DNA of 64,000 nt. Source: Nannocystis bainbridge (GTDB lineage: Bacteria > Myxococcota_A > Polyangia > Nannocystales > Nannocystaceae). The stretch covers positions 2,080,001-2,144,000 of the forward strand of contig NZ_JAQNDL010000001.1 in NCBI RefSeq assembly GCF_028368995.1, read 5' to 3'. Numbering within the stretch: the first letter of the stretch is position 1; the number at the start of each line of letters is the position of its first letter. The translations under genes and the position numbers were made by a program. The notes beneath the pieces are model-generated. The model did not search any database. It saw only the letters and a list, made by a program, of their open reading frames with translations, and was not told the DNA's origin. Shown here piece by piece: positions 1 through 64,000 of the stretch.

Positions 1-1
1 T

Positions 2-1081
2 TTCCCCCCGACCATCGAGAACGAGCCCGAGGACCTCGACGCCTACGCCGATCTGGTGATCGAGGCGTGCAAGGACAAGGGCACGTTCGTGATGCCGCCG
101 TTCATGATGCTCGAGCGGCAGAAGAATGAATCGGGCTATAGGGCGACCGAGGCGGTCGGCGATCTGGCGACCAGCCCGGACGAGAAGGCGCGGCGGGTGC
201 CGATCAACGGCATCGATTGGAGCAACTGGGGCCGCCACGGCGGCTCGGTGACCAAGTACGCCTATTCAGAGCTGTTCACCAACAGCGTCGGTCGGGTCCA
301 GGCCCAGCATCCCGGCTACTTCGGTCCGATCGTGCATTCTCGCGGGGTCGGCGGCGGCCAGGTGACGCTCGCCACGGTGATGAAGGGCGTGACCCCGACA
401 GGCCGGGCGAACGAGGTCGACGGGTACGAGTGGGTGGCCGGCATCCCGGTGCCCCAGGGCGGGAAGATGCCGACGCCCGGGAACTGGACGGGCGCCACGA
501 ACTCGTGCAAGCGGGCGGCCAAGCTGTTCGACTCGAAGTTCAAACCCGACCAGCCGGGAGGTGCATCTTGCCGGCATTGCACGTACGACAAGGTGCCGGG
601 CGGCACGCGTTACGAGTGCGCCAAGTGCCTGGATCGCCTCCAGCTCGGGCCGGACCAGAAGCCGCTGCTGGCCGCGAACCAGGGCGACAACTCCTATCAT
701 TGCACCGCGGATGCCTCGCGCTGGCCGGAGCTGTTCGGCGAGCCGCTGGCGGATGACTCGGAGACCGGCCGGACGGAGTACCCGTGCTCGTGGCTGCGCG
801 CGGTGATGCGCTACGCGGGCGAGGGCGAGCGAGCCGATTCGCGTATGTTCAAGACGGCGCGGGAGATCGTGGCCGTGGGCAGGGCCGCGTCCGGCAAGAA
901 GACCGCGGGCGACGAGGACGAGACGGGCGACGACGAGACTGCCCAGGAGGAGCAACCCGCGCCGGACGAGGGGACGAAGAGCAAGGGCAAGACGGGCAAA
1001 AAGCCCAAGAAGCCCAAGAAGAAATCACCGGTGAAGCTCGCCATGGAGGACGCGTTCGTACGGGTCCGCAAGCAGTTGTGA
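2..1081 (+). CDS. Hypothetical protein, 5'-partial; Cys-rich (CRHC, CAKC) with acidic and Lys-rich C-terminus
   Basis: Frame open from base 2 (FPPTIENEPEDL...) to TGA at 1081; typical high-GC codon usage; no family recognised. Confidence 0.7.
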   Translation, partial: FPPTIENEPEDLDAYADLVIEACKDKGTFVMPPFMMLERQKNESGYRATEAVGDLATSPDEKARRVPINGIDWSNWGRHGGSVTKYAYSELFTNSVGRVQAQHPGYFGPIVHSRGVGGGQVTLATVMKGVTPTGRANEVDGYEWVAGIPVPQGGKMPTPGNWTGATNSCKRAAKLFDSKFKPDQPGGASCRHCTYDKVPGGTRYECAKCLDRLQLGPDQKPLLAANQGDNSYHCTADASRWPELFGEPLADDSETGRTEYPCSWLRAVMRYAGEGERADSRMFKTAREIVAVGRAASGKKTAGDEDETGDDETAQEEQPAPDEGTKSKGKTGKKPKKPKKKSPVKLAMEDAFVRVRKQL

Positions 1082-1092
1082 GGCCCGCGGCC

Positions 1093-1899
1093 TCACCGAC
1101 CGGGAGCGGGGTCCGGGGTGTCGACCCCCTCGACGCGAATGTTCCCCTTGAACTCATCCCATCGGTCGACTCGCGCGGTGGGAAGGAACCACCCGTCGCG
1201 GAACTCGAGGTCGACGTCGTGGCGGAGCTCGCCGTCGAGCGTGAGTCGCATGGCGAGCGTCCTGCAATATTCGCCGTCGGACAGGCAATAATGCACGTCG
1301 TGCCGGTGCCCGGAGCGGCACTCGAACAGCAGATCGGGGCGCCCGTCGAGGTTGAGATCGGGGAGCTTCACGCCGACGAGGCCGAGGCCCTCGGGCAGCG
1401 GATCGGGTCCTCGCAGGCCGCACGCATCGTGCGGTCGCGTGACCTCGTCGCCCCCGGGGAGCATCTCGGCGTCCACCAGCGTGATCCAGCCCTTGTCCGT
1501 CCGCTGCAGGACGTTCCAGCCATAACTACGCTCGGATGATTTGATCGGCTTCAACTGCCGCAGCAGCATGTACTGCTCCATCGGCCGCGTCGCATCGCAG
1601 GTGCAGGCCGGGTCCTTGCACAGCTTCTTGCAGGCGCCGTCGATCGCCGCCTGCTCCTCCTTGCCGAGGGCGAGGTTCGGAGCGCGATCGCCCGGGACCG
1701 TGAGCTTGTTGAAGACGGGCCCGCCGGCAGCGGGGCTGCTGGGCGGCGGGGCGGTCGTCGCGGGGGCGCCCACGTCCGGCTTCGCAGCGGCCGCGACTTC
1801 GACGGCGGCCGGGGCGGGCTCGGCTTTGGGGGCCGCGACCGGGGCCGTCGCAGCGCCGCAGGCCGCGAGGATCAGGACGATGAACGCGCTAGCCCGCAG
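1093..1899 (-). CDS. Putative lipoprotein
   Basis: Hydrophobic signal and lipobox FIVLILAAC, Pro/Ala linker, Cys-containing domain. Start uncertain (CTG at 1899, or ATG at 2034 overlapping the upstream gene). Confidence 0.6.
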   Translation of the reverse strand: MRASAFIVLILAACGAATAPVAAPKAEPAPAAVEVAAAAKPDVGAPATTAPPPSSPAAGGPVFNKLTVPGDRAPNLALGKEEQAAIDGACKKLCKDPACTCDATRPMEQYMLLRQLKPIKSSERSYGWNVLQRTDKGWITLVDAEMLPGGDEVTRPHDACGLRGPDPLPEGLGLVGVKLPDLNLDGRPDLLFECRSGHRHDVHYCLSDGEYCRTLAMRLTLDGELRHDVDLEFRDGWFLPTARVDRWDEFKGNIRVEGVDTPDPAPGR

Positions 1900-3100
1900 G
1901 GACCTGTTCGTCGGCGAGGGCGTCCCAGACCTCGTCGTCCTCTTCGAGCTCGTCGAGCTCGTCGGTGTCTCCGTCGTCGTCGTCGTCGTCGTCATCGCGC
2001 GCATGGTACTCGGCCTCGAAGTCGTGGATGCCATCGTCGCCCGCCGAGAGCGGGAAGACCCGGCGCGGTTGATAGAGGTCGTGGAACAGCACCGGTGCGC
2101 CGTCGGCGAGGCGGAGGGTGACGTCGCCGGGCGGCATGAAGGGCTCGGCGAGCAGGCCGTGCTCGTCGGTCTCGCCGAAGCGGGTCTCGTGCGCGACGGT
2201 CAGCTCGTATGCGAGGTGCGGCAGCGGCTCGCCCCACTCGTCGACCACGCGGATCTCGAGCACGTGATGCGTCGGCCCCCGCGCCTCCGCGACCGGCAGC
2301 GGCAGCAGGCGCGCGATCGGGTAGAGACCGGCGCCCACGGGCTCGCGCAGGAGGTCGTAGCGGTCGCTCGCGGGGATCGCCAGCAGCTGCGTCCAGCGGC
2401 GCCCGTCGAAGGCCGGGTCGACGGCCAGGACGCCGTCTGCCTCATGGAACCGCATGGCGTCGAGGCTGGTGTCGTTGAGCTCGAGCCAGTGCACGAGCTC
2501 GGCCTTGGCGACCTCGAACAACGCGCCGAGCGTCTGCTCGCCGATGACGCCGTCCTCGAAGATGTCGGCGCGGAAGGCCCGGTTGTAGGTGCGCTGAAAC
2601 GCCTCGACGGCGCGCGCGGTGGCAGCGTCGGCGACGTCGGAGATCGCCGGTACGGCGGTGTTCCAGCCGCACACGCGCTGCAGATAGTCGAGGTACACCT
2701 GGGTGTCCTGGACGCGCCCGTGCTTGCTGGCGAGCGCGACCCACGCCGACTGCTCGTCGCGCAGGAAGTGCAGCAGCGCGCGCGCGCGCACCTCGGCGAA
2801 CTCCTCGGGTTCGCCGGCCTCGCGGTGACCGACGACGAGCCCACCGTGGTCGAGGTGCTGCTGCAGATGGCGCAGCCAGGCGACCACCGGCGCCCACGGG
2901 TGGCGCGGCCCGACCCGCGGCAGCAAGAGGACGCTGCGCGGCAGGTAGTCGGTCCACGGCGCCTCCGAGGTGTGCACCTTCGGGCGATGCACCGCGAGGA
3001 TCGTGTGCTGACCGCTCGGGACGTCGTAACGGGCGATGGTGCCATCGGCTCGCAGCTCGACGTGCACGATCGAACGCTCGGCGGGCATGGTGGGGATCAT
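1889..3100 (-). CDS. Peptidoglycan-binding-domain protein with acidic tail
   Basis: TARAVEAFQRTYN...EDGVIGEQT resembles a PG_binding_1 repeat; Asp/Glu-rich C-terminus. Confidence 0.65.
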   Translation of the reverse strand: MIPTMPAERSIVHVELRADGTIARYDVPSGQHTILAVHRPKVHTSEAPWTDYLPRSVLLLPRVGPRHPWAPVVAWLRHLQQHLDHGGLVVGHREAGEPEEFAEVRARALLHFLRDEQSAWVALASKHGRVQDTQVYLDYLQRVCGWNTAVPAISDVADAATARAVEAFQRTYNRAFRADIFEDGVIGEQTLGALFEVAKAELVHWLELNDTSLDAMRFHEADGVLAVDPAFDGRRWTQLLAIPASDRYDLLREPVGAGLYPIARLLPLPVAEARGPTHHVLEIRVVDEWGEPLPHLAYELTVAHETRFGETDEHGLLAEPFMPPGDVTLRLADGAPVLFHDLYQPRRVFPLSAGDDGIHDFEAEYHARDDDDDDDDGDTDELDELEEDDEVWDALADEQVPAG

Positions 3101-3325
3101 GAGAAGCAGACCACTCCCCTGTCAAGCACCGAAACTCGCGGCTCCGCGCACGAGCCCAACAGCTCCGCCAACCTCGCGCGGACGCACGTCGTCCGCTCGC
3201 ATGAGCCTCGCACGGGCCCGACCCGGCTCCGCCGGCGCTGCGAGCCGGGGCCGCCGCGCGCGTGCCGGCTCCTCACGACCTTTCACGCCGTGTTCGGCCC
3301 GCGGCCTGCTACCTTCGACGCTCGC

Positions 3326-4057
3326 ATGCCCGCACGCATAACGAGACAGATACGCACATTCACGCTGACGCTGCTGCTCGGCGCGAGCTCGGGATGCCCC
3401 GCCGAGAGCGACGGAGACAGCGCCAGCGAGACGAGCAGCGAGTCGACGCCGACCGGCGATTCGACGACGACCGCGAATTCGAGCAGCGAGCCGCAGCCCA
3501 CGACGACGACCGAGAGCTCGAGCGGCGAGCCGCAACCGACCACGGCCGGCGAGGAGGGTGCGTGCGCGTGCATCCCCGAGGACGACTTCACCGGCCCGAA
3601 TGCCGGCGATCCGGATTGCGACGGCGGCCCGTGCCCGTTGCCGCCGACCTGCGGCGAGGAGCTGTGCCCGATCGTCGAGGTCGACCCTGCGGGCATGAAC
3701 TGCTTCGTCGCCAATGGCGAGCTCCTCGTGGACCCTGCCGCGGTCGAGTGTGCATTGACGGCGCTCCGCGATCGCACGCCCGGGTTTATCCGCTGGATCT
3801 GTCACCCGGCGGGCGACGGGCAGTTCACGCGTGACGGCTTCATCCTGATCGTCGACGACGAGACCGCGGTCCGGCGCGAGTGGGGCCACTTGAACGGCCT
3901 CTTCCAAGCCGGGCCGGCCTTGCTCGGCGACCTGCCTGCCCCCGACGTGTTCACGACGTGCCTGGGCCTGGGGACCGCCTCGGACCGCTACAATTGCCTG
4001 ACCGGCACCAACCTCACCACGACCAGCGAGATGTGCGTCGAGAGCTGGGGCTCGTGA
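3326..4057 (+). CDS. Ser/Thr-rich Cys-rich lipoprotein
   Basis: MPARITRQIRTFTLTLLLGASSGC signal, S/T linker, Cys-rich domain; this is the 3' part of the 1541..4057 ORF. Confidence 0.75.
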   Translation: MPARITRQIRTFTLTLLLGASSGCPAESDGDSASETSSESTPTGDSTTTANSSSEPQPTTTTESSSGEPQPTTAGEEGACACIPEDDFTGPNAGDPDCDGGPCPLPPTCGEELCPIVEVDPAGMNCFVANGELLVDPAAVECALTALRDRTPGFIRWICHPAGDGQFTRDGFILIVDDETAVRREWGHLNGLFQAGPALLGDLPAPDVFTTCLGLGTASDRYNCLTGTNLTTTSEMCVESWGS

Positions 4058-4209
4058 GGCCATCCCCCGCTGATACGCCGCTCGCGACGACCGCTCGCGC
4101 CGCCGTTCGTCGTCAACCCGCGGCGTCCGGCGGGGAGGCGAACCACTTGCAGCTCGGTTGGCACCCCGACGCGGTCGCCACGATCGCCGGATGGCTGTTC
4201 GCGCCGTGA

Positions 4210-4865
4210 CTACGGGTCGATATACTGCAGTTGGAGCACGGTCGAGTTGTTGCGCTCGTGCGGCCCGAACGTGCAGCCAGGGCTGGTCCAGCCGCAGGCG
4301 CCGCCGCCGGTGATGTCGGCGACCTGGTCGTCCTGGCTGAGCACCGCCCCGCCCGCCCCCTGGGCGCCGAGCGTGCAAAGTTGTCGAGCATGCGGAACGG
4401 GGTGCCCGTCAGGTCGATGTTTGCGAGGCCGTCGGCGACGTAGTTCCACTCGCATCCCGAAGCGACGCCGTAGGGCATCACGGTGACGGGCTCTTGGTTG
4501 CCATGGAGGAGCAGGCCGGTCGAGCTCGAGAAGGTCACATCGTCGAACTCGACCGCGAACGTGCCGGGGTCGATGCGCACGCGCGTGAACACGGTCCGCA
4601 CGTTCGTGCCGGTCGCATACTTCCCCGCGGTGTACTGCGAGAAATTGCGGCCCGCGCCGAGGGCGACCAGCCCGCGGGTCGTTGCGAACTCGTCGAGCAC
4701 CTCGAAGAACTCGTCGCGGGTCATACCCGCTCGCAGCAGGGCGCGCATCTCGGCGAGGCCCGGCGCCTGCGCCCGCGCTCGTGCGTCGCCGGGCTCCGGC
4801 GAAGCGACCGGCGGCGGTCGTGAAGGGCGTCCCAAGGCGCCGCGGATGCGGTCCCACAGGCTCAT
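4210..4865 (-). pseudogene. GON-domain protein with a frameshift near 4378
   Basis: NFSQYTAG...MPYGVASGC...ANIDLTGTPFRMLDNF continues in another frame as CTLGAQGAGGAVLSQDDQVADITGGGACGW, a GON-domain pattern; one extra T in the TTT run restores the frame. Confidence 0.65.
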
Positions 4866-5034
4866 CGTCTGCTCCTCGCGGGCAGTGTACGGGACCCCGC
4901 CCGCCGTGACGCGCTGCCACGAGCTCGACGAGCACGACGCCGATCGACGCGGCGCCCGTGTGCATGCGGGGCGCGACCCTGATGGACGACCCCGACGCGT
5001 GCGCTCGACGTGCCGCTGAGGCGAGATCGACCTG

Positions 5035-5064
5035 CGCCGCGATGGAGCGCGCTCCATCGCGGCG
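5035..5064. terminator. 30-bp perfect palindrome, possible terminator hairpin
   Basis: CGCCGCGATGGAGCGCGCTCCATCGCGGCG, 22 bp past the stop of 5087..5833. Confidence 0.4.
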
Positions 5065-5086
5065 GCGGGCCTCGCCGGCGGCGGGC

Positions 5087-5833
5087 TCACTCGACGTCGA
5101 TGTCGGTGAGGAAGCCCGGCAGCGGGCCCGAGGGCTGCGCGGCGCGGGGCTTCATGAAGTTCGCCTGCGAGGGCTCGCGCATGAAGGCCGGCGGCGGGAC
5201 GTCGCGGCTGTTCATGGAGTCGCCGAGGCCGGGCTCCTGCTGGGCGAAGAACGCGAGGATCGGCTTGACGCCGGCGATCTGCTCCTCGGTGGCGGCGTCG
5301 CGGATCGCCTGGTCGGCCAGCGCGGCGGCCATCGACTCGCGGATCTCGGCGATCTCCGCGTCGAGCTCGGCGATGCGTGCGGTGCCCTCGTCGATCACCT
5401 TCTGGGCCCGCGCGCCGCCCTCGCGGATGAACGCCTGCAGCGCCTCCACCTCGGCGCTCGCGGCCTGGATGATCTTCTGCGTCGGGACATCGAAGGCGGT
5501 GAACGCCGCCTCGACGATCTGCCGCTTCAGCGCGGCCGGCGAGTTCTCCGGCAGGCTCCGCAGCAGGTCCTGAGCCTTGGTCACGCGCTGCTGCTGCTCG
5601 ACCTCGACGCCAGCCCGGCGGAGCACCGCCGGGAAGTCGATCTCGGTCGGGTAGCGCTCGGTGAGGCGAAATTGGGGCGGGGGCGGGGGAGCGGGTGGCT
5701 GGATCGGCATGGGTGCGGGTGCGGGTGCGGGTGTGAAGGCGGGGACGGGTGCGGGGGGGAGCGCGGGCATGTCGTCATCGACATCGATCGGGCGGCTCCC
5801 GAACAGGCCCTTCAGGAAACTCATCAAGCCCAT
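5087..5833 (-). CDS. Hypothetical coiled-coil protein with amphipathic N-terminus
   Basis: MGLMSFLKGLFGS, Pro-rich linker, helical C-domain; good codon usage. Confidence 0.8.
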   Translation of the reverse strand: MGLMSFLKGLFGSRPIDVDDDMPALPPAPVPAFTPAPAPAPMPIQPPAPPPPPQFRLTERYPTEIDFPAVLRRAGVEVEQQQRVTKAQDLLRSLPENSPAALKRQIVEAAFTAFDVPTQKIIQAASAEVEALQAFIREGGARAQKVIDEGTARIAELDAEIAEIRESMAAALADQAIRDAATEEQIAGVKPILAFFAQQEPGLGDSMNSRDVPPPAFMREPSQANFMKPRAAQPSGPLPGFLTDIDVE

Positions 5834-6180
5834 GGTCTGGCCCTCTCTGGCATGGGACCGACTTTACTCCATTTTTTGAAGGGGCGCGCTTAAGCGGTTC
5901 GAAGGGGGAATTTCGTCGAAGTGTCGAGTGCGAACGCTTGGAGGTCCACGGAGCAGGGTCAGTTCGTGAACCATGATGCTCGACCTCGAACAGCTCTACA
6001 GAGCTCTCGGTCGGCAGGTATCGTGAACCTGGGCCCGGCGGGCACGCCGAGACGGACTCCTCGTCGGGCAAACGACAAGGGAGGCCGAGCGCGGCGCTGG
6101 AGGCCGGTGCGGTCAACCGGTGAACAGCAGGAGCGGCGCTGGAGGTCACGACAAGGAGGCCGAGCGCGGCACTGCGTCCG

Positions 6181-6735
6181 CTCGACGTCGCCACCGCCGG
6201 GACCGCCGCGCGCTTCCTCGCCGCCTTGCTGGCCGCCTCCCCGGTCGCCTGCCTCGTCGACGGCAGCGCCCGCATGCGCGAGCGGCCCATGGAGGGCCTC
6301 CTGCAGGCCCAGGGCGCCGACATCGCCTGCCGCGGCGCCGACGACACGTTGCCGTGCGAGATCAGGGGCGCCCGCCTGCGCGGCGGCGAGATCCGCCTGG
6401 CCCGTCCGCCGAGCTCCCAGTTCATCTCCGCCCTCCTGCTGGCCGCCGCGCTCGCCGCCGCCCCGCTGCGCATCGTCCTCGAGCCGGGCACCCCGGCGCG
6501 GCCCTGGGTCGAGCCCGACGCCTCGGCCGCGACCTACTTGTGGTCGCTGGCGGCGATCTACGGCGGCGAGGTCACGGTGCCCGGGCTCGGCCGCGCCAGC
6601 CAGCAAGGCGACGCTCGCTTCGGCGAGGTGCTCGCGCGCATGGGCGCCGCGGTCGAGCATGGCGAGCACGGCCATCTGGTCCGAGGGACAGGTTCTCTGC
6701 GCGGCGTCGACCTCGACCTGGCCGACATGCCCGAC
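6181..6735 (+). pseudogene. aroA: Internal fragment of EPSP synthase with internal deletion(s)
   Basis: AGTAARFL, DGSARMRERPM, SSQFISALLLAA, VEPDASAA, SQQGDARF, DLADMPD motifs; lacks N- and C-termini and the segment between ARPW and VEPDAS. Confidence 0.85.
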
Positions 6736-6822
6736 GCAACCCGTGGCAAGTCTCCCTCCCCGCCAAAGCCCCTCCGGGTGGAGCTCCGCGGCGTTTGGCA
6801 GCGGAGGGGCTTCTGGCGAGGA

Positions 6823-6844
6823 TGGGTCAGAACTTGTTCCACAG
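6823..6844 (-). repeat. 22-bp direct repeat of the glnA 3' end (att-like core)
   Basis: TGGGTCAGAACTTGTTCCACAG identical to 11758-11779; encodes LWNKF-stop. Confidence 0.9.
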
Positions 6845-6942
6845 GTCGCAGTTTGGCCGACGTCGCTGACGTGGCGTGTTCTTGGCCACTTGGGGCTCTT
6901 TGAGGCAAGTTTGGCACGGGATTGCCCCACATCGCGGCCGCT

Positions 6943-7404
6943 TCAAGGGCCGCCTGCTCCTTGGCCAGGTGGATGTACTTCTACATGGTCGACAATCGCG
7001 CCCAACGTGAAGCCGGTCGTCCGCATCCGCAAGGCATACGCGCCCCCACCGGGCGCCGGGCTGTCGGATGCGGTGTAGTAGCGGAAGACGTTGCTGGCGG
7101 AGGACCAGGGTCCTGATGCGCAATTGTGCCAGATCAGCCAGCCGGAAAGGTCTCCCGAGCCCTCGAAACTATTCGTATACACGGTCACCGGCGGCTCGGG
7201 CCTCCACGCGGAGACCGTGGGCATGCTGCTCTCGAGCCACGACTCCATGTCCCGCTGCCCATGGATACCGAGCGGGACTCCCAGGTACTGCGCCCATAAC
7301 TTGGCATGTCGTTCGCCGTCGGATCCTCTCGCGGCCGAGGCCGACGTGCGCGCATATGTTGCCGACACCTCCCCGCGAAATGGGCGAGGTCGACCGGCGA
7401 GCAT
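6943..7404 (-). pseudogene. Probable gene fragment (secreted or carbohydrate-binding-like)
   Basis: Protein-like core (VYTNSFEGSGDLSGWLIWHNC...AYALRMRT) without a credible start. Confidence 0.3.
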
Positions 7405-7560
7405 GCGGGCGTCGTCGTATCACCACCGGGCGCTTGACCGCGATGGATATCGATAGTCTCGTACGCGCCGTGGCGAGCGATCTCGGAGTCAGCCTGACAC
7501 GACTTCTGGACACGCCCCCCGCATTCGCCAAGCGAATAGCCGCACCGCGGCGCGTCGCGA

Positions 7561-7959
7561 TCAGCGGGGGAGGCAGTAACCGGTGATGTACTCCTGCGCG
7601 ATGCAGACGCCCGAGCAGTTCGTCTTGCAGATGGCGGACGTGGAATACCACGAGCCGTTCGAGGTGCACTGGTACTTGATCGGGCACGGGGGCAGGGCCT
7701 GGACCGAGCCCTCGCCCTCGGCGAGGATCAGCTCGGGCGCCTCGTCGAGCACGGATGAGCCCGGTTCATCCGTGGTGTTCTCGACCGGCTCATTGGTGTT
7801 CGACGACCCACCCTCGGTGTTCGTCGATGCGCCGGTCTCGCTCGAGTCTCCGGGCAGGTCGCCGCCCTGGTCCCCGAGATCGCAGGCCGACAGCGTCAGC
7901 GCGAGCGGGAGCACGAAAAAGAAGCGGGAGAAGAAGTGGATGCATTTGGAAGCGTTCAT
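7561..7959 (-). CDS. Small lipoprotein with Cys-rich C-terminal domain
   Basis: LALTLSAC lipobox; six Cys in the last 40 aa. Confidence 0.75.
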   Translation of the reverse strand: MNASKCIHFFSRFFFVLPLALTLSACDLGDQGGDLPGDSSETGASTNTEGGSSNTNEPVENTTDEPGSSVLDEAPELILAEGEGSVQALPPCPIKYQCTSNGSWYSTSAICKTNCSGVCIAQEYITGYCLPR

Positions 7960-8209
7960 CTTAAGTCTTCATCGGCCAGTTCGGCCCCCAGTCCAAGGGC
8001 CGACCCGGACAAACGCCGGACATTCCAGGCCACCCGCTCCCACCGTCATCGCCTCCTGTTGTTGTGACGGCCGCTGGGCGATGGGCGCGACGCCGCAAGA
8101 GCAGGTGCGATCACCGCGCCGCTGCCCGCTCGCAGTGTCCCGTCGCGCCCGCCTTCTGTCCGACACGGCCCTTCGCGGCGGCCCCGACCCGCGCCATCGT
8201 CCGGCACCC

Positions 8210-9127
8210 ATGCGTGCGCTCTGCTTCATTCTCCTCCTCGCCGCGTGCGCCCCGACCGTGCGGGCCCCGACCGTCCCGGTGGCGGTCGCCGGCGTGGAGC
8301 ACCGCGAGACCCACCTGCGCGGCCGGGACGGCGTCGAGCTGTATGCCCAGTCGTGGCGCCCCGCCACTCCCGTGAAGGGGGCAGTCATCGTGATCCACGG
8401 ATTGAAAGATCATGGCACTCGATATGCTGCGCTCGCGGAGCATTTGACCGGGCAGGGTCTCGCCGTGCACGCCCTCGACTTACGCGGTCACGGGCGATCC
8501 GCCGGCGAGCGCGCGTACGTCGCGGATCTCGGCGAGTATATCGCCGACCTCGAGCTCTTCGTCGCCGCGGTCCGTGCGGCCGATCCCGGGGTCCCGCTGT
8601 TCATGATGGGTCACAGCATGGGCGGAGCGCTCGCCACCACCTACGCGCTCGCGCACCCGGGCGACCTCAAGGGCCTCGTACTCAGCGCCCCGGCGCTCCG
8701 TCTCGGCCCCGAGGTGAGCCCCGGGCTGGTGAAGATCACCAGGAAGCTCGGACGCAAGCACCCGCACTGGCGGATCCTGAAGCTCAGGCCGCGCTGGTTC
8801 GCCCGCGATCCCGAGGTCGTCCGCGATGTGGACGGGGCCGATCCATGGGTCGATCGCCGCAAGATCCCGGCGAGCACCGCCGCCGCGCTGATCGCCGGCA
8901 TCGAGCATATCCAGGGCAACATGGAGAAGCTCTCCGTCCCTGTGCTGATCATTCATGGCGACGCGGACCGCATCACGCCGCCCGAGGGCAGCCGCGACCT
9001 GCTGCGCCGCGCCGGCGTCGCGGACAAGCATCTGGAGCTCTATCCCGGCTATTATCACGATCTCCTCCACGAGCCCGAGCACGCCGAGGTCATCGAGGAT
9101 ATCGCGTCCTGGCTCGGCCGACATTGA
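8210..9127 (+). CDS. Alpha/beta hydrolase, lysophospholipase/monoglyceride lipase family, lipoprotein
   Basis: IHGLKDH, DLRGHG, GHSMGG, HGDAD and YHDLLHE motifs; LLAAC lipobox. Confidence 0.9.
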   Translation: MRALCFILLLAACAPTVRAPTVPVAVAGVEHRETHLRGRDGVELYAQSWRPATPVKGAVIVIHGLKDHGTRYAALAEHLTGQGLAVHALDLRGHGRSAGERAYVADLGEYIADLELFVAAVRAADPGVPLFMMGHSMGGALATTYALAHPGDLKGLVLSAPALRLGPEVSPGLVKITRKLGRKHPHWRILKLRPRWFARDPEVVRDVDGADPWVDRRKIPASTAAALIAGIEHIQGNMEKLSVPVLIIHGDADRITPPEGSRDLLRRAGVADKHLELYPGYYHDLLHEPEHAEVIEDIASWLGRH

Positions 9128-9194
9128 CATACGAGGTCGATCCACTCGCCCCCTCGACAGCCCGCTCGCCGCGCACGCGGAGCAGCGGTCGTGA

Positions 9195-10271
9195 TCACCG
9201 CGGCTCGCTGCGCGCACTCGCCGTGCGATGCCCGCGGCGGTACGCGAGCGGGCTCCGGCCGAAGTGAGCGATGAACGCCCTGCGAAAGGCCCGCTCGTCC
9301 TCGTAGCCGACCGCATGGCCGACCTCGGCGACCGCCAGAGCGCTCGTGGAGAGCATCCGCGCCGCCGTCTCGAGCCGCAGCTGGCGCACGAATCGCGCGG
9401 GTGCGAGCCCGGTCGCGGCCACGAAGTGCCTCGTCAGGGTCCGCTCGTTGCAACCGAGCGCGCTCGCCACGTCGCCGAGCTTGAGCGGCGCATCCAGGTG
9501 GGCGCTCATCCATCGCTCGGCGCGCGCGACCAGCTCGTCGTGGCGTGACAGGTGCTCCATCACCAGAAACGGGGCCTGGGAGGTCCGCGCCTCGTCGATG
9601 ACGAGGTAGCGCGCGCACGCGTGCGCCACTTCATGACCGATGAGGCGGCGCACGAGCGCGAGGGTCAGATCGAGCTGAGCCATGGCGGCCGCCGCGGTCA
9701 CGACTGTGCCCGATGTGCACACGATCCGGTCGGCCCGCAGGTCGACGGAGCGATAGCGGCTGCGAAACAGCGGCGCGAGCCACCACGAGGTCGTGGCCTC
9801 GCGGCCATCGAGCAGGCCCGCCTCCGCGAGCAGGAAGGTCGACGAGCAGCTCGCAGCGATGAGGGCCTGGCGCTGGTGGACCGAGCGCAGCGCCGCCACG
9901 AGCGCGACCGCGTCCGGCCTGACGATGCCCGCGAGCACACGCCCGACATCGGCCATGCCGGGGCCGAAGGCGAGCACGATATCGCCTACTGCCGGGTCGA
10001 CGGCGCCATCGGGCCGGATCTCGACGCCGCCGCTCGAACGCACGGGGCCGCCGTCGATGGTCCGAACCGACCAGCGAAACTCCGGGAGCTTTCCGGGAGC
10101 GAACGACCCGCCGACGATGTTGCTCGTCGCCATCACGTCCGTCGTCACCGCGAGCCCCGACGCGAAGAAGCCGTCGAGCACCGCGAGCTGGACGTCGATC
10201 CGTGCCGTCTGCCGATCCGCCCCGGGTGCCATGGCGCGGCCAGGATAGGCCCCCACCGACGCACGCGCCAC
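9195..10271 (-). CDS. GlxA-family AraC regulator (DJ-1/PfpI domain plus HTH)
   Basis: CSSTFLLAEAGLLDGREATTSW and a C-terminal AraC HTH (VGYEDERAFRRAF); start may be 10232. Confidence 0.9.
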   Translation of the reverse strand: MARASVGAYPGRAMAPGADRQTARIDVQLAVLDGFFASGLAVTTDVMATSNIVGGSFAPGKLPEFRWSVRTIDGGPVRSSGGVEIRPDGAVDPAVGDIVLAFGPGMADVGRVLAGIVRPDAVALVAALRSVHQRQALIAASCSSTFLLAEAGLLDGREATTSWWLAPLFRSRYRSVDLRADRIVCTSGTVVTAAAAMAQLDLTLALVRRLIGHEVAHACARYLVIDEARTSQAPFLVMEHLSRHDELVARAERWMSAHLDAPLKLGDVASALGCNERTLTRHFVAATGLAPARFVRQLRLETAARMLSTSALAVAEVGHAVGYEDERAFRRAFIAHFGRSPLAYRRGHRTASARSEPR

Positions 10272-10362
10272 CCTTCGTGAGCGACAGACGTCGCCGGGCC
10301 CGCAGGCAGCCAGGAGGGCCTCTGCGGGTGCCCGGGGTTCAAAGAAAAACGATGCGTCGCGC

Positions 10363-11418
10363 TTAAGCGGTTCGAAGAGGGAATTTCGTGAAGGTGTCGA
10401 GTACGAGAACGCCCCAAGGTCCCATGAAGAGGGTCAGCTCGGTCGGCAGGTATCGTCGACCTGGGCACGACGGGCACGCCGAGACGAACTCCTCGTCGGG
10501 CAAACGACAAGGGAGGCGCGAGCGCGGCACTGGAGGCCGGCGCGGACGACAAAGTTGCTTGCGGTCGCGACCGTCGACGGTCGTTGCGGCGTGCAGGTGC
10601 ATGCCGTACGCCGTCACCGTCAGCTGCGGTCGGGCCACGGGCTCGCACGGCGGAGCCAGATGCGGACCCTGTAGTCCGAGCTGTACGCAGGCGGCCAGCG
10701 CCGGGTCCACGTCGCGGTCGTCGTCCTCGGCGACAGCGGCGACGACCTTGTGGACTTGCGCGAGCACGGCCGTCAGCCGCTCTGGCGTCGGCGTCGCAAT
10801 GGGCAAGAAGCGCACGTCGGCGCCGAGCTCCTCGAAGGCGCCGTCGGTGACGAGGCAATGCAAATGCACGTAGAGGCCGAGGTCGCTGCGGAATCGCTGG
10901 ACCACCGTGAACACCCCGGCGGAAAGCGGTGCTACCGAGCACAGGCCGTGGCTCTCCTTGACGGACCACCGCATGTCGTGCATCACCGCTCGCGCGAGAC
11001 CCTCGGCGACTTTCGCCAGGAGCGCCTGGTCATAGCCCAGACGCACTGCCAGCGGTCCCTCGAAGGAGAGGACCCATTGCCCGTAGCCGACCGCTGGCAG
11101 CACGTGGTCGACCAACATCGCTGCTCCTTCCGCCATCCGCCGACCCATGCACGACGGGCAGAATCCCCCGCCCTTACACGAAAACGGTACGAGCAGCTCG
11201 TCGCCACACTGGCGGCACGCCGTCCGCACGAAGCCCTTCTCGAAGTCGCCGCACCCCGCGAACGCTTCGAGCTCCGCCCTGACGAACTCCGGTAGCGCGT
11301 GCCCGCCCTCCTCGAGGCGCGCGAGGAAGCCCGGCAGGTGGTGTCGGACGAGCACGGCGGCATCGCAGTCGTGGGTCTGCCGCGGGACGTAAATGCCCGG
11401 CCTCGCGCAGGCGGGCAT
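10363..11418 (-). pseudogene. IS91/ISCR-family rolling-circle transposase, C-terminally deleted
   Basis: Zn motif CRQC...SCKGGGFCPSC, QWVLS, HUH motif VHLHCLVTDG; homology stops at DGRDRKQL (~10552), before the catalytic Tyr. Confidence 0.85.
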
Positions 11419-11630
11419 AACGCCCGCCCCTGCACCCGCACTGCCACGCGCGACCCGCTCACCAAGCGGGCGAGCTCCCTACCGAACCCGCACGCCTCGT
11501 CGTAACGTCCTGGCCCGCGGACCGGTTGGGTGGCCCGCCTGCTGGACGGGCGCCACGAACTGCCACCCCACCGCCCAAGAGCGACGACAGCAGGGATCGC
11601 CGGCCGAGACGATTACCCGAGATCGTCCGG

Positions 11631-11684
11631 GTTTTGGGGCAGATTTGTGGCAGCCAGAGGCACGCAGAGGCAACCCGTGGCAAG
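11631..11684. repeat. Five helically phased GGCA repeats (integrase arm-type or iteron-like)
   Basis: GGCA at 11638, 11649, 11659, 11669, 11679. Confidence 0.55.
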
Positions 11685-11761
11685 TCGCCCTCCCCGCCAA
11701 AGCCCCTCCGTGTGGAGATCCGCGGCATTTTGGCAGCGGAGAAGCTTTCGGCGCGAGTGGG

Positions 11762-13216
11762 TCAGAACTTGTTCCACAGATACTGATTCGTCACCTCATG
11801 ATGGAACTGCACCTCGGCCGTCTTGATGAGCGACCCGAGCGCGCGCGGGCAGCGTTCGGCCGACGCCTGCTTGACCTCGGCGAAGCGGGTCTGGACCTGC
11901 TCGCCGAGCAGGTCGGCGACGAACTTCGACGACTTGAACAGGCGGATCGCGTCATTCACGTTGTCGGGCAGGAACCGCGTGCGGGCGCGCTTGTTGGCGA
12001 TCTCGGCCGGGTCGGGCAGCGGGCCTTCGAGGCCGGTGCGCAGCAATGTGTAGACCGTCATGTACGGATTCGCGTCGGGGGCCACCGAGCGGACCTCGAT
12101 GCGGGCCGAGCGTTCGTTGCCGAGCGGGATCCGGACCATGCTGCCGCGATCGGTCGCCGACGCCTTGATCTGGTTGGGGGCCTCGAAGTGGGGGTCGAGG
12201 CGGCGGTAGGCGTTGACGCTGGCGTTGAGGATCAGGCAGATGTCGGACGCGCTGTTGAGGATCCGCTCGGTGAAGCTCCAGCCCGAGGCGGACAGGCCGC
12301 TCTCGCCGTTCTTGTCGTGGAACAGGTTGGTGCCCTTGCGCGCGAGCGAGATGTTGGTGTGCATCCCGTTGCCGTTGATGCCGGTGACCGGCTTGGGCAG
12401 GAAGCACGCGGTCATGTCGTAGTTCTGCGCGACCTGGCGGCACAGCAGCTTGTAGAGCTGGACCTGGTCGGCGGCCACCAGCGCCTCGGTGTGCATGAAG
12501 TTCATCTCGAACTGCGACGGCGCGACCTCGGGGTGGTCCTTCTCGTTGCCGAAGCCCATCGCCCGCTGCACCTCGGCCGCCGAGTCGATGAATCGCCGCA
12601 GCGCGTCGCCGGGCAGCGAATGATAGTACCCGCCGGTGGAGATGAAATCGAACGCGCCGCTCTCGGGGTAGTTGCGCTCGGCGTCGCGGCCGCGGAACAG
12701 GAAGCCCTCGATCTCGTGGGCGAACTGGGCGACCAGGCCCTCCTTCTCGTACATCGCGGCGGCGTAGTCCTTGAGCCGCGCGCGCATGTCGGCCACGTAC
12801 GGCAGGCCGTCCTGGCCGCGGACCTCGGCGAATACCAACACCTTGCCCGGCCCGAACACGTCGGACGGCAGCCAGTAGAACGCCGACCAATCGATGCTGA
12901 GGCGCAGGTCCGACTCGTGCTGCTGCGAGAAGCCGCGCACCGAGCTGCCGTCGAAGGTCAGGTTGTCGGCCGAGCGCAGCAAAAACTTCTTGTCGTAGTC
13001 GAGCATGTGCAGCCGACCCTCGAGGTCGGTGAAGCACACCGTCACGGCCTTGATCCGCTTCTCGTCGGTCAGGTACTTGACCCGCTGCTCCCGCACCTTG
13101 TCCTGCGGCTGGCGAGCCAGGCGCGCGTTCTTGACCTCGAGATTCAGCTCCTCGAGCTTGTCGTAGGGGATCTCCAGGAAGTCGCGGAGGGCAGAGGGGG
13201 CTTCAGAGCGGGACAT
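11762..13216 (-). CDS. glnA: Glutamine synthetase family protein
   Basis: FDGSSVRGF, HPEVAPSQFE, PKPVTGINGNGMHTN, NAYRRL, RIEVRSVAPDANPY. Confidence 0.93.
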   Translation of the reverse strand: MSRSEAPSALRDFLEIPYDKLEELNLEVKNARLARQPQDKVREQRVKYLTDEKRIKAVTVCFTDLEGRLHMLDYDKKFLLRSADNLTFDGSSVRGFSQQHESDLRLSIDWSAFYWLPSDVFGPGKVLVFAEVRGQDGLPYVADMRARLKDYAAAMYEKEGLVAQFAHEIEGFLFRGRDAERNYPESGAFDFISTGGYYHSLPGDALRRFIDSAAEVQRAMGFGNEKDHPEVAPSQFEMNFMHTEALVAADQVQLYKLLCRQVAQNYDMTACFLPKPVTGINGNGMHTNISLARKGTNLFHDKNGESGLSASGWSFTERILNSASDICLILNASVNAYRRLDPHFEAPNQIKASATDRGSMVRIPLGNERSARIEVRSVAPDANPYMTVYTLLRTGLEGPLPDPAEIANKRARTRFLPDNVNDAIRLFKSSKFVADLLGEQVQTRFAEVKQASAERCPRALGSLIKTAEVQFHHEVTNQYLWNKF

Positions 13217-13270
13217 GGAGGCTAAATAGACCTCCGACTAAGCTAATTTCAAGCATCGTTAGTCTAAATT
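13217..13270 (-). promoter_or_regulatory. AT-rich glnA leader with 21-bp phased CTAAWT repeats and hairpins
   Basis: CTAAAT 13222, CTAATT 13243, CTAAAT 13264; GGAGG/CCTCC and GACTAA/TTAGTC inverted repeats. Confidence 0.5.
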
Positions 13271-13367
13271 GATGAGCCGATGCGTGCGCCAAGTCGCAGT
13301 TTAGCGCGCCTGCCGCGCGGCCGGGCGCGGAAACACGCCATGCCGGAAGACCCTGCGGCGCTCCGCT

Positions 13368-13748
13368 GGCGAGGATCCCTGCGGCACGAACCCGGCGGCG
13401 CCAGCCACTCCGACCCTGGCGCGTCAGGCCGGCCGCCGTGCACATCGCCGCGGCGAGGATCTCGAGTTGCGAACCGTGCGGCTCGAGCAACTCCGACCCG
13501 GCACGCGAGGCCGGCGGCCGTGCAGTTCGTCGCGGCGAGCAGCTCGAGTTGCGAAGCGTGTGGCGAGGGCGGCACGGCCCTCGCCGCGGATCGTCCATGG
13601 CCTCAGGGACCGCGCGTACATCGGCGCAGCAGGCCGCCCGCGAAGATCTCGCAGCGAGTCGAGCTGCGAACCGTGCAGCTCGACCCGGCTCGCCCGTCAG
13701 GCCAGGAGGCCGTGCAGCTCTTCGCCGGCGAGGATCTCGAGCGTGAGG
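13368..13748. repeat. Degenerate ~83-bp repeats overlapping the 3' end of the TerB-like gene
   Basis: GGCGAGGATCTCGAG-like cores at 13368, 13452, 13534, 13727 with shared CGACCCGG...AGGCC...GCCGTGCA context. Confidence 0.65.
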
Positions 13749-14098
13749 TCGGAGTATTTCTCCTCGTCGAGGCCGAGCGCCGCGGCCAGCGTGCGCAGAT
13801 AGATGTCCTCGGCGAGGTCGAGCTCCTCGTCGGCATCGTTGACGCTGGCGACCAGCTCGAGCAGCTTGCGCTTGTCCTCGGTGCTCAGGTCGTCGAGCGC
13901 GGAGGCGACCTGCTGCACATTGAAGGCCGCGGGGCTGAACGTGTTGATCATGCGGAGCAGCTCCTCGGGCACCTCGGCCCCGCCGAGCAACGTCGAGAGG
14001 AGCGAGCGGATCCGCGTGATCTCGGCGCCCGCGAGGCGCTTGTCGGCATACGCGGCGCCGAGCAGGAGCTGGGTGATCTTTTCGATGTGCTGCTTCAT
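13697..14098 (-). CDS. TerB-family (tellurite-resistance-like) protein
   Basis: AAYADKRLAGAE and VNDADEELDLAE twin motifs. Confidence 0.8.
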   Translation of the reverse strand: MKQHIEKITQLLLGAAYADKRLAGAEITRIRSLLSTLLGGAEVPEELLRMINTFSPAAFNVQQVASALDDLSTEDKRKLLELVASVNDADEELDLAEDIYLRTLAAALGLDEEKYSDLTLEILAGEELHGLLA

Positions 14099-14281
14099 CG
14101 CGTCCTCTGCGCCCGGGCGAGCGCCCGCGGCCGGCCGAGGGTAACGCAAAGGGGTTGCGGCCGCACGAGCCGCCGGCGCCCGCGCGTGGGTTCGCTGAAC
14201 CTCGGCCGATGGGGCGTCCCTGCGTCCCTCGGCCGAGCTCGCTGCTTCCGCGGGGGTCGTCGCGCTCGCAGCCGCGCGAGC

Positions 14282-16339
14282 TCATGCGATCGTGCGGCTC
14301 GTGATTCGCCCCGTGACGTCGACGACCTCGAGCCACAGCGGGCGCCCCTCGGGGAACTCCGGCGACAGCGAAGTCATCGTCCCGTCGCGCTCGCGCTGCG
14401 TCGACCAGCGCGGCGCGAACACCTCCCCTTCGCATGCGTCGTCGATCGCCCACTCGACGAGCGCATCGAGCCCCGTCGGCGTCGCTCCGCCCGCATCGTC
14501 GGCGGCGGCGTAGTCGACGAGCCGGACCGCCCGCCCCGTCGTGGTCGTTTCGATCGCCAGCACCAGCCGGGCCGCTCGCACCGGCGCGACCGCCTCGCCA
14601 TCGGCGAAGGGCCGCGGGATCTCCCACAGCGACACCGCCTCTCCGGCGAGCTCGTGCGCCGGCGCATCGAAGTCCCACGCGATCAACTCGAGCGCGCTCG
14701 CCCCCGCGGCCCGGGCCGCTGCCAGCCAGGCCTCGATGTCGAACGCGGTCGGCCGCTGCTCGCCGACCGCGACCACCACGGCCGCCCCACCGCGACGGCC
14801 GTGGAGCGGTGCTGCGGCAGCTTCGCGCTCCGATACATGTCCATCGGGACATGTCCCGGTGAGACATCCGCCCGCGCGGGCGGCCTGTCTCTCGGGACAT
14901 CTGTCCTCCTCCATCTTTATCTCGCTGCAGATCGTACCGCGCGGTCCGGATGGCGCCTGTCCTTCGGGACATATCACCGGTCCATCTCTCTCTGCGGCCG
15001 GCGCCTCGGATCGGCTGACTCCGCTCCGCCCCGGGAGATGGCCTGCGGGACGCGCCTCCGCGCCTGCCTCCGGCGCCCCGGCCGCCCCGTCCATGACCTG
15101 TCCCTCGGGCCATGTCTTCGCCCCGTGCAGCGCCAGCAATCGCCCGCGCAGCTCCGCCTCGCCGACGCGTTCGATCAGCGCGCGCCGGGCGGCCGGCAGC
15201 GCGTCGTGCACCGCGAACGGCCCCGCTTCGCCGCGCCGACACTGCGCGCGCAGGCGCCGGCGGATCACCGCGAACGCCGGCTGCGAGCGGTCGATCACGA
15301 TCCACCGGCGGCCGTGGCGGGCTGCCACGGCTGCCGTCGTGCCCGAGCCGGCGAACGCGTCGAGGATCAGGTCGCCCGGGCGCGAGCACATCTGCACGAT
15401 CCGCTCGAGCAGCGCCTCTGGCTTCTGCGTGTCGTAGCCGACCCGCTCCGTGTGCGTGCCCTGCAGCGCGCGGATGTCCGTCCACACGTCTTGCAGCGGC
15501 ACCCCCTCTTGCTCGTCGAGGTACTGCTTCTGCCGCGGCACCGCGCCCGGGCGGCTCTGGTACACGCGGCCGCTGCGGTGCAGCGTCTCCATCGTCGCCT
15601 GGCCGTAGCGCCAGAACCGGCGCACCCCGAGGAACTCGTAGCTCGGGTTGCCCTTGGCCGCGCCGCCCGGGGCCGTGAGCGGGCTCGACATGAACCTTCG
15701 GCCGGTACCCGGCTCGACGTGCCGGTACCACTTGGCCACATAGTCCTTGTCGTACGGCGCGCGCTGGGTCGTCCACGTCCGCTCCGGACCCATCCCGTAC
15801 AGCAGCAGCACGTCGTGCACCCCACCCAGCCGGCGCGCCCCCTGGCCGGCGTCGTTGTGGGCCGAATAGCGCTTCCACGCGATCTGGTTGACGAAGTTGT
15901 CGGCCCCGAAAACCTCGTCCATCGCCACGCGCACGTGGTGGCACACCTGGATCCCGACGTGCACCACGATCGTCGCCGTCGGCTTCATCAGCGCCCGCAG
16001 CAGCGACAGCCGCGGGTACAGCATCGACAGATAGCCGGGGCCGCCCCACGAATCGCGGTAGGCCAGGACTTCGACCTCGCCCTTCCTTAAGTAGTGCGAC
16101 GCGCCGACGTCGAACGGCGGATCGATGTAGACCAGGTCGACCGCGGCGCCGAGCTCCTCGTGCAGCGCCGCCAGGGCCGGCGAGTTGTCGCCCCAGATCA
16201 GTCGATCGCACCAGCCGCTCGCCTCGCCGTCGCGCTCGCGCAGCGTCAGCGGCCCGGCCGCGACCGTCGCGGGGAGCTCGGCCTTGCCCGGCCAGGTCAG
16301 CTCCACTCGCCCTCCGGTCGGGCTGGTCCGCCTGGGCAT
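14282..16339 (-). CDS. Site-specific DNA methyltransferase (N6-adenine, Mod-like beta class)
   Basis: LIWGDN, VYIDPPF, QKPEALLERI, DAFAGSGTT; no restriction gene nearby. Confidence 0.9.
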   Translation of the reverse strand: MPRRTSPTGGRVELTWPGKAELPATVAAGPLTLRERDGEASGWCDRLIWGDNSPALAALHEELGAAVDLVYIDPPFDVGASHYLRKGEVEVLAYRDSWGGPGYLSMLYPRLSLLRALMKPTATIVVHVGIQVCHHVRVAMDEVFGADNFVNQIAWKRYSAHNDAGQGARRLGGVHDVLLLYGMGPERTWTTQRAPYDKDYVAKWYRHVEPGTGRRFMSSPLTAPGGAAKGNPSYEFLGVRRFWRYGQATMETLHRSGRVYQSRPGAVPRQKQYLDEQEGVPLQDVWTDIRALQGTHTERVGYDTQKPEALLERIVQMCSRPGDLILDAFAGSGTTAAVAARHGRRWIVIDRSQPAFAVIRRRLRAQCRRGEAGPFAVHDALPAARRALIERVGEAELRGRLLALHGAKTWPEGQVMDGAAGAPEAGAEARPAGHLPGRSGVSRSEAPAAERDGPVICPEGQAPSGPRGTICSEIKMEEDRCPERQAARAGGCLTGTCPDGHVSEREAAAAPLHGRRGGAAVVVAVGEQRPTAFDIEAWLAAARAAGASALELIAWDFDAPAHELAGEAVSLWEIPRPFADGEAVAPVRAARLVLAIETTTTGRAVRLVDYAAADDAGGATPTGLDALVEWAIDDACEGEVFAPRWSTQRERDGTMTSLSPEFPEGRPLWLEVVDVTGRITSRTIA

Positions 16340-16466
16340 CGCAGTGCATCGTACTCGACCTCAACCGGGCCCGGACGCCATACAGGCGGCCGATTCGGAC
16401 ACCTGGGGCGAAATCGCGCCACCTCTTGGCGGTCCTGGCGGGATCGCGCACACTGGCGATCGGGCC

Positions 16467-17042
16467 ATGTCGACCGCCGCTGCGCCTCGTTACTTCTGCG
16501 ACGCCGCCGAGCACTTCATCGGCACCGACGCGAGCGAGGCCGATCCTGTCTACGCCGGCTCGCGCGGGGCGCCCGGGCGCGTCGACGGCCCGCGGCGCAA
16601 GGCCCGGTTTCACGGCCCGCGGGCGCTGGCTGCCGGCGGCGCCTCGTTGCTGTTCGTCGCCGACACTGGCAACGGCGCGGTGCGCAGCGTCGACACCCGC
16701 GCCGGCGTGGTCAACACCGCGATCACGCTCGCCGACATCTGCGCGCTCGTCCATGTCCAGGAGTTCACGCCGAGCGGGCTCGCGTGCGACGGCGAGTGGC
16801 TCGTCATCGCCGACACCCGCAACCACGTGGTGTGGCGCTACGACCTGCGCAGCCATCGACTCGCGCTGCTCGCCGGCTGTCCCGGGGCGCAGGGCGACTG
16901 CGACGGTGTCGGCCAGCACGCTCGCTTCTGGTTGCCGATCGCCGTCGCGCTGGCGGACGACGGCCGCGGCTTCGTCGTCAGCGAGGCTCGCGGGCGGCGG
17001 CACGTCAGTCGCAGCGGCGACGTGCGAACTCTCGGTCGCTGA
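16467..17042 (+). CDS. NHL-repeat protein
   Basis: DGPRRKARFHGP, FVADTGN, IADTRNH, DGVGQHARF. Confidence 0.75.
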   Translation: MSTAAAPRYFCDAAEHFIGTDASEADPVYAGSRGAPGRVDGPRRKARFHGPRALAAGGASLLFVADTGNGAVRSVDTRAGVVNTAITLADICALVHVQEFTPSGLACDGEWLVIADTRNHVVWRYDLRSHRLALLAGCPGAQGDCDGVGQHARFWLPIAVALADDGRGFVVSEARGRRHVSRSGDVRTLGR

Positions 17043-17132
17043 GGCGCGCGCTTCGACGCCCCGGCGCGCGCGGGCCTGCGCACCCGCAGCCGCGGGTTTG
17101 ACACCTGCCGGCGCGGCGTGGAACACGGGGTC

Positions 17133-17948
17133 ATGCACGTGCATCGCTTCGGCCTCCTCCTCGCTGTCCTCACCGCCTGCGGCCCGGGGGGTCGCGCCGA
17201 CGCCACTGACACTGCTTCGACCACGCAGCCTGGCACCACCGCGCCGACCTCGAGCTCGAGCAGCAGCGGCGACGTCGCGCCGACCACCACCGGCGACCCG
17301 GGCACCACCGGCACGACCACCACCGGCACCAGCGACGAGCCCGTCACCATCACTGCCGTCACCGACACCACCGCCGTCGACACCTCGACCACCGGGCCGA
17401 TCGATCCGTCGACCACCACGCTCGCGCCCAAGCTCGACCTGCCGCCGGAGATGCCGATCCCGGCGAAGGACATCCCCGGCCTCAAGTCGATCACCTTCTA
17501 CGAATCGACCAGCGGCGTCATGGAGTTCACCTTCCTCGTCGACGGGCCCGAGCTGAGCACCCTGCTGCCCGACCCGCTCAGCAACGCCAACCGCGACATC
17601 GAGGGCACCAGCGTCGAGTTTTACGACGTCTATTACTCCGACGTGGACGGCGTGTTCGATCCGCTCGGCAGCTACCTGACGATCGCCGGCTCGTTCGGGG
17701 CCAAGCTGCCCGCGGGCGGCGGGTTGAACCTGGCCGAGATCTCGCTCAACTTCGAGAACAACGAGTCCGAGTTCGGCAGCTTCCTGGCCAGCTTCGTCGG
17801 GCTCGGCGACAACTACGTCGCGGGCTCCGAGGTCAACGCGATCGACAACGACCTCGCCACCCACACGACCATGGGCAACACCGTCGACACGCCGGGCCAG
17901 CGGCTGCGCGTCACGCTCGGCTTCAAGTCGTCGCTGATGCCGGGCTGA
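17133..17948 (+). CDS. Thr-rich lipoprotein
   Basis: LLLAVLTACG lipobox, Thr linker, KLDLP motif. Confidence 0.85.
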   Translation: MHVHRFGLLLAVLTACGPGGRADATDTASTTQPGTTAPTSSSSSSGDVAPTTTGDPGTTGTTTTGTSDEPVTITAVTDTTAVDTSTTGPIDPSTTTLAPKLDLPPEMPIPAKDIPGLKSITFYESTSGVMEFTFLVDGPELSTLLPDPLSNANRDIEGTSVEFYDVYYSDVDGVFDPLGSYLTIAGSFGAKLPAGGGLNLAEISLNFENNESEFGSFLASFVGLGDNYVAGSEVNAIDNDLATHTTMGNTVDTPGQRLRVTLGFKSSLMPG

Positions 17949-17952
17949 CGCC

Positions 17953-18126
17953 TGCCCGATCGGGCATGTCCCCATCGCCAGGTCCCGTGAGCTCCCTCGC
18001 GGCTCGCGGCGGGCGTCCGACACCTGACCGATCGAGCATGTCCCGATCGCCAGGTTCCGTGAGCTGCCTCGCAGGATCTGGGCATCGGCCGACACCTGAC
18101 CGATCGGGCATGTCCCGATCGCCATG
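17953..18126. repeat. 72-bp tandem repeat (about 2.5 copies) built from 14-bp palindromic units
   Basis: CCGATCGRGCATGTCCC at 17956, 18028, 18100. Confidence 0.85.
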
Positions 18127-18142
18127 TGCCGGGTGCGCGGCT

Positions 18143-19411
18143 TCAGGTCGCCATGTCGGTGGTGTCGGCGGCGAAGTCGGTCAGCTCGACACCGGTGAGC
18201 CGCAGCGAGGTGCTGAGCACCGAGTAGATGAGGAAGGCCGCCAGGGTCGCGCGGCTCTTGACCCACGCCGGCTCGAAGCGCGGCGGAGCCAGCGCGCCGG
18301 AGCGGAAGAACGGGTCGAGCTCGATCGCGTCGCCGAGCGCCATGCGGCCCGAGAACAGGTGGTGCAGCAGCTCGGGCCGGCCGCTCTGGATCGCCTTGAG
18401 GAAGAACGTGTGCACGCCGAGCAGGCCGCGCAGGTAGACGATGTCCTTCGTGAACGCGACCTTGCCGGCGACGTCGCCGCCGCGGAACACCCGCGCCGCC
18501 GAGTGGTAGCTCTCGCCCGGGTCCTGGCCGGCCTCGTGGAAGAAGCGGAACAGGTCGATGAAGTCGCCGCCGGACAGCGCGAGGTCGACGGCCTTGACGC
18601 GCAGGGCCAGGCGGCGCAGGCGGGCCAGGTCGATCGCGTTGGTGATCATCTCGGCGAAGGTCGCCAGGCCCTCCTGCGTCGCGGTGGTCCGCGGCGCCCC
18701 GAGCCCCAGCGAGCGCACGTGCGGCTGTTCGCGGCCGTTGAGGGCCGTCAGCGAGTGGACGAACACCTCGTGCTCGACCAACTGGCTCACGTCGTAGGGG
18801 CTGAAGCAGGTCGCGCCGCGCAGGCGCACGCGGGTCGGGCCGGCCGCCGCCTTGGCGGCCATGTCGGGGTCGACGACGACCGCGATCGGCAGGTCGCCGA
18901 ACACCGGCGTGATGCGCTCGCGCAGCGCGTCGGCCGCCTGCTCGGGCGTGACGAAGAAGTCCTGTTCGGGGATGTAGCCCTCGCCGCGGAAGTCGTCGGT
19001 GAGCGCCAGGAACTGTTCGGCGGCCGACAGGTTGCTGACCTGCCCCGGGCCGACGGGGTCGCGCGGACCGCCGTACAGCTCGATCGAGCGGGCCGTGAAC
19101 TCCGGCGTGCCGGCCTGCTCGATCATCGCCGCCGCCAGCTTGTAGCTGCGCGCGGTGCGGTAGAGATAGCGGCCGACCGGGTGGTCTCGGTCGGCCTCGC
19201 CCATGATCGACGCCAGCGCGCGGATGTTGGAGTCGAAGCGCACGCGCGGCGCCTCGACCACGGGCAGCCGTGGGTCGCCGGCGTGCCAGCGCGCCAGGAA
19301 CTCGGCGCCGACCTGCGGCGGCCAGGCCAGCTGACTGAGCACCTTGATGTCCTTGGCGGCGTCGACCAGGCGGCCGTCGAGGTCTGCGAATTGTTCGAGC
19401 GCGGTATCCAC
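18143..19411 (-). CDS. QEGLA-motif (DUF1704) metallo-carboxypeptidase-like protein
   Basis: HEVFVH, TATQEGLA, FTKDIVYLRG. Confidence 0.9.
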   Translation of the reverse strand: MDTALEQFADLDGRLVDAAKDIKVLSQLAWPPQVGAEFLARWHAGDPRLPVVEAPRVRFDSNIRALASIMGEADRDHPVGRYLYRTARSYKLAAAMIEQAGTPEFTARSIELYGGPRDPVGPGQVSNLSAAEQFLALTDDFRGEGYIPEQDFFVTPEQAADALRERITPVFGDLPIAVVVDPDMAAKAAAGPTRVRLRGATCFSPYDVSQLVEHEVFVHSLTALNGREQPHVRSLGLGAPRTTATQEGLATFAEMITNAIDLARLRRLALRVKAVDLALSGGDFIDLFRFFHEAGQDPGESYHSAARVFRGGDVAGKVAFTKDIVYLRGLLGVHTFFLKAIQSGRPELLHHLFSGRMALGDAIELDPFFRSGALAPPRFEPAWVKSRATLAAFLIYSVLSTSLRLTGVELTDFAADTTDMAT

Positions 19412-19646
19412 GGCCGTCCTCCGCGCTCGAGGGTCGCACGCGAGGGCCCGCTTCCCAAGCCCGCGGCTCGCGCCGATACCGCACCGGGGCCACGTCGAGC
19501 GCGGCGGACACGAGCGGCGCCGACCGTGCCTCGCGGAGCGGGCGCCACCCAGATGCGGACACGTGTCCTCGCCGAGCGCCCCTCAGCTCACGCCAGGCCC
19601 GTGGCCGTCGGCGCGGGCCTGCATTACTCTGCTGCTCGATCAATCC

Positions 19647-20165
19647 ATGGTTTTCAAAGTCGGCGGAGATATCGACGCTTATTGCACCAAGTGCCGCCTC
19701 GACACGATTCACGTGGTCGTCGCGCTCAAGGCGGACAACGCGGGACCGAAGCGGGTCGAGTGCAAGAGCTGCGGCGGGCAGCACATGTACCACGCGCCCA
19801 AGCTGCCCTCCCGGAGCGAAGCGCCGAGCCAGCCGGCGGTGGTGAACCGCAGCGCCGCTGCTCGTAATCCCGCGCCGCCCAAGCCGCCCAAGGCGCCCAA
19901 GGCCGCCAAGGCCGCGGCCAAGGCCGCGGCGCTCAGCCCCCCCGCCGGCGCCAGCACGCGCGACTGGCTGCGGCGCATGGAGGACCTCGCCCTCCAGGGC
20001 GGCACGCCGATCAAGGCCTACTCGATGCGCGAGACCTTCGCCGCCGGCGATCCGGTGTCGCACCCGAAGTTCGGCAAGGGCGTGGTGCTCGAGGTGCTCG
20101 AGGCCAAGAAGTGCGCCATCCTGTTCGAGGAGGGCCGCAAGGTCCTCGCCATGGGCAACGTCTGA
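19647..20165 (+). CDS. Zinc-ribbon protein with C-terminal SH3-like beta domain
   Basis: CTKC...CKSC; GDPVSHPKFGKGVV. Confidence 0.85.
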   Translation: MVFKVGGDIDAYCTKCRLDTIHVVVALKADNAGPKRVECKSCGGQHMYHAPKLPSRSEAPSQPAVVNRSAAARNPAPPKPPKAPKAAKAAAKAAALSPPAGASTRDWLRRMEDLALQGGTPIKAYSMRETFAAGDPVSHPKFGKGVVLEVLEAKKCAILFEEGRKVLAMGNV

Positions 20166-20178
20166 GCTCCGCGTGAGC

Positions 20179-20234
20179 TGCTCTTTCGGCCATGTCGTGA
20201 TCGACATGGCCGAAAGCACATGTCCCACAGGACA
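20179..20234. repeat. Array of four 14-bp TGYC-N6-GRCA-like units
   Basis: Units start at 20179, 20193, 20207, 20221, between convergent stops. Confidence 0.75.
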
Positions 20235-20236
20235 GC

Positions 20237-21784
20237 TCATCCGACCTCCGGCAGCGCGCGCAGGTGCAGCGCCTGGGCCACGTCGATCTCGGTCGCGGGC
20301 GCGCGCGGGCAGCGGTCGTCGTCGGCCAGATCGGCGATCGTGCGGGCGACCCGGCGCAGGCGATGCTGCGCGCGCGGGCTCCAGCCGCGGTGCTCGGCGG
20401 TCGCCGCCAGCAGGCGCTCGCCCGCCGGCGTCAGCGCGCACAGCCGCTCCATCGACCCGGCCGCCGCCGGCACCTCGGCGTTGGTGCGCCACGGCGTGCC
20501 GCGCAGGCGCGCGAGCTGGCGGGCGCGGGCCGTCGTCACCCGCCGCCGCACCGCCGCGCTCGACTCGGGTGGGTCGGCCGAGCGCAGCTCCTCCGGCCGG
20601 GCCGGCAGCACCGCCACCGCGACGTCGATGCGGTCGAGCAGCGGCCCCGACACGCGGTGTTGGTAGCGCAGCACCGCCGCCGGATTGTCGACGCACGTGC
20701 GATCGGGGTGGCCCAGGAACCCGCACGGGCACGGGTTCATCGCCGCCAGCAGCTGGAACCGGGCCGGGAAGCCCACGCTCCCGCGCGCGCGCACGATCCG
20801 GACCACGCCCTCCTCGAGCGGCTCGCGCAGCGCCTCGAGGCAGCCGCGCGAGAACTCGGGCAGCTCGTCCAGGAACAGCACCCCGCGGTGGGCCAGGCTG
20901 ACCTCGCCGGGGCGGAGGAACGGCCCGCCGCCGAGCAGGCCCGCGACGCTGACCGTGTGATGCGGGGCTCGCAGCGGCACCTCGCGGACCAGCCCGTCGA
21001 GCGCGCGCAGGCCCGCGACCCCCTGGATCTTCGTCACCTCGAGCGCGGCCTCGTCGTCGAGCGGCGGATAGAGGCCGATGGCCCGCCGCGCCAGCATCGT
21101 CTTGCCGACGCCGGGCGGCCCGTGCAGCAGCACGTTGTGACCGCCGGCCGCCATCACCTCGATCGCGCGGCGGGCCAGCACCAGGCCGCGCACGTCGTCG
21201 AGGTCGTGGAGCTCGCGTCCCGCTCGCGGCGGCGGATCGTTGGCCGCGTGGGCGCCGATCTCTCGATCGCCGCGCAGGTGAGCGACGAGCTGCGGCAGGT
21301 CGCGGACCGGCAGCACCGCCAGCCCGCCGAGCACCGCCGCCTCGTCGGCGCTGGCCTCGGGCACAGCCAGCGCGGTGAACCCCATGCGCCGGGCGCAGTC
21401 GGCGATCACCAGCGTGCCGGCGGCCGGGCGCAGCGAGCCGTCGAGCGACAGCTCGCCCCACAGCATCAGCCCCTGCAGGCGCTCGGCCGGCACGACCTCG
21501 TGGCTCGCCAGCAGCGCGCACGCCACCGCGAGGTCGATGCCCGGGCTGTCCTTTCGTTCATCCGCGGGCGCCAGGTTGACGACCTGCTTGCGGGGGTGGA
21601 GCTTGTGCCCGCAATGACCGAGCGCGCTGCGGACCCGCTCGCGCGCCTCCATCAGCGCCCCGGTGGCGCGGCCGACCAGCGTCAGGCCCGGGAGGCCGAG
21701 GCCGACGTCGGCCTCGACGGTGACGACGAAGCCTTCGACGCCGAGGACGCTGGCAGAGTAGGAGCGGGTCAGCACAGGACACAC
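20237..21784 (-). CDS. comM: YifB/ComM Mg-chelatase-like AAA+ ATPase
   Basis: VNLAPAD, GPPGVGKT, RAPHHT, PGEVSLAHRGVLFLDE, AAMNPCPCG, SGPLLDRID. Confidence 0.92.
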   Translation of the reverse strand: MCPVLTRSYSASVLGVEGFVVTVEADVGLGLPGLTLVGRATGALMEARERVRSALGHCGHKLHPRKQVVNLAPADERKDSPGIDLAVACALLASHEVVPAERLQGLMLWGELSLDGSLRPAAGTLVIADCARRMGFTALAVPEASADEAAVLGGLAVLPVRDLPQLVAHLRGDREIGAHAANDPPPRAGRELHDLDDVRGLVLARRAIEVMAAGGHNVLLHGPPGVGKTMLARRAIGLYPPLDDEAALEVTKIQGVAGLRALDGLVREVPLRAPHHTVSVAGLLGGGPFLRPGEVSLAHRGVLFLDELPEFSRGCLEALREPLEEGVVRIVRARGSVGFPARFQLLAAMNPCPCGFLGHPDRTCVDNPAAVLRYQHRVSGPLLDRIDVAVAVLPARPEELRSADPPESSAAVRRRVTTARARQLARLRGTPWRTNAEVPAAAGSMERLCALTPAGERLLAATAEHRGWSPRAQHRLRRVARTIADLADDDRCPRAPATEIDVAQALHLRALPEVG

Positions 21785-22146
21785 TCCTTACAATCGCCGT
21801 GCTCCGCCCCGCTCGAAGCAAATCAAGCACTTGGCGGCTCTTGACGCATCACCGCTGTCCCGCCCGCTGGCCGGCGTCCCGCCGGCCGGACATGTCCCAC
21901 CCCGGAGGGCCACCTGCGTCGACGCTCACCATGCGCGACCTGGGCCGCCAATGGCCGCAGAGACAGCGAACAACCTTCGTATGATGTTTGCCACCACCCA
22001 TTCAATGTTCCGTCGGCTCTCACGGCAGCATGAACGGCCCTTCGACAATCATTCGATACACCGTGCAGCGGCCCCGCAATAGTTGCTCTTGCCGGTCGAC
22101 GAGATGTTTGCCAAGATGCCCCCGCGTCGCAGCGGAAGGTTTGTTT

Positions 22147-22512
22147 ATGGGGAATACCGGCAACCAGATCAAAAAAGCGATGGAGATCGACGGCGCGATC
22201 GCGGCCGCGATTGTCGACAGCGAGAGCGGCATGACCCTCGCCAGCGCCGGCGGCGGCGCGGCCTTCGATATCGAGGTCGCCGCCGCGGCCAACACCAACG
22301 TCGTCCAGGCCAAACTCAAGGCCATGAGCTCGCTCCGGCTCGCCGACGAGCTGGAGGACATTCTCATCACCCTGGGCAAACAATACCACATCATCCGACC
22401 GCTACGCCGCACCCCAGCCGTCTTCTATTACCTCGCCTGCGAGCGCACCAAGACGAACCTGGCGATGGCCCGACGGTCGCTGGCGGAGATCGAGCAAGCG
22501 ACGGCGCTGTAG
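22147..22512 (+). CDS. Roadblock/LC7-like protein
   Basis: IDGAIAAAIVDSESGM...EDILITLGKQYHIIRP...NLAMAR. Confidence 0.85.
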   Translation: MGNTGNQIKKAMEIDGAIAAAIVDSESGMTLASAGGGAAFDIEVAAAANTNVVQAKLKAMSSLRLADELEDILITLGKQYHIIRPLRRTPAVFYYLACERTKTNLAMARRSLAEIEQATAL

Positions 22513-22596
22513 CGCCGCTCACCCGCGGACAACCATTGAACCGAGGCGTCGGCGCACGAATGTCGTGCGCCTTCGCTCTGGTACAGGAGGACTATC

Positions 22597-23787
22597 TTGA
22601 CTTCGCTGTTGATCGTCGAGGACGACACGCATTTCCGCGGCGAGCTCGCGCGCGAGCTCGAAGGTCACGGGTTTCAGGTCGATTCGGCGCCGTCGGTGCA
22701 TTCCGCACTGTCGGCGCTGGCCCGGCGCCCGGCCGACGTGGTGTTGACCGACCTGCGGCTGGGCGGGCCCGACGGGCTCGACCTGCTCAAGCTGCTGCCG
22801 AGCGTGTCACGCAAGACCCGCCCGATTCTCATGAGCGCGCACGCCTCCGCGCGCGAGCACCAGGTCGCGACCGAGCTGGGCGCGGTCGATTTCCTCCTCA
22901 AACCCTTCACCCCGACCGAGCTGCTGCGCTCGATCCACAAGGCCATCGACTGCGAGACCGGCTTCGTCGGCAGCGTGCACGGCCTGTCGCTGATCGACGT
23001 GGCGCAGATGTTCCACATGTCGCAGCGCTCGGTCACGATCCTCGTCGGCGCCGCCGGGCGGCCGGCCAGCAAGATTCACTTTCGTCGCGGCGAGATCGTC
23101 GGCGCCTCGTACGGCGACCAGGTCGGCTGCCCCGCGCTGCGGGCGATCCTGGCCGCCTCCACCGGGGCGCTCCACACCACCGGGCTCGAGGAGGGCGTGG
23201 TGCAGACGATCGACGCCCCGTTCGACCACCTCCTGCTGGCCTGCCTGAGCCGGCTCGACGAGGAGCTGCACGACCGCCGGGGCCCGCAGGAGACCCCGGC
23301 GGTGTTCGAGCTGGGCGATTTCGGCGAGAGCGACGAGCTCGCCGCCACGGCCGACGAGGTCACCGACGACTCGTTCCTCGCTGCGCCCACCCTCGTGACC
23401 TCGCCGGCGCAGCTGGCCGCCCGCGCCGCGCTGGACGACGTCTGTCGCCGGCTGACCGGGGTGATCGACGGCGCGCTCGCCTGCGCCGTCGCGGTGGTCG
23501 ACAGCGGCGTGCTGCTCGGTCATCACCGGCGCGGCGCCGCGGCGCCGACCTCGGAGACGGCGATGACCGCGGTCGCGCGCGAGCTGTTCGGCGGCGGCGT
23601 CGGCCGGCTCGCGGGCGGCCTCCTTCACGAGATCCAGCTGACCGCCACCGATCATCACATCTTCGGCAAGCTGCTCGCCGATCGCCGGCGCGCGCTCGTC
23701 CTCGTCACCGATCGCTCGGTCAGCATCGGCATGGGCTGGGCCCAGCTGCGGGCCAACATCGGCGCGTTCGAGCGCGTGACCGGGTGA
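22597..23787 (+). CDS. Response regulator with DUF4388/PATAN domain and C-terminal roadblock-like domain
   Basis: REC domain (VEDD, TDLRL, KPF); GSVHGLSLIDVAQM; IDGALACAVAVVDSG...SIGMGW. Confidence 0.85.
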   Translation: MTSLLIVEDDTHFRGELARELEGHGFQVDSAPSVHSALSALARRPADVVLTDLRLGGPDGLDLLKLLPSVSRKTRPILMSAHASAREHQVATELGAVDFLLKPFTPTELLRSIHKAIDCETGFVGSVHGLSLIDVAQMFHMSQRSVTILVGAAGRPASKIHFRRGEIVGASYGDQVGCPALRAILAASTGALHTTGLEEGVVQTIDAPFDHLLLACLSRLDEELHDRRGPQETPAVFELGDFGESDELAATADEVTDDSFLAAPTLVTSPAQLAARAALDDVCRRLTGVIDGALACAVAVVDSGVLLGHHRRGAAAPTSETAMTAVARELFGGGVGRLAGGLLHEIQLTATDHHIFGKLLADRRRALVLVTDRSVSIGMGWAQLRANIGAFERVTG

Positions 23788-23805
23788 CCGAGGAGGGACC
23801 GGGTC

Positions 23806-24399
23806 ATGGCTGTCTACGAACCAGACCGCGGGCGCATCGTCCTGCGCGTCGTCTACGACGGGCCGGGGCGCGCGGGCAAGACCACCAACGTCGAGCAGCT
23901 CGCGGGCATCTTCGGCGACAGGCCCGGCAACGAGCTGCTGGTCCACCCGGCGGCCACCGGGCGCACGATCTTCTTCGACTGGTTCAGCTTCGACGGCGGC
24001 ATGATCGACGGCCACCCGCTGCAGGTGCAGGTCGTCACCGTGCCCGGCCACAAGAGCCTCGAGCCGCGTCGGGCTCACATCCTTCACACCGCCGAGCGGC
24101 TCACCGGGCAATTCGGCCTGAACGCGATCACGGGGCGGGCGGGCAGCGCCCAGGAGCTGCGAGCGTCCCTCGAGCGCATCGAGACGAGTCGCGTCGGCCG
24201 CTGCGCCCCCGAGCGCCGCAAGGACGACGAGGTCCGCGCGGAGGTCCAGGCCGGCCTCGCCGACGCGGGCCGGGTCGTCTACATCGGCTCGCACGAGCTC
24301 ACCCACCAGCGGGTCGCGGGCGATCGCGCCGAGCCCGGGACGCGCGGGCGGACGGCGCTGCAGCAGAGCTTTTCGGACATGTCCGAAAAAGACACCTGA
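23806..24399 (+). pseudogene. MglA-like small GTPase, lacking the C-terminal half of the G domain
   Basis: VVYDGPGRAGKTTN, GRTIFFD and TVPG present; the expected VVFVADS and NKxD motifs are absent. Confidence 0.7.
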
Positions 24400-24483
24400 C
24401 GAGCGCCCGCGTCGCTCGCCCGTGCCGGTGTCGGCCATGTTCCGACCCAAGCACCATGTCTCGAAGGGCATGCTCTCGAGAGC

Positions 24484-25119
24484 ATGTCCTTCAAGGCAGG
24501 GGGCCATCGCCTGCATACCCGCGGCGAGTGGCGGTTCGGCGCGCGCGAGCGCGGCCGCGAGGCGCTCATCGCCCACGTGCGGCGGACCGCCCGGCTCGGC
24601 CCCTTGCTCCCGGCCGGGAGCGCCGTCGCGCTGGCGACCACCGAAGCCGAAGCCGACGAGGTCGTCCTGTGGCACATCGTGCCTGACCTGCCCTCGCTGG
24701 GCGCCGCCCTGACCGCCGCGACCGAGGCCGAGCGCCCGCGGCAGCTGGCCCGGCTCGCGGCCGCCTACGCCGCCGCGCTGCGGCTGGTGGCGCGCGAGGG
24801 CATCGTCCTCACCCTCGACCCGCACGCCTTCGCCGAGCAGGACGGGCGATCGGTCTACCTCGGCGATCGCCTGGGCGAGCCCGAACGGTCGCCCGACCTC
24901 GTGGGCGCGCTGCTGGCCCCGTGCGCCGGCCTGAGCGAGGCCTCGCGCGCCGCCTGGCAGACCGCGCTCGAGCAGGCCGTGCCGGCCACCTTGACGCGCG
25001 AGGACGTCGCCGCTCTCGGCCTCGAGCGCGCGCTGACGGCCTCGGCGACGGTCCCCGCGCGCGCGGCCGAGGCCCGCGCGCGCGACCGGCTGCGGATGAC
25101 GCTCGGGCTCTGCACCTGA
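24484..25119 (+). CDS. Hypothetical protein, possibly the detached C-terminal domain of the GTPase gene
   Basis: Good codon usage; start codon lies inside a 14-bp motif array. Confidence 0.55.
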   Translation: MSFKAGGHRLHTRGEWRFGARERGREALIAHVRRTARLGPLLPAGSAVALATTEAEADEVVLWHIVPDLPSLGAALTAATEAERPRQLARLAAAYAAALRLVAREGIVLTLDPHAFAEQDGRSVYLGDRLGEPERSPDLVGALLAPCAGLSEASRAAWQTALEQAVPATLTREDVAALGLERALTASATVPARAAEARARDRLRMTLGLCT

Positions 25120-25134
25120 GCGCGGCTGCGGGCG

Positions 25135-25443
25135 CTAGTTGAACAGCTTGCCGAGGCGCATGGCCACGCCCATGTCGCCTTCGATCTTGATCTTGCCGGT
25201 CATGAACGCGGTGGTCGGGTCGAGCTTCTTCGCCGCCATCTTGGCGAAGTCCTCGAGCGAGACCTTGACCGTGCACTTGGCCGGGCGGTCGTCGTTGTCG
25301 ACCGTGTTGGGCGTGCTCTCGCCGTCGATGTAGAGCACCTGCGCGTCGGAGAACACGAACTTGATCGTCGCCTTGAGGCCCGAGTCGTCGCCGACCTTCG
25401 CGCGGATCTCTTCGGTGAACTTTTCCAGGCTGATGTCGCTCAT
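25135..25443 (-). CDS. SCP2 sterol/lipid-binding protein
   Basis: LDPTTAFMTGKIKIEGDMGVAMRL. Confidence 0.9.
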   Translation of the reverse strand: MSDISLEKFTEEIRAKVGDDSGLKATIKFVFSDAQVLYIDGESTPNTVDNDDRPAKCTVKVSLEDFAKMAAKKLDPTTAFMTGKIKIEGDMGVAMRLGKLFN

Positions 25444-25630
25444 GAAGCCTGCCTACCACAATCCTCCGGCGCCTTCGACGCCCGCGGCGTCCGGACCTGC
25501 GCCGCGAAAATCTACTCGCCGACGCCGGTCCGTTCCGCCTGCCCCCCACGTCAGCGCATACGCCGTCCTCGGCCCGGCCCGCGGCGATTTCCGCTTCCCC
25601 TGGTCCCGCGGCTGTGTACGATGCGGCGCC

Positions 25631-26497
25631 ATGAGCGGGTACCGTTCCGTCTTTCGTCCGGGCCTGTTCGCCGGGCAAACGATCGTGGTCACCGGCGGCG
25701 GCAGCGGGATCGGTCGCTGCACCGCGCACGAGCTGGCCGCGCTCGGTGCTCACCCGGTGCTGGTCGGCCGCAAGCTGGCCAAGCTCGAGGCCACCGCCGC
25801 CGAGATCGTCGCCGACGGCGGCGCCTGTTCGCTGCACGCCTGCGACATCCGCGAGGAGGCCCAGGTCAAGGCGACGGTGGCCGCGATCGTGGCCGCGCGC
25901 GGGCGCATCGACGGGCTCGTCAACAACGCCGGCGGGCAGTTCCCGGCCCCGCTGTCCGCGATCTCGCAGAAGGGCTTCGAGACCGTCGTGCGCACCAACC
26001 TCGTCGGCGGGTTTCTGTTCGCCCGCGAGGTCTACACGCAGTCGATGGCCGAGCGCGGCGGCTCGATCGTCAACATCGTCGCCGACATGTGGCGCAGCAT
26101 GCCGGGCATGGGCCACTCCGGGGCCGCGCGCGCCGGCATGGTCAACTTCACGCAGACCGCCGCGGTCGAGTGGGCGCCCTCGGGCGTGCGCGTCAACGCC
26201 GTCGCGCCGGGCTGGATCGCCTCGTCGGGCATGGACAACTACGACCCCGACATGCTCAAGGGCCTGCTGCCGCGGCTCAAGGCCGCCGTGCCGCTGCACC
26301 GCCTCGGCACCGAGGCCGAGGTCAGCGCCGCGATCGTCTTCCTGCTCAGCGAGGCCGCCGGGTTCATCAGCGGCTCGACGCTGCGGGTCGACGGCGCCGC
26401 CCCCAACTCCAGCGCCGTGTGGCCCGCGAGCGAGCACGACCGCTCGAAGCCGTACGAGGGCTTCCACCGCGCCGAGCTCCCCGACAACCTGCGCTAA
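25631..26497 (+). CDS. atuB: SDR oxidoreductase, citronellol/citronellal dehydrogenase-like
   Basis: YRSVFRPGLFAGQ, TGGGSGIG, NNAGGQF, HSGAARAG; atu gene order. Confidence 0.85.
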   Translation: MSGYRSVFRPGLFAGQTIVVTGGGSGIGRCTAHELAALGAHPVLVGRKLAKLEATAAEIVADGGACSLHACDIREEAQVKATVAAIVAARGRIDGLVNNAGGQFPAPLSAISQKGFETVVRTNLVGGFLFAREVYTQSMAERGGSIVNIVADMWRSMPGMGHSGAARAGMVNFTQTAAVEWAPSGVRVNAVAPGWIASSGMDNYDPDMLKGLLPRLKAAVPLHRLGTEAEVSAAIVFLLSEAAGFISGSTLRVDGAAPNSSAVWPASEHDRSKPYEGFHRAELPDNLR

Positions 26498-26510
26498 AGG
26501 CCAGCCAGTC

Positions 26511-28139
26511 ATGCCCGTGCTCACGTCCCGCATCGACCTCCAGGGCGACCTGTTCCAGGCGAACCGCGCCGCCCAGCTGAAGCTCATCGACGACTTCCGC
26601 GCCGCCGAGAAGCGCGTGCGCGACAACTCGGGCAAGCAGGCCGAGAAGTTCGCCAAGCGCGGGCAGCTGCTCCCGCGCGACCGGGTCGCGCGGCTGCTCG
26701 ATCGCGGCGCGCCGTTCCTCGAGCTGTCGACCCTGGCCGGCTACAAGATGCACGACGACGACGGCAAGAGCGACGCCAGCGGCGGCGGCTGCATCGTCGG
26801 CATCGGCGTGGTCTCGGGCGTGCGGTGCATCGTCAGCGCCAGCGACAGCGCGATCAAGGGCGGGGCGATCTCGCCCATGGGCCTGCGCAAGAGCCTGCGG
26901 GCCCAGGAGATCGCGCTCGAGCACAAGCTGCCGATCATCTCTTGCGTCGAGAGCGCGGGCGCCAACCTCCTCTATCAGGCCGAGATCTTCGTCGACGGCG
27001 GGCGCGTGTTCGCCAACATGGCGCGGCTGTCGGCCGCCGGCGTCCCGCAGATCACGATCGTGCACGGCAGCAGCACCGCCGGCGGCGCCTACTTACCGGG
27101 CCTCTCGGACTACGTGATCGCGGTGCGCGGCCAGGCCAAGGTGTTCCTGGCCGGCCCGCCGCTGGTGGAGGCCGCGCTCGGCGAGGTCGCCACCGACGAG
27201 GAGCTCGGCGGCGCCGAGCTGCACGCCACGGTCACCGGCACCGCCGAGTACGTGGCCGAGAACGACGCCCACGCGATCCACCTCGCGCGCGAGCTGCTGG
27301 CCAACCTCCAGCGCGCGCCGCTGGGCCGGTTCGCACATGACCTCTCGACCAGGCCGCACCGCCCGCCGCGCTTCGACGTCGAGGACCTGCTCGGCATCGT
27401 CCCGGTCGACTTCAAGAAGCCCTACGACGTCCGCGAAGTGATCGCTCGCCTGGTCGACGACAGCGATTTCTTCGAGTTCAAGGCGCTTTACGGTTCGGCG
27501 ACGGTGTGCGGCCACGCCCTCATCGAGGGCCACGCCGTCGGCATCCTCGGCAACAACGGCCCGATCAACCCCGACGGCGCCTGCAAGGCCGGGCAGTTCA
27601 TCCAGCTGTGCTGCCAGAGCGGCACCCCGCTGCTGTTCCTGCAGAACACCACCGGCTACATGGTCGGCACCGCGGCCGAGCGGGCCGGCATGGTCAAGCA
27701 CGGCTCGAAGATGATCCAGGCGGTCGCCAACGCCGACGTCCCGAAGCTCACCGTCATCATGGGCGGCAGCTTCGGCGCCGGCAACTACGGCATGTGCGGC
27801 CGCTCCTACGACCCGCGGTTCGTGTTCGCCTGGCCCGGCAGCCGGATCGCCGTGATGGGCGGCGAGCAGGCCGCCAAGGTCATGGAGATCATCACCACCG
27901 CCAAGTTCGCCCGCATGGGCATGAAGGCCGACCCCGACGCGATGGCCCAGATGGGCAAGTCGATCAAGGACCGCCTCGACGCCGAGTCGACCGCGCTCTA
28001 CGCCACCGCGAGGCTGTGGGACGACGGCCTCATCGACCCCCGCGACACCCGCCGCGTGCTCGCCCTGGCGCTCGCCGTCTGCCGCGAGGGCGAGGCCCGC
28101 CGCGTCCGCCCCACCAGCTTCGGCGTCGCCCGCCTGTGA
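26511..28139 (+). CDS. atuC: Geranyl-CoA carboxylase beta (carboxyltransferase) subunit
   Basis: ESAGANL, STAGGAY, GSFGAGNYGMCGR; context. Confidence 0.87.
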   Translation: MPVLTSRIDLQGDLFQANRAAQLKLIDDFRAAEKRVRDNSGKQAEKFAKRGQLLPRDRVARLLDRGAPFLELSTLAGYKMHDDDGKSDASGGGCIVGIGVVSGVRCIVSASDSAIKGGAISPMGLRKSLRAQEIALEHKLPIISCVESAGANLLYQAEIFVDGGRVFANMARLSAAGVPQITIVHGSSTAGGAYLPGLSDYVIAVRGQAKVFLAGPPLVEAALGEVATDEELGGAELHATVTGTAEYVAENDAHAIHLARELLANLQRAPLGRFAHDLSTRPHRPPRFDVEDLLGIVPVDFKKPYDVREVIARLVDDSDFFEFKALYGSATVCGHALIEGHAVGILGNNGPINPDGACKAGQFIQLCCQSGTPLLFLQNTTGYMVGTAAERAGMVKHGSKMIQAVANADVPKLTVIMGGSFGAGNYGMCGRSYDPRFVFAWPGSRIAVMGGEQAAKVMEIITTAKFARMGMKADPDAMAQMGKSIKDRLDAESTALYATARLWDDGLIDPRDTRRVLALALAVCREGEARRVRPTSFGVARL

Positions 28140-28199
28140 CCTCCACGACTTCGCGTCACCTGTCCCTTCGAACATCCTGACCCGAGAGCCAGCCCCGCC

Positions 28200-29357
28200 A
28201 TGCCGCTGTTCACCGACGAGCACGACCTCCTGCGCGACAGCCTGCGCAAGTTCATCGCCCGGGAGATCAACCCCTACTGCGACGAATGGGAGGAGGCGCG
28301 GATCTTCCCGGCCCACGAGCTGTTCAAGAAGCTCGGCAACGAGGGCTTCCTCGGCCTGACCAAGCCGACCGAGTACGGCGGCGCCGCCCTCGACTACTCG
28401 TACGCGCTGGTGATGGCCGAGGAGCTCGGGCGCGTCGACGCCGGCGGCGTGTCGCTGGCGATCGGCGTGCAGACCGACATGTGCACGCCGGCGCTGGCGA
28501 AGTTCGGCTCGGACGAGCTCAAGAAAGAGTGGCTCGCGCCCTCGATCGCCGGCGACCTGGTCGGCTGCATCGGCGTGTCGGAGGTCGGCGCCGGCTCCGA
28601 CGTCGCCAGCCTCAAGACCTACGCCCGCAAGGACGGCGACGACTACGTCATCACCGGCGGCAAGATGTGGATCACCAACGGCGTCCAGGCCGACTGGATG
28701 TGCTGCCTCGCCAACACCAGCGACGACAAGCCGCACAAGAACAAGACCCTCATCATCGTCCCGCTCGACTCGAAGGGCGTCGAGCGGGCCCGCAAGCTGC
28801 ACAAGCTCGGCATGTGGTCGTCGGACACCGCGCAGATCTTCTTCGACGAGGTCCGCGTGCCGCAGCGCTACGCGATCGGCCCCGAGGGCGCCGGCTTCAT
28901 GCTGCAGATGCTGCAGTTCCAGGAGGAGCGGCTGTGGGGCGCCGCCAACTCGCTGACGGCGATGGACACCGCGATCGCCGAGACGATCAAGTACACCCGC
29001 GAGCGCCAGGCCTTCGGCAAGTCGATCCTCGACAACCAGGTGGTCCACTTCCGCATCGCCGAGCTGCTGACCGAGGTCGAGTCGCTGCGGGCGCTGATCT
29101 ACCGCGCCGCCGAGCTGTTCATCTCCGGCAAGGACGTGACCCGCCTGGCCTCGATGGCCAAGCTCAAGTCGGGCCGCCTCGGCCGCGAGGTCGCCGACAG
29201 CTGCCTGCAATACTGGGGCGGCATGGGCTACATGTGGGAATCGAAGATCTCGCGCCTGTTCCGCGACTCGCGCCTGATCTCGGTCGGCGGCGGCGCCGAC
29301 GAGGTCATGCTCGGCATCATCGCCAAGCTCGACGGCATCCTGCCCGGGAGAGGCTGA
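28200..29357 (+). CDS. atuD: Citronellyl-CoA dehydrogenase-like acyl-CoA dehydrogenase
   Basis: GVQTDMCTPAL, QMLQFQEERL, SVGGGADEVML. Confidence 0.87.
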   Translation: MPLFTDEHDLLRDSLRKFIAREINPYCDEWEEARIFPAHELFKKLGNEGFLGLTKPTEYGGAALDYSYALVMAEELGRVDAGGVSLAIGVQTDMCTPALAKFGSDELKKEWLAPSIAGDLVGCIGVSEVGAGSDVASLKTYARKDGDDYVITGGKMWITNGVQADWMCCLANTSDDKPHKNKTLIIVPLDSKGVERARKLHKLGMWSSDTAQIFFDEVRVPQRYAIGPEGAGFMLQMLQFQEERLWGAANSLTAMDTAIAETIKYTRERQAFGKSILDNQVVHFRIAELLTEVESLRALIYRAAELFISGKDVTRLASMAKLKSGRLGREVADSCLQYWGGMGYMWESKISRLFRDSRLISVGGGADEVMLGIIAKLDGILPGRG

Positions 29358-29363
29358 AAGGAC

Positions 29364-30194
29364 ATGTCCCAAACGACATTGCCCGAGTGCCAGACGCTGC
29401 TGCTGCGCCGCGACGGCTGGCGCCTGCACGTCACGCTGAACCGGCCCGAGGCGCGCAACGCGATGTCGTTCGCCATGGTCCACGAGCTGCAGGCGGTGTT
29501 CGCCGCGATCGCGGGCGACCGCGAGGTGCGGGCGGTGCTCCTGCGCGGCGCCGGGGGCAACTTCTGCGCCGGCGGTGACATCAAGGACATGGCCGGCGCC
29601 CGCGGGGCCGAGCCGGGCCCCGACGGCAAGGATCCGCTGGCGACGACCAACCGGATCTTCGGCGCGATGCTGCAGCAGATCGAGGACGCCCCGCAGGCGG
29701 TCGTCGCGGTGCTCGAGGGCGCGGTCATGGGCGGCGGCTTCGGCCTGTGCTGCGTCAGCGACGTCGCCGTCGCCGTCGACGATTCCAAGCTGCGCCTGCC
29801 CGAGACCGGCCTCGGCGTGCCGCCGGCCCAGATCGCCCCGTTCATCGTCCGCCGCGTCGGCTACAGCGCAGCGCGCCGGCTCGCGGTCACCGGCGGGGCG
29901 CTCGGCCCCGACGAGGGGCTGCGCCTCGGGCTGGTCCACCACGTGACCGATCGGGCAGGTCTCGAGGGACAGGTGGCGAAGGTCCTGGCCGACATCGGCC
30001 GCTGCGCCCCCGAGGCGGTCGCCACCACCAAGCGGCTGGTCCTGGCCGCCAGCGGGGCGCCGCACGGCGACGCCCTGTCCGCCCTGCTCGACGTCGCCGC
30101 CGACGAATTCGCCCGCGCCGCCCGCGGCTCCGAGGGCGTCGAGGGCATGCTCGCATTCATTCAGAAGCGCAACGCCGCCTGGAACGACCAATGA
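29364..30194 (+). CDS. atuE: Isohexenylglutaconyl-CoA hydratase-like crotonase
   Basis: FCAGGDIKDM, GGGFGLCCVSD, LPETGLGVPPAQIAPF. Confidence 0.85.
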   Translation: MSQTTLPECQTLLLRRDGWRLHVTLNRPEARNAMSFAMVHELQAVFAAIAGDREVRAVLLRGAGGNFCAGGDIKDMAGARGAEPGPDGKDPLATTNRIFGAMLQQIEDAPQAVVAVLEGAVMGGGFGLCCVSDVAVAVDDSKLRLPETGLGVPPAQIAPFIVRRVGYSAARRLAVTGGALGPDEGLRLGLVHHVTDRAGLEGQVAKVLADIGRCAPEAVATTKRLVLAASGAPHGDALSALLDVAADEFARAARGSEGVEGMLAFIQKRNAAWNDQ

Positions 30195-32185
30195 CCTTCT
30201 CCACGATCCTGATCGCCAACCGCGGCGAGATCGCCTGCCGGATCATCCGCACCGCCCACGCCCTCGGCTACCGCACCGTCGCCGTCTACAGCGACGCCGA
30301 CGCCGGCGCCCCGCACGTCGGCCTGGCCGATCGCGCGGTCCGGATCGGTCCGCCGCCGGTGCGCGAGTCGTACCTGAACGTCGCGGCGCTGCTCGCCGCG
30401 GCCAGGCAGGCCGGCGCCGACGCGGTCCACCCGGGCTACGGCTTCCTGTCGGAGAACGACGGCTTCGCCCAGGCGGTGCTCGACGCAGGCCTCGTGTTCA
30501 TCGGCCCGTCGCCGGCGGCGATCCGGGCGATGGGCAACAAGGCCGCGGCCAAGCGGGCGATGATCGCCGCCGGGGTCCCGTGCATTCCTGGCTTTCAGGA
30601 CAGCAGCGACGACGGCCAGTCCGCCGCGCGCCTGACCGCCGAGGCCGAGCGCATCGGCCTGCCGCTGCTGATCAAGGCGGCGGCCGGCGGCGGCGGCCGC
30701 GGCATGCGGATGGTCCGCGACTGGGACGGGCTACCGGCGGCGCTGGCGTCGGCGCGCAGCGAGGCCGAGAGCGCGTTCGGCAGCAGCGAGCTGATCCTCG
30801 AGCGCGCGCTCACCAGCGGCCGCCACGTCGAGATCCAGGTGTTCGGCGACAGCCACGGCCATGCGATTCACCTCGGCGAGCGCGACTGCTCGGTCCAGCG
30901 TCGCCACCAGAAGGTCGTCGAGGAGTCGCCGTCGCCGGCCGTGACGCCGGCCCTGCGCGCCGAGATGGGCGCCGCCGCGGTGCTCGCCGCGCGCTCGATC
31001 GACTACGTCGGCGCCGGCACCGTCGAGTTCATGCTCGACGCCGACGGCAAGTTCTACTTCCTCGAGATGAACACGCGCCTGCAGGTCGAGCACCCGGTCA
31101 CCGAGCTGGTCACCGGCCTCGACCTGGTGGCCTGGCAGCTGCGGGTGGCCGCGGGCGAGCCGCTGCCGCTGGCGCAGGAGCAGATCGAGCTGCGCGGCCA
31201 CGCGATCGAGGTCCGCCTCTACGCCGAAGATCCGTACGCCGGCTACCTGCCCCAGGCCGGCGAGGTCGTCGCCTGGCAGCCCGCCAGCGGCGACGGCGTG
31301 CGCGTCGACCACGGCCTCCACCGCCAGCAGACGGTGTCGCCGTTCTACGACCCGATGATCGCCAAGGTCATCAGCCACGGCCGCACCCGCGACGAGGCTC
31401 GCCGCCGCCTGGTGAGCGCGCTCGGCCGCAGCGTCCTGCTCGGCCTGGCCAACAACAAGCGCTTCCTCGCCGATATCCTCGAGCACCCGGTGTTCGCCGC
31501 CGGCGGCGCGACCACCCGCTTCCTCGACGAGCACCTGCCCGCGCCCGCGCGGCCCGAGCCCGACGCGCGCGCGTGGGCGATCGCCGCCGCGATCTGGACT
31601 TTGGGACATGTCCGCGGGGACTACAGCCCGTGGCGCAGCGCCGGCCGGGCCGCGTTCCCCCTGACCCTTCGGACAGGTGAACGCGAGCGCGAGCTGGCCG
31701 TCGACCTCGACCCCGGCGGCATCACCACCGTCACCGTCGACGGCGTCGCCCTGCCGGTGCGCCTGCTCGGGCGCGACGGCGTGGTCTTCCGCGTGCTGGT
31801 CGGCGAGGTGCAAGAGACCGTGCACGCCGCGGTGGTCGGCGAGCGCCTGTTCCTCGACGCGCGCGGCGTGCAGGCCGAGTTCACCGAGCCGCCGCCGAAG
31901 GGCGCCGCGCCCGAGGCCGAGGTCGGCGGCGACGGCAACCTGCTCGCGCCCACCAGCGGCCGCGTGGTCGCGGTGCACGTACAGGTCGGCGACCGCGTCC
32001 GTCGCGGCCAGACGCTGGTCACCCTCGAAGCGATGAAGATCGAGAACGCCCTCGCGGTCGCCATCGCCGGCGTCGTCACCGAGGTCAAGGTGAAGCCCGG
32101 CGATCAGGTCCCGCAAGGCCGCCTCCTCGCAGTCGTCACCCCGGACGACGGCCCCGAGCCCGCCGCCGCCTCCGCCGCCGCGTAG
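30191..32185 (+). CDS. atuF: Geranyl-CoA carboxylase alpha subunit (biotin carboxylase plus carrier)
   Basis: IANRGEIA, HPGYGFLSEN, EMNTRLQVEHPVTE, EAMK biotin site. Confidence 0.9.
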   Translation: MTFSTILIANRGEIACRIIRTAHALGYRTVAVYSDADAGAPHVGLADRAVRIGPPPVRESYLNVAALLAAARQAGADAVHPGYGFLSENDGFAQAVLDAGLVFIGPSPAAIRAMGNKAAAKRAMIAAGVPCIPGFQDSSDDGQSAARLTAEAERIGLPLLIKAAAGGGGRGMRMVRDWDGLPAALASARSEAESAFGSSELILERALTSGRHVEIQVFGDSHGHAIHLGERDCSVQRRHQKVVEESPSPAVTPALRAEMGAAAVLAARSIDYVGAGTVEFMLDADGKFYFLEMNTRLQVEHPVTELVTGLDLVAWQLRVAAGEPLPLAQEQIELRGHAIEVRLYAEDPYAGYLPQAGEVVAWQPASGDGVRVDHGLHRQQTVSPFYDPMIAKVISHGRTRDEARRRLVSALGRSVLLGLANNKRFLADILEHPVFAAGGATTRFLDEHLPAPARPEPDARAWAIAAAIWTLGHVRGDYSPWRSAGRAAFPLTLRTGERERELAVDLDPGGITTVTVDGVALPVRLLGRDGVVFRVLVGEVQETVHAAVVGERLFLDARGVQAEFTEPPPKGAAPEAEVGGDGNLLAPTSGRVVAVHVQVGDRVRRGQTLVTLEAMKIENALAVAIAGVVTEVKVKPGDQVPQGRLLAVVTPDDGPEPAAASAAA

Positions 32186-32203
32186 GCGTGCTAAGGTGCA
32201 GTC

Positions 32204-32440
32204 ATGGACCCCGCGCGCATCCTCGACGAAGCGATGGCCCTGCCCCCCGAACAGCGCCGCGAGCTGGCGCTGCGGCTGCTCGACAGCGTCGAGGAGCCGA
32301 GCTCGCCGGAGGTCGAGGAGGCCCAGTATCAGGAGGTCCTCCGTCGCCTCCGTGACGTCGAGGAGGGCAAGGAGAAGCTGGTCGACTGGGAGGATGTCGA
32401 TGCCGAACTGCGCGCCAAGATCGCGAGCCACGGCACCTGA
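32204..32440 (+). CDS. Addiction-module antitoxin
   Basis: ILDEAMALPPEQRRELALRLLDSV...LVDWEDV pattern. Confidence 0.8.
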   Translation: MDPARILDEAMALPPEQRRELALRLLDSVEEPSSPEVEEAQYQEVLRRLRDVEEGKEKLVDWEDVDAELRAKIASHGT

Positions 32441-32443
32441 ATC

Positions 32444-32752
32444 ATGCAAGATCCCGAGGTCGTCGTCCGCCTGTCTCACCGCGCCGCCCACGATCTCGAT
32501 CGCGCCGTCGATTATTATCTGTCCCAAAGACCAGGCCTCGCCCAGCGCCTCCTCGCCGCGGTCGGCGACGAGATCCAGGAGATTCGGCGAGCGCCAGCCC
32601 GCTGGGCCGTCTGGCGCACGCCGGATCTGCGACGCATCCTCGTCGCCGGCTTCCCCTACGTCCTCGTCTATCGCATCACCTCGCCGGGTCAGGTGCTCGT
32701 CCTGGCGATCCTTCATCAGCACCAGGACCCCAGGCGTCGCTTCCCGCCATGA
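32444..32752 (+). CDS. RelE/ParE-family toxin
   Basis: AAHDLDRAVDYY...LRRILVAGFPYVLVYR...VLAILHQHQDP. Confidence 0.8.
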   Translation: MQDPEVVVRLSHRAAHDLDRAVDYYLSQRPGLAQRLLAAVGDEIQEIRRAPARWAVWRTPDLRRILVAGFPYVLVYRITSPGQVLVLAILHQHQDPRRRFPP

Positions 32753-32940
32753 CCGACGAGCGTATCCACCTGCCTGCGCCGTCCGCCCCTCCTGCCATCG
32801 CCCACGAGGACGCGTGGCTCGCCGAGATCGAGCGACGCCGACGCGCGGTCGAGTCCGGCCTCGAGGCCACCGTCGACCACGAAGAAGCCCTCGCCTTCAT
32901 CTTCGCCTCGCCTCGCGCCCGTCCATCGCCCTCTCGATGA
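32749..32940 (+). CDS. Second short addiction-module antitoxin-like protein
   Basis: AWLAEIERRRRAVESG...VDHEEAL; ATGA overlap with the toxin. Confidence 0.6.
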   Translation: MTDERIHLPAPSAPPAIAHEDAWLAEIERRRRAVESGLEATVDHEEALAFIFASPRARPSPSR

Positions 32941-32959
32941 TCCTCGCCTGGACCTCGCC

Positions 32960-33826
32960 ATGACCCACGACAAAGCGATCGTCACCTGCGCCCTCACCGG
33001 CGTGCTCACCAATCCCAAGCAGCACCCCGTGCCTGTCACGCCGGAGGAGCTCGCGCGCGCCGCCCGGCAGGCGCGGGACGCCGGCGCCTCGGTCGTGCAC
33101 GTCCACTTTCGCCGCCAGGAGCCCGGCATGGGCTTTCTGCCGTCGTGGGAGCCCGAGGTCGCCATCGCCGTGCGCGAGGCCATCCGCGCCGAGTGTCCCG
33201 AGCTCATCTTCAACATGACCACCGGCGTCGTCGGCGACGACATCAGCGGCCCGGTCGCTTGCATGCGCGCCATCAGGCCCGAGATCGCCGCTTGCAACGC
33301 TGGCAGCCTCAACTACCTCAAGGCCAAGAGCGACGGCACCTGGGCCTGGCCGCCGATGGTGTTCGACAACCCCGTCGACAAGGTAAAGGCCTTCCTCGAC
33401 GTCATGGCCGAGTGCGGCACGGCGCCCGAGTTCGAGTGCTTCGACCTCGGCATCGTCCGCTCGGTCGGCCTCTTCGTCGACGTCGGCCTCGCCAGGCACC
33501 CGCACTACAACTTCGTCACTGGCGTCGCCTCCGGCATGCCGACCGACCCCGACCTGCTGCCGTTCCTGCTCAAGTACATCAAGCCCGGCTCGCGCTGGGA
33601 GGTCACCGCCATCGGCCGCGAGGAGATCTGGGCCATCCATCGCCGCACCGCCGAGCTCGGGGGCGACCTGCGAACTGGCCTCGAGGACACCTTCTATTTG
33701 CCTGACGGCAGCCGCGCCGACAGCAACGGCCGCCTCATCGAAGCCCTCGTCGCCAGCGCCCGCGAGGTCGGCCGCGAGATCGCCTCGCCCGCCGAAGCGC
33801 GCCAGCGCATGCACCTCGCGGTTTGA
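32960..33826 (+). CDS. Beta-keto acid cleavage enzyme (BKACE/DUF849, Kce family)
   Basis: IVTCALTG, VHVHFR, PEFECFD, RTGLED. Confidence 0.9.
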   Translation: MTHDKAIVTCALTGVLTNPKQHPVPVTPEELARAARQARDAGASVVHVHFRRQEPGMGFLPSWEPEVAIAVREAIRAECPELIFNMTTGVVGDDISGPVACMRAIRPEIAACNAGSLNYLKAKSDGTWAWPPMVFDNPVDKVKAFLDVMAECGTAPEFECFDLGIVRSVGLFVDVGLARHPHYNFVTGVASGMPTDPDLLPFLLKYIKPGSRWEVTAIGREEIWAIHRRTAELGGDLRTGLEDTFYLPDGSRADSNGRLIEALVASAREVGREIASPAEARQRMHLAV

Positions 33827-34033
33827 AATTCACGCCGTCCGATCGGCGACGCAGCGATCGATCGACGCCGCCCGGGCGCGTCATTCGGTCGTCGCCGCAT
33901 TCGCCTGTCGCCGTCGTCATCGTAGCATTCGGCGCGGCCCCGATGTCCTCGCCGCATTCGCCCGCCTGCGGCCGCCGTCCCCCGGCTGCGCCGTGCCCGA
34001 CGCCGGCCGCACCGTGATAAAGTCACCGGCAAA

Positions 34034-35170
34034 ATGCCCGTCCTCGACGACGCCGACCGCGAGGCCTTGCGCGGCACCCTGCGCGCCTTCATCGAGCGCG
34101 AGGTCCTGCCGCACATCGAGGCCTGGGAGGAGGCCGGCAGCTTCCCGCGCGAGCTCTACCACCGCGCCGGTGAGCTCGGCTTGCTCGGCCTCGGCTTCCC
34201 CGAGGACCTCGGCGGCAGCCCCGGCGACAGCACCTCGCTCATCATCCTCTGCGAGGAGTTCGCGCGCACCGGCAGCGGCGGCCTCATCGCCGGCCTGTTC
34301 TCGCACGGCATCGGCCTGCCGCCGATCGTCAACCTCGGCACCGACGCGCAGCAGCGGCGCTTTGTCCCCGACGTGCTCGCCGGCCGCAAGATCGCCGCGC
34401 TCGCCGTCACCGAGCCGTCCGGCGGCTCCGACGTCGCCAACCTCAAGACCACCGCCCGCCGCGACGGCGACAGCTACGTCGTGCACGGCAGCAAGACCTT
34501 CATCACCTCCGGCATGCGCGCCGACCTCGTCACCGTCGCCGTGCGCACCGGTCCGCCTGGCCTCGGCGGCATCTCGCTGCTGGTCGTCGAGGCCGGCACG
34601 CCCGGCTTCACCCGCACCGCGCTCGACAAGAAGATGGGCTGGTGGTGCAGCGACACCGCCACCCTCTACTTCGACGACTGCCGGGTCCCCGCGGACAACC
34701 TGCTCGGCGAGGAGAACGGCGGCTTCCTCGGCATCATGCAGAACTTCAACCGCGAGCGGCTCACGCTCGCGGCCATGGCCGTCGCCTTCGCCCAGGTCTG
34801 CCTCGACGACGCGATCGCCTACGCCCGCCAGCGTGAGACCTTCGGCAAGCCGCTCGTCACCCGCCAGGTCATCCGCCACAAGCTCGTCGACATGGCCACG
34901 CGGATCCACCCGGTGCGGACCTGGCTGTATCAGCTCGCCGCGCGCATCGACGCCGGCGAGTGGCCGATCGCCGAGATTTGCATGCTCAAGAACGCGGCGA
35001 CCCAGTGCGTCGAGTTCTGCGCCAAGGAGGGCGTGCAGATCTTCGGTGGCGCCGGCTTCATGCGCGGCGCGCGGGTCGAGCGGATCTACCGCGAGACCCG
35101 GGTCCTCGCCATCGGCGGTGGCGCCGAGGAGATCATGAAGGACCTCGCCGCCAAGCAAATGGGACTCTAG
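34034..35170 (+). CDS. Acyl-CoA dehydrogenase
   Basis: AVTEPSGGSD, GSKTFITSG, IGGGAEEIM. Confidence 0.92.
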   Translation: MPVLDDADREALRGTLRAFIEREVLPHIEAWEEAGSFPRELYHRAGELGLLGLGFPEDLGGSPGDSTSLIILCEEFARTGSGGLIAGLFSHGIGLPPIVNLGTDAQQRRFVPDVLAGRKIAALAVTEPSGGSDVANLKTTARRDGDSYVVHGSKTFITSGMRADLVTVAVRTGPPGLGGISLLVVEAGTPGFTRTALDKKMGWWCSDTATLYFDDCRVPADNLLGEENGGFLGIMQNFNRERLTLAAMAVAFAQVCLDDAIAYARQRETFGKPLVTRQVIRHKLVDMATRIHPVRTWLYQLAARIDAGEWPIAEICMLKNAATQCVEFCAKEGVQIFGGAGFMRGARVERIYRETRVLAIGGGAEEIMKDLAAKQMGL

Positions 35171-35194
35171 ACAATCACTCGCCAGGAGCACGCC

Positions 35195-36982
35195 ATGGCC
35201 CACGACACCATCCCTGCCCGCTTCCTCGCCCGCGGCCAGGCCCACCCCGACAGACCGGCCTATTACGTGCGCAAGGACGGCGCCTGGCGCCCGACTCGCT
35301 GGCGCGAGTACAACGACCAGGTCCGCCGCGCCGCGCGGGCCATGATCGGCCTCGGCCTGCAGCCCGGCCAGGGCGTCTGCATCCTCTCGTACAACCGCGC
35401 CGAGTGGGCCATCACCGCCTTCGCCGCCATGGCCGCCGGCGGCGTCCCGGCCGGTATCTACACCACCTGCTCCGCCGGCGAGGTGCAGTACATCGTCCAC
35501 CACGCCGAGGCCCCGCTGGTGGTCGTCGAGGACCGCGCGCAGTACGACAAGCTGGCCGCGCAGCGCGACAAGCTGCCGGGCCTGCGCCACATCGTCGTCC
35601 TGCAGGGCGCGGAGGCCATCGGCGACCCGCTGGTCCTCTCGTGGGAGCAGTTCCTCGCCCGCGCCGACGCCGTCGCCGAGGCCGCGCTGAGCGAGCGCCT
35701 GGCGAACCTCCACGAGGACGACACCAGCACGTACATCTACACCTCCGGCACCACCGGCCCGCCCAAGGCCGTCATGCTGTCGCACAAGAGCGTGCTGTGG
35801 ACCACCGAGGTGCTCCTCGAGCTGGTCGAGAACAACCCGGACGATCGCCTGCTGTCGTACTTGCCGCTGTCGCACATCGCCGAGCAGATGCTCTCGATGC
35901 ACGGCCCCGCCTGCTGCGGCTACGCCGTCTACTGGGCCGAGGCGCTCGAGCGCGTGCCCGACAACCTCAAGGAGGCCCAGCCGACCGTCTTCTTCGGCGT
36001 GCCGCGGATCTGGGAGAAGTTCCACGCCGCCGTCGCCGCGCGCCTGTCCCAGACGACAGGTCCCAAGAAACAGCTCGTCGACTGGGCCACCGGCGTCGCC
36101 CGCCGCTACCACGCCCTCGCCACCCGCGGCCGGCCGGTCCCGCTGGTCCTGCGGGCCCAGTACCAGCTGGCGCGGCGCCTCGTGTTCACCAAGCTGAAGA
36201 CCGCGCTCGGCCTCGGCAGCGTGCGCGCCTGCGTGTCCGGGGCCGCGCCGATCGCCGCCCACGTGCTCGAGTTCTTCGCCGGCCTCGACCTCGTCGTCGC
36301 CGAGGTCTACGGCCAGAGCGAGGACTGCGGCCCGACCACCCTCAACATCCCCGGCGCCACCAAGCTCGGCAGCGTCGGCCGCCCCATCCCTGGCCTCGAG
36401 GTCAGGCTCGGCGAGGACGGCGAGATCCTCGTGCGCGGCCCCAGCGTGTTCAAGGGCTACTTCAAGGACCCGGCCGCCACCGACGAGGCGCTGCAGGACG
36501 GCTGGCTGCACTCCGGCGACCTCGGGGCCTTCGACGCCGACGGCTTCCTCTCGATCACCGGGCGCAAGAAGGAGATCATCATCACCGCTGGCGGCAAGAA
36601 CATCGCCCCCAAGAACCTCGAGGCCGCGCTCAAGGAGAGCCCGCTGATCGAGGAGGCGGTGGTGATCGGCGACCGCCGCAAGTTCCTCGGGGCCCTGCTG
36701 GCGATCGACCGCGCCGCCGCGGCCCGGTGGTTAGAGGGCCAGGGCCAGCCCGCCGACGAGCCGCTGCACGACAGCCCGGCGCTGCTCGCCGAGATCGGCA
36801 AGTGGGTCGAGAAGTCCGGCGAGCAGTTCGCCCGCGTCGAGCAGGTGCGCCGGTTCAAGCTGCTGCCGCGCAGCCTCGGCGCCGACCACGGCGAGCTCAC
36901 GCCGACGCTCAAGCTCAAGCGCAAGGTCATCGAGAAGCAGTGGGCCGACCTCGTCGAGGCCATGTACGAGGGCGCCGACTGA
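35195..36982 (+). CDS. Long-chain fatty acid-CoA ligase
   Basis: YTSGTTGPPK, YGQSE, GWLHSGDLG, GELTPTLK. Confidence 0.92.
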   Translation: MAHDTIPARFLARGQAHPDRPAYYVRKDGAWRPTRWREYNDQVRRAARAMIGLGLQPGQGVCILSYNRAEWAITAFAAMAAGGVPAGIYTTCSAGEVQYIVHHAEAPLVVVEDRAQYDKLAAQRDKLPGLRHIVVLQGAEAIGDPLVLSWEQFLARADAVAEAALSERLANLHEDDTSTYIYTSGTTGPPKAVMLSHKSVLWTTEVLLELVENNPDDRLLSYLPLSHIAEQMLSMHGPACCGYAVYWAEALERVPDNLKEAQPTVFFGVPRIWEKFHAAVAARLSQTTGPKKQLVDWATGVARRYHALATRGRPVPLVLRAQYQLARRLVFTKLKTALGLGSVRACVSGAAPIAAHVLEFFAGLDLVVAEVYGQSEDCGPTTLNIPGATKLGSVGRPIPGLEVRLGEDGEILVRGPSVFKGYFKDPAATDEALQDGWLHSGDLGAFDADGFLSITGRKKEIIITAGGKNIAPKNLEAALKESPLIEEAVVIGDRRKFLGALLAIDRAAAARWLEGQGQPADEPLHDSPALLAEIGKWVEKSGEQFARVEQVRRFKLLPRSLGADHGELTPTLKLKRKVIEKQWADLVEAMYEGAD

Positions 36983-38596
36983 TCAGGGCACCGTCACCAG
37001 CACGCCCTGACTCTCGACGTTGTGTTTGCCGGCGGCGGTGATCGCCCATGTCCCCGGGGACAGGTCGATGCTCGTCGTCTCGGCCGGGACGACGCGGTCG
37101 ATCACGTACTCCTGGCCCGCCTGGGCGTAGACCACCCAGGCGCGCAGGCTGTCCGGGGCCGCGTGCGACAGCGACGCCTGCGCCCCGGTCAGCGTCACCG
37201 TCGGCGGCGCCACGACCTCGTCGGTCAGCGCCGCGATCGGCGGCGTCAGGGCCGGGGTCGCGTAGAACTCGGCCTTGAACGCGTCGGTGACCCCGAGCAG
37301 GTTGTCCTGCAGCGGCGCGATCTGGAAGAAGATGTTGCCCTGCGAGCCCGACTCCGCGTATTCGCGGCTGAGCACGATCTCCTGCTTGAACTCCTCGAGC
37401 GACCACTTGTCCTCGGTGCCGAGCTTGCTGAGGTAGTTGCCGGCGAAGATGTAGCGCCCGCCGGTGGTGATGCTCGACCACCACGCGATCAGCTTGCCGT
37501 AGGCCTGGGCCGCCTGGGTCGTCGGCCAGTACAGCTGCGGCGCCAGGTAATCGAGCCAGCCCTCTTGCATCCACAGCAGCGGATCGGCGTAGAGGCCCTC
37601 GTATTGATCGAAGCCGACGATGCCCTCGGGGATCCCTGGCCGGTAGATGCCGAACGGGCTGATGCCATAGCGGACGTGCGGCGCCAGGTCGGCGACCGTG
37701 ATGCCGACCGCCTCGACCATCGCGTTGACGTTGTCGCGCCGCCAGTCGGCCCGCGACAGCTGCCCGCCGCTGCCCTGATAGGCCTCCCACGTCTTGTCGT
37801 CGGGGAAGTCTTCGCCGTCGACCGGGTACGGATAGAAGTAATCGTCGAAGTGGACGCCGTCGATGTCGTAGCGGCCCACGAGATCAGCGACGACCGCCAG
37901 CAATAGGTCCTGCACCTCCTTCGCGCCCGGGTCCATCCAAAGGAACGTCGAGTACGCGTAGGCGTACTGCGGCAGCAGGGACGCGACGTGATTGGCGGCC
38001 AGCGGGTGGTTGGCGTTGGCCTTGGCGCGGTACGGATTGAGCCAGGCGTGGACCTCGATGCCGCGGGCGTGGCCCTCGTCGACCAGGAATTGCAGCGGGT
38101 CGACCCCGGGATCCTCCCCTTGTTCGCCTGTGAGGTAACGGCTCCACGGCTCCAGGTCCGACGAATAGAGCGCGTCGCATTCCGGCCTGACCTGGAACAC
38201 CACGGCATTGAGGCCCGCTGCCTGCACGGTATCGAGGATCGCCAGCAGCTCGTCCTGCATCGCCGTCGCCGACAGCCCGGTCGCGCTGGGGAAGTTGATG
38301 TTCGAGACCGTCGCCACCCACACCGCCCGGAACTCGCGGGTATGGCTGACCACCACCAGCTCCTGCGGCTCGCCGCCGGTCGTGCCGCTGCTGGTGCTCT
38401 CGTCGCCGCTGGTCGGCTCGTTCGTCGTCGGGTCGCCGGTCGCTGGCACATCGGAGGTCGTCGCGGTGCCCGGCGAATCGGTCGTGTTCGCGCTCGACGT
38501 CGCGGCTTCGGTGGTCGAGGAAGGCTCTTCGCCGCAGCCGGAGAGCGCCGCCAAGCCGACCACAAATGACAATCCTGCTGAGCGAAACAGCGCCAT
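36983..38596 (-). CDS. YddW/GHL10-family glycoside hydrolase lipoprotein
   Basis: EFRAVWVATVSNI, HAWLNPYRA, DGVHFDDYFYP, DYLAPQLYW; lipobox. Confidence 0.9.
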   Translation of the reverse strand: MALFRSAGLSFVVGLAALSGCGEEPSSTTEAATSSANTTDSPGTATTSDVPATGDPTTNEPTSGDESTSSGTTGGEPQELVVVSHTREFRAVWVATVSNINFPSATGLSATAMQDELLAILDTVQAAGLNAVVFQVRPECDALYSSDLEPWSRYLTGEQGEDPGVDPLQFLVDEGHARGIEVHAWLNPYRAKANANHPLAANHVASLLPQYAYAYSTFLWMDPGAKEVQDLLLAVVADLVGRYDIDGVHFDDYFYPYPVDGEDFPDDKTWEAYQGSGGQLSRADWRRDNVNAMVEAVGITVADLAPHVRYGISPFGIYRPGIPEGIVGFDQYEGLYADPLLWMQEGWLDYLAPQLYWPTTQAAQAYGKLIAWWSSITTGGRYIFAGNYLSKLGTEDKWSLEEFKQEIVLSREYAESGSQGNIFFQIAPLQDNLLGVTDAFKAEFYATPALTPPIAALTDEVVAPPTVTLTGAQASLSHAAPDSLRAWVVYAQAGQEYVIDRVVPAETTSIDLSPGTWAITAAGKHNVESQGVLVTVP

Positions 38597-38738
38597 GCGT
38601 CCCTATAACACGACCACGCCGGCCCGGAGATTTCCAGGCCGGGAGGCCGGGCAAGCGGGCCGCAAATGTGGGCGAACGCGCTTGCGTTCACCGTCACAAT
38701 TCTCCCCCGCGGGGCTTGCGTTGAGTAGGATGCCGCCC

Positions 38739-39257
38739 ATGCGCAAGCACCCCTCTCGCATTTTCGCGGCCGTCGCGGCCGTCGGCCTCAGCGCCTCCCT
38801 GAGCGCTTGTTCGGTGAAGCCCGGCGAATACCGGATCTACAAGATCACCGCTCTGCCCCAGCAGATGGGCGCCGACTGCGGCACGAACCCCGATCCGCGT
38901 GACTCGACCACGTTCTTCGGCGCCAGCACGATCCAGATCTTCGCCACCGACCCCGACGATTACTTCCTCGAGTACGGCACCGACGTGATCATCGGTTCGC
39001 GCTCCGGCACCGATTACACCTTTGAAGGCGACGAGGTCCTGGTCGAGGACCCGATCGACGGCACCACCGTCACGACCACGCGCAGCCTCGACGTCGCCAT
39101 CTCGATCAAGGGCTACAAGATCACCGCCGACTACGTCTCCTTCACCTCGACGGTGTGCGGCGGCAACTGTGACGGCTTCGAGAACGCCCAGTGCACCGTC
39201 ACCGGCTCGTTCTTCGGCGCCGAGCTGAAGGACGTCGAGCTCGAGCGGCCGGTCTGA
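38739..39257 (+). CDS. Lipoprotein
   Basis: LSASLSAC lipobox; beta-rich domain. Confidence 0.8.
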   Translation: MRKHPSRIFAAVAAVGLSASLSACSVKPGEYRIYKITALPQQMGADCGTNPDPRDSTTFFGASTIQIFATDPDDYFLEYGTDVIIGSRSGTDYTFEGDEVLVEDPIDGTTVTTTRSLDVAISIKGYKITADYVSFTSTVCGGNCDGFENAQCTVTGSFFGAELKDVELERPV

Positions 39258-39266
39258 GCCCCCCTC

Positions 39267-41102
39267 TCAGAACAGCCCGTGAAGCGGTCCGCTCGGGGCC
39301 GCCCATTCGAGGACTCGGCGGGTCACCGCCGGGTCCTCGATCAATTGCGGGGCGTGGTGCGGCTTGCGGCGGGCGTCGATCACCAGCGCGCCCTCGCAGC
39401 CCCAGTGCTTGTGGACCGTGCGCGCCGCGACCCCGTCGATGTCGACCGCCGGGTTCATGCGGGTGAACGTCGCCCACAAGAAGTTGTTGAGCGTGCGCGC
39501 CGCGAACTCGCTGTCGTCGACCAGCACCACCAGCGGGAAGCCGGCCATCGGATCGTTCGGCGCCAGCGCGGCGCAGAACCGCTGCAGCGCCCCGTCGCCG
39601 GGCACCGTGCACTCCGGGCTCGTCACCGCCAGCACCCCGGGCATGCACACGCGCGGGTCCGAGAAGCCCGCCGGCAGCCGCAGCTCGGCCGGCACCTCCG
39701 TCGCCAGCGCGCGGCGGGGCGCCCCGACGGCCGCGATCACCACCTTGCTGCCGACATTGAGCCCGCCGCCCGAGTAGTCGAGCGTGTCGATGGTCGTCTC
39801 GGTGTGGAAATGCAGGTCGCGGCGCCAGTCGACGCGCTCGAGGACATGTCCGAAGAAACCTGTCACATCGTGCAGGTCGAGGTTCGGCGCGTCGTCGGCC
39901 GCGGCGATGATGAGCACTTTGGCCAGCGACATCTGGCCCTGGCCGAGGATCGCGCTGGCCTGCGTCAGCAGCTCGGCGGGGCGGTCGCGCGGGGCGTAGG
40001 GCGTGTAGCGCTCGCTGCCGAGGGCCAGCAGCAGCGGGTGGACCCCGGCCGCGTCGACCGCATGGACCGCCTGCACCCCGGGGATCACCGCCGGGATCGC
40101 CGGCCCCGTGATCTCGTGGATGATCGCGCCGAATTGCGTGTCCTCTTGCGGCGGCCGCCCGACCACCGTAAACGGCCAGATCGCGTCCTCGCGGGCGTAC
40201 ACCTTGTCGACCCGCAGCACCGGGAAATCGTGCGTCAGGCTGTAGTAGCCGAGGTGGTCGCCGAACGGCCCCTCGGGCAGGCGCAGCTCGGGGTCGACGG
40301 TGCCGCAGATGACGAAGTCGGCCTCGCCGGCGAACGGCAGCGCACCTGGCCTTTGGACCATGCGCACCCGTCGCCCCGCCAGCGCCCCCGCGAACGCCAG
40401 CTCCGGCAGCCCCTCGGGCAGGGGCATCACCGCCGCCAGCGCCATCGCTGGCGGGCCGCCGACGAAGATGTTGACGCGCAGCGGCTCGCCCTTGCGGATC
40501 GCCGCCGCGTGGTGGACCCCGATCCCGCGGTGGATCTGGTAGTGCAGCCCGATCTGGCGGTCCTGCGCGTAGCGGTTGCCGCCCAGCTGGACGCGGTACA
40601 TCCCGAGGTTGCTCTTCATCCACCCGGGCTTGTCGGGGTCCTCGCTGTAGACCTGCGGCAGGGTGATGAACGGCCCGCCGTCGCGCGGCCACGAGACCTG
40701 CTGCGGCAGGTCGGAGATCCGGATCTCGCGCGCCATGACGGGCCCGGAGCCGACGAACTTCGGCCGCGCGTGCCAGCCCGTGCGGAGCAGGCCCAGGTAG
40801 CGCCACGGCCGACGCATCACCGCCCCGGGGTCGCCGCGCAGGGCCACCAATTGCTTCACCTGCGCCAGCGTGTCGCGAAAAATGAACTGTGTGCGGGCGG
40901 CCGTCCCGAACAGGTTGCTCACCATCGGGAATCCGCTGCCCTTGACCCGCGTGAACAGCAGCGCCGGACCGCCGGCCGCGAAGACGCGGCGCTGGATCTC
41001 CGCCGCCTCGAGGTTCGGGTCCACCTCGACATCGACGCGCGCGAGGTGACCGTGCCGCTCGAGGTCGGTCACACACGCGCGCAGCGATCGATAAGCGCTC
41101 AT
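39267..41102 (-). CDS. UbiD-family prFMN-dependent decarboxylase
   Basis: DGGPFITLP, NLGMYR, EGPFGDHLGYY, VVGRPPQED. Confidence 0.92.
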   Translation of the reverse strand: MSAYRSLRACVTDLERHGHLARVDVEVDPNLEAAEIQRRVFAAGGPALLFTRVKGSGFPMVSNLFGTAARTQFIFRDTLAQVKQLVALRGDPGAVMRRPWRYLGLLRTGWHARPKFVGSGPVMAREIRISDLPQQVSWPRDGGPFITLPQVYSEDPDKPGWMKSNLGMYRVQLGGNRYAQDRQIGLHYQIHRGIGVHHAAAIRKGEPLRVNIFVGGPPAMALAAVMPLPEGLPELAFAGALAGRRVRMVQRPGALPFAGEADFVICGTVDPELRLPEGPFGDHLGYYSLTHDFPVLRVDKVYAREDAIWPFTVVGRPPQEDTQFGAIIHEITGPAIPAVIPGVQAVHAVDAAGVHPLLLALGSERYTPYAPRDRPAELLTQASAILGQGQMSLAKVLIIAAADDAPNLDLHDVTGFFGHVLERVDWRRDLHFHTETTIDTLDYSGGGLNVGSKVVIAAVGAPRRALATEVPAELRLPAGFSDPRVCMPGVLAVTSPECTVPGDGALQRFCAALAPNDPMAGFPLVVLVDDSEFAARTLNNFLWATFTRMNPAVDIDGVAARTVHKHWGCEGALVIDARRKPHHAPQLIEDPAVTRRVLEWAAPSGPLHGLF

Positions 41103-41124
41103 TCCGCCGTCGTGGCAGGGGCCT

Positions 41125-41152
41125 CGGCGCCTGTCTTTCGAGACAGGCGCCG
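41125..41152. terminator. Hairpin with a TGTC-N6-GACA core
   Basis: CGGCGCCTGTCT-TTCG-AGACAGGCGCCG just after the 41164 stop. Confidence 0.55.
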
Positions 41153-41163
41153 GGGCGCTCGCA

Positions 41164-42087
41164 TCACATGCAGACCGAGCCGACCAGCGCGCCCATGTCG
41201 AGGTCGACCGCCGGGTCGCTGCACTGCTGGCCCATCGGGCAGTCCGAGTCGGCGTTGCACTCGCCGCAGACGCCGAGCTTGAGCAGGCCCATCACGCTGG
41301 CCTCGCCGCAGAAGCCCGACTCGCAGGCCTTGTTGCCGGCCGGGTTGCCGCCGTCGTCCTCGAGCGAGCAGCCGAGGTTGGCGGGGACCGAGCCGTCGGC
41401 GACGCAGTCGAGCTTGCCCTTGAAGTTGGGCACGTCGTAGGTCGGGCTGCAGTTGGCCAGGCCGGCGTCGGTGCAGTCGGCGTTGACCTTGCACTGGCCG
41501 CAGGTGGCGACGGTGATGATGCCGGGGACCTCGAGCAGGGTCCCGCAGATGCCGTTCTCGGCCTCGACGCAGACCTCGTCGCTCATGCAGCCCTCGCCAG
41601 CGGCGCCATCGTTGCAGGTCGCGCCGACGCCGGCGATCGGGTTCGGCACGGAGCAGCCGCCGGGGGCGCAGTCGGCATCGGCGAGGCACTCGCCGCAGAA
41701 GCCGCCGAGCGCGGGGACCACGAAGCACTTCTCGGTGTCGCAGCCGCAGCCCGACGAGTCGGTGCACGGGCTGTTGACCGGCTGGTCCTCCATGTCCTGG
41801 CACAGCGAGCCGGTCGTGACCGTCGTCGCGGTGGTGGTGGTGGAGGTCGTCGGCTCGTCGGTGGTCGCGGCGGTCTCGGTGCCGGACTCGGTGCCGGTGG
41901 GCTCCGGGTTCGTGGTCGTCGGCGTGTTGGTCGTCGTCGAGTCGCCCATCGTCGCGTCGGTCGTCGTCGGCGCGGTGGTCGCGTCGGTGGCCGAGGCGGA
42001 GTCGCCCCTGTCGTCGCCGCAGGCGGTGGTGGTCAAGGAAAGCGCCAGCGCGCTGGCGAAGAGGAAGCGCAGGTTGGTACAGGTCAT
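41164..42087 (-). CDS. Thr-rich, Cys-repeat lipoprotein
   Basis: TTTACGDD lipobox; repeated CGEC..D.DC. Confidence 0.85.
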   Translation of the reverse strand: MTCTNLRFLFASALALSLTTTACGDDRGDSASATDATTAPTTTDATMGDSTTTNTPTTTNPEPTGTESGTETAATTDEPTTSTTTTATTVTTGSLCQDMEDQPVNSPCTDSSGCGCDTEKCFVVPALGGFCGECLADADCAPGGCSVPNPIAGVGATCNDGAAGEGCMSDEVCVEAENGICGTLLEVPGIITVATCGQCKVNADCTDAGLANCSPTYDVPNFKGKLDCVADGSVPANLGCSLEDDGGNPAGNKACESGFCGEASVMGLLKLGVCGECNADSDCPMGQQCSDPAVDLDMGALVGSVCM

Positions 42088-42491
42088 CGCGGTCTCCGTG
42101 GGGGCGTCCCCCAACTCGATAGGATCAAACTCGAAACAGGATTTAGAGAACCAGGGTCCGCAGCCCCGCAGGGCGGACGGAGCGCCCCCGCAGGAGCTGC
42201 AGGAGCAAGGATCGGGCCCGGCGGGCCGTGCAGGAACCAGGGGTTCAGCCGCAAGAGTACACGGTTCAGGATCGGCAGACCGCCAGGGCCGGGGAGCGGG
42301 CGGCCATCAAGGCCGTGGGACGTGAAGCGATCGTCATGGAACGGGGCTCTGGCGGCCCGACTCGGGGATCTTCGCCTTACTACTCCGCTCCTCCATGCCG
42401 GCGCAAGTCCCCGCCGAAAGCGCCCGCGAACCGCGCAACTGCAGCGCATTCGGGCGCGTATGCGCCGCGTCTCGAGCTAGAGTGGCGAGTG

Positions 42492-43358
42492 ATGAACCCC
42501 ACCGTTCGCTGCGGCCTCATCCAGTGCAGTAATCCCATCAACGACGAGAGCGTCCCGGTCAAGGAGATCCAGCAGGCCATGCTCGACAAGCACCTGCCCT
42601 TCCTGAAGGAAGCCGGCCGGCGCGGCGTGCAGATCCTCTGCCTGCAAGAGATCTTCAACGGACCGTACTTCTGCCCGGGTCAAGACCGTCGCTGGTACGC
42701 GGCCGCCGAGCCGATTCCGGGGCCCACGACCGCGCTGATGCAGGAGTACGCGAAGTCGCTCGGCATGGCGATCGTCGTCCCGCTCTACGAGGAGGCGATG
42801 CGCGGCGTCTACTACAACACCGCGGCCGTGGTCGACGCCGACGGCACATACCTCGGCAAGTACCGCAAGCAGCACATCCCGCAGACCTCGGGGTTCTGGG
42901 AGAAGTTCTTCTTCAAGCCCGGTGACCTCGGGTACCCGGTCTTCCGCACGCAGTTCGCGACCATCGGGGTCTACATTTGCTACGACCGCCACTTCCCGGA
43001 GGGGGCCCGCGCCCTCGGGCTCAACGGCGCCGAGATCGTGTTCAACCCGAGCGCGACGGTGGCGGGTCTGAGCCAGTACCTGTGGAAGCTGGAGCAGCCG
43101 GCGCACGCGGTGGCCAACGGCTACTACGTCGGCGCGATCAACCGCGTCGGCACCGAGGCGCCGTGGAACATCGGCAAGTTCTACGGCCACAGCTACTTCG
43201 TCGACCCGCGCGGCAAGTTCCTCGCCGAGGCCAGCGAGGACCAGGACGAGCTCGTGGTCGCCGATCTCGACCTCGCGGTGATCGACGAGGTCCGCCAGAC
43301 CTGGCAGTTCTACCGCGACCGCCGCCCCGAGACCTACGGCGACCTCACCAAGCTGTGA
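42492..43358 (+). CDS. Beta-ureidopropionase (nitrilase family)
   Basis: CLQEIF, KYRKQHIP, FWEKFFF, ICYDRHFPE; adjacent to dihydropyrimidinase. Confidence 0.88.
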   Translation: MNPTVRCGLIQCSNPINDESVPVKEIQQAMLDKHLPFLKEAGRRGVQILCLQEIFNGPYFCPGQDRRWYAAAEPIPGPTTALMQEYAKSLGMAIVVPLYEEAMRGVYYNTAAVVDADGTYLGKYRKQHIPQTSGFWEKFFFKPGDLGYPVFRTQFATIGVYICYDRHFPEGARALGLNGAEIVFNPSATVAGLSQYLWKLEQPAHAVANGYYVGAINRVGTEAPWNIGKFYGHSYFVDPRGKFLAEASEDQDELVVADLDLAVIDEVRQTWQFYRDRRPETYGDLTKL

Positions 43359-43406
43359 GCGCCCGCCGTCCGCTTTCTTGAGCCCCTGTCCCCCGCGAGG
43401 TCTCGC

Positions 43407-44780
43407 ATGCCCGGCATCGTCGTCCGCAACGGTCAAGTCGTCACCGCCCTCGATCAATTCGTCGCCGACATTTACTGCGAGGACGGCAAGATCGTCGCCG
43501 TCGGCGAGAACCTCGAGGTCCCCGCCGGCACCGAGGTCATCGACGCCTCCGGGCAGCTCGTCATGCCGGGCGGCATCGACGCTCACACGCACATGGAGCT
43601 GCCGTTCATGGGCACCGTCAGCTCCGACGATTTCTTCACCGGCACCGCCGCCGGGGTCGCCGGCGGCACCACCTCGATCATCGACTTCATCATCCCGAGC
43701 CGCAACCAGAGCCTCATCGAGGCCCGCGACTTCTGGATGAACAACGCCAAGAAGGCCTGCGCCGACTACGGCTTCCACATGGCCGTGACCTGGTACGGCG
43801 AGCAGGTCGAGCAGGAGATGCGCCGCGTCTACCGCGAGGACGGCATCTCCTCGTTCAAGGTCTTCATGGCCTACACCGGCGCGATCGGGGTCGACGACGA
43901 CGAGATGATCGGCGTCATCGACACCGCCGCCGACCTCGGCGCCCTCGTCACCGCCCACTGCGAGCACGGCCTCGCCGTGCAGGCGCTGCAGCGCAAGCTG
44001 GTCGCCCAGGGCAAGACCAGCCCGCGCCACCACGCCGAGAGCCGGCCGTCATGGGTCGAGGGCGAGGCGACCAACCGCGCGATCATGCTGGCGCGCTGCT
44101 CGGGCCAGCCGATCTACATCGTCCACCTGACCTGCAAGGAGTCGCTCGACGCGGTCGTGCGCGCCCGCCAGGAGGGCCAGCTCGTCTACGTCGAGACCTG
44201 CCCGCAGTACCTGCTGCTCGACGACAGCGTCTACGACAAGCCCGACTTCGAGGGCGCGGCCTACGTCATGAGCCCGCCGATCCGCCCCAAGGGCCACCAG
44301 GAGGCGCTGTGGCACGCGCTGTCGTGCGGCCTCATCCACCACGTCGCCACCGACCACTGCCCGTTCCGCCAACATGACCAAAAGGTCATGGGCCTGCACG
44401 ACTTCACCAAGATCCCCAACGGCGCCGCCGGCATCGAGAATCGCATCGCCCTGATGTACACCTACGGCGTCGCCACCGGCCGGCTCACGCTGAACCAGCT
44501 GGTCGACGTCTGCTGCACCCAGCCGGCCAAGATCTTCGGCCTCTACCCGCGCAAGGGCGCGATCCGGGTCGGCGCCGACGCCGACCTGTTCACCTACGAC
44601 CCCGCCGCCTCGTCGACGATCAGCGCCCGCACCCACCACCAGCGGGTCGACCGCAACATCTTCGAGGGCTTCGCCATCCGCGGCGCCGTCACCAACACCG
44701 TGGTCGCCGGCAAGCTCGCGTTCACCGGCGGCGAGCTCCGCGTCGAGCGCGGCGCCGGCCGCTACCTCCACCGCGTGTGA
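43407..44780 (+). CDS. hydA: Dihydropyrimidinase
   Basis: PGGIDAHTH, SFKVFMAY, ETCPQYL, ATDHCPF, IPNG. Confidence 0.93.
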   Translation: MPGIVVRNGQVVTALDQFVADIYCEDGKIVAVGENLEVPAGTEVIDASGQLVMPGGIDAHTHMELPFMGTVSSDDFFTGTAAGVAGGTTSIIDFIIPSRNQSLIEARDFWMNNAKKACADYGFHMAVTWYGEQVEQEMRRVYREDGISSFKVFMAYTGAIGVDDDEMIGVIDTAADLGALVTAHCEHGLAVQALQRKLVAQGKTSPRHHAESRPSWVEGEATNRAIMLARCSGQPIYIVHLTCKESLDAVVRARQEGQLVYVETCPQYLLLDDSVYDKPDFEGAAYVMSPPIRPKGHQEALWHALSCGLIHHVATDHCPFRQHDQKVMGLHDFTKIPNGAAGIENRIALMYTYGVATGRLTLNQLVDVCCTQPAKIFGLYPRKGAIRVGADADLFTYDPAASSTISARTHHQRVDRNIFEGFAIRGAVTNTVVAGKLAFTGGELRVERGAGRYLHRV

Positions 44781-45065
44781 GGTTTTGGCTGGCCGATCGG
44801 CCATGTCCTGGAAGACAGGCCCACTTCAGCCTGTCCTTTTAGCCATGTGCGCTCGCCGGCGCGCAACGGCTCGCACGCGGGGCATGGCGCACCCGCGTCA
44901 GCCCACGCCGGAGCTGTCCCAACGGACCTGCTGCCAAGGACAGCCGCGCGCGGCGGTCCGCACCTGCCCACGGGCCGATCGCCGCTTCGCGGAACGGTCG
45001 TTCCTGTCCTGCAGGTCACTCGTAAACCCGCCCTTGCGGGAGGCACCTGCGGTATTGTGCGCTGG

Positions 45066-46241
45066 ATGCGTGTCTCGCAAGTCTGGCCTGCTGTCCTGGT
45101 AGCTCTGTACTCGACCCTGGCTCTGGCCCAGTCGCCTGCCATCTCTCCAGGTCCGCGGGGCGAGCCGGCCCCGGCCGCCGCTGTCGAGCCCGTCGCCAGC
45201 GAGCCCGTCGCGCCGGAGGGCCCGAGCGAGGACCCGGCCCCCGCCGCCGCCGACCCGGCCCCCGTGCAGCACACGACCGCCCCGCCCTCGTCGCCCGAGG
45301 GCGTCGCCGACTCGTCGCGCACGCCGATCGTCGAGCCCCGCGCCAAGCCTGACGGCACCGGCGAGCTGCCGCCGCTGCCGGCCCGCCATCGCCTCGTCTA
45401 CAGCAACCTGCTGGTCCTGCGCGTCAACCCGCTCGGCGCCGAGGACCGCTTCACCCTCGGCTACAACCTCCGCCTCTACAACAACGCCAAGCCGCTGTTC
45501 CGCGACGCCTACTTCGGCGTCGGCTTCAGCCCGACCTTCTCGCCGTCGATCACCCGCATCGGCGGCAACATCGACTTCGCCCCGCTGACGATCCTCCGCT
45601 TCCGCGGCGCCTACTACCTCGCCACCTGGTATGGCAGCGATCGCTTCAAGGCCCACCCGTACTCGTCGCCGACGGCCGAGTACGGCCCCGCGAAGCTCAA
45701 GGACGAGGCGGGCACCAGCACTCTCGGCGGTCAGGCCGAGCTCAGCGCGCTGTTCCAGGTCCGCGTCAAGATGATCGCGATCCGCAACGAGGTCACGTTC
45801 TATCACAACAACATCCGCCTCCCGAGCGGCAGCGACGTGTTCTACGACCTGCGCCACGACGTGCTCGTGCCCGGCAAGGGTTGGTTCCTCACCAACGACA
45901 CCGACCTGCTGTACATGACGAAGTTCGGCCTCAACGCCGGCGTCCGCAACTCGCTGGTCCACGTGTTCTACCGCTCGGACATGTACGGCCCCGGCGAGGA
46001 CGCCTCGGTCAACCCCAACACGCCGATGGACCGCCTCGGCCCGGTCCTGACCTACACCTTCTTCGACCGCCCCGAGAAGCGCTTCAACAAGCCCACTCTG
46101 GTGTTCGCCGCCCAGTGGTGGCTAAAGCACCGCTACCGCGGCCAGGGAGCGCCGGGCATGGAAGACCGGATCCACCAGGGCATCCCGCTGTTCCTGCTCG
46201 GCTTCTCGTTCACCGGCGAGCTGGTCAAGAGCAAGCACTGA
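45066..46241 (+). CDS. Secreted or outer-membrane hypothetical protein
   Basis: Signal peptide ending ALA-Q, Pro linker, amphipathic beta-strands. Confidence 0.8.
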   Translation: MRVSQVWPAVLVALYSTLALAQSPAISPGPRGEPAPAAAVEPVASEPVAPEGPSEDPAPAAADPAPVQHTTAPPSSPEGVADSSRTPIVEPRAKPDGTGELPPLPARHRLVYSNLLVLRVNPLGAEDRFTLGYNLRLYNNAKPLFRDAYFGVGFSPTFSPSITRIGGNIDFAPLTILRFRGAYYLATWYGSDRFKAHPYSSPTAEYGPAKLKDEAGTSTLGGQAELSALFQVRVKMIAIRNEVTFYHNNIRLPSGSDVFYDLRHDVLVPGKGWFLTNDTDLLYMTKFGLNAGVRNSLVHVFYRSDMYGPGEDASVNPNTPMDRLGPVLTYTFFDRPEKRFNKPTLVFAAQWWLKHRYRGQGAPGMEDRIHQGIPLFLLGFSFTGELVKSKH

Positions 46242-46453
46242 GCCGCCGCCCCCTCCGAGTCGCCGCGATGCCCCGCGCTCGCGGCGATTTTTTTGCCCGC
46301 GGATCCGCCGGCCTCGCAAACACATGTCCTTTGGGACATGTCCTGAAGACCGCACGCCTCGCGGGTCTGCTCGATCCGCGGGCCCGGGGCGATCGCTCCG
46401 CCCGCGGCGATCTCCTGGAGCAGGCACACCGCGGCCCTGCTACGATCGCGCCG

Positions 46454-47386
46454 ATGACGAAGCGCGACTGGACCACCGCGGGCGCCGGCGGCGAGCCCCT
46501 GTTGCGGGCGCTGGCCGGCTTGCCGGGCTCGGTGTTGACATCGTTCCTGCTGACCCTCGCCGACCTTCGGGCCCGCGAGCGCAGCCCCGCCGACGTGCTC
46601 CGACAGTGGGAGGTCGACACCTTCACCGGCCTCGCCGCCGTCGACCTGCGCCGGCTGCTGCGGGCCGAGCTGCGGCTGCTCGACGCCGCCGCCGGGTTCG
46701 AGGCCGTCGAGCTGGCGCCGCTGGCTCCGCTGGCCACCTGCGCCGCCGTCGGCCCGACCAGCCAGAACAAGATCGTCACCACCATGCGCGGCACCGAGGT
46801 CGTATCCGACTCGACCAATGTCCTCGCGCTCGAGTGTGCCCGTCGACTCCGACGCGACCCCCATACACCCGTGCGATTGGCCACCTGCCAGCGCGTCGTC
46901 CGGGCCCAGGAGGTCCCGCGGCGGCCCGGCTACGCCCACCACTTCAAGCTGTTCTCGCTGGCCACGGCCGGGCGACAGACGCGAGATCATGGTTTTCTGG
47001 TCGATGCCTTGGTCGAGCATGTGCGGACCCTGCTCCGTGGATTCGATCAATTGACCCAGGAAGGTTTCACATTTGGCCGACGGTCCGTCCGCTTGCTGGC
47101 CACCACCGCCCGCAATGCGGTCGCCGATCGCATCGCCGAGCAATTGGCACCAGTCGTCGACCTCGCCCGCAGACCGCTCGATCACGATTATTACGACGGT
47201 CTGCGCTTCATCATCGAGATCGAGGCCCCGGACGGCAGCGTGGTCCCGATCGCCGATGGCGGCGCTTTCGACTGGGTGGCCCGCCTGGCCGCCAACCGCC
47301 GCCTGGTGTTCGTCGCCAGCGGTCTCGGCACCCAGTTGGTGGTCCTGTTGTTCGGAGGCTCGGCCTCTTTACAGTCGCGGAAGTGA
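46454..47386 (+). CDS. Hypothetical protein, possible class II aaRS-like fold
   Basis: QRVVRAQ...GYAHHF, IADGGAFDW and SGLG resemble class II motifs 2 and 3. Confidence 0.7.
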   Translation: MTKRDWTTAGAGGEPLLRALAGLPGSVLTSFLLTLADLRARERSPADVLRQWEVDTFTGLAAVDLRRLLRAELRLLDAAAGFEAVELAPLAPLATCAAVGPTSQNKIVTTMRGTEVVSDSTNVLALECARRLRRDPHTPVRLATCQRVVRAQEVPRRPGYAHHFKLFSLATAGRQTRDHGFLVDALVEHVRTLLRGFDQLTQEGFTFGRRSVRLLATTARNAVADRIAEQLAPVVDLARRPLDHDYYDGLRFIIEIEAPDGSVVPIADGGAFDWVARLAANRRLVFVASGLGTQLVVLLFGGSASLQSRK

Positions 47387-47486
47387 CAGCCATCATTCGC
47401 CGGGCGTGGCCGCTGATCCCTCCGACGTCGCTCGGGCAGAAGGTCCACCGGGCCGCGATGCCGACGGAATCTCGCGCCCCGCAGGT

Positions 47487-48422
47487 ATGGCGGACCGCGG
47501 TCCCGTCAATGGCGCCCGGCACCTGTCCCAACCGCCAGCTGCGGACAATGGCCACCCGCTGCGGCCGCTGCTGCGGACCGGCGCGACCCGGGTCGCGTCG
47601 CGGCTGTCCGGCCCCGCCGCACATGTCCCGTGGGCCATCCTCCACGGCGACGTGCGCGACGGCCTGGCCGCGCTGGCCGACGAGTCGGTCGCCTGCATCG
47701 TCACCAGCCCGCCGTACTTCTGGCAGCGCGACTACGGGGTCGCCGGCCAGCTCGGGCACGAGCCCACCATCGCCGGCTACGTCGCCGCGATGCGCGAGGT
47801 GTTCGCCGCGGCCCGGCGCGTGCTCAAGAAGGACGGCGCGCTGTTCCTCAACCTCGGCGACACCTACTACTCGGCCAAGGGTCGCCCGCACGGCCGCGAC
47901 GACAAGCACCGCGGCCGCATGCTCGCGCGCAGCACCCTGCGCGCGGTCGACGGCCCCGGCCTCGGCCTGCCGCGCAAGAGCCTGATCGGCATCCCCTGGC
48001 GGGTCGCGCTCGCGCTGCAGGAGGACGGCTGGACCCTGCGCAGCGACATCATCTGGAAGCGCCCGGCCACCATGCCCGAGCCGACCGCCCGCGACCGCCC
48101 GTGGAACACCCACGAGCACGTGTTCCTGTTCTCCCTCACCCCGCGCTACCACTTCGACCGCGGCGGCCTCCAGGGCGAAGAGGACATCTGGCAGATCACC
48201 GCCCGCCCCGACAACCCCGCCGCCCACTTCGCCCCGTTCCCCGCCGCCCTCGCCGAGCGCTGCATCCGCACCGGCTGCCGCCCCGGCGGCGTCGTGCTCG
48301 ACCCGTTCGCCGGCTCCGGCACCACCCTCCTGGCCGCCCGCGCCCTCGGTCACCCGGCCGTCGGCATCGAGCTGTCCCCCAGCTACTGCGAGGCCATGGT
48401 CACCGCGCTCGGCGGCACATGA
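47487..48422 (+). CDS. DNA methyltransferase, N4-cytosine/N6-adenine beta class
   Basis: VTSPPY, HFAPFP, LDPFAGSGTT, GIELSP; start uncertain. Confidence 0.88.
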   Translation: MADRGPVNGARHLSQPPAADNGHPLRPLLRTGATRVASRLSGPAAHVPWAILHGDVRDGLAALADESVACIVTSPPYFWQRDYGVAGQLGHEPTIAGYVAAMREVFAAARRVLKKDGALFLNLGDTYYSAKGRPHGRDDKHRGRMLARSTLRAVDGPGLGLPRKSLIGIPWRVALALQEDGWTLRSDIIWKRPATMPEPTARDRPWNTHEHVFLFSLTPRYHFDRGGLQGEEDIWQITARPDNPAAHFAPFPAALAERCIRTGCRPGGVVLDPFAGSGTTLLAARALGHPAVGIELSPSYCEAMVTALGGT

Positions 48423-48461
48423 CCTCGGCGACATGTCGACATGGCCATGTCCGATCGGCCA
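48420..48461. repeat. Three 14-bp palindromic units filling a convergent gap
   Basis: TGACCTCGGCGACA TGTCGACATGGCCA TGTCCGATCGGCCA. Confidence 0.75.
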
Positions 48462-48462
48462 G

Positions 48463-49605
<1,143 letters not shown>

Positions 49606-49625
49606 CGCAGCCTCTTATCGCACAA

Positions 49626-50069
49626 TCACAGGAACGGGGCGACCACCGCCTCCAGCTGCGGCCCGAACACCGCGCCCGGCTGACGGAACGCCAGCGCTCC
49701 GTTCGCGTACACGCACAGCGTCGGGATCGACTGGATCTGCAGCGCCCCCGCCGTCTCGCGGTGCTCCTCCGTGTTCAGCTTCAGCACCAGCAGCTTGCCC
49801 GCGTGCCGGCCCGCGAGGTCGGCGATGTGCGGCGCGAGCTGGCGGCACGGCCCGCACCACGGGGCCCAGAAATCGACCAGAACCGGCACCGGCGAGCTGG
49901 CCACCGCGCGCTGCAGCTCCGCGTCGCTCACGTCCTGCGGGTGCCCGGTGGTGTCGAGCTTCTGCTTGCAGCGCCCGCACTTCGGCGCGTCGAAGCGGCG
50001 CGCGGCCGCGATCTTGTTCAACTGCCCGCACGCCCCGCATCGGAACAACAGCCCGTCGCTCATCGTCAT
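49626..50069 (-). CDS. trxC: Thioredoxin with N-terminal zinc finger
   Basis: CGAC...CGRC and WCGPC. Confidence 0.88.
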   Translation of the reverse strand: MTMSDGLLFRCGACGQLNKIAAARRFDAPKCGRCKQKLDTTGHPQDVSDAELQRAVASSPVPVLVDFWAPWCGPCRQLAPHIADLAGRHAGKLLVLKLNTEEHRETAGALQIQSIPTLCVYANGALAFRQPGAVFGPQLEAVVAPFL

Positions 50070-50165
50070 CACCTCCGCGCGCCTGCGCGCCGGCAAAACT
50101 AGTCACCGCCGTCGACTCTGGCAACCCGAACGAATCTATCGGGCCCGGCGCGCGTACCACTGCCG

Positions 50166-50987
50166 GTGCCTCGCCTCAGCCCGGTCGTCGCCGCCCTCGC
50201 CCTCCTCGCCTGTGCGGCCCCGTTTTGGCCCGCCTCCGAGGCCCACGCCGGCGACTTCCTGCAGCGGCAGCGCCGCTTCCCGCGGGTCGAGGCCGCGCTG
50301 GAGCGCCACCAGGACGCGCTCGTCGACCGCTTCCGCGCCGCTGGCGCGGCGTGGCCCCCGCGCCAGCTCTTCATCCGCAGCTTCAAGGTCGAGGCCGTCA
50401 CCGAGCTGTGGGCCGCGTCTCGAAACGAGGGCGAGCCGCACGTGCTGGTGCGGACCTTCCCGATCTGCCAGAGCAGCGGCGGGCTCGGGCCCAAGCGACG
50501 CATGGGTGACTTGCAGGTCCCCGAGGGTTTCTACCGCGTCAGCCTGTTCAACCCCCGGAGCAGCTACCACCTCTCGCTCGGCGTCAGCTACCCCAACGCC
50601 GCCGATCGCCGGCACAGCGCCGGCCAGCCGCCCGGCAGCGCCATCATGATCCACGGCGACTGCGTCACGATCGGCTGCATCCCGCTCGAGGACGGGCCGA
50701 TCGAAGAGCTCTACCTCGCCGCCGTGTTCGCCCGCGACGCCGGCCAGCGCGACATCCCGATCCACATCTTCCCGTGCCGCCTCGACGACCCGACCTGTCA
50801 GGCGCGCCTGGCCACCGAGAGCGCCGCACGGCCCGAGCTCGCCGCGTTCTGGGACGGCCTCGTGCCCGGTTACCTCGCCTTCCTCCAGACCGGCGCCCCG
50901 CCGCGGGTGCTCGCCGACAAGGGCGGCACCTACGAGGTCGCCCCGCCGCCGCGCCCGCGTCGCCCGCTCGTCGCCGCCGGCGAGTGA
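50166..50987 (+). CDS. L,D-transpeptidase family (YafK-like) protein
   Basis: GPKRRMGDLQVPEGFY, SYPNAAD, IMIHGDCVTIGC. Confidence 0.88.
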   Translation: MPRLSPVVAALALLACAAPFWPASEAHAGDFLQRQRRFPRVEAALERHQDALVDRFRAAGAAWPPRQLFIRSFKVEAVTELWAASRNEGEPHVLVRTFPICQSSGGLGPKRRMGDLQVPEGFYRVSLFNPRSSYHLSLGVSYPNAADRRHSAGQPPGSAIMIHGDCVTIGCIPLEDGPIEELYLAAVFARDAGQRDIPIHIFPCRLDDPTCQARLATESAARPELAAFWDGLVPGYLAFLQTGAPPRVLADKGGTYEVAPPPRPRRPLVAAGE

Positions 50988-51137
50988 TATGTCTTTCGGG
51001 ACATGTCGCTCCACACATGTCCCTGACAATTGTTTCACGTCGCTGCGGCGCGATCGGGACCGCCCTGACGCTCGCAGTCACGCCCGGCTGCAGGGACCGG
51101 ACTTGCCGCGGCCCATGAATCGGGCCAGCATGCCCGC

Positions 51138-52781
51138 ATGCTTGTTAGCCTCCATACACGTATCGAGCCGTTGCGGCTCTCGCTCTTCCTTGCGATGGGT
51201 CTGCTCGGCGCGTGCGGCGACGACGGCGGGACCTCGGCGGGGACCGACAGCGGGACCAGCACCGGCACCACGCAATCCCCCACCACCGGCACCACGGCCA
51301 CCGACACCACCGACACCACCGGCGCCCCCACCACCGGCATGACGGGCACCTCGGAGACCGGCACCGACACCACTTCGACGACGACGACCACCACCACTGG
51401 TGAGACCACCGCCGTCAGCGCCACCACCCTCGACACCACGAGCCTCGACACCACCACCAGCGACACCACGACCTCGACCACGAGCGACACCGACGGCCCC
51501 GACCCCGAGTGCACCGTCCTCATGCAGGGCATGACCGATCCGCCCGTGCCGTCGGGGTGGGTCAAGTGCGGCGACAAGCTGCCGCACCGCGTCGAGGAGG
51601 AGGTGTGCCTCGTGCCCGCGCCGCCCGCGAGCTGCCCGCTGGACAATCAGCCGTGCAAGACCAATGACGACTGCACCGAGCTCCCGTTCGGCTCGTGCCA
51701 GTACTTCAACGTCGGCTTCGAGGGCTGCGGCTGCTCGTACGGCTGCGAGACCGACGCCGACTGCGACCCCGGCTTCGTCTGCCGCTGCGGCGGCGACATC
51801 CTCGGCAAGACCTCGCAGTGCGTCGCCTCCGAGTGCACCAGCGACGCCGACTGCGGCGACCAGCTGTGCCAGTTCTCGCAGTCGATGGGCTACGACTGCG
51901 CCCCCGAGGTCATCAACGGCGCCTGCACCACGCCCAACGACCTCTGCGACATGGACCCGCCCTGCGGCGACACGCCGTGCGCCTACAACACCGACAACGA
52001 CGTGTGGGAGTGCTCGCTGGTCGCCTGCGGCCGCCCGTTCATGGTCGACGACCACGCCGTCACCGCGCCCGCCGCGGCGCGCGACGACTGGCGCGCCCTC
52101 GCCTCGGTCGCCTCGGCGCCGGCCGACGTGCGCGCGGCCCTGGCCGCCCACTGGACGCAGATCGCCCTCGCCGAGCACGCCTCGGTCGCCTCGTTCGCCC
52201 GCCACATCCTCCAGCTGCTCGCCGTCGGCGCGCCGCCGGAGTTCGTGCTCGACACCCAGCGGGCCCTCGCCGACGAGGTCGAGCACGCGCGCCTGTGCTT
52301 CGCCCTGGCCAGCAGCTACGGCGGCGCCGGCGTCGGCCCGGGCCCGCTCGCGCAGGCCCACGAGCCCGGCGCCACCGACCTCGAGGCGGTCGTCGCCGCC
52401 GTCATCCGCGAGGCCTGCGTCGGCGAGACGCTCTCGGCCCTCGAGGCGCGCGAGGCCGCCGAGCGGGCCGCCGATCCGGGCCTGCGACGGATCCTCGCCC
52501 GCATCGCCGACGACGAGCAGCGCCACGCCGAGCTCGGCTGGCGGTTCGTCCGCTGGGCCCGCGAGCAGCTGAGCGACGACGCCCGCGAACGCACCGACGC
52601 GGTGTTCGCCGCCGCCGTCGCCGACGCCGCCGCGAGCGCCGGTCACATGTCCCGAGAGCCAGGTACGCCCGAGCTCCGCGCCCACGGCGTCGTCGACGCC
52701 CCGCTGCGCGCCTCGGTGTGGCTGCGCGGCCTCCAGGGCCTGGTCAACCCGGCCGCCGCCGCCCTCCGCGCCGCCGCCTGA
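51138..52781 (+). CDS. Cys-rich lipoprotein with C-terminal ferritin-like domain
   Basis: GACGDD, CGRPF, EHASVASF, DEVEHA, EACVGET, DEQRHA. Confidence 0.88.
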   Translation: MLVSLHTRIEPLRLSLFLAMGLLGACGDDGGTSAGTDSGTSTGTTQSPTTGTTATDTTDTTGAPTTGMTGTSETGTDTTSTTTTTTTGETTAVSATTLDTTSLDTTTSDTTTSTTSDTDGPDPECTVLMQGMTDPPVPSGWVKCGDKLPHRVEEEVCLVPAPPASCPLDNQPCKTNDDCTELPFGSCQYFNVGFEGCGCSYGCETDADCDPGFVCRCGGDILGKTSQCVASECTSDADCGDQLCQFSQSMGYDCAPEVINGACTTPNDLCDMDPPCGDTPCAYNTDNDVWECSLVACGRPFMVDDHAVTAPAAARDDWRALASVASAPADVRAALAAHWTQIALAEHASVASFARHILQLLAVGAPPEFVLDTQRALADEVEHARLCFALASSYGGAGVGPGPLAQAHEPGATDLEAVVAAVIREACVGETLSALEAREAAERAADPGLRRILARIADDEQRHAELGWRFVRWAREQLSDDARERTDAVFAAAVADAAASAGHMSREPGTPELRAHGVVDAPLRASVWLRGLQGLVNPAAAALRAAA

Positions 52782-52814
52782 GCGCCTGTCGCCGAGGGTG
52801 CGCCCTCGGCCCTC

Positions 52815-52898
52815 TGTCACATCAGACATGCTCCAAAGCGCATGTCCGATGTGACATGTCGCCTGGAGCATGCCCCTTCGGGCATGTCCCTTCGGCCT
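52815..52898. repeat. Six tandem 14-bp palindromic units
   Basis: Units at 52815, 52829, 52843, 52857, 52871, 52885. Confidence 0.85.
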
Positions 52899-53497
52899 CA
52901 GCGCGCCTTGCCCAGCACAGCCGCCATCTGCGCGTCGTCGGCGTAGAACTCCGCCACGCCGCTGCAGTCCGCGATCGACTCGGCCAGCGCGCCGGGGTTG
53001 TGGACCCCGTGGGCCAGCAGGTGGGCCAGCCGACCCTCGACCTGCGCGCGCGAGCGCGGCGTCACCAGCTCGAGCAGCCCCTCGGCCAGCAGGGCGGCCA
53101 CGATCGCGGTCGCCCGCCGATCGGCCGCGTCGTCCGGCGCCGCCGTGTCGCCCCCCTCGTCCTCCTCCTCGAGCCCGAGCACGGCAGCCACGTGCATCAG
53201 GACGCCCTCCGCCGTCGCCTGCGGATCGTCGTCGTCCTCGTCCTCCTCGTCCTCCTCGGCCTCGTCCTCGGCATCCTCGGCCTCGAGCGGCGGGGGCGGC
53301 TCGGCGAAGCACTGCACCCCGGTCGCCGAGATCACGACCACCAGCCCCGCCGGCGCGACGAAGCGGAGCTCCTGCTCGCCGCGACCGCCGACCACCGAGC
53401 ACACCGGGAACGCCTCCGTCACCGCCTCGGCCAGCGCGATCGGGTTGACCTGCGTGTCCTTCGGGAACGCCATCGACTCGAGCAAGCGTCGCGTCAT
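52898..53497 (-). CDS. Acidic hypothetical protein
   Basis: Good codon usage, D/E tract; start uncertain (53473, 53497 or 53509). Confidence 0.7.
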   Translation of the reverse strand: MTRRLLESMAFPKDTQVNPIALAEAVTEAFPVCSVVGGRGEQELRFVAPAGLVVVISATGVQCFAEPPPPLEAEDAEDEAEEDEEDEDDDDPQATAEGVLMHVAAVLGLEEEDEGGDTAAPDDAADRRATAIVAALLAEGLLELVTPRSRAQVEGRLAHLLAHGVHNPGALAESIADCSGVAEFYADDAQMAAVLGKAR

Positions 53498-53871
53498 GGG
53501 CCGCAGCATACCGCGTCCAGCCGCGCAGCGCCCGATCTGTCCTCCGGGACAGCCCCATCGAACCAGCGGCCGCGGCCGGACCGCAGCACCTCGCGCCGAT
53601 CGACGCGCAGGCGCCGGCGCACGATCCCCCGGCCAAGGGATGGCAGATCCGCCGATCCTTGCGCGCGACCGCCAGCCGCACGGACCCCAGGACCCCCCTC
53701 CGACCTCGCTCGCACCGGAGCGCGAGCCAGCGCGACCCCAGCCACGGCATCCGCACGTCACGCGCCCGCGCGCCAGCGACAGGGTCCATGACCCCCGGTG
53801 AGCGCCAGCGAGCGGCCTCCGCGCGCGCGCTTCATCGCCGGCTGCGATCCGTGGCATCCTCGGCCTGACGC

Positions 53872-54666
53872 ATGCTCGAGGCCCTGGCCATCGACCCGCT
53901 GAGCGCCTCGACCTCGCTGCTCGGCCGCCTGTTCCCGGTGGTCTATCTCGGCGGCCTGGTCGCGCTCGGACTCCTGATCTCGTTCGTGCTGCGCAAGCTC
54001 TCGGCCGTCGAGACCTTCCGCCAGGTGCACCCGTGGATCCCGCTGCTCCACCTCGCGGTGTGGGTGCCGCTGGTGTGGCTGCTGCAGCACCGCTTCGTGC
54101 CCGCGGCCAGCACCGCCGACTGGTGGTCGCGCGGCCTGTGGCTGCTGCTGTTCGCCGCCGCCGGGCTGCCGTGGTTGCGCAGCGTGTTCCTCGGGGTCGT
54201 GTTCGCCGTCGAGGCTCGCTACAAGATCGGCGACGACCTCCGCGTCGGCGACATCGAGGGTCGGCTCGTCGGCGTCGGCCTGCGCGCGATCACCCTGCGT
54301 GGCCTCGCCGGCGTCGACGCCACCATCCCCTACGAGCGCCTGCTCCGCGAGCCCGTCGTGCGCCTCAACCTCGGCGAGCACGACACCCCCTGCGACCTCA
54401 TCCTCGACGTGCCCGCCGGCATCGTCCCCGCGCGCGCCGCCGAGCTCGCCCGCCAGGCCGCGGCGCTCAGCCGCTACGCCTCGCCGCGCCGCCCCCCCGA
54501 GGTCTTCCTCGCCCCGCGCCAGGGCAGCGCCCTCGACCTGCAGCTGCGCGTGCGCGGCTACCTCTACGACCGCGAGCACGACGACCGCTTCCGCAGCGAC
54601 CTCGTCGAGCGCATCCACGCCGCCTTCACCGCCGAGCTCGAAGCGCTGGCCCGCCGCTCGCCGTGA
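53872..54666 (+). CDS. MscS-domain membrane protein
   Basis: Three TM helices followed by YKIGDDLRVGDIEGRLVGVGLR. Confidence 0.8.
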   Translation: MLEALAIDPLSASTSLLGRLFPVVYLGGLVALGLLISFVLRKLSAVETFRQVHPWIPLLHLAVWVPLVWLLQHRFVPAASTADWWSRGLWLLLFAAAGLPWLRSVFLGVVFAVEARYKIGDDLRVGDIEGRLVGVGLRAITLRGLAGVDATIPYERLLREPVVRLNLGEHDTPCDLILDVPAGIVPARAAELARQAAALSRYASPRRPPEVFLAPRQGSALDLQLRVRGYLYDREHDDRFRSDLVERIHAAFTAELEALARRSP

Positions 54667-54828
54667 CGTCCGCCTCGACCAGCGCACCCCGCGAGCGCCC
54701 CTTCGTCGCCGGGCTGGACCCGCTCGCCGTGACGCCGCTCGCCGCGAGGCCACCCCGCGAGCGCCTGCGAATCACCGCCTCGCGCATCCTCGTCCCCCCG
54801 CGCCGGTGAGCGCGCGTCTTCGGCTCGC

Positions 54829-55536
54829 ATGCGAATCGCCGCGCTCAGCGACTTCCACATCGGCGCGCGCGCCGGCATGGACGAGTTTCGCCACGACGAG
54901 GCCGCCTTCCTCGAGAGGCTCGCCCGCGTCGTCGGCGAGCACGACCGCGTCGTCCTCGTCGGCGACATCTGGCAGACCGACCACGACCTGTTCCCCGGCC
55001 CGCGCGCCGCGGCCCGCCAGCTCCACCTCGCGCGCCGCCGGCTGCCACGGCTGACCCGCGCCCTCGACCGCCTCGACTACGTCCACGGCAACCACGACTT
55101 CATCGCCCGCGACGAGCTCGGCGCCGCCGCCGAGCTGCAGATCGACGCTGACGGGTGCCGGGTCCTGTTTCGCCACGGTCACCAGCACGACCCCGTGTTC
55201 GCCCGCGCCTACCGGGCCGCCCGCGCCGCCACGTGGTTCACCGGCCGCCTGCGCCGCGCCGGCCTCGGCCCGCTCGCCCACTACTTCGAGCAGCAGGACG
55301 TCGCCATCAAGCACCGCCGCTTCGGCCACGCCGCCGGCCCCTACGCCGCCGCCGCCCGGGCCCTCATGCGCGAGCGCGGCGCCGATCTCGTGGTCATGGG
55401 CCACACCCACGTCGCCCACGTCCATTACCTGTCCGAAGGGACAGTCGTCAACACCGGCACCTGCTCGGCCGGCCGCTTCACCGTCGTCACCATCGACACC
55501 GCCGCCCGCGCCGCCAGCATCACCCACGATCGGTGA
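54829..55536 (+). CDS. Metallophosphoesterase (LpxH-like)
   Basis: SDFH, VGD, GNHD, HGH, GHTH. Confidence 0.88.
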   Translation: MRIAALSDFHIGARAGMDEFRHDEAAFLERLARVVGEHDRVVLVGDIWQTDHDLFPGPRAAARQLHLARRRLPRLTRALDRLDYVHGNHDFIARDELGAAAELQIDADGCRVLFRHGHQHDPVFARAYRAARAATWFTGRLRRAGLGPLAHYFEQQDVAIKHRRFGHAAGPYAAAARALMRERGADLVVMGHTHVAHVHYLSEGTVVNTGTCSAGRFTVVTIDTAARAASITHDR

Positions 55537-55570
55537 CCTGTCCCCGGGGACATCCTCTCCTGCGCCGCGC

Positions 55571-56323
55571 ATGCAGCTGCCCCGCGTCACCTCCGCCTCC
55601 GTCTGGCCGCCCGTGCTCGTCACCGCCGGTCCAGGCGCGCGCAGCGAGGCGCACGCGCACCACGCCATGCACCTCGTGCTCGCGCGCGGCGGCACCCTCG
55701 CCATCACCGTCGGCGACACCACCGTGCGGGCCGCAGGCATCGTCACCGCGCCCGACCACGAGCACGCCCTCGACGCGCGCGGCGTCGACATCGTCCTCGT
55801 CTTCTTCGACCCCGAGAGCGACGCCGGCGAGCGCCTGCGCGCCGGCCTCGACGCGCCGGTCCGCACCCTCGACGCCGGCGAGCGCGACGGTCTGCTCGCC
55901 GATCTGCCCGGCGACGCCGACCCCGAGCCGCTCCACGCCTGGGGTCACGCCGCCGCCGAGCGCCTGTCCCGAGAGACAGCCACGCCGCGCGCCCTCCACC
56001 CGCGCGTGCGCAAGCTGCTCCGCGCCCTGCGCAGCGCCGCCCCCGAAGCCGACACGTCCTTGCCGGCCCTCGCCGCCCTCGCCGGTCTGTCCGAGAGCCG
56101 GCTCGTGCACGCCTTCCGCGACTCGGTCGGCATCCCCCTGCGTCCGTACCTCCTGTGGCAGAAGCTGCAGCGCGCCGTGGTCGCCATGGCTTGCGGCGAA
56201 CCGCTGGCCCGCGCCGCTCACTCGGCCGGCTTCGCCGACGCCGCCCACATGAGCCGCACCTTCCGCCGCATGTTCGGCATGACCGCCTCGGAGCTGCAGC
56301 GCAGCCTCCCGCGCCCCGCGTAG
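55571..56323 (+). CDS. AraC-family regulator
   Basis: HAHHA, LSESRLVHAF, AGFADAAHMSRTFRRMFG. Confidence 0.9.
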   Translation: MQLPRVTSASVWPPVLVTAGPGARSEAHAHHAMHLVLARGGTLAITVGDTTVRAAGIVTAPDHEHALDARGVDIVLVFFDPESDAGERLRAGLDAPVRTLDAGERDGLLADLPGDADPEPLHAWGHAAAERLSRETATPRALHPRVRKLLRALRSAAPEADTSLPALAALAGLSESRLVHAFRDSVGIPLRPYLLWQKLQRAVVAMACGEPLARAAHSAGFADAAHMSRTFRRMFGMTASELQRSLPRPA

Positions 56324-56421
56324 CCCCGCGCGCAGCAGCCGTCGCGCGCCACGAGCACCCCTTGCCGATCGTAGCCAGTCCGTTCAAGCCGCCCGCCCGG
56401 CGCCCGCGCTACACCCTCCGC

Positions 56422-56769
56422 ATGCGCCCCGACCTCCTCGCCTGGCAGTTCGAGCACTACCCGCTGAACCACGCCGACCGCGCCAACCTCGCGCTGCACG
56501 CCGTGTCCGTCCCGCTGGTCCTGCTGGGCCTGCCCACCTTCGCGCTCGCCCTCGCCAGCGGCCGCTTCGCCCTCGCGGGCGCCGGCCTCGGCCTAGCGAT
56601 CCTCGCCGTCGCCGCCCAGGGCCGCGGGCACCGCCGCGAAGCCCACGCCCCGGCCCCGTTCCTCTCGCGCGGCGACATGCTGGCCCGCCTGATGGCCGAG
56701 CAGTTCGTCACCTTCCCGCGCTTCGTCCTGTCCGGCGGCTTCGCCCGCGCCTGGCGCTCCGCCGCCTGA
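56422..56769 (+). CDS. DUF962/Mpo1-like membrane protein
   Basis: YPLNH...NLALH...QGRGH..E. Confidence 0.8.
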   Translation: MRPDLLAWQFEHYPLNHADRANLALHAVSVPLVLLGLPTFALALASGRFALAGAGLGLAILAVAAQGRGHRREAHAPAPFLSRGDMLARLMAEQFVTFPRFVLSGGFARAWRSAA

Positions 56770-56778
56770 GCAGCGGCA

Positions 56779-56848
56779 TGCATCTCGGGACATGCCCGAT
56801 CGGCCATGCCCGAATGCACATGGCCGATCGAACCTGCCCGATCGGCCA
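56779..56848. repeat. Five tandem 14-bp palindromic units
   Basis: Units at 56779, 56793, 56807, 56821, 56835, often with a CGATCG centre. Confidence 0.8.
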
Positions 56849-56861
56849 TATCCTGGACGCC

Positions 56862-57281
56862 TCAACCGGAGCGCGCGAGCCCTTGCATCTCGGGGTACTT
56901 CGCCGCGACCTCCTGGACATCCGGCGGGAAGTCGGCCAGCTCCTGCACGCGGCGGACCTCGATCACCTCGTTGTCGCCGGCCGGGCAGCGCGACGCCCAC
57001 GCGATCGCCTCCTCGCGCGACGCCACGTCGATCATCCAGTAGCCGCCGAGCACCTCCTTGGCCTCGGCGAACGGCCCGTCGGTCACCTTCGGCTTGCCGC
57101 CGGAGAACGACACCCGCGCCCCCGTCGACGGCGGGTGCAGCCCGTCGAGCGCCAGCAGCACCCCGGCCCGCTGCAGCGACTCGTTGTAGGCCATCATCGA
57201 GGCGACGGCCTCGGCGCTCGGCGCCTCGTCGGGCGCGGCGGCCTCGTAACCCCTGGGGATCATCAGCATCATGAATCGCAT
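56862..57281 (-). CDS. YciI-family protein
   Basis: TDGPFAEAKEVLGGYW, IEVRR. Confidence 0.9.
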   Translation of the reverse strand: MRFMMLMIPRGYEAAAPDEAPSAEAVASMMAYNESLQRAGVLLALDGLHPPSTGARVSFSGGKPKVTDGPFAEAKEVLGGYWMIDVASREEAIAWASRCPAGDNEVIEVRRVQELADFPPDVQEVAAKYPEMQGLARSG

Positions 57282-57411
57282 CGTCGTGGTCCTCTCCGTC
57301 GTCGTGGTGGGTCGGGCTCCCGGTCCGGTCCGGCCCGCACACCCCCACGTCGAACGGCCCCCGCCGCGATCGACACACCGCTAAAAAATTGTTCGCCCGG
57401 GCGCGGCGGCC

Positions 57412-58143
57412 TCACCCGTCGCGCGACGACACCTGCTCGACGCGGTCCTCTTCCTGGCACCACGCCGTCAGCGGCCCGCCGTACACGCAGCCCGAGTCGA
57501 GGCCCATCGATTTCGGCCCGCGGTAGTGGCCGCGCCACGCCCAGTGGCCGTGGATCACCATCGGCTCGCCGCGGTAGAACTCGTCCCACGGGCGATACGG
57601 CGGCGGGCAGTCCTCGGCCTTGCGATCGAACTTGCTGCGCTCGCCGGAAGCGGTGCAGCAGCGCACCCGCGTCATGAACGACAGCTCCGGCGACTCCAGC
57701 CACGCGTCGTCGTGCGCGGCTCCGTTGACCCGCGCCGCGACCGCGTGCAGGTCGGTCCAGCGCGGATGAAAGCCGGCGTGCACCGCCCACACGTCCGGCC
57801 CCTTCGAGCCCGGCGCGGCGGGCAAGAACTGCAGGCCCGGCATCGCGCGCAGGCGGGCGAGCAGCGCGGGCCCCTCGGGCGCGGCGAGCAGCGGCCCGAG
57901 CGTGTCGTGCTTGCGCGGCCATCGCCCGGCCGCGACCAGCAGCGCGTAGACGTCGTGGTTGCCGACCACGCCGCGCCCGCCGACGTCGCGCCACAAGCGG
58001 ACGGCCGCGAGCGAGTCCGGGCCGCGGTTGACAAGGTCGCCGAGGCACCACAACTCGTCGGCCTGCGGGTCGAAGCGGATCTTCCGCAACAGGTCCTCGA
58101 ACTCCCGGGCGCAACCTTGAAGGTCGCCGATGAACCACCGCAT
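57412..58143 (-). CDS. apaH: Symmetrical bis(5'-nucleosyl)-tetraphosphatase
   Basis: IGDLQGC, GDLVNRGPDSL, GNHD, GHWA, LDSGCVYGG. Confidence 0.88.
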   Translation of the reverse strand: MRWFIGDLQGCAREFEDLLRKIRFDPQADELWCLGDLVNRGPDSLAAVRLWRDVGGRGVVGNHDVYALLVAAGRWPRKHDTLGPLLAAPEGPALLARLRAMPGLQFLPAAPGSKGPDVWAVHAGFHPRWTDLHAVAARVNGAAHDDAWLESPELSFMTRVRCCTASGERSKFDRKAEDCPPPYRPWDEFYRGEPMVIHGHWAWRGHYRGPKSMGLDSGCVYGGPLTAWCQEEDRVEQVSSRDG

Positions 58144-58250
58144 CGTCCTGGATTGTAGCCGCCTTCCCCCATGTCGGGCGCGCGCGGGCACAAGACCTTG
58201 CCGACAAACGAGCTCGGCTGTATAGGCGAACGCGGGAGGCTATTACCCGT

Positions 58251-59378
58251 ATGCGAACCGTTTGTTCGAGCCACGCCGGCCGCGTCTGCGTCCTCGCCGC
58301 GCTCACCCTCACCGTCGCGGCTTGCGGCGACGACGCCAGCACCACAGGGGCCACCGGCACGCCGACCACCGCCCCGACCACGCTGCCGCCGCTCACCACC
58401 ACCGACGACTCCGCCGGCACCACCGATCCAGGCACCGGCAGCGGCACCGACACGGGCGCCTCCGCCACCTCGACCGGCAACCTCCCCACCACCACCGGCG
58501 GCAGCGACACCGGCGGGATCAAGCTCGACCTCGGCCAGCCCGATTTCCCGAACGACCCGACAGGCGACACCGACGCCGCCAAGGGCTGCACCGCCGTCGA
58601 CCTCCTGTTCGTGATCGACAACTCCGCGTCGATGGGCCAGCACCAGGAGGACCTGAGCGCGGTCTTCCCCGACTTCGTCGACGCCATCATCGACGCCCTC
58701 CCGCCCGGCACCGACCTGCACGTCGGCCTGACGACGACTTCGTTCTACGACGGCGGCTGCTCGGAGAGCACGGTCAACTGCGTCAGCCAGTCGAGCGAGC
58801 AGGAGATCCTCCAGCACTACGTCGCGCCGCCCGCGAGCACCAACGAGAACGGCGGCCAGGGTCGCCTGTTCGAGTGGCAAGGTCAGCACTACTTCTCGCT
58901 CGACACCGACGAGGACCCATCCGCGCTCAAGTCGTGGTTCACCGCCGCAGCGACCGCCGCCGGCGAGACCGGCTGCTCGTTCGAGATGCCGGCCGCCGCC
59001 GCCGGCTGGGCCGCCGACCCCGCGACAGCCCCGACCAACGACGGCTTCATCCGCGACGCCGGCGCAGTGCTGGTCGTCTTCGTGCTCACCGACGAGCCCG
59101 ACAAGTCGCCCGAGCCCGTCAGCCAGTGGGTCGACAAGTTGGTCGCCGCCAAACAAGCGTGCGGCGGCCTCGACTGCATCCTCGCCTCGGGCCTGGTCCC
59201 CGGCTTCTGCTACGACAACCCCGGCGACTCGACCCTCAAGACCTTCCTCCAGTCGTTCTCGGCCCCGCCCTTCACCGGCGACATCGACGGCAACCCCAGC
59301 GACTACGCGATGGTGGTCGGCGACGCCCTCGCGGGGGTGATCCAGGAGAAGTGCGAAGAGATCGAGCCGCCGGCCTGA
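58251..59378 (+). CDS. Lipoprotein with vWA-like domain
   Basis: AACGDD, DLLFVIDNSASM, LTDEPD. Confidence 0.85.
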   Translation: MRTVCSSHAGRVCVLAALTLTVAACGDDASTTGATGTPTTAPTTLPPLTTTDDSAGTTDPGTGSGTDTGASATSTGNLPTTTGGSDTGGIKLDLGQPDFPNDPTGDTDAAKGCTAVDLLFVIDNSASMGQHQEDLSAVFPDFVDAIIDALPPGTDLHVGLTTTSFYDGGCSESTVNCVSQSSEQEILQHYVAPPASTNENGGQGRLFEWQGQHYFSLDTDEDPSALKSWFTAAATAAGETGCSFEMPAAAAGWAADPATAPTNDGFIRDAGAVLVVFVLTDEPDKSPEPVSQWVDKLVAAKQACGGLDCILASGLVPGFCYDNPGDSTLKTFLQSFSAPPFTGDIDGNPSDYAMVVGDALAGVIQEKCEEIEPPA

Positions 59379-59435
59379 TCTTCACTTCACCCGGGACAAA
59401 CCGCGGCGGGTCGCATCGGCACCAGGGGGCGGAGT

Positions 59436-60005
59436 TCAGCCCGACGCCCGCAGCGCTGCCAGCGTGAGCTGCACCCGTCGCCGCAATGCCGCCTGGGACG
59501 GCAGCGTGTGCGCGTCGCTGAGCGCTGCGATACAGAAGGCGGCCAGCTCGGGCGGCGCGACGTCCTCACGCACCAGTCGTGGCTCGATCGCGTCCTCCAG
59601 CAGCGCTTGCAGGAGCTGGTGGAGCCGCTGAAACCCGCGCGCCACCGACTCGCTGTGCCGCATCCGGGCGACCAGCTCCGAGCCGTGCTCGGCGTGGGCC
59701 AGCCGCGCGTAGGTCTCCAGCACGCGCTCCAGACGCTGCCACGGCGTGCCCTGGCGGTCACGCGCGGCCTCCAGCGCGGCCAGATGACTCGCCACGTCGC
59801 GCTCGTGGAGCGCTACCAGCACCTCGTCGAGCTCGCGAAAGTACTTGTAGAGCGTCGCGCGACCGATGCCCGCGCGCTCGGCGATGGCCAGCATGGTCGT
59901 GGCGCCCAGCCCCTGCTCGCCGATCAGCGCGGCCGTCGCGTCGAGGATCGCCACCTGCATGTCGCGTCGGTGCAGCTCGATGGTGTCCGCCCAGATCTTC
60001 GGCAC
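59436..60005 (-). CDS. TetR-family regulator
   Basis: PKIWADTI...IAERAGIGRATLYKYF; GTG start inferred. Confidence 0.88.
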   Translation of the reverse strand: MPKIWADTIELHRRDMQVAILDATAALIGEQGLGATTMLAIAERAGIGRATLYKYFRELDEVLVALHERDVASHLAALEAARDRQGTPWQRLERVLETYARLAHAEHGSELVARMRHSESVARGFQRLHQLLQALLEDAIEPRLVREDVAPPELAAFCIAALSDAHTLPSQAALRRRVQLTLAALRASG

Positions 60006-60044
60006 CGGCGCAGCATAGCGCGTCGCCGTCCGCGGCCGGATGTT

Positions 60045-60090
60045 TTTAGACATGATGAATTTGACAGTAGACATCGTGTCTTGATAAACG
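60045..60090. promoter_or_regulatory. Divergent promoter with putative TetR operator
   Basis: TTGACA at 60061 followed by the palindrome AGACA-TCG-TGTCT at 60069-60081. Confidence 0.55.
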
Positions 60091-60095
60091 ATCGC

Positions 60096-60446
60096 ATGCT
60101 CACGATCCTGGCGTTCCTGGCCAAGCGGCCCGACCTCACGAACGAGGCGTTCGTCGACCATTACGAGAACCACCACGTGCCGCTCATCTGCCGGCTGGTG
60201 GGTTCGCCGCCGGTCTATCGTCGCAGCTACCTGCGGCACGACGACGCCCTGCTGCCCGGCGCGGCGATCGGCTTCGATGTGGTCACCGAGCAGAAATTCG
60301 CCGATCGTGGAGCACTGGACGCGTGGCTGGCGGCGGTGTCACGACCCGAGGTGGCCGCGCAGGTGCGCGCCGACGAGGAGAGCTTCCTCGACCACCGGCA
60401 CTACTTCGCCTACATCGTCGAGGAGCACGTCACGACGGGCGCATGA
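60096..60446 (+). CDS. EthD-domain protein
   Basis: KRPDLTNEAFVDHYENHHVPL...FDVVTE...DEESF. Confidence 0.85.
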   Translation: MLTILAFLAKRPDLTNEAFVDHYENHHVPLICRLVGSPPVYRRSYLRHDDALLPGAAIGFDVVTEQKFADRGALDAWLAAVSRPEVAAQVRADEESFLDHRHYFAYIVEEHVTTGA

Positions 60447-60580
60447 GGGCGCGACTCGTGGCGACGACGACATCGCCCTCATCGCACGCACGCGCCCCGT
60501 CTGCGGGCGAATGCGCGCGACTTCACGACCGCGTCACGGGTTTGCAACGACTTCGGCTTCCGCACTACGCTCGAACACGT

Positions 60581-62245
60581 ATGAGCACGCTGCGCCCGCC
60601 TGGCCTCGGCCCGATCGTCGGCCACACGACCGACCGTTCCTGTCGCCTGTGGATGCAGGCCGCCACGCTCGACGACCCGCGCAAGATCGTCGCCGACGAA
60701 GATCGGCGCACCATCGGCGTGCTCGTCGTCCTGCAGAAGGACGATCACGTCATCCCCGCGCCCGTGCGGCCGGTGTTTTATTTTCGCCTCCAGCGCGAGT
60801 TCGATCGCACCGGCACCTTCGTGCTCGGCATCGAGGCCGGCCTCGGCGGCACCACCCCCGTCTTCGCGCTCGAGCCTGACACCACCTATCGCGTCCGGCT
60901 CGCCTCGCTCGCCCTCGACGACGCCGAGGACAACGAGCTGCGCGCCAGCGACGAAGAGCTCGCCGCCACCTTGCCGAACCCGCAGGTGTGGGCGGCCCAG
61001 GTCGAGCGCCTGCCGGACGTCGCCTGCGAGGCCGTGTTCCGCACCTGCAGCCCGCGCAGCGTCGCCGCCCCGGCCTTCTCCTTCATGCTCGGCTCGTGCC
61101 GGTATCCCGGCCTGATGTGGAAGGTCAAGGAGTCCGACCGGATCTTCGGCCCCATGTTCAGGGAGCTTGAGAAGGAGAAGCTCGGCGCGCGGCCCAGCCT
61201 CGTCGTCATGTGCGGCGACCAGATCTACGCCGACGCCTTCCACCGCGCCGTCCCGGTCGCGCTCGCCGACACCCACGCCGAGTTCACCGAGCGTTATCAG
61301 CAGGCGTTCGGCTCGTTCAACATGCGCCGGCTGCTGCGACATGTCCCGACGTACATGTGCCTCGACGACCACGAGATCGAGGACAACTGGTCGCAGGACC
61401 GCCTGGGCAAGCCCGGCAAGAAGATCCTTTTCAACCTCGCTATCGGCTCTTACATGAGCTATCAGTGGAGCCACTCGCCGCGCAATTACGGCAAGCGGCT
61501 CTACTACAGCTTCGTCAGCAGCGGCTACCCGTTCTTCTCGCTCGACTGCCGCACCCAGCGTTACATGGACGACGTCCCCGACACCGTCGAGGACAACCAC
61601 ATGCTCGGGCGGCCCTCGCTCGACCCTGACGAGCCGAGCCAGCTCGACGTCCTGTGCGAGTGGCTGCGCGACCAGCAGGCCGACCGCGGCAACGTCCCCA
61701 AGTTCATCGTCAGCGCCAGCGTGTTCGCGCCCAACCCGGTGTTTGCGATGAACGGCGCCAGCGTCCCCCACCTCGAGAAGAGCGACGCCTGGCCGGCCTT
61801 TCCCAACACCCGCAAGACCCTGCTGCAGAACATCGTCGACCACCGGATCCAGAACGTCGTGTTCCTGTCGGGCGACGTCCACAGCGCCTCGGTCGCCCAG
61901 CTCGATTTCCGCGGCGCCGGCAGCGAGGACCTGCGCGCCTACTCCCTGGTCTCCTCGGCCTTCTACTGGCCGTTCCCGTTCGCCGACGGCGACCCCGCCG
62001 AGTTCGTGCACGACTCCCGCGACCCGCGGACCCCCGACACGTTCGAGATCCGCCCCGGCGTGACGATGGACTACCGCGCCTGGAATTTCTGCAACGACGA
62101 CAACTACGCCCGGGTCACCGCCGACCGGGCCAGCCACTCGCTGACGATGGAGCTGATCGGCCGCGACGGCGCCCCGATCGCCAGCAAGGGCCCCTACAAA
62201 AAAACGGTCGACCTCACCAGCCGGCTCGAGCTCGCGCCCTGGTGA
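60581..62245 (+). CDS. phoD: Alkaline phosphatase D family protein
   Basis: GSC, GDQIYAD, DDHE, LDCRTQR, SGDVH. Confidence 0.85.
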   Translation: MSTLRPPGLGPIVGHTTDRSCRLWMQAATLDDPRKIVADEDRRTIGVLVVLQKDDHVIPAPVRPVFYFRLQREFDRTGTFVLGIEAGLGGTTPVFALEPDTTYRVRLASLALDDAEDNELRASDEELAATLPNPQVWAAQVERLPDVACEAVFRTCSPRSVAAPAFSFMLGSCRYPGLMWKVKESDRIFGPMFRELEKEKLGARPSLVVMCGDQIYADAFHRAVPVALADTHAEFTERYQQAFGSFNMRRLLRHVPTYMCLDDHEIEDNWSQDRLGKPGKKILFNLAIGSYMSYQWSHSPRNYGKRLYYSFVSSGYPFFSLDCRTQRYMDDVPDTVEDNHMLGRPSLDPDEPSQLDVLCEWLRDQQADRGNVPKFIVSASVFAPNPVFAMNGASVPHLEKSDAWPAFPNTRKTLLQNIVDHRIQNVVFLSGDVHSASVAQLDFRGAGSEDLRAYSLVSSAFYWPFPFADGDPAEFVHDSRDPRTPDTFEIRPGVTMDYRAWNFCNDDNYARVTADRASHSLTMELIGRDGAPIASKGPYKKTVDLTSRLELAPW

Positions 62246-62328
62246 GCGCCGAAGGACATGTCCCCGCGGACATGTCCCTCGTCCCATGCTCTCGAGGACA
62301 TGCCGCCAGGGACATGTCCCCTCTTCAA
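62245..62328. repeat. Five to six tandem 14-bp palindromic units
   Basis: CATG junctions at 14-bp period (62257, 62271, 62285, 62299, 62313). Confidence 0.8.
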
Positions 62329-62332
62329 AAAT

Positions 62333-63625
62333 TCAGTGCGCGCCCTTCTTCGGCCGCAGCGGCTTGCCCTCGGACTGGAACTCGTTCCAGGTCGCCGGCT
62401 TGAACCCGTTGTCGACCGCCGCCATGGTGATGCAGTCGGGCACCGGGCACACGATCTGGCACAGGTTGCAGCCGACGCACTCCGACTCGTCGACCACCGG
62501 CACGCGGGTCCCCGCCGCTTTGGGCGCCGGGTGGATGCACTGGTGGGCGCCGTCGTGGCAGGCGACCACGCAGGCGTGGCAACCGATGCACTTGTCGGGG
62601 TCGATCTTGGCCACCGTCTCGTAGTTGAGGTCGAGCTCGCCCCACTCCGAGAACTGCGGCACCGCCTTGCCGCGCATCTCCTCGATCGTCGAGAACCCGT
62701 GCGAGCGCATGTACTCGGTCAGGCCCTCGATCATATCGCCGACCACGCGGTAGCCGCGGAGCATGACCTCGGTGCACACCTGGACCGACGAGCAGCCGAG
62801 CAGGATGAACTCGACCGCGTCGCGCCAGTTGGCGACCCCGCCGATGCCGCTGATCGGCAGGCCGAAGTCGGGGTCGCGGGCCAGGCTGCCGATCATGTGC
62901 ATGGCGATCGGCTTGACCGCCGCGCCGCAGTAGCCGCCGTTGGTCGACAGGCCGGCGACGCGCGGCTCGGGCACGAAGCGGTCGATGTCGACGGCGATGA
63001 GGCTCTTGATCGTGTTGATGAGCGAGACCCCGTGGGCCCCGCCGCGCTTGGCCGCCAGGCCGTGCGGGTTGATGTGGTCGACGTTGGGCGTCAGCTTGAC
63101 CAGCACGGGGATGGTCGAGAACTCTACGGCCCAGCTGGTGATCTTCTCGTTGAGCGCCGGCTCCTGGCCGACCGCCGAGCCCATGCCGCGCTCGCACATC
63201 CCGTGCGGGCAGCCGAAGTTGAGCTCGAGCCCGTCGGCCCCGGCGTCGATGGAGCGCTTGATCATGTCGCGCCACTCGTCGCGCGTCTCGACCATCAGCG
63301 ACACGATCACGCCGTGCTTGGGGTAGCGCTTCTTGACCTCGGCGATCTCGCGGAAGTTGACCTCGAGCGGGCGGTCGGTGATGAGCTCGATGTTGTTGAA
63401 GCCGATCGCGCGGGTGCCCTTGAAGTGGAGCGCGCCGAACCGCGACGACACGTTCTGGATCGGCGTGCCGAGCGTCTTCCACACCGCCCCGCCCCAGCCG
63501 GCGTCGAACGCCCGCATGATCTGCCCGCCCGAGTTGGCGGGCGGCGCCGAGGCGAGCCAGAACGGGTTCGGCGTGACGATCCCGCCGGTGTTCGAGGTCA
63601 GATCGACAGATGTCCCGAAGGCCAT
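62333..63625 (-). CDS. preA: Dihydropyrimidine dehydrogenase subunit
   Basis: NPFWLASAPP, NNIELI, LNFGCPHGM, KLTPNV, two 4Fe-4S motifs. Confidence 0.93.
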   Translation of the reverse strand: MAFGTSVDLTSNTGGIVTPNPFWLASAPPANSGGQIMRAFDAGWGGAVWKTLGTPIQNVSSRFGALHFKGTRAIGFNNIELITDRPLEVNFREIAEVKKRYPKHGVIVSLMVETRDEWRDMIKRSIDAGADGLELNFGCPHGMCERGMGSAVGQEPALNEKITSWAVEFSTIPVLVKLTPNVDHINPHGLAAKRGGAHGVSLINTIKSLIAVDIDRFVPEPRVAGLSTNGGYCGAAVKPIAMHMIGSLARDPDFGLPISGIGGVANWRDAVEFILLGCSSVQVCTEVMLRGYRVVGDMIEGLTEYMRSHGFSTIEEMRGKAVPQFSEWGELDLNYETVAKIDPDKCIGCHACVVACHDGAHQCIHPAPKAAGTRVPVVDESECVGCNLCQIVCPVPDCITMAAVDNGFKPATWNEFQSEGKPLRPKKGAH

Positions 63626-63640
63626 GTTTGCTTGGATCCT

Positions 63641-64000
63641 TTACTTGCTCGCGCTCGCCGTGAGCGCCCGATCGATCGCCAGCGCCGCCCGCTTGCCCTC
63701 GGCGACCGCGTTGACGACCTCCTTGCCGCCGTTGGCGCAGTCGCCCCCCGCGTATACGCGCGGGTTGCCGGTCGCCCCGTCGGCGTCGACGATGAGCCGC
63801 CCGCCCTCGAGCTGCACGCCGCCCAGCCCCGCGACCAGCTCGCCCAGCCGGGCCTGGCCGATCGCCAGCAGCACCAGCTCGGCCGGCACCTCGAACTCCT
63901 CGCCCGCCAGCGGCCGCTTGTCGGCCCCGAGCTTGACGCAGCGCAGGCCAGCGACCCGACCGTCACGCTCGACGTAGGCTGTCGGCTGCGTGTGCCACAA
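63641..64000 (-). CDS. preT: Dihydropyrimidine dehydrogenase FAD subunit, 5'-partial
   Basis: LLAIGQ, VYAGGDC, VVNAVAEGKRAA directly upstream of preA. Confidence 0.85.
   Translation of the reverse strand: MWHTQPTAYVERDGRVAGLRCVKLGADKRPLAGEEFEVPAELVLLAIGQARLGELVAGLGGVQLEGGRLIVDADGATGNPRVYAGGDCANGGKEVVNAVAEGKRAALAIDRALTASASK

Follow-up and report, generated by a model that had tools for sequence, protein, structure and literature searches.

A highly iterated bipartite palindrome of Nannocystis and its candidate role at gene ends

The Nannocystis genome harbors a highly iterated palindrome, TGTC-N6-GACA, which is a real, lineage-restricted, and selectively maintained bipartite element. The palindrome may well be the duplex-DNA site of a putative dimeric protein that marks the ends of transcription units, although we hold this reading tentatively. 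A search of the literature yielded no published description of the motif, just as the original prediction had known of none.

Abundance and anatomy of the element

The window (the whole stretch of DNA that was analyzed, 64,000 nt) contains 20 exact matches to TGTC-N6-GACA, and these are just the 20 positions, from 5770 to 62259, recognized in the original prediction; the "many" one-mismatch copies that it mentioned number 47. Its rough expectation of 0.4 matches was of the right order of magnitude, given that dinucleotide-preserving shuffles of the window (n = 100) have a mean of 0.88 (sd 0.91, maximum 4) and that 0/100 reach 20. Genome-wide (11.05 Mb), there are 3663 exact copies, such that this one genome carries ∼3700 exact cores along with ∼8000 one-mismatch copies. 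The proposed genome-wide comparison of spacers (TGTC-Nx-GACA), run for x = 0–24, returned 29–175 copies at every x besides 6 and 20, and the 984 copies at x = 20 are a harmonic, consisting of two abutting units. With five-base arms, TGTCC-N4-GGACA occurs 1987 times, vs. 2 for N7 and 0 for N1.

The excess at x = 6 also survives a codon-aware null, an analysis that the original prediction had called for. In 2548 high-confidence CDS (4.22 Mb), 419 sites were observed, vs. 17.8 ± 5.2 expected by codon permutation and 27.1 ± 3.6 by synonymous shuffling, and the remaining spacers tried were all at expectation. This 15- to 24-fold enrichment is achieved via synonymous codon choice: the codon ACA makes up 1.3% of Thr codons in these genes, and 184 of its 1037 occurrences fall in sites. 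The consensus of the full site (20 bp; RCM-TGTCC-N4-GGACA-KGY, with the 14-bp core TGTCC-N4-GGACA) is identical for CDS and intergenic sites. The count of 419 against 27, the ACA usage, and the shared consensus together indicate that, within genes, selection acts on the DNA itself.

The arms are fixed and the centre varies, as had been predicted, with 854 distinct N6 centres across the 3663 sites, and the flanks are unique to their site in 3438 of 3662 cases. With the M/K flank included, the left arm is ATGT-N8 in 58% of sites and CTGT-N8 in 37%; at the first flank position, A/T (1458), C/G (651), A/G (540), and C/T (606) are all freely used, and some arm positions are nearly invariant. Covariation between the two arms was looked for across the sites and is absent: Watson-Crick pairing of mirror positions is 0.95–1.22 times the independence expectation, and compensated double arm changes are 1.0–2.4 times the product of single changes for common variants (up to ∼4 times for rarer ones). 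A partner arm with at most two mismatches lies beside 79% of ACATGTCC occurrences, vs. 11% in the background; half-sites seldom stand alone, and it is the unit of two arms that constitutes the element. Units are frequently arrayed in phase at 14 bp, and arrays vary in length by whole units. The dimeric-site geometry of the original prediction is supported by inverted half-sites that are independently specified at a fixed distance, without covariation, and by a spacer that drifts between species while the arms are conserved.

Position in the genome and in the window

Positions were assigned using our own, rough gene model (7983 genes, 82.7% coding). Unit centres per 1000 genes per 25 nt rise from ∼2 within genes to 68 just past the stop, a ∼30-fold step directly after stop codons, and the density is maximal within 50 nt of the stop and decays beyond. 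An exact unit is present within 100 nt after the stop in 18.0% of genes, vs. 4.4% within 100 nt before the start, and promoter-side gaps are the poorest in units, in line with the claim that sites lie mostly away from promoters. A unit occurs in 62–75% of convergent gaps of 50–400 bp, and the number per convergent gap is approximately constant (about 1.3–2.6) rather than proportional to kb. Copies were predicted both between genes and inside CDSs, and both hold: predicted CDS contain 35% of sites, in frame-compatible form, at a density of 0.10–0.14 sites per kb, long genes included.

Two roles had been proposed for the element. The terminating role fits the step after stop codons, but a chromosome-organizing role in the sense of matS or Noc does not fit thousands of sites spread evenly over the chromosome (26–105 per full 200-kb bin). 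The matS, Noc, SlmA, and parS sites are likewise palindromic sites of dimeric proteins, scattered over genes and gaps; however, there are tens of them, restricted to one domain of the chromosome, whereas the Nannocystis element is ∼100-fold more numerous. A matS-like site was rejected on copy number and spread.

The units in the window (given without strand) and the associated features are as follows.

5770..5783: exact unit TGTCGTCATCGACA, 50 nt inside the 5' end of the predicted ORF on the next line
5087-5833, minus strand: predicted ORF holding the 5770 unit, without a Pfam match; unit of uncertain context, unaligned in the four relatives compared
14838..14971: exact units at 14838, 14886, and 14958, within ∼450 nt of non-coding appearance; unaligned in relatives
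14282-16306, minus strand: long ORF around the 14838 units, its N-terminal part an N6_N4 DNA methylase; codon score dips at 14700-15150
20193..20234: two exact units, 28 bp apart, filling a 71-bp convergent gap (plus-strand gene end 20165, minus-strand gene end 20237); folded stems of 13 bp and 5 bp; in 4/4 relatives, arms and near flanks are largely kept and centres differ, with one arm base of the 20221 unit different in relative G010
29365..29378: exact unit over the ATG start of the plus-strand gene 29364-30194, for an enoyl-CoA hydratase; a single mismatch in the right arm in 4/4 relatives
36045..36058: exact unit within an AMP-binding enzyme gene, read as CTG TCC CAG ACG ACA (L S Q T T) with the rare Thr codon ACA; exact in 3/4 named Nannocystis loci (L001-L004)
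37049..37062: exact unit within a GHL10 glycosyl-hydrolase-like gene (minus strand), read as L S P G T; exact in L001-L004 and, among the four relatives compared, exact in 3/4, with a single mismatch in the remaining one
41132..41145: exact unit centred in a palindrome with a 16-bp stem (-35.6 kcal/mol), in the 91 bp that separate two minus-strand genes, 18 nt past the upstream gene's stop; position kept in five relatives (exact in two, one mismatch in three)
44804..45018: exact unit 44804, 23 nt past a stop, with one-mismatch units 44832, 44915, and 45005; includes a conserved 28-bp composite (44915-44942)
46262..46294, plus strand: canonical terminator (hairpin, then T7) read from the sequence, listed for context and outside the motif, directly after a stop at 46241; conserved in the relatives compared
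46325..46338: exact unit placed ∼30 nt past that terminator and 115 nt ahead of the next start; a conserved island in a diverged gap (241–546 nt in relatives)
48420..48461: one-mismatch units at 48420, 48434, and 48448, abutting one another and filling a 40-bp convergent gap
50990..51017: exact unit 2 nt past a stop, then a one-mismatch unit; 13-bp stem including the stop codon (-17.7 kcal/mol); in four relatives, arms kept and centre variable
52815..52898: convergent gap with six units in 14-bp phase, those at 52815 and 52843 exact
53538..53551: exact unit of uncertain context, in a divergent gap by our gene model; unaligned in relatives
55430..55443: exact unit within a metallophosphoesterase gene, read as L S E G T; exact in 3/4 relatives, a single mismatch in the remaining one
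55539..55552: exact unit between the stop of the metallophosphoesterase gene (2 nt away) and the gene that follows (18 nt away)
55965..55978: exact unit within an AraC-family regulator gene; in 4/4 relatives, arms kept and centre different
62259..62328: convergent gap with five units in 14-bp phase from 13 nt past a stop, the one at 62259 exact and the one at 62301 with a single mismatch; the array ends at the predicted end coordinate, 62328

Conservation and taxonomic range

The positions of individual units are conserved between species, and centres drift while arms stay, within genes as well. In comparison with G010, intergenic sites (n = 39) have an identity of 85.6% in the arms, 70.7% in the far flanks, and 54.5% in the central 4 nt, and CDS sites (n = 38) have 95.7% in the arms and 84% in the flanks. 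Unlike the exact units, one-mismatch intergenic units have no extra conservation (arms 79.5% vs. flanks 77.1%).

All 10 of the other Nannocystis genomes that we searched have the motif in abundance; its numbers are moderate in two sister genera and do not exceed background in 218 other Myxococcota genomes. Rho was searched for in 19 Nannocystaceae genomes and found in 0/19; it was found in 10/12 other families of the class. A comparable motif was sought, and not found, in two other Rho-less genera of the family (genomes G015 and G017), and six have background counts. Given these Rho-less relatives without the motif, Rho loss alone does not call for such an element. Hairpin-plus-T terminators occur in 3.3–4.5% of tandem gaps, and a scan with a terminator tool found 7 vs. 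4.3 ± 2.5 expected, which is not an enrichment.

Candidate functions

From the anatomy described above, we infer a protein reader on duplex DNA, in which each monomer would read one (M)TGTCC half-site across an uncontacted 4-bp centre, and adjacent dimers could align in 14-bp steps. The main job of the element would be at transcription-unit ends, where it would work from either direction, with roughly one to two units per convergent gap; there, a unit may stop or insulate transcription, or handle the torsional stress that builds up. It is from position alone that we infer a termination role. The operators of dimeric regulators (FNR-type 5-N4-5, PadR ATGT-N8-ACAT, enteric LexA CTGT-N8-ACAG, and MrpC GTGTC-N8-GACAC) likewise have two inverted half-sites with independent preferences around a fixed, unread spacer in ∼14–20 bp. 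However, such operators number in the tens per genome and are located in promoters, whereas the Nannocystis sites number in the thousands, are poorest on the promoter side, and peak after stops. As for a candidate protein, six genes have a full site in their divergent upstream region, and 0/6 have a DNA-binding domain. Also counting against this reading, a protein roadblock within genes would have to let translated transcription through, which is an assumption.

We consider it rather unlikely, if still worth weighing, that the unit acts as a hairpin in transcribed RNA or single-stranded DNA, i.e., as a lineage-specific bidirectional terminator without a U-tract or an mRNA 3'-end stabilizer, the stem sequence being read by a specific factor as REP hairpins are at the RNA level. 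The location right behind stop codons, the strong convergent-gap enrichment, the scarcity of canonical terminators, and the failure to find Rho are consistent with this, and from a perfect palindrome both transcripts would form an identical stem. Among the window units, several fold into 13–16-bp stems (-17.7 to -35.6 kcal/mol, z-scores -6 to -8), long perfect hairpins that are terminator-like and speak against duplex-DNA reading, and at least six extra stem pairs are present at 5.2% of intergenic sites vs. 0.7% of controls. The majority of units, however, have a stem potential of only 5–8 bp (the 55539 unit has a 5-bp stem and folds no better than shuffled sequence), and only 57/1217 units are followed by a T-run; a canonical terminator was rejected on both counts. 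The 46325 unit moreover sits downstream of a canonical terminator, the lack of covariation indicates that arm identity counts rather than pairing, and the CDS enrichment, conserved there, also argues against a hairpin. Dependence on transcription direction was sought via loop orientation, spacer composition, and G.U extension, and none was found: loops occur equally as CTTCGG (23) and CCGAAG (23), without preference, for example, for UUCG over CGAA; spacer composition is mirror-symmetric; and sense and antisense counts are 192 vs. 170 for flank extension allowing G.U and 795 vs. 783 for G.U oppositions. On the transcribed strand there is a weak bias toward wobble-compatible arm changes (285 vs. 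230), a point against duplex-DNA reading; the bias comes from one position that is more variable for non-wobble changes too. Known bidirectional intrinsic terminators are symmetric hairpins in convergent gaps straight after stops, and the mycobacterial TRIT motif is a lineage-specific terminator motif with a conserved sequence in a high-GC lineage; the Nannocystis units share this placement and, with TRIT, the lineage-conserved sequence, but differ in lacking a T/U tract and covariation, in their short stems, and in being enriched and conserved inside genes.

Molecular drive without a cellular function for the motif, by uptake or recombination bias or by repair or gene conversion of near-sites to the consensus, with accumulation wherever tolerated, appears unlikely. 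Such a process could account for copy numbers in the thousands within a single genus or clade, the even spread of the copies, CDS copies that arise via codon choice by substitution rather than by insertion of longer elements, arrays that change by whole units, and a peak where constraint is lowest (convergent gaps) with a minimum in promoter regions. The DNA uptake sequences of Neisseria (DUS) and Pasteurellaceae (USS) have a similar density (about one copy per 1–3 kb), clade-specific "dialects," occurrence in genes and gaps, and inverted pairs after genes that resemble terminators. Yet these are single asymmetric words, abundant alone, whereas the Nannocystis half-site is rare without its partner. 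Against drive there is also the near-constant count per convergent gap, the decay within a short distance of the stop, and the restriction of extra conservation to exact intergenic units, which fits a threshold for function. The cyanobacterial HIP1, a highly iterated palindromic octamer (GCGATCGC), is one contiguous word of unsettled function; it too is specific to its lineage, exceeds expectation by orders of magnitude in and between genes, and spreads by substitution. The Nannocystis element differs in being bipartite, with a fixed 4-bp free centre, a sharp gene-end bias, and 14-bp phased arrays. Cyanobacteria are also without Rho, as stated in PMC11347177.

In another reading, which we hold to be quite improbable, a type IIA topoisomerase (gyrase or topo IV), or a partner that recruits it, would preferentially cleave or bind at the units. 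A 4-bp staggered cut across N4 would then relieve positive supercoiling behind the converging polymerases, along the lines suggested for BIMEs in E. coli. Type IIA topoisomerases do cut with a 4-bp stagger, which matches symmetric arms around exactly four unconstrained bp, and gene ends (convergent above all) and long genes are fitting locations. However, gyrase sequence preferences are weak, whereas the arms are nearly invariant at some positions; gyrase is conserved and the motif limited to one clade; and 14-bp phasing is ill-suited to an enzyme that wraps ∼130 bp.

A small mobile element (a REP/REPIN moved by a RAYT transposase, or a MITE) is largely refuted despite its REP-like extragenic 3' preference, copy number, and hairpin shape, since the Y1/RAYT transposase (PF01797) is absent from the genome (the control search was positive in 6/14 reference genomes), the unique flanks reveal no longer REP or MITE of which the motif is part (the original prediction had named this as a possible refutation), and the free centres, frame-compatible CDS copies, and conserved positions also count against it. 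The REP/BIME/REPIN and RAYT systems of enterobacteria and Pseudomonas comprise hundreds to thousands of short extragenic palindromes, clustered, favoring gene 3' ends and convergent gaps, for which functions in termination, gyrase binding, and mRNA 3' stability have been suggested. The Nannocystis motif resembles them in number, clustering, and placement, but has no RAYT gene, conserves the arms alone in a unit of 14–20 bp, and is in strong, position-conserved excess within coding sequence.

In a family where the search for the Rho terminator protein came up empty and few gaps have a hairpin-plus-T terminator, the palindrome has the look of a gene-end signal new to the literature.

Abundance and anatomy of the palindrome

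The twenty exact TGTC-N6-GACA coordinates of the original prediction are all recovered by a pattern search of the window, which finds no others, and 100 dinucleotide-preserving shuffles of this sequence (68-76% G+C) give a mean of 0.88 sites and a maximum of 4. The window corresponds to C1:2080001-2144000 of the genome. Across the Nannocystis bainbridge genome (11.05 Mb in five contigs, 71.5% G+C), a scan of spacers from 0 to 24 nt yields 3663 sites at N6 and 29-175 at the other spacers, except for N20, where the 984 occurrences represent two units abutting. The remaining peaks are harmonics of this abutting arrangement (GACA-N0-TGTC, 2237; GACA-N14-TGTC, 1305; direct repeats at N10, 3246, and at N24, 1566). 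With five-base arms, TGTCC-N4-GGACA occurs 1987 times, compared with 2 at N7 and 0 at N1, and is the most frequent 5-N4-5 palindrome of the genome despite its A/T content. A single mismatch within the eight core bases is found at 8008 further places, 47 of these in the window.

To separate coding from non-coding DNA, a gene model was built by training a codon log-odds score on long ORFs; the model is rough, with uncertain start codons, and comprises 7983 genes, with 82.7% of the genome coding. The original prediction had named a codon-aware null, and in the 2548 best-scoring genes of at least 300 codons (4.22 Mb) the N6 excess survives two such shuffles: these genes contain 419 sites, compared with 17.8 ± 5.2 when codons are permuted within genes, and 27.1 ± 3.6 when synonymous codons are shuffled and each protein is kept. 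The remaining tested spacers are at expectation in the same gene set, and the two shuffles, together with the spacers of the same phase, exclude a codon or amino acid artefact. The excess in coding sequence depends on codon choice: ACA accounts for 1037 of the 77,586 threonine codons in these genes, and 184 of the 1037 lie inside exact sites.

The position matrix of the sites describes a 20-bp palindrome, R-C-M-TGTCC-y-n-n-r-GGACA-K-G-Y, with 854 distinct N6 centers over the 3663 sites. The R-C-M flank belongs to the site itself, since it is present even at units without a neighbor and also in the sites of high-confidence genes. Abutting units are frequent, and successive GACATGTC junctions are spaced by 14 bp (223 instances), 28 bp (69), 42 bp (31), or 56 bp (21), with almost none between. 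The basic unit is the N4-centered pair and not the junction word; both neighbors are absent from 1171 of 3663 units, and both partner arms from 264 of 2237 junction words. A partner arm with at most two mismatches accompanies 79% of ACATGTCC words, vs. a background of 11%. The 150-nt flanks are unique in the genome for 3438 of 3662 sites, which match themselves alone, and this excludes a longer repeat or MITE.

Individual loci with particular arrangements of the unit are as follows:

Window 14282-16306, minus strand: ORF of 674 codons, residues 1-343 being an N6_N4 DNA methylase (PF01555)
Window 17967-18124, convergent gap: three one-mismatch units (TGTCCC..ATCGCCA), exactly 72 bp apart
Window 44915-44942: 28-bp composite of TGTCC-N4-GGACC directly followed by TGCTG-N4-GGACA, with exact outer arms and degenerate inner arms
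Contig C2 of the N. bainbridge genome, 2066053-2070511, minus strand: 1486-residue TPR protein with a long low-complexity region

The methylase ORF is stop-free through ∼450 nt (∼14700-15150) of non-coding appearance, which hold three exact units, and its codon score recovers beyond this stretch; it could represent an in-frame fusion of two genes, or else a linker colonized by units. The regular spacing at 17967-18124 suggests a 72-bp tandem repeat with one unit per copy. Four of the five congener loci retain the composite, and the 14-bp phase can thus outlast the decay of inner arms. In the TPR protein, the low-complexity repeats (e.g., PEAVPADSQ, PEAVSSDSQ, EAAPSDSQ) include V-P-A-D-S and V-S-S-D-S, which are encoded by the unit or its one-mismatch variants (xT GTC Cnn nnG GAC Axx), with 19 units over 2 kb. 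Disordered repeats may be seeded by units, or may simply carry them along.

Placement at gene ends and range among relatives

The gene model places 2343 of the 3663 sites between genes, 1279 in CDS, and 41 across a boundary, which corresponds to 1.245 sites per kb of non-coding DNA vs. 0.140 per kb of coding DNA. Density also differs with the orientation of the neighboring genes.

Density of sites by type of intergenic gap
Convergent gaps: 2.91 sites per kb
Co-directional gaps: 1.09-1.27 sites per kb
Divergent gaps: 0.42 sites per kb

Aligned on gene boundaries, unit centers occur at ∼2 per 1000 genes per 25 nt within genes, rise to 68 and 69 in the first two bins past the stop codon, and fall off over ∼200 nt; ahead of start codons, the values are 8-17. 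An exact unit lies within 100 nt past the stop in 18.0% of 7973 genes, and within 100 nt ahead of the start in 4.4%, with a broad stop codon-to-unit distance (2-30 nt). Convergent gaps of 50-100, 100-200, and 200-400 bp contain a unit (at most one mismatch) in 62, 75, and 75% of cases, respectively, and arithmetic from the gap counts gives ∼1.3-2.6 units per convergent gap at any length. Among co-directional gaps, the fraction with a unit increases from 9-10% below 50 bp to ∼60% above 400 bp, the pattern expected if units stand at operon ends and are lacking from operon-internal junctions. The original prediction had also proposed a chromosome-organizing protein; a site that organizes chromosome domains is contradicted by the even density on all five contigs (26-105 sites per full 200-kb bin), in which the unit differs from matS, Noc, SlmA, and parS sites, with their tens of copies in one domain.

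Copies of TGTCC-N4-GGACA, with those of a reversed-pattern control in brackets; relatives are kin, not independent samples
N. bainbridge: 1987 (3)
Ten other Nannocystis genomes: 114-2090, abundant in 10 of 10 (1-6)
Two other genera of the family, G011 and G013: 87 and 161 (10 and 1)
Six further genera of the family: 3-5 (0-5)
Twelve genomes from other families of the class: 0-7 (0-4)
200 genomes, an even sample of the phylum: 0-14 (0-28)

The counts in G011 and G013 (87 and 161 in 8.6 Mb) are intermediate when compared with the 3-5 copies of the six sister genera, and may be stages of the rise or decay of the motif; these two genomes would help to date it and to profile a putative reader protein phylogenetically.

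A conserved protein of the window shares 82-90% identity with proteins from named Nannocystis records, which places the genome in this genus. Four congeners align with ∼90% identity over 44-47.5 kb of the 64-kb window, and at most of the aligned sites the arms are kept and the center varies among species (e.g., 20193, 20221, 50990, and 55965). About one quarter of the window is unaligned in all four (about 1-20000, and ∼53500), including sites 5770 and 14838-14958. A TerB-like gene (13697-14098) and the methylase ORF also fall in this quarter, which probably represents a strain-specific island and yet contains units. Conservation was also compared with one congener (G010) over 560 kb.

Conservation of exact sites in the comparison with G010
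Intergenic sites, 39 of 131 aligned: arms 85.6%, far flanks 70.7%, central 4 nt 54.5%
CDS sites, 38 of 65 aligned: arms 95.7%, far flanks 84%, central 4 nt 84%

One-mismatch intergenic units have no excess of arm conservation in this comparison (79.5% vs. 77.1%). The intergenic sites are mostly in non-aligning sequence, like 58% of all intergenic bases, and array differences at alignment gaps comprise whole units. Within genes, the codons at site 36045 give L-S-Q-T-T and include the rare ACA; three of four Nannocystis relatives have this site in exact form, and all four have site 37049 exact. At the first of these two sites, a more distant Nannocystis MAG has ACC. The genes that host CDS sites are real genes, and include those for an AMP-binding enzyme, a GHL10 protein, a metallophosphoesterase, and an AraC-type regulator.

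Recognized form, ordinary terminators, and Rho

Watson-Crick pairing at mirror positions of the palindrome is 0.95-1.22 times the independent-column expectation, and there is no covariation. The first flank pair is often A/T, C/G, A/G, or C/T alike, and compensated double variants of the arms occur at 1.0-2.4 times the product of the singles for common changes, and up to ∼4 times for rarer ones. In co-directional gaps oriented by transcription, spacers are as frequent as their complements (CTTCGG, 23; CCGAAG, 23), the base composition of the spacer is symmetric about its center, and ACA flanks are balanced by TGT flanks (309 vs. 310). Flank extension that allows G.U and requires at least four pairs yields 192 sense vs. 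170 antisense cases, with 795 G.U vs. 783 C/A oppositions; neither loop orientation nor sense-strand G.U therefore carries an RNA-specific signal, and no Rfam family is matched in the window at gathering thresholds. At least six further Watson-Crick pairs are found at 5.2% of intergenic sites vs. 0.7% of re-paired controls, with no such excess at CDS sites.

We favor, at somewhat less than even confidence, the reading in which the two half-sites are recognized on duplex DNA by a putative dimer. The lack of covariation, a complete symmetry relative to the direction of transcription, the shortness of the stems, and the conserved in-gene sites favor this reading over a hairpin of RNA or single-stranded DNA, which is an unlikely form of recognition. 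Consistent with a hairpin, units 41132, 50990, and 20193 of the window fold into 13-16-bp stems, although such long hairpins are a minority, and unit 55539 folds no better than shuffled sequence. On the transcribed strand, single arm changes compatible with wobble are also more frequent than their mirror images (285 vs. 230), a weak signal toward RNA that is ambiguous, as it comes from one position, itself more variable for non-wobble changes too.

The unit does not have the form of a canonical intrinsic terminator, given the absence of a T-run after units and a stem without compensatory change. A T-run is located within 12 nt of 57 of the 1217 units in tandem gaps, and a hairpin plus T-run occurs in 3.3% of co-directional gaps in which the unit is absent and 4.5% of those in which it is present; the presence of units is independent of canonical terminators. 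In a terminator scan that covered 20 kb of the window, 7 terminator-like sites stand against 4.3 ± 2.5 in shuffles. One locus has both features:

Window 46262-46294: hairpin plus T7 terminator, directly past the stop codon at 46241, conserved in congeners
Window 46325: unit ∼30 nt beyond this terminator, conserved as an island while the rest of the gap, with a length of 241-546 nt in relatives, has diverged

The conserved T7 hairpin indicates that canonical terminators exist in Nannocystis, though they are rare.

In most bacteria, Rho polices transcription genome-wide. A search for the RNA-binding domain of Rho (PF07497) is negative in N. bainbridge and in the family's 18 other genomes, one of them a single contig; the domain is recovered from 10 of 12 genomes outside the family but within the class, and from 9 of 14 controls. 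With a full-length Rho (from genome G023) as the query, nothing is found in N. bainbridge, G001, G010, or G011, and a 26%-identical ATPase stretch alone is found in G013. A 2024 survey, the Supplementary Table S4 of which may add more, gives Haliangium ochraceum as the one species, out of 12 Myxococcota, that lacks a functional Rho, and its authors describe the reasons for the loss, and what replaces Rho, as unknown (PMC11347177). The loss of Rho and the motif do not correspond one-to-one, since six Rho-less genera of the family have background motif counts. In samples from two of these genera (200 kb of G015 and 103 kb of G017), no other bipartite palindrome ranks above z 7.8; in the same ranking, the positive control comes first, at z 25-29.

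The search for a reader protein was based on the premise of autoregulation, with a full site in the divergent upstream region. Six genes have this arrangement, and none has a DNA-binding domain: four are without a Pfam match, one encodes HEAT repeats, and one a PEBP protein. An mTERF-like factor has no match in a search for which the control is likewise empty everywhere.

Known systems and the meaning of the element

The unit is closest to REP/BIME sequences in where it is placed, to HIP1 in its manner of spread, and to an FNR- or PadR-type operator in geometry, and it lacks a defining feature of each. Like REP/REPIN-RAYT elements, it prefers gene 3′ ends and convergent gaps, whereas REP sequences are strictly extragenic with a conserved loop, and here 1279 of 3663 sites are in CDS, with 854 centers. 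The cognate Y1 transposase (PF01797) has no match in the N. bainbridge genome (90.5% complete), whereas the control search finds it in 6 of 14 reference genomes, which excludes REP/RAYT identity. The unit shares with HIP-type palindromes its shortness, an excess of orders of magnitude, occurrence in genes and gaps, and confinement to a lineage, but HIP is a contiguous word with a cognate methyltransferase, and the unit is bipartite with a free N4 center. DUS/USS differ as single asymmetric words abundant alone, unlike the arms here, most of which are partnered (79%). The operators of dimeric regulators have the same inverted, independent half-sites and fixed, unread spacer, but belong to the promoters of a regulon, while the unit is scarce in divergent gaps and dense in convergent ones (0.42 vs. 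2.91 per kb). No published description was found among the matches listed for Nannocystis palindromes and repeats, the word GGACATGTCC, and TGTCC/GGACA intergenic palindromes; the portion available of the N. exedens genome note contains nothing on this element, and that of a spaced-motif survey contains a Bifidobacterium pair, unrelated to this unit. The element is a lineage-specific highly iterated palindrome without a description found in the literature.

We regard the element as a signal that has a function, is specific in sequence, and is linked to where transcription units end, on account of its abundance, its sharp arms, the conservation of these arms vs. a drifting center, the same consensus within genes via an avoided codon, and the step rise past stop codons. 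Judging from its position and the missing Rho, the reader could act as a roadblock or insulator for polymerases without following ribosomes, or alternatively could manage supercoils between converging genes. It is possible, though on the unlikely side, that in Nannocystis and its closest relatives a bidirectional system has evolved that ends transcription units and is both sequence-specific and dependent on a factor. In such a system, the reader would be a dimeric protein that recognizes RCM-TGTCC-N4-GGACA-KGY in duplex form, and dimers would assemble at the 14-bp phase. These assemblies would stop polymerases without trailing ribosomes, both directly past stop codons and on untranslated or antisense transcripts within genes, and the system would take over the genome-wide policing role of Rho.

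Molecular drive without function accounts for the spread into genes but leaves the constant number per gene end unexplained, and we consider it improbable. A topoisomerase site, suggested by the 4-bp free center alone, has a slim chance of being correct. A mobile element of the REP or MITE type is highly improbable, given the lack of the Y1 transposase and the unique flanks.

The element would still be unusual as a nucleoid or topology site, or as a product of drive, as a bipartite iterated palindrome that takes up ∼18% of the uses of an otherwise avoided codon. It can be of use in gene-end annotation in Nannocystis, in studies of genome-signature evolution, and in the engineering of natural-product producers. 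For the ending of transcripts in bacteria without Rho and with few hairpin-plus-U terminators, this element is a candidate signal that is very abundant and sharply defined, for which a 20-bp oligonucleotide can serve both as a direct test and as a handle for the putative factor.
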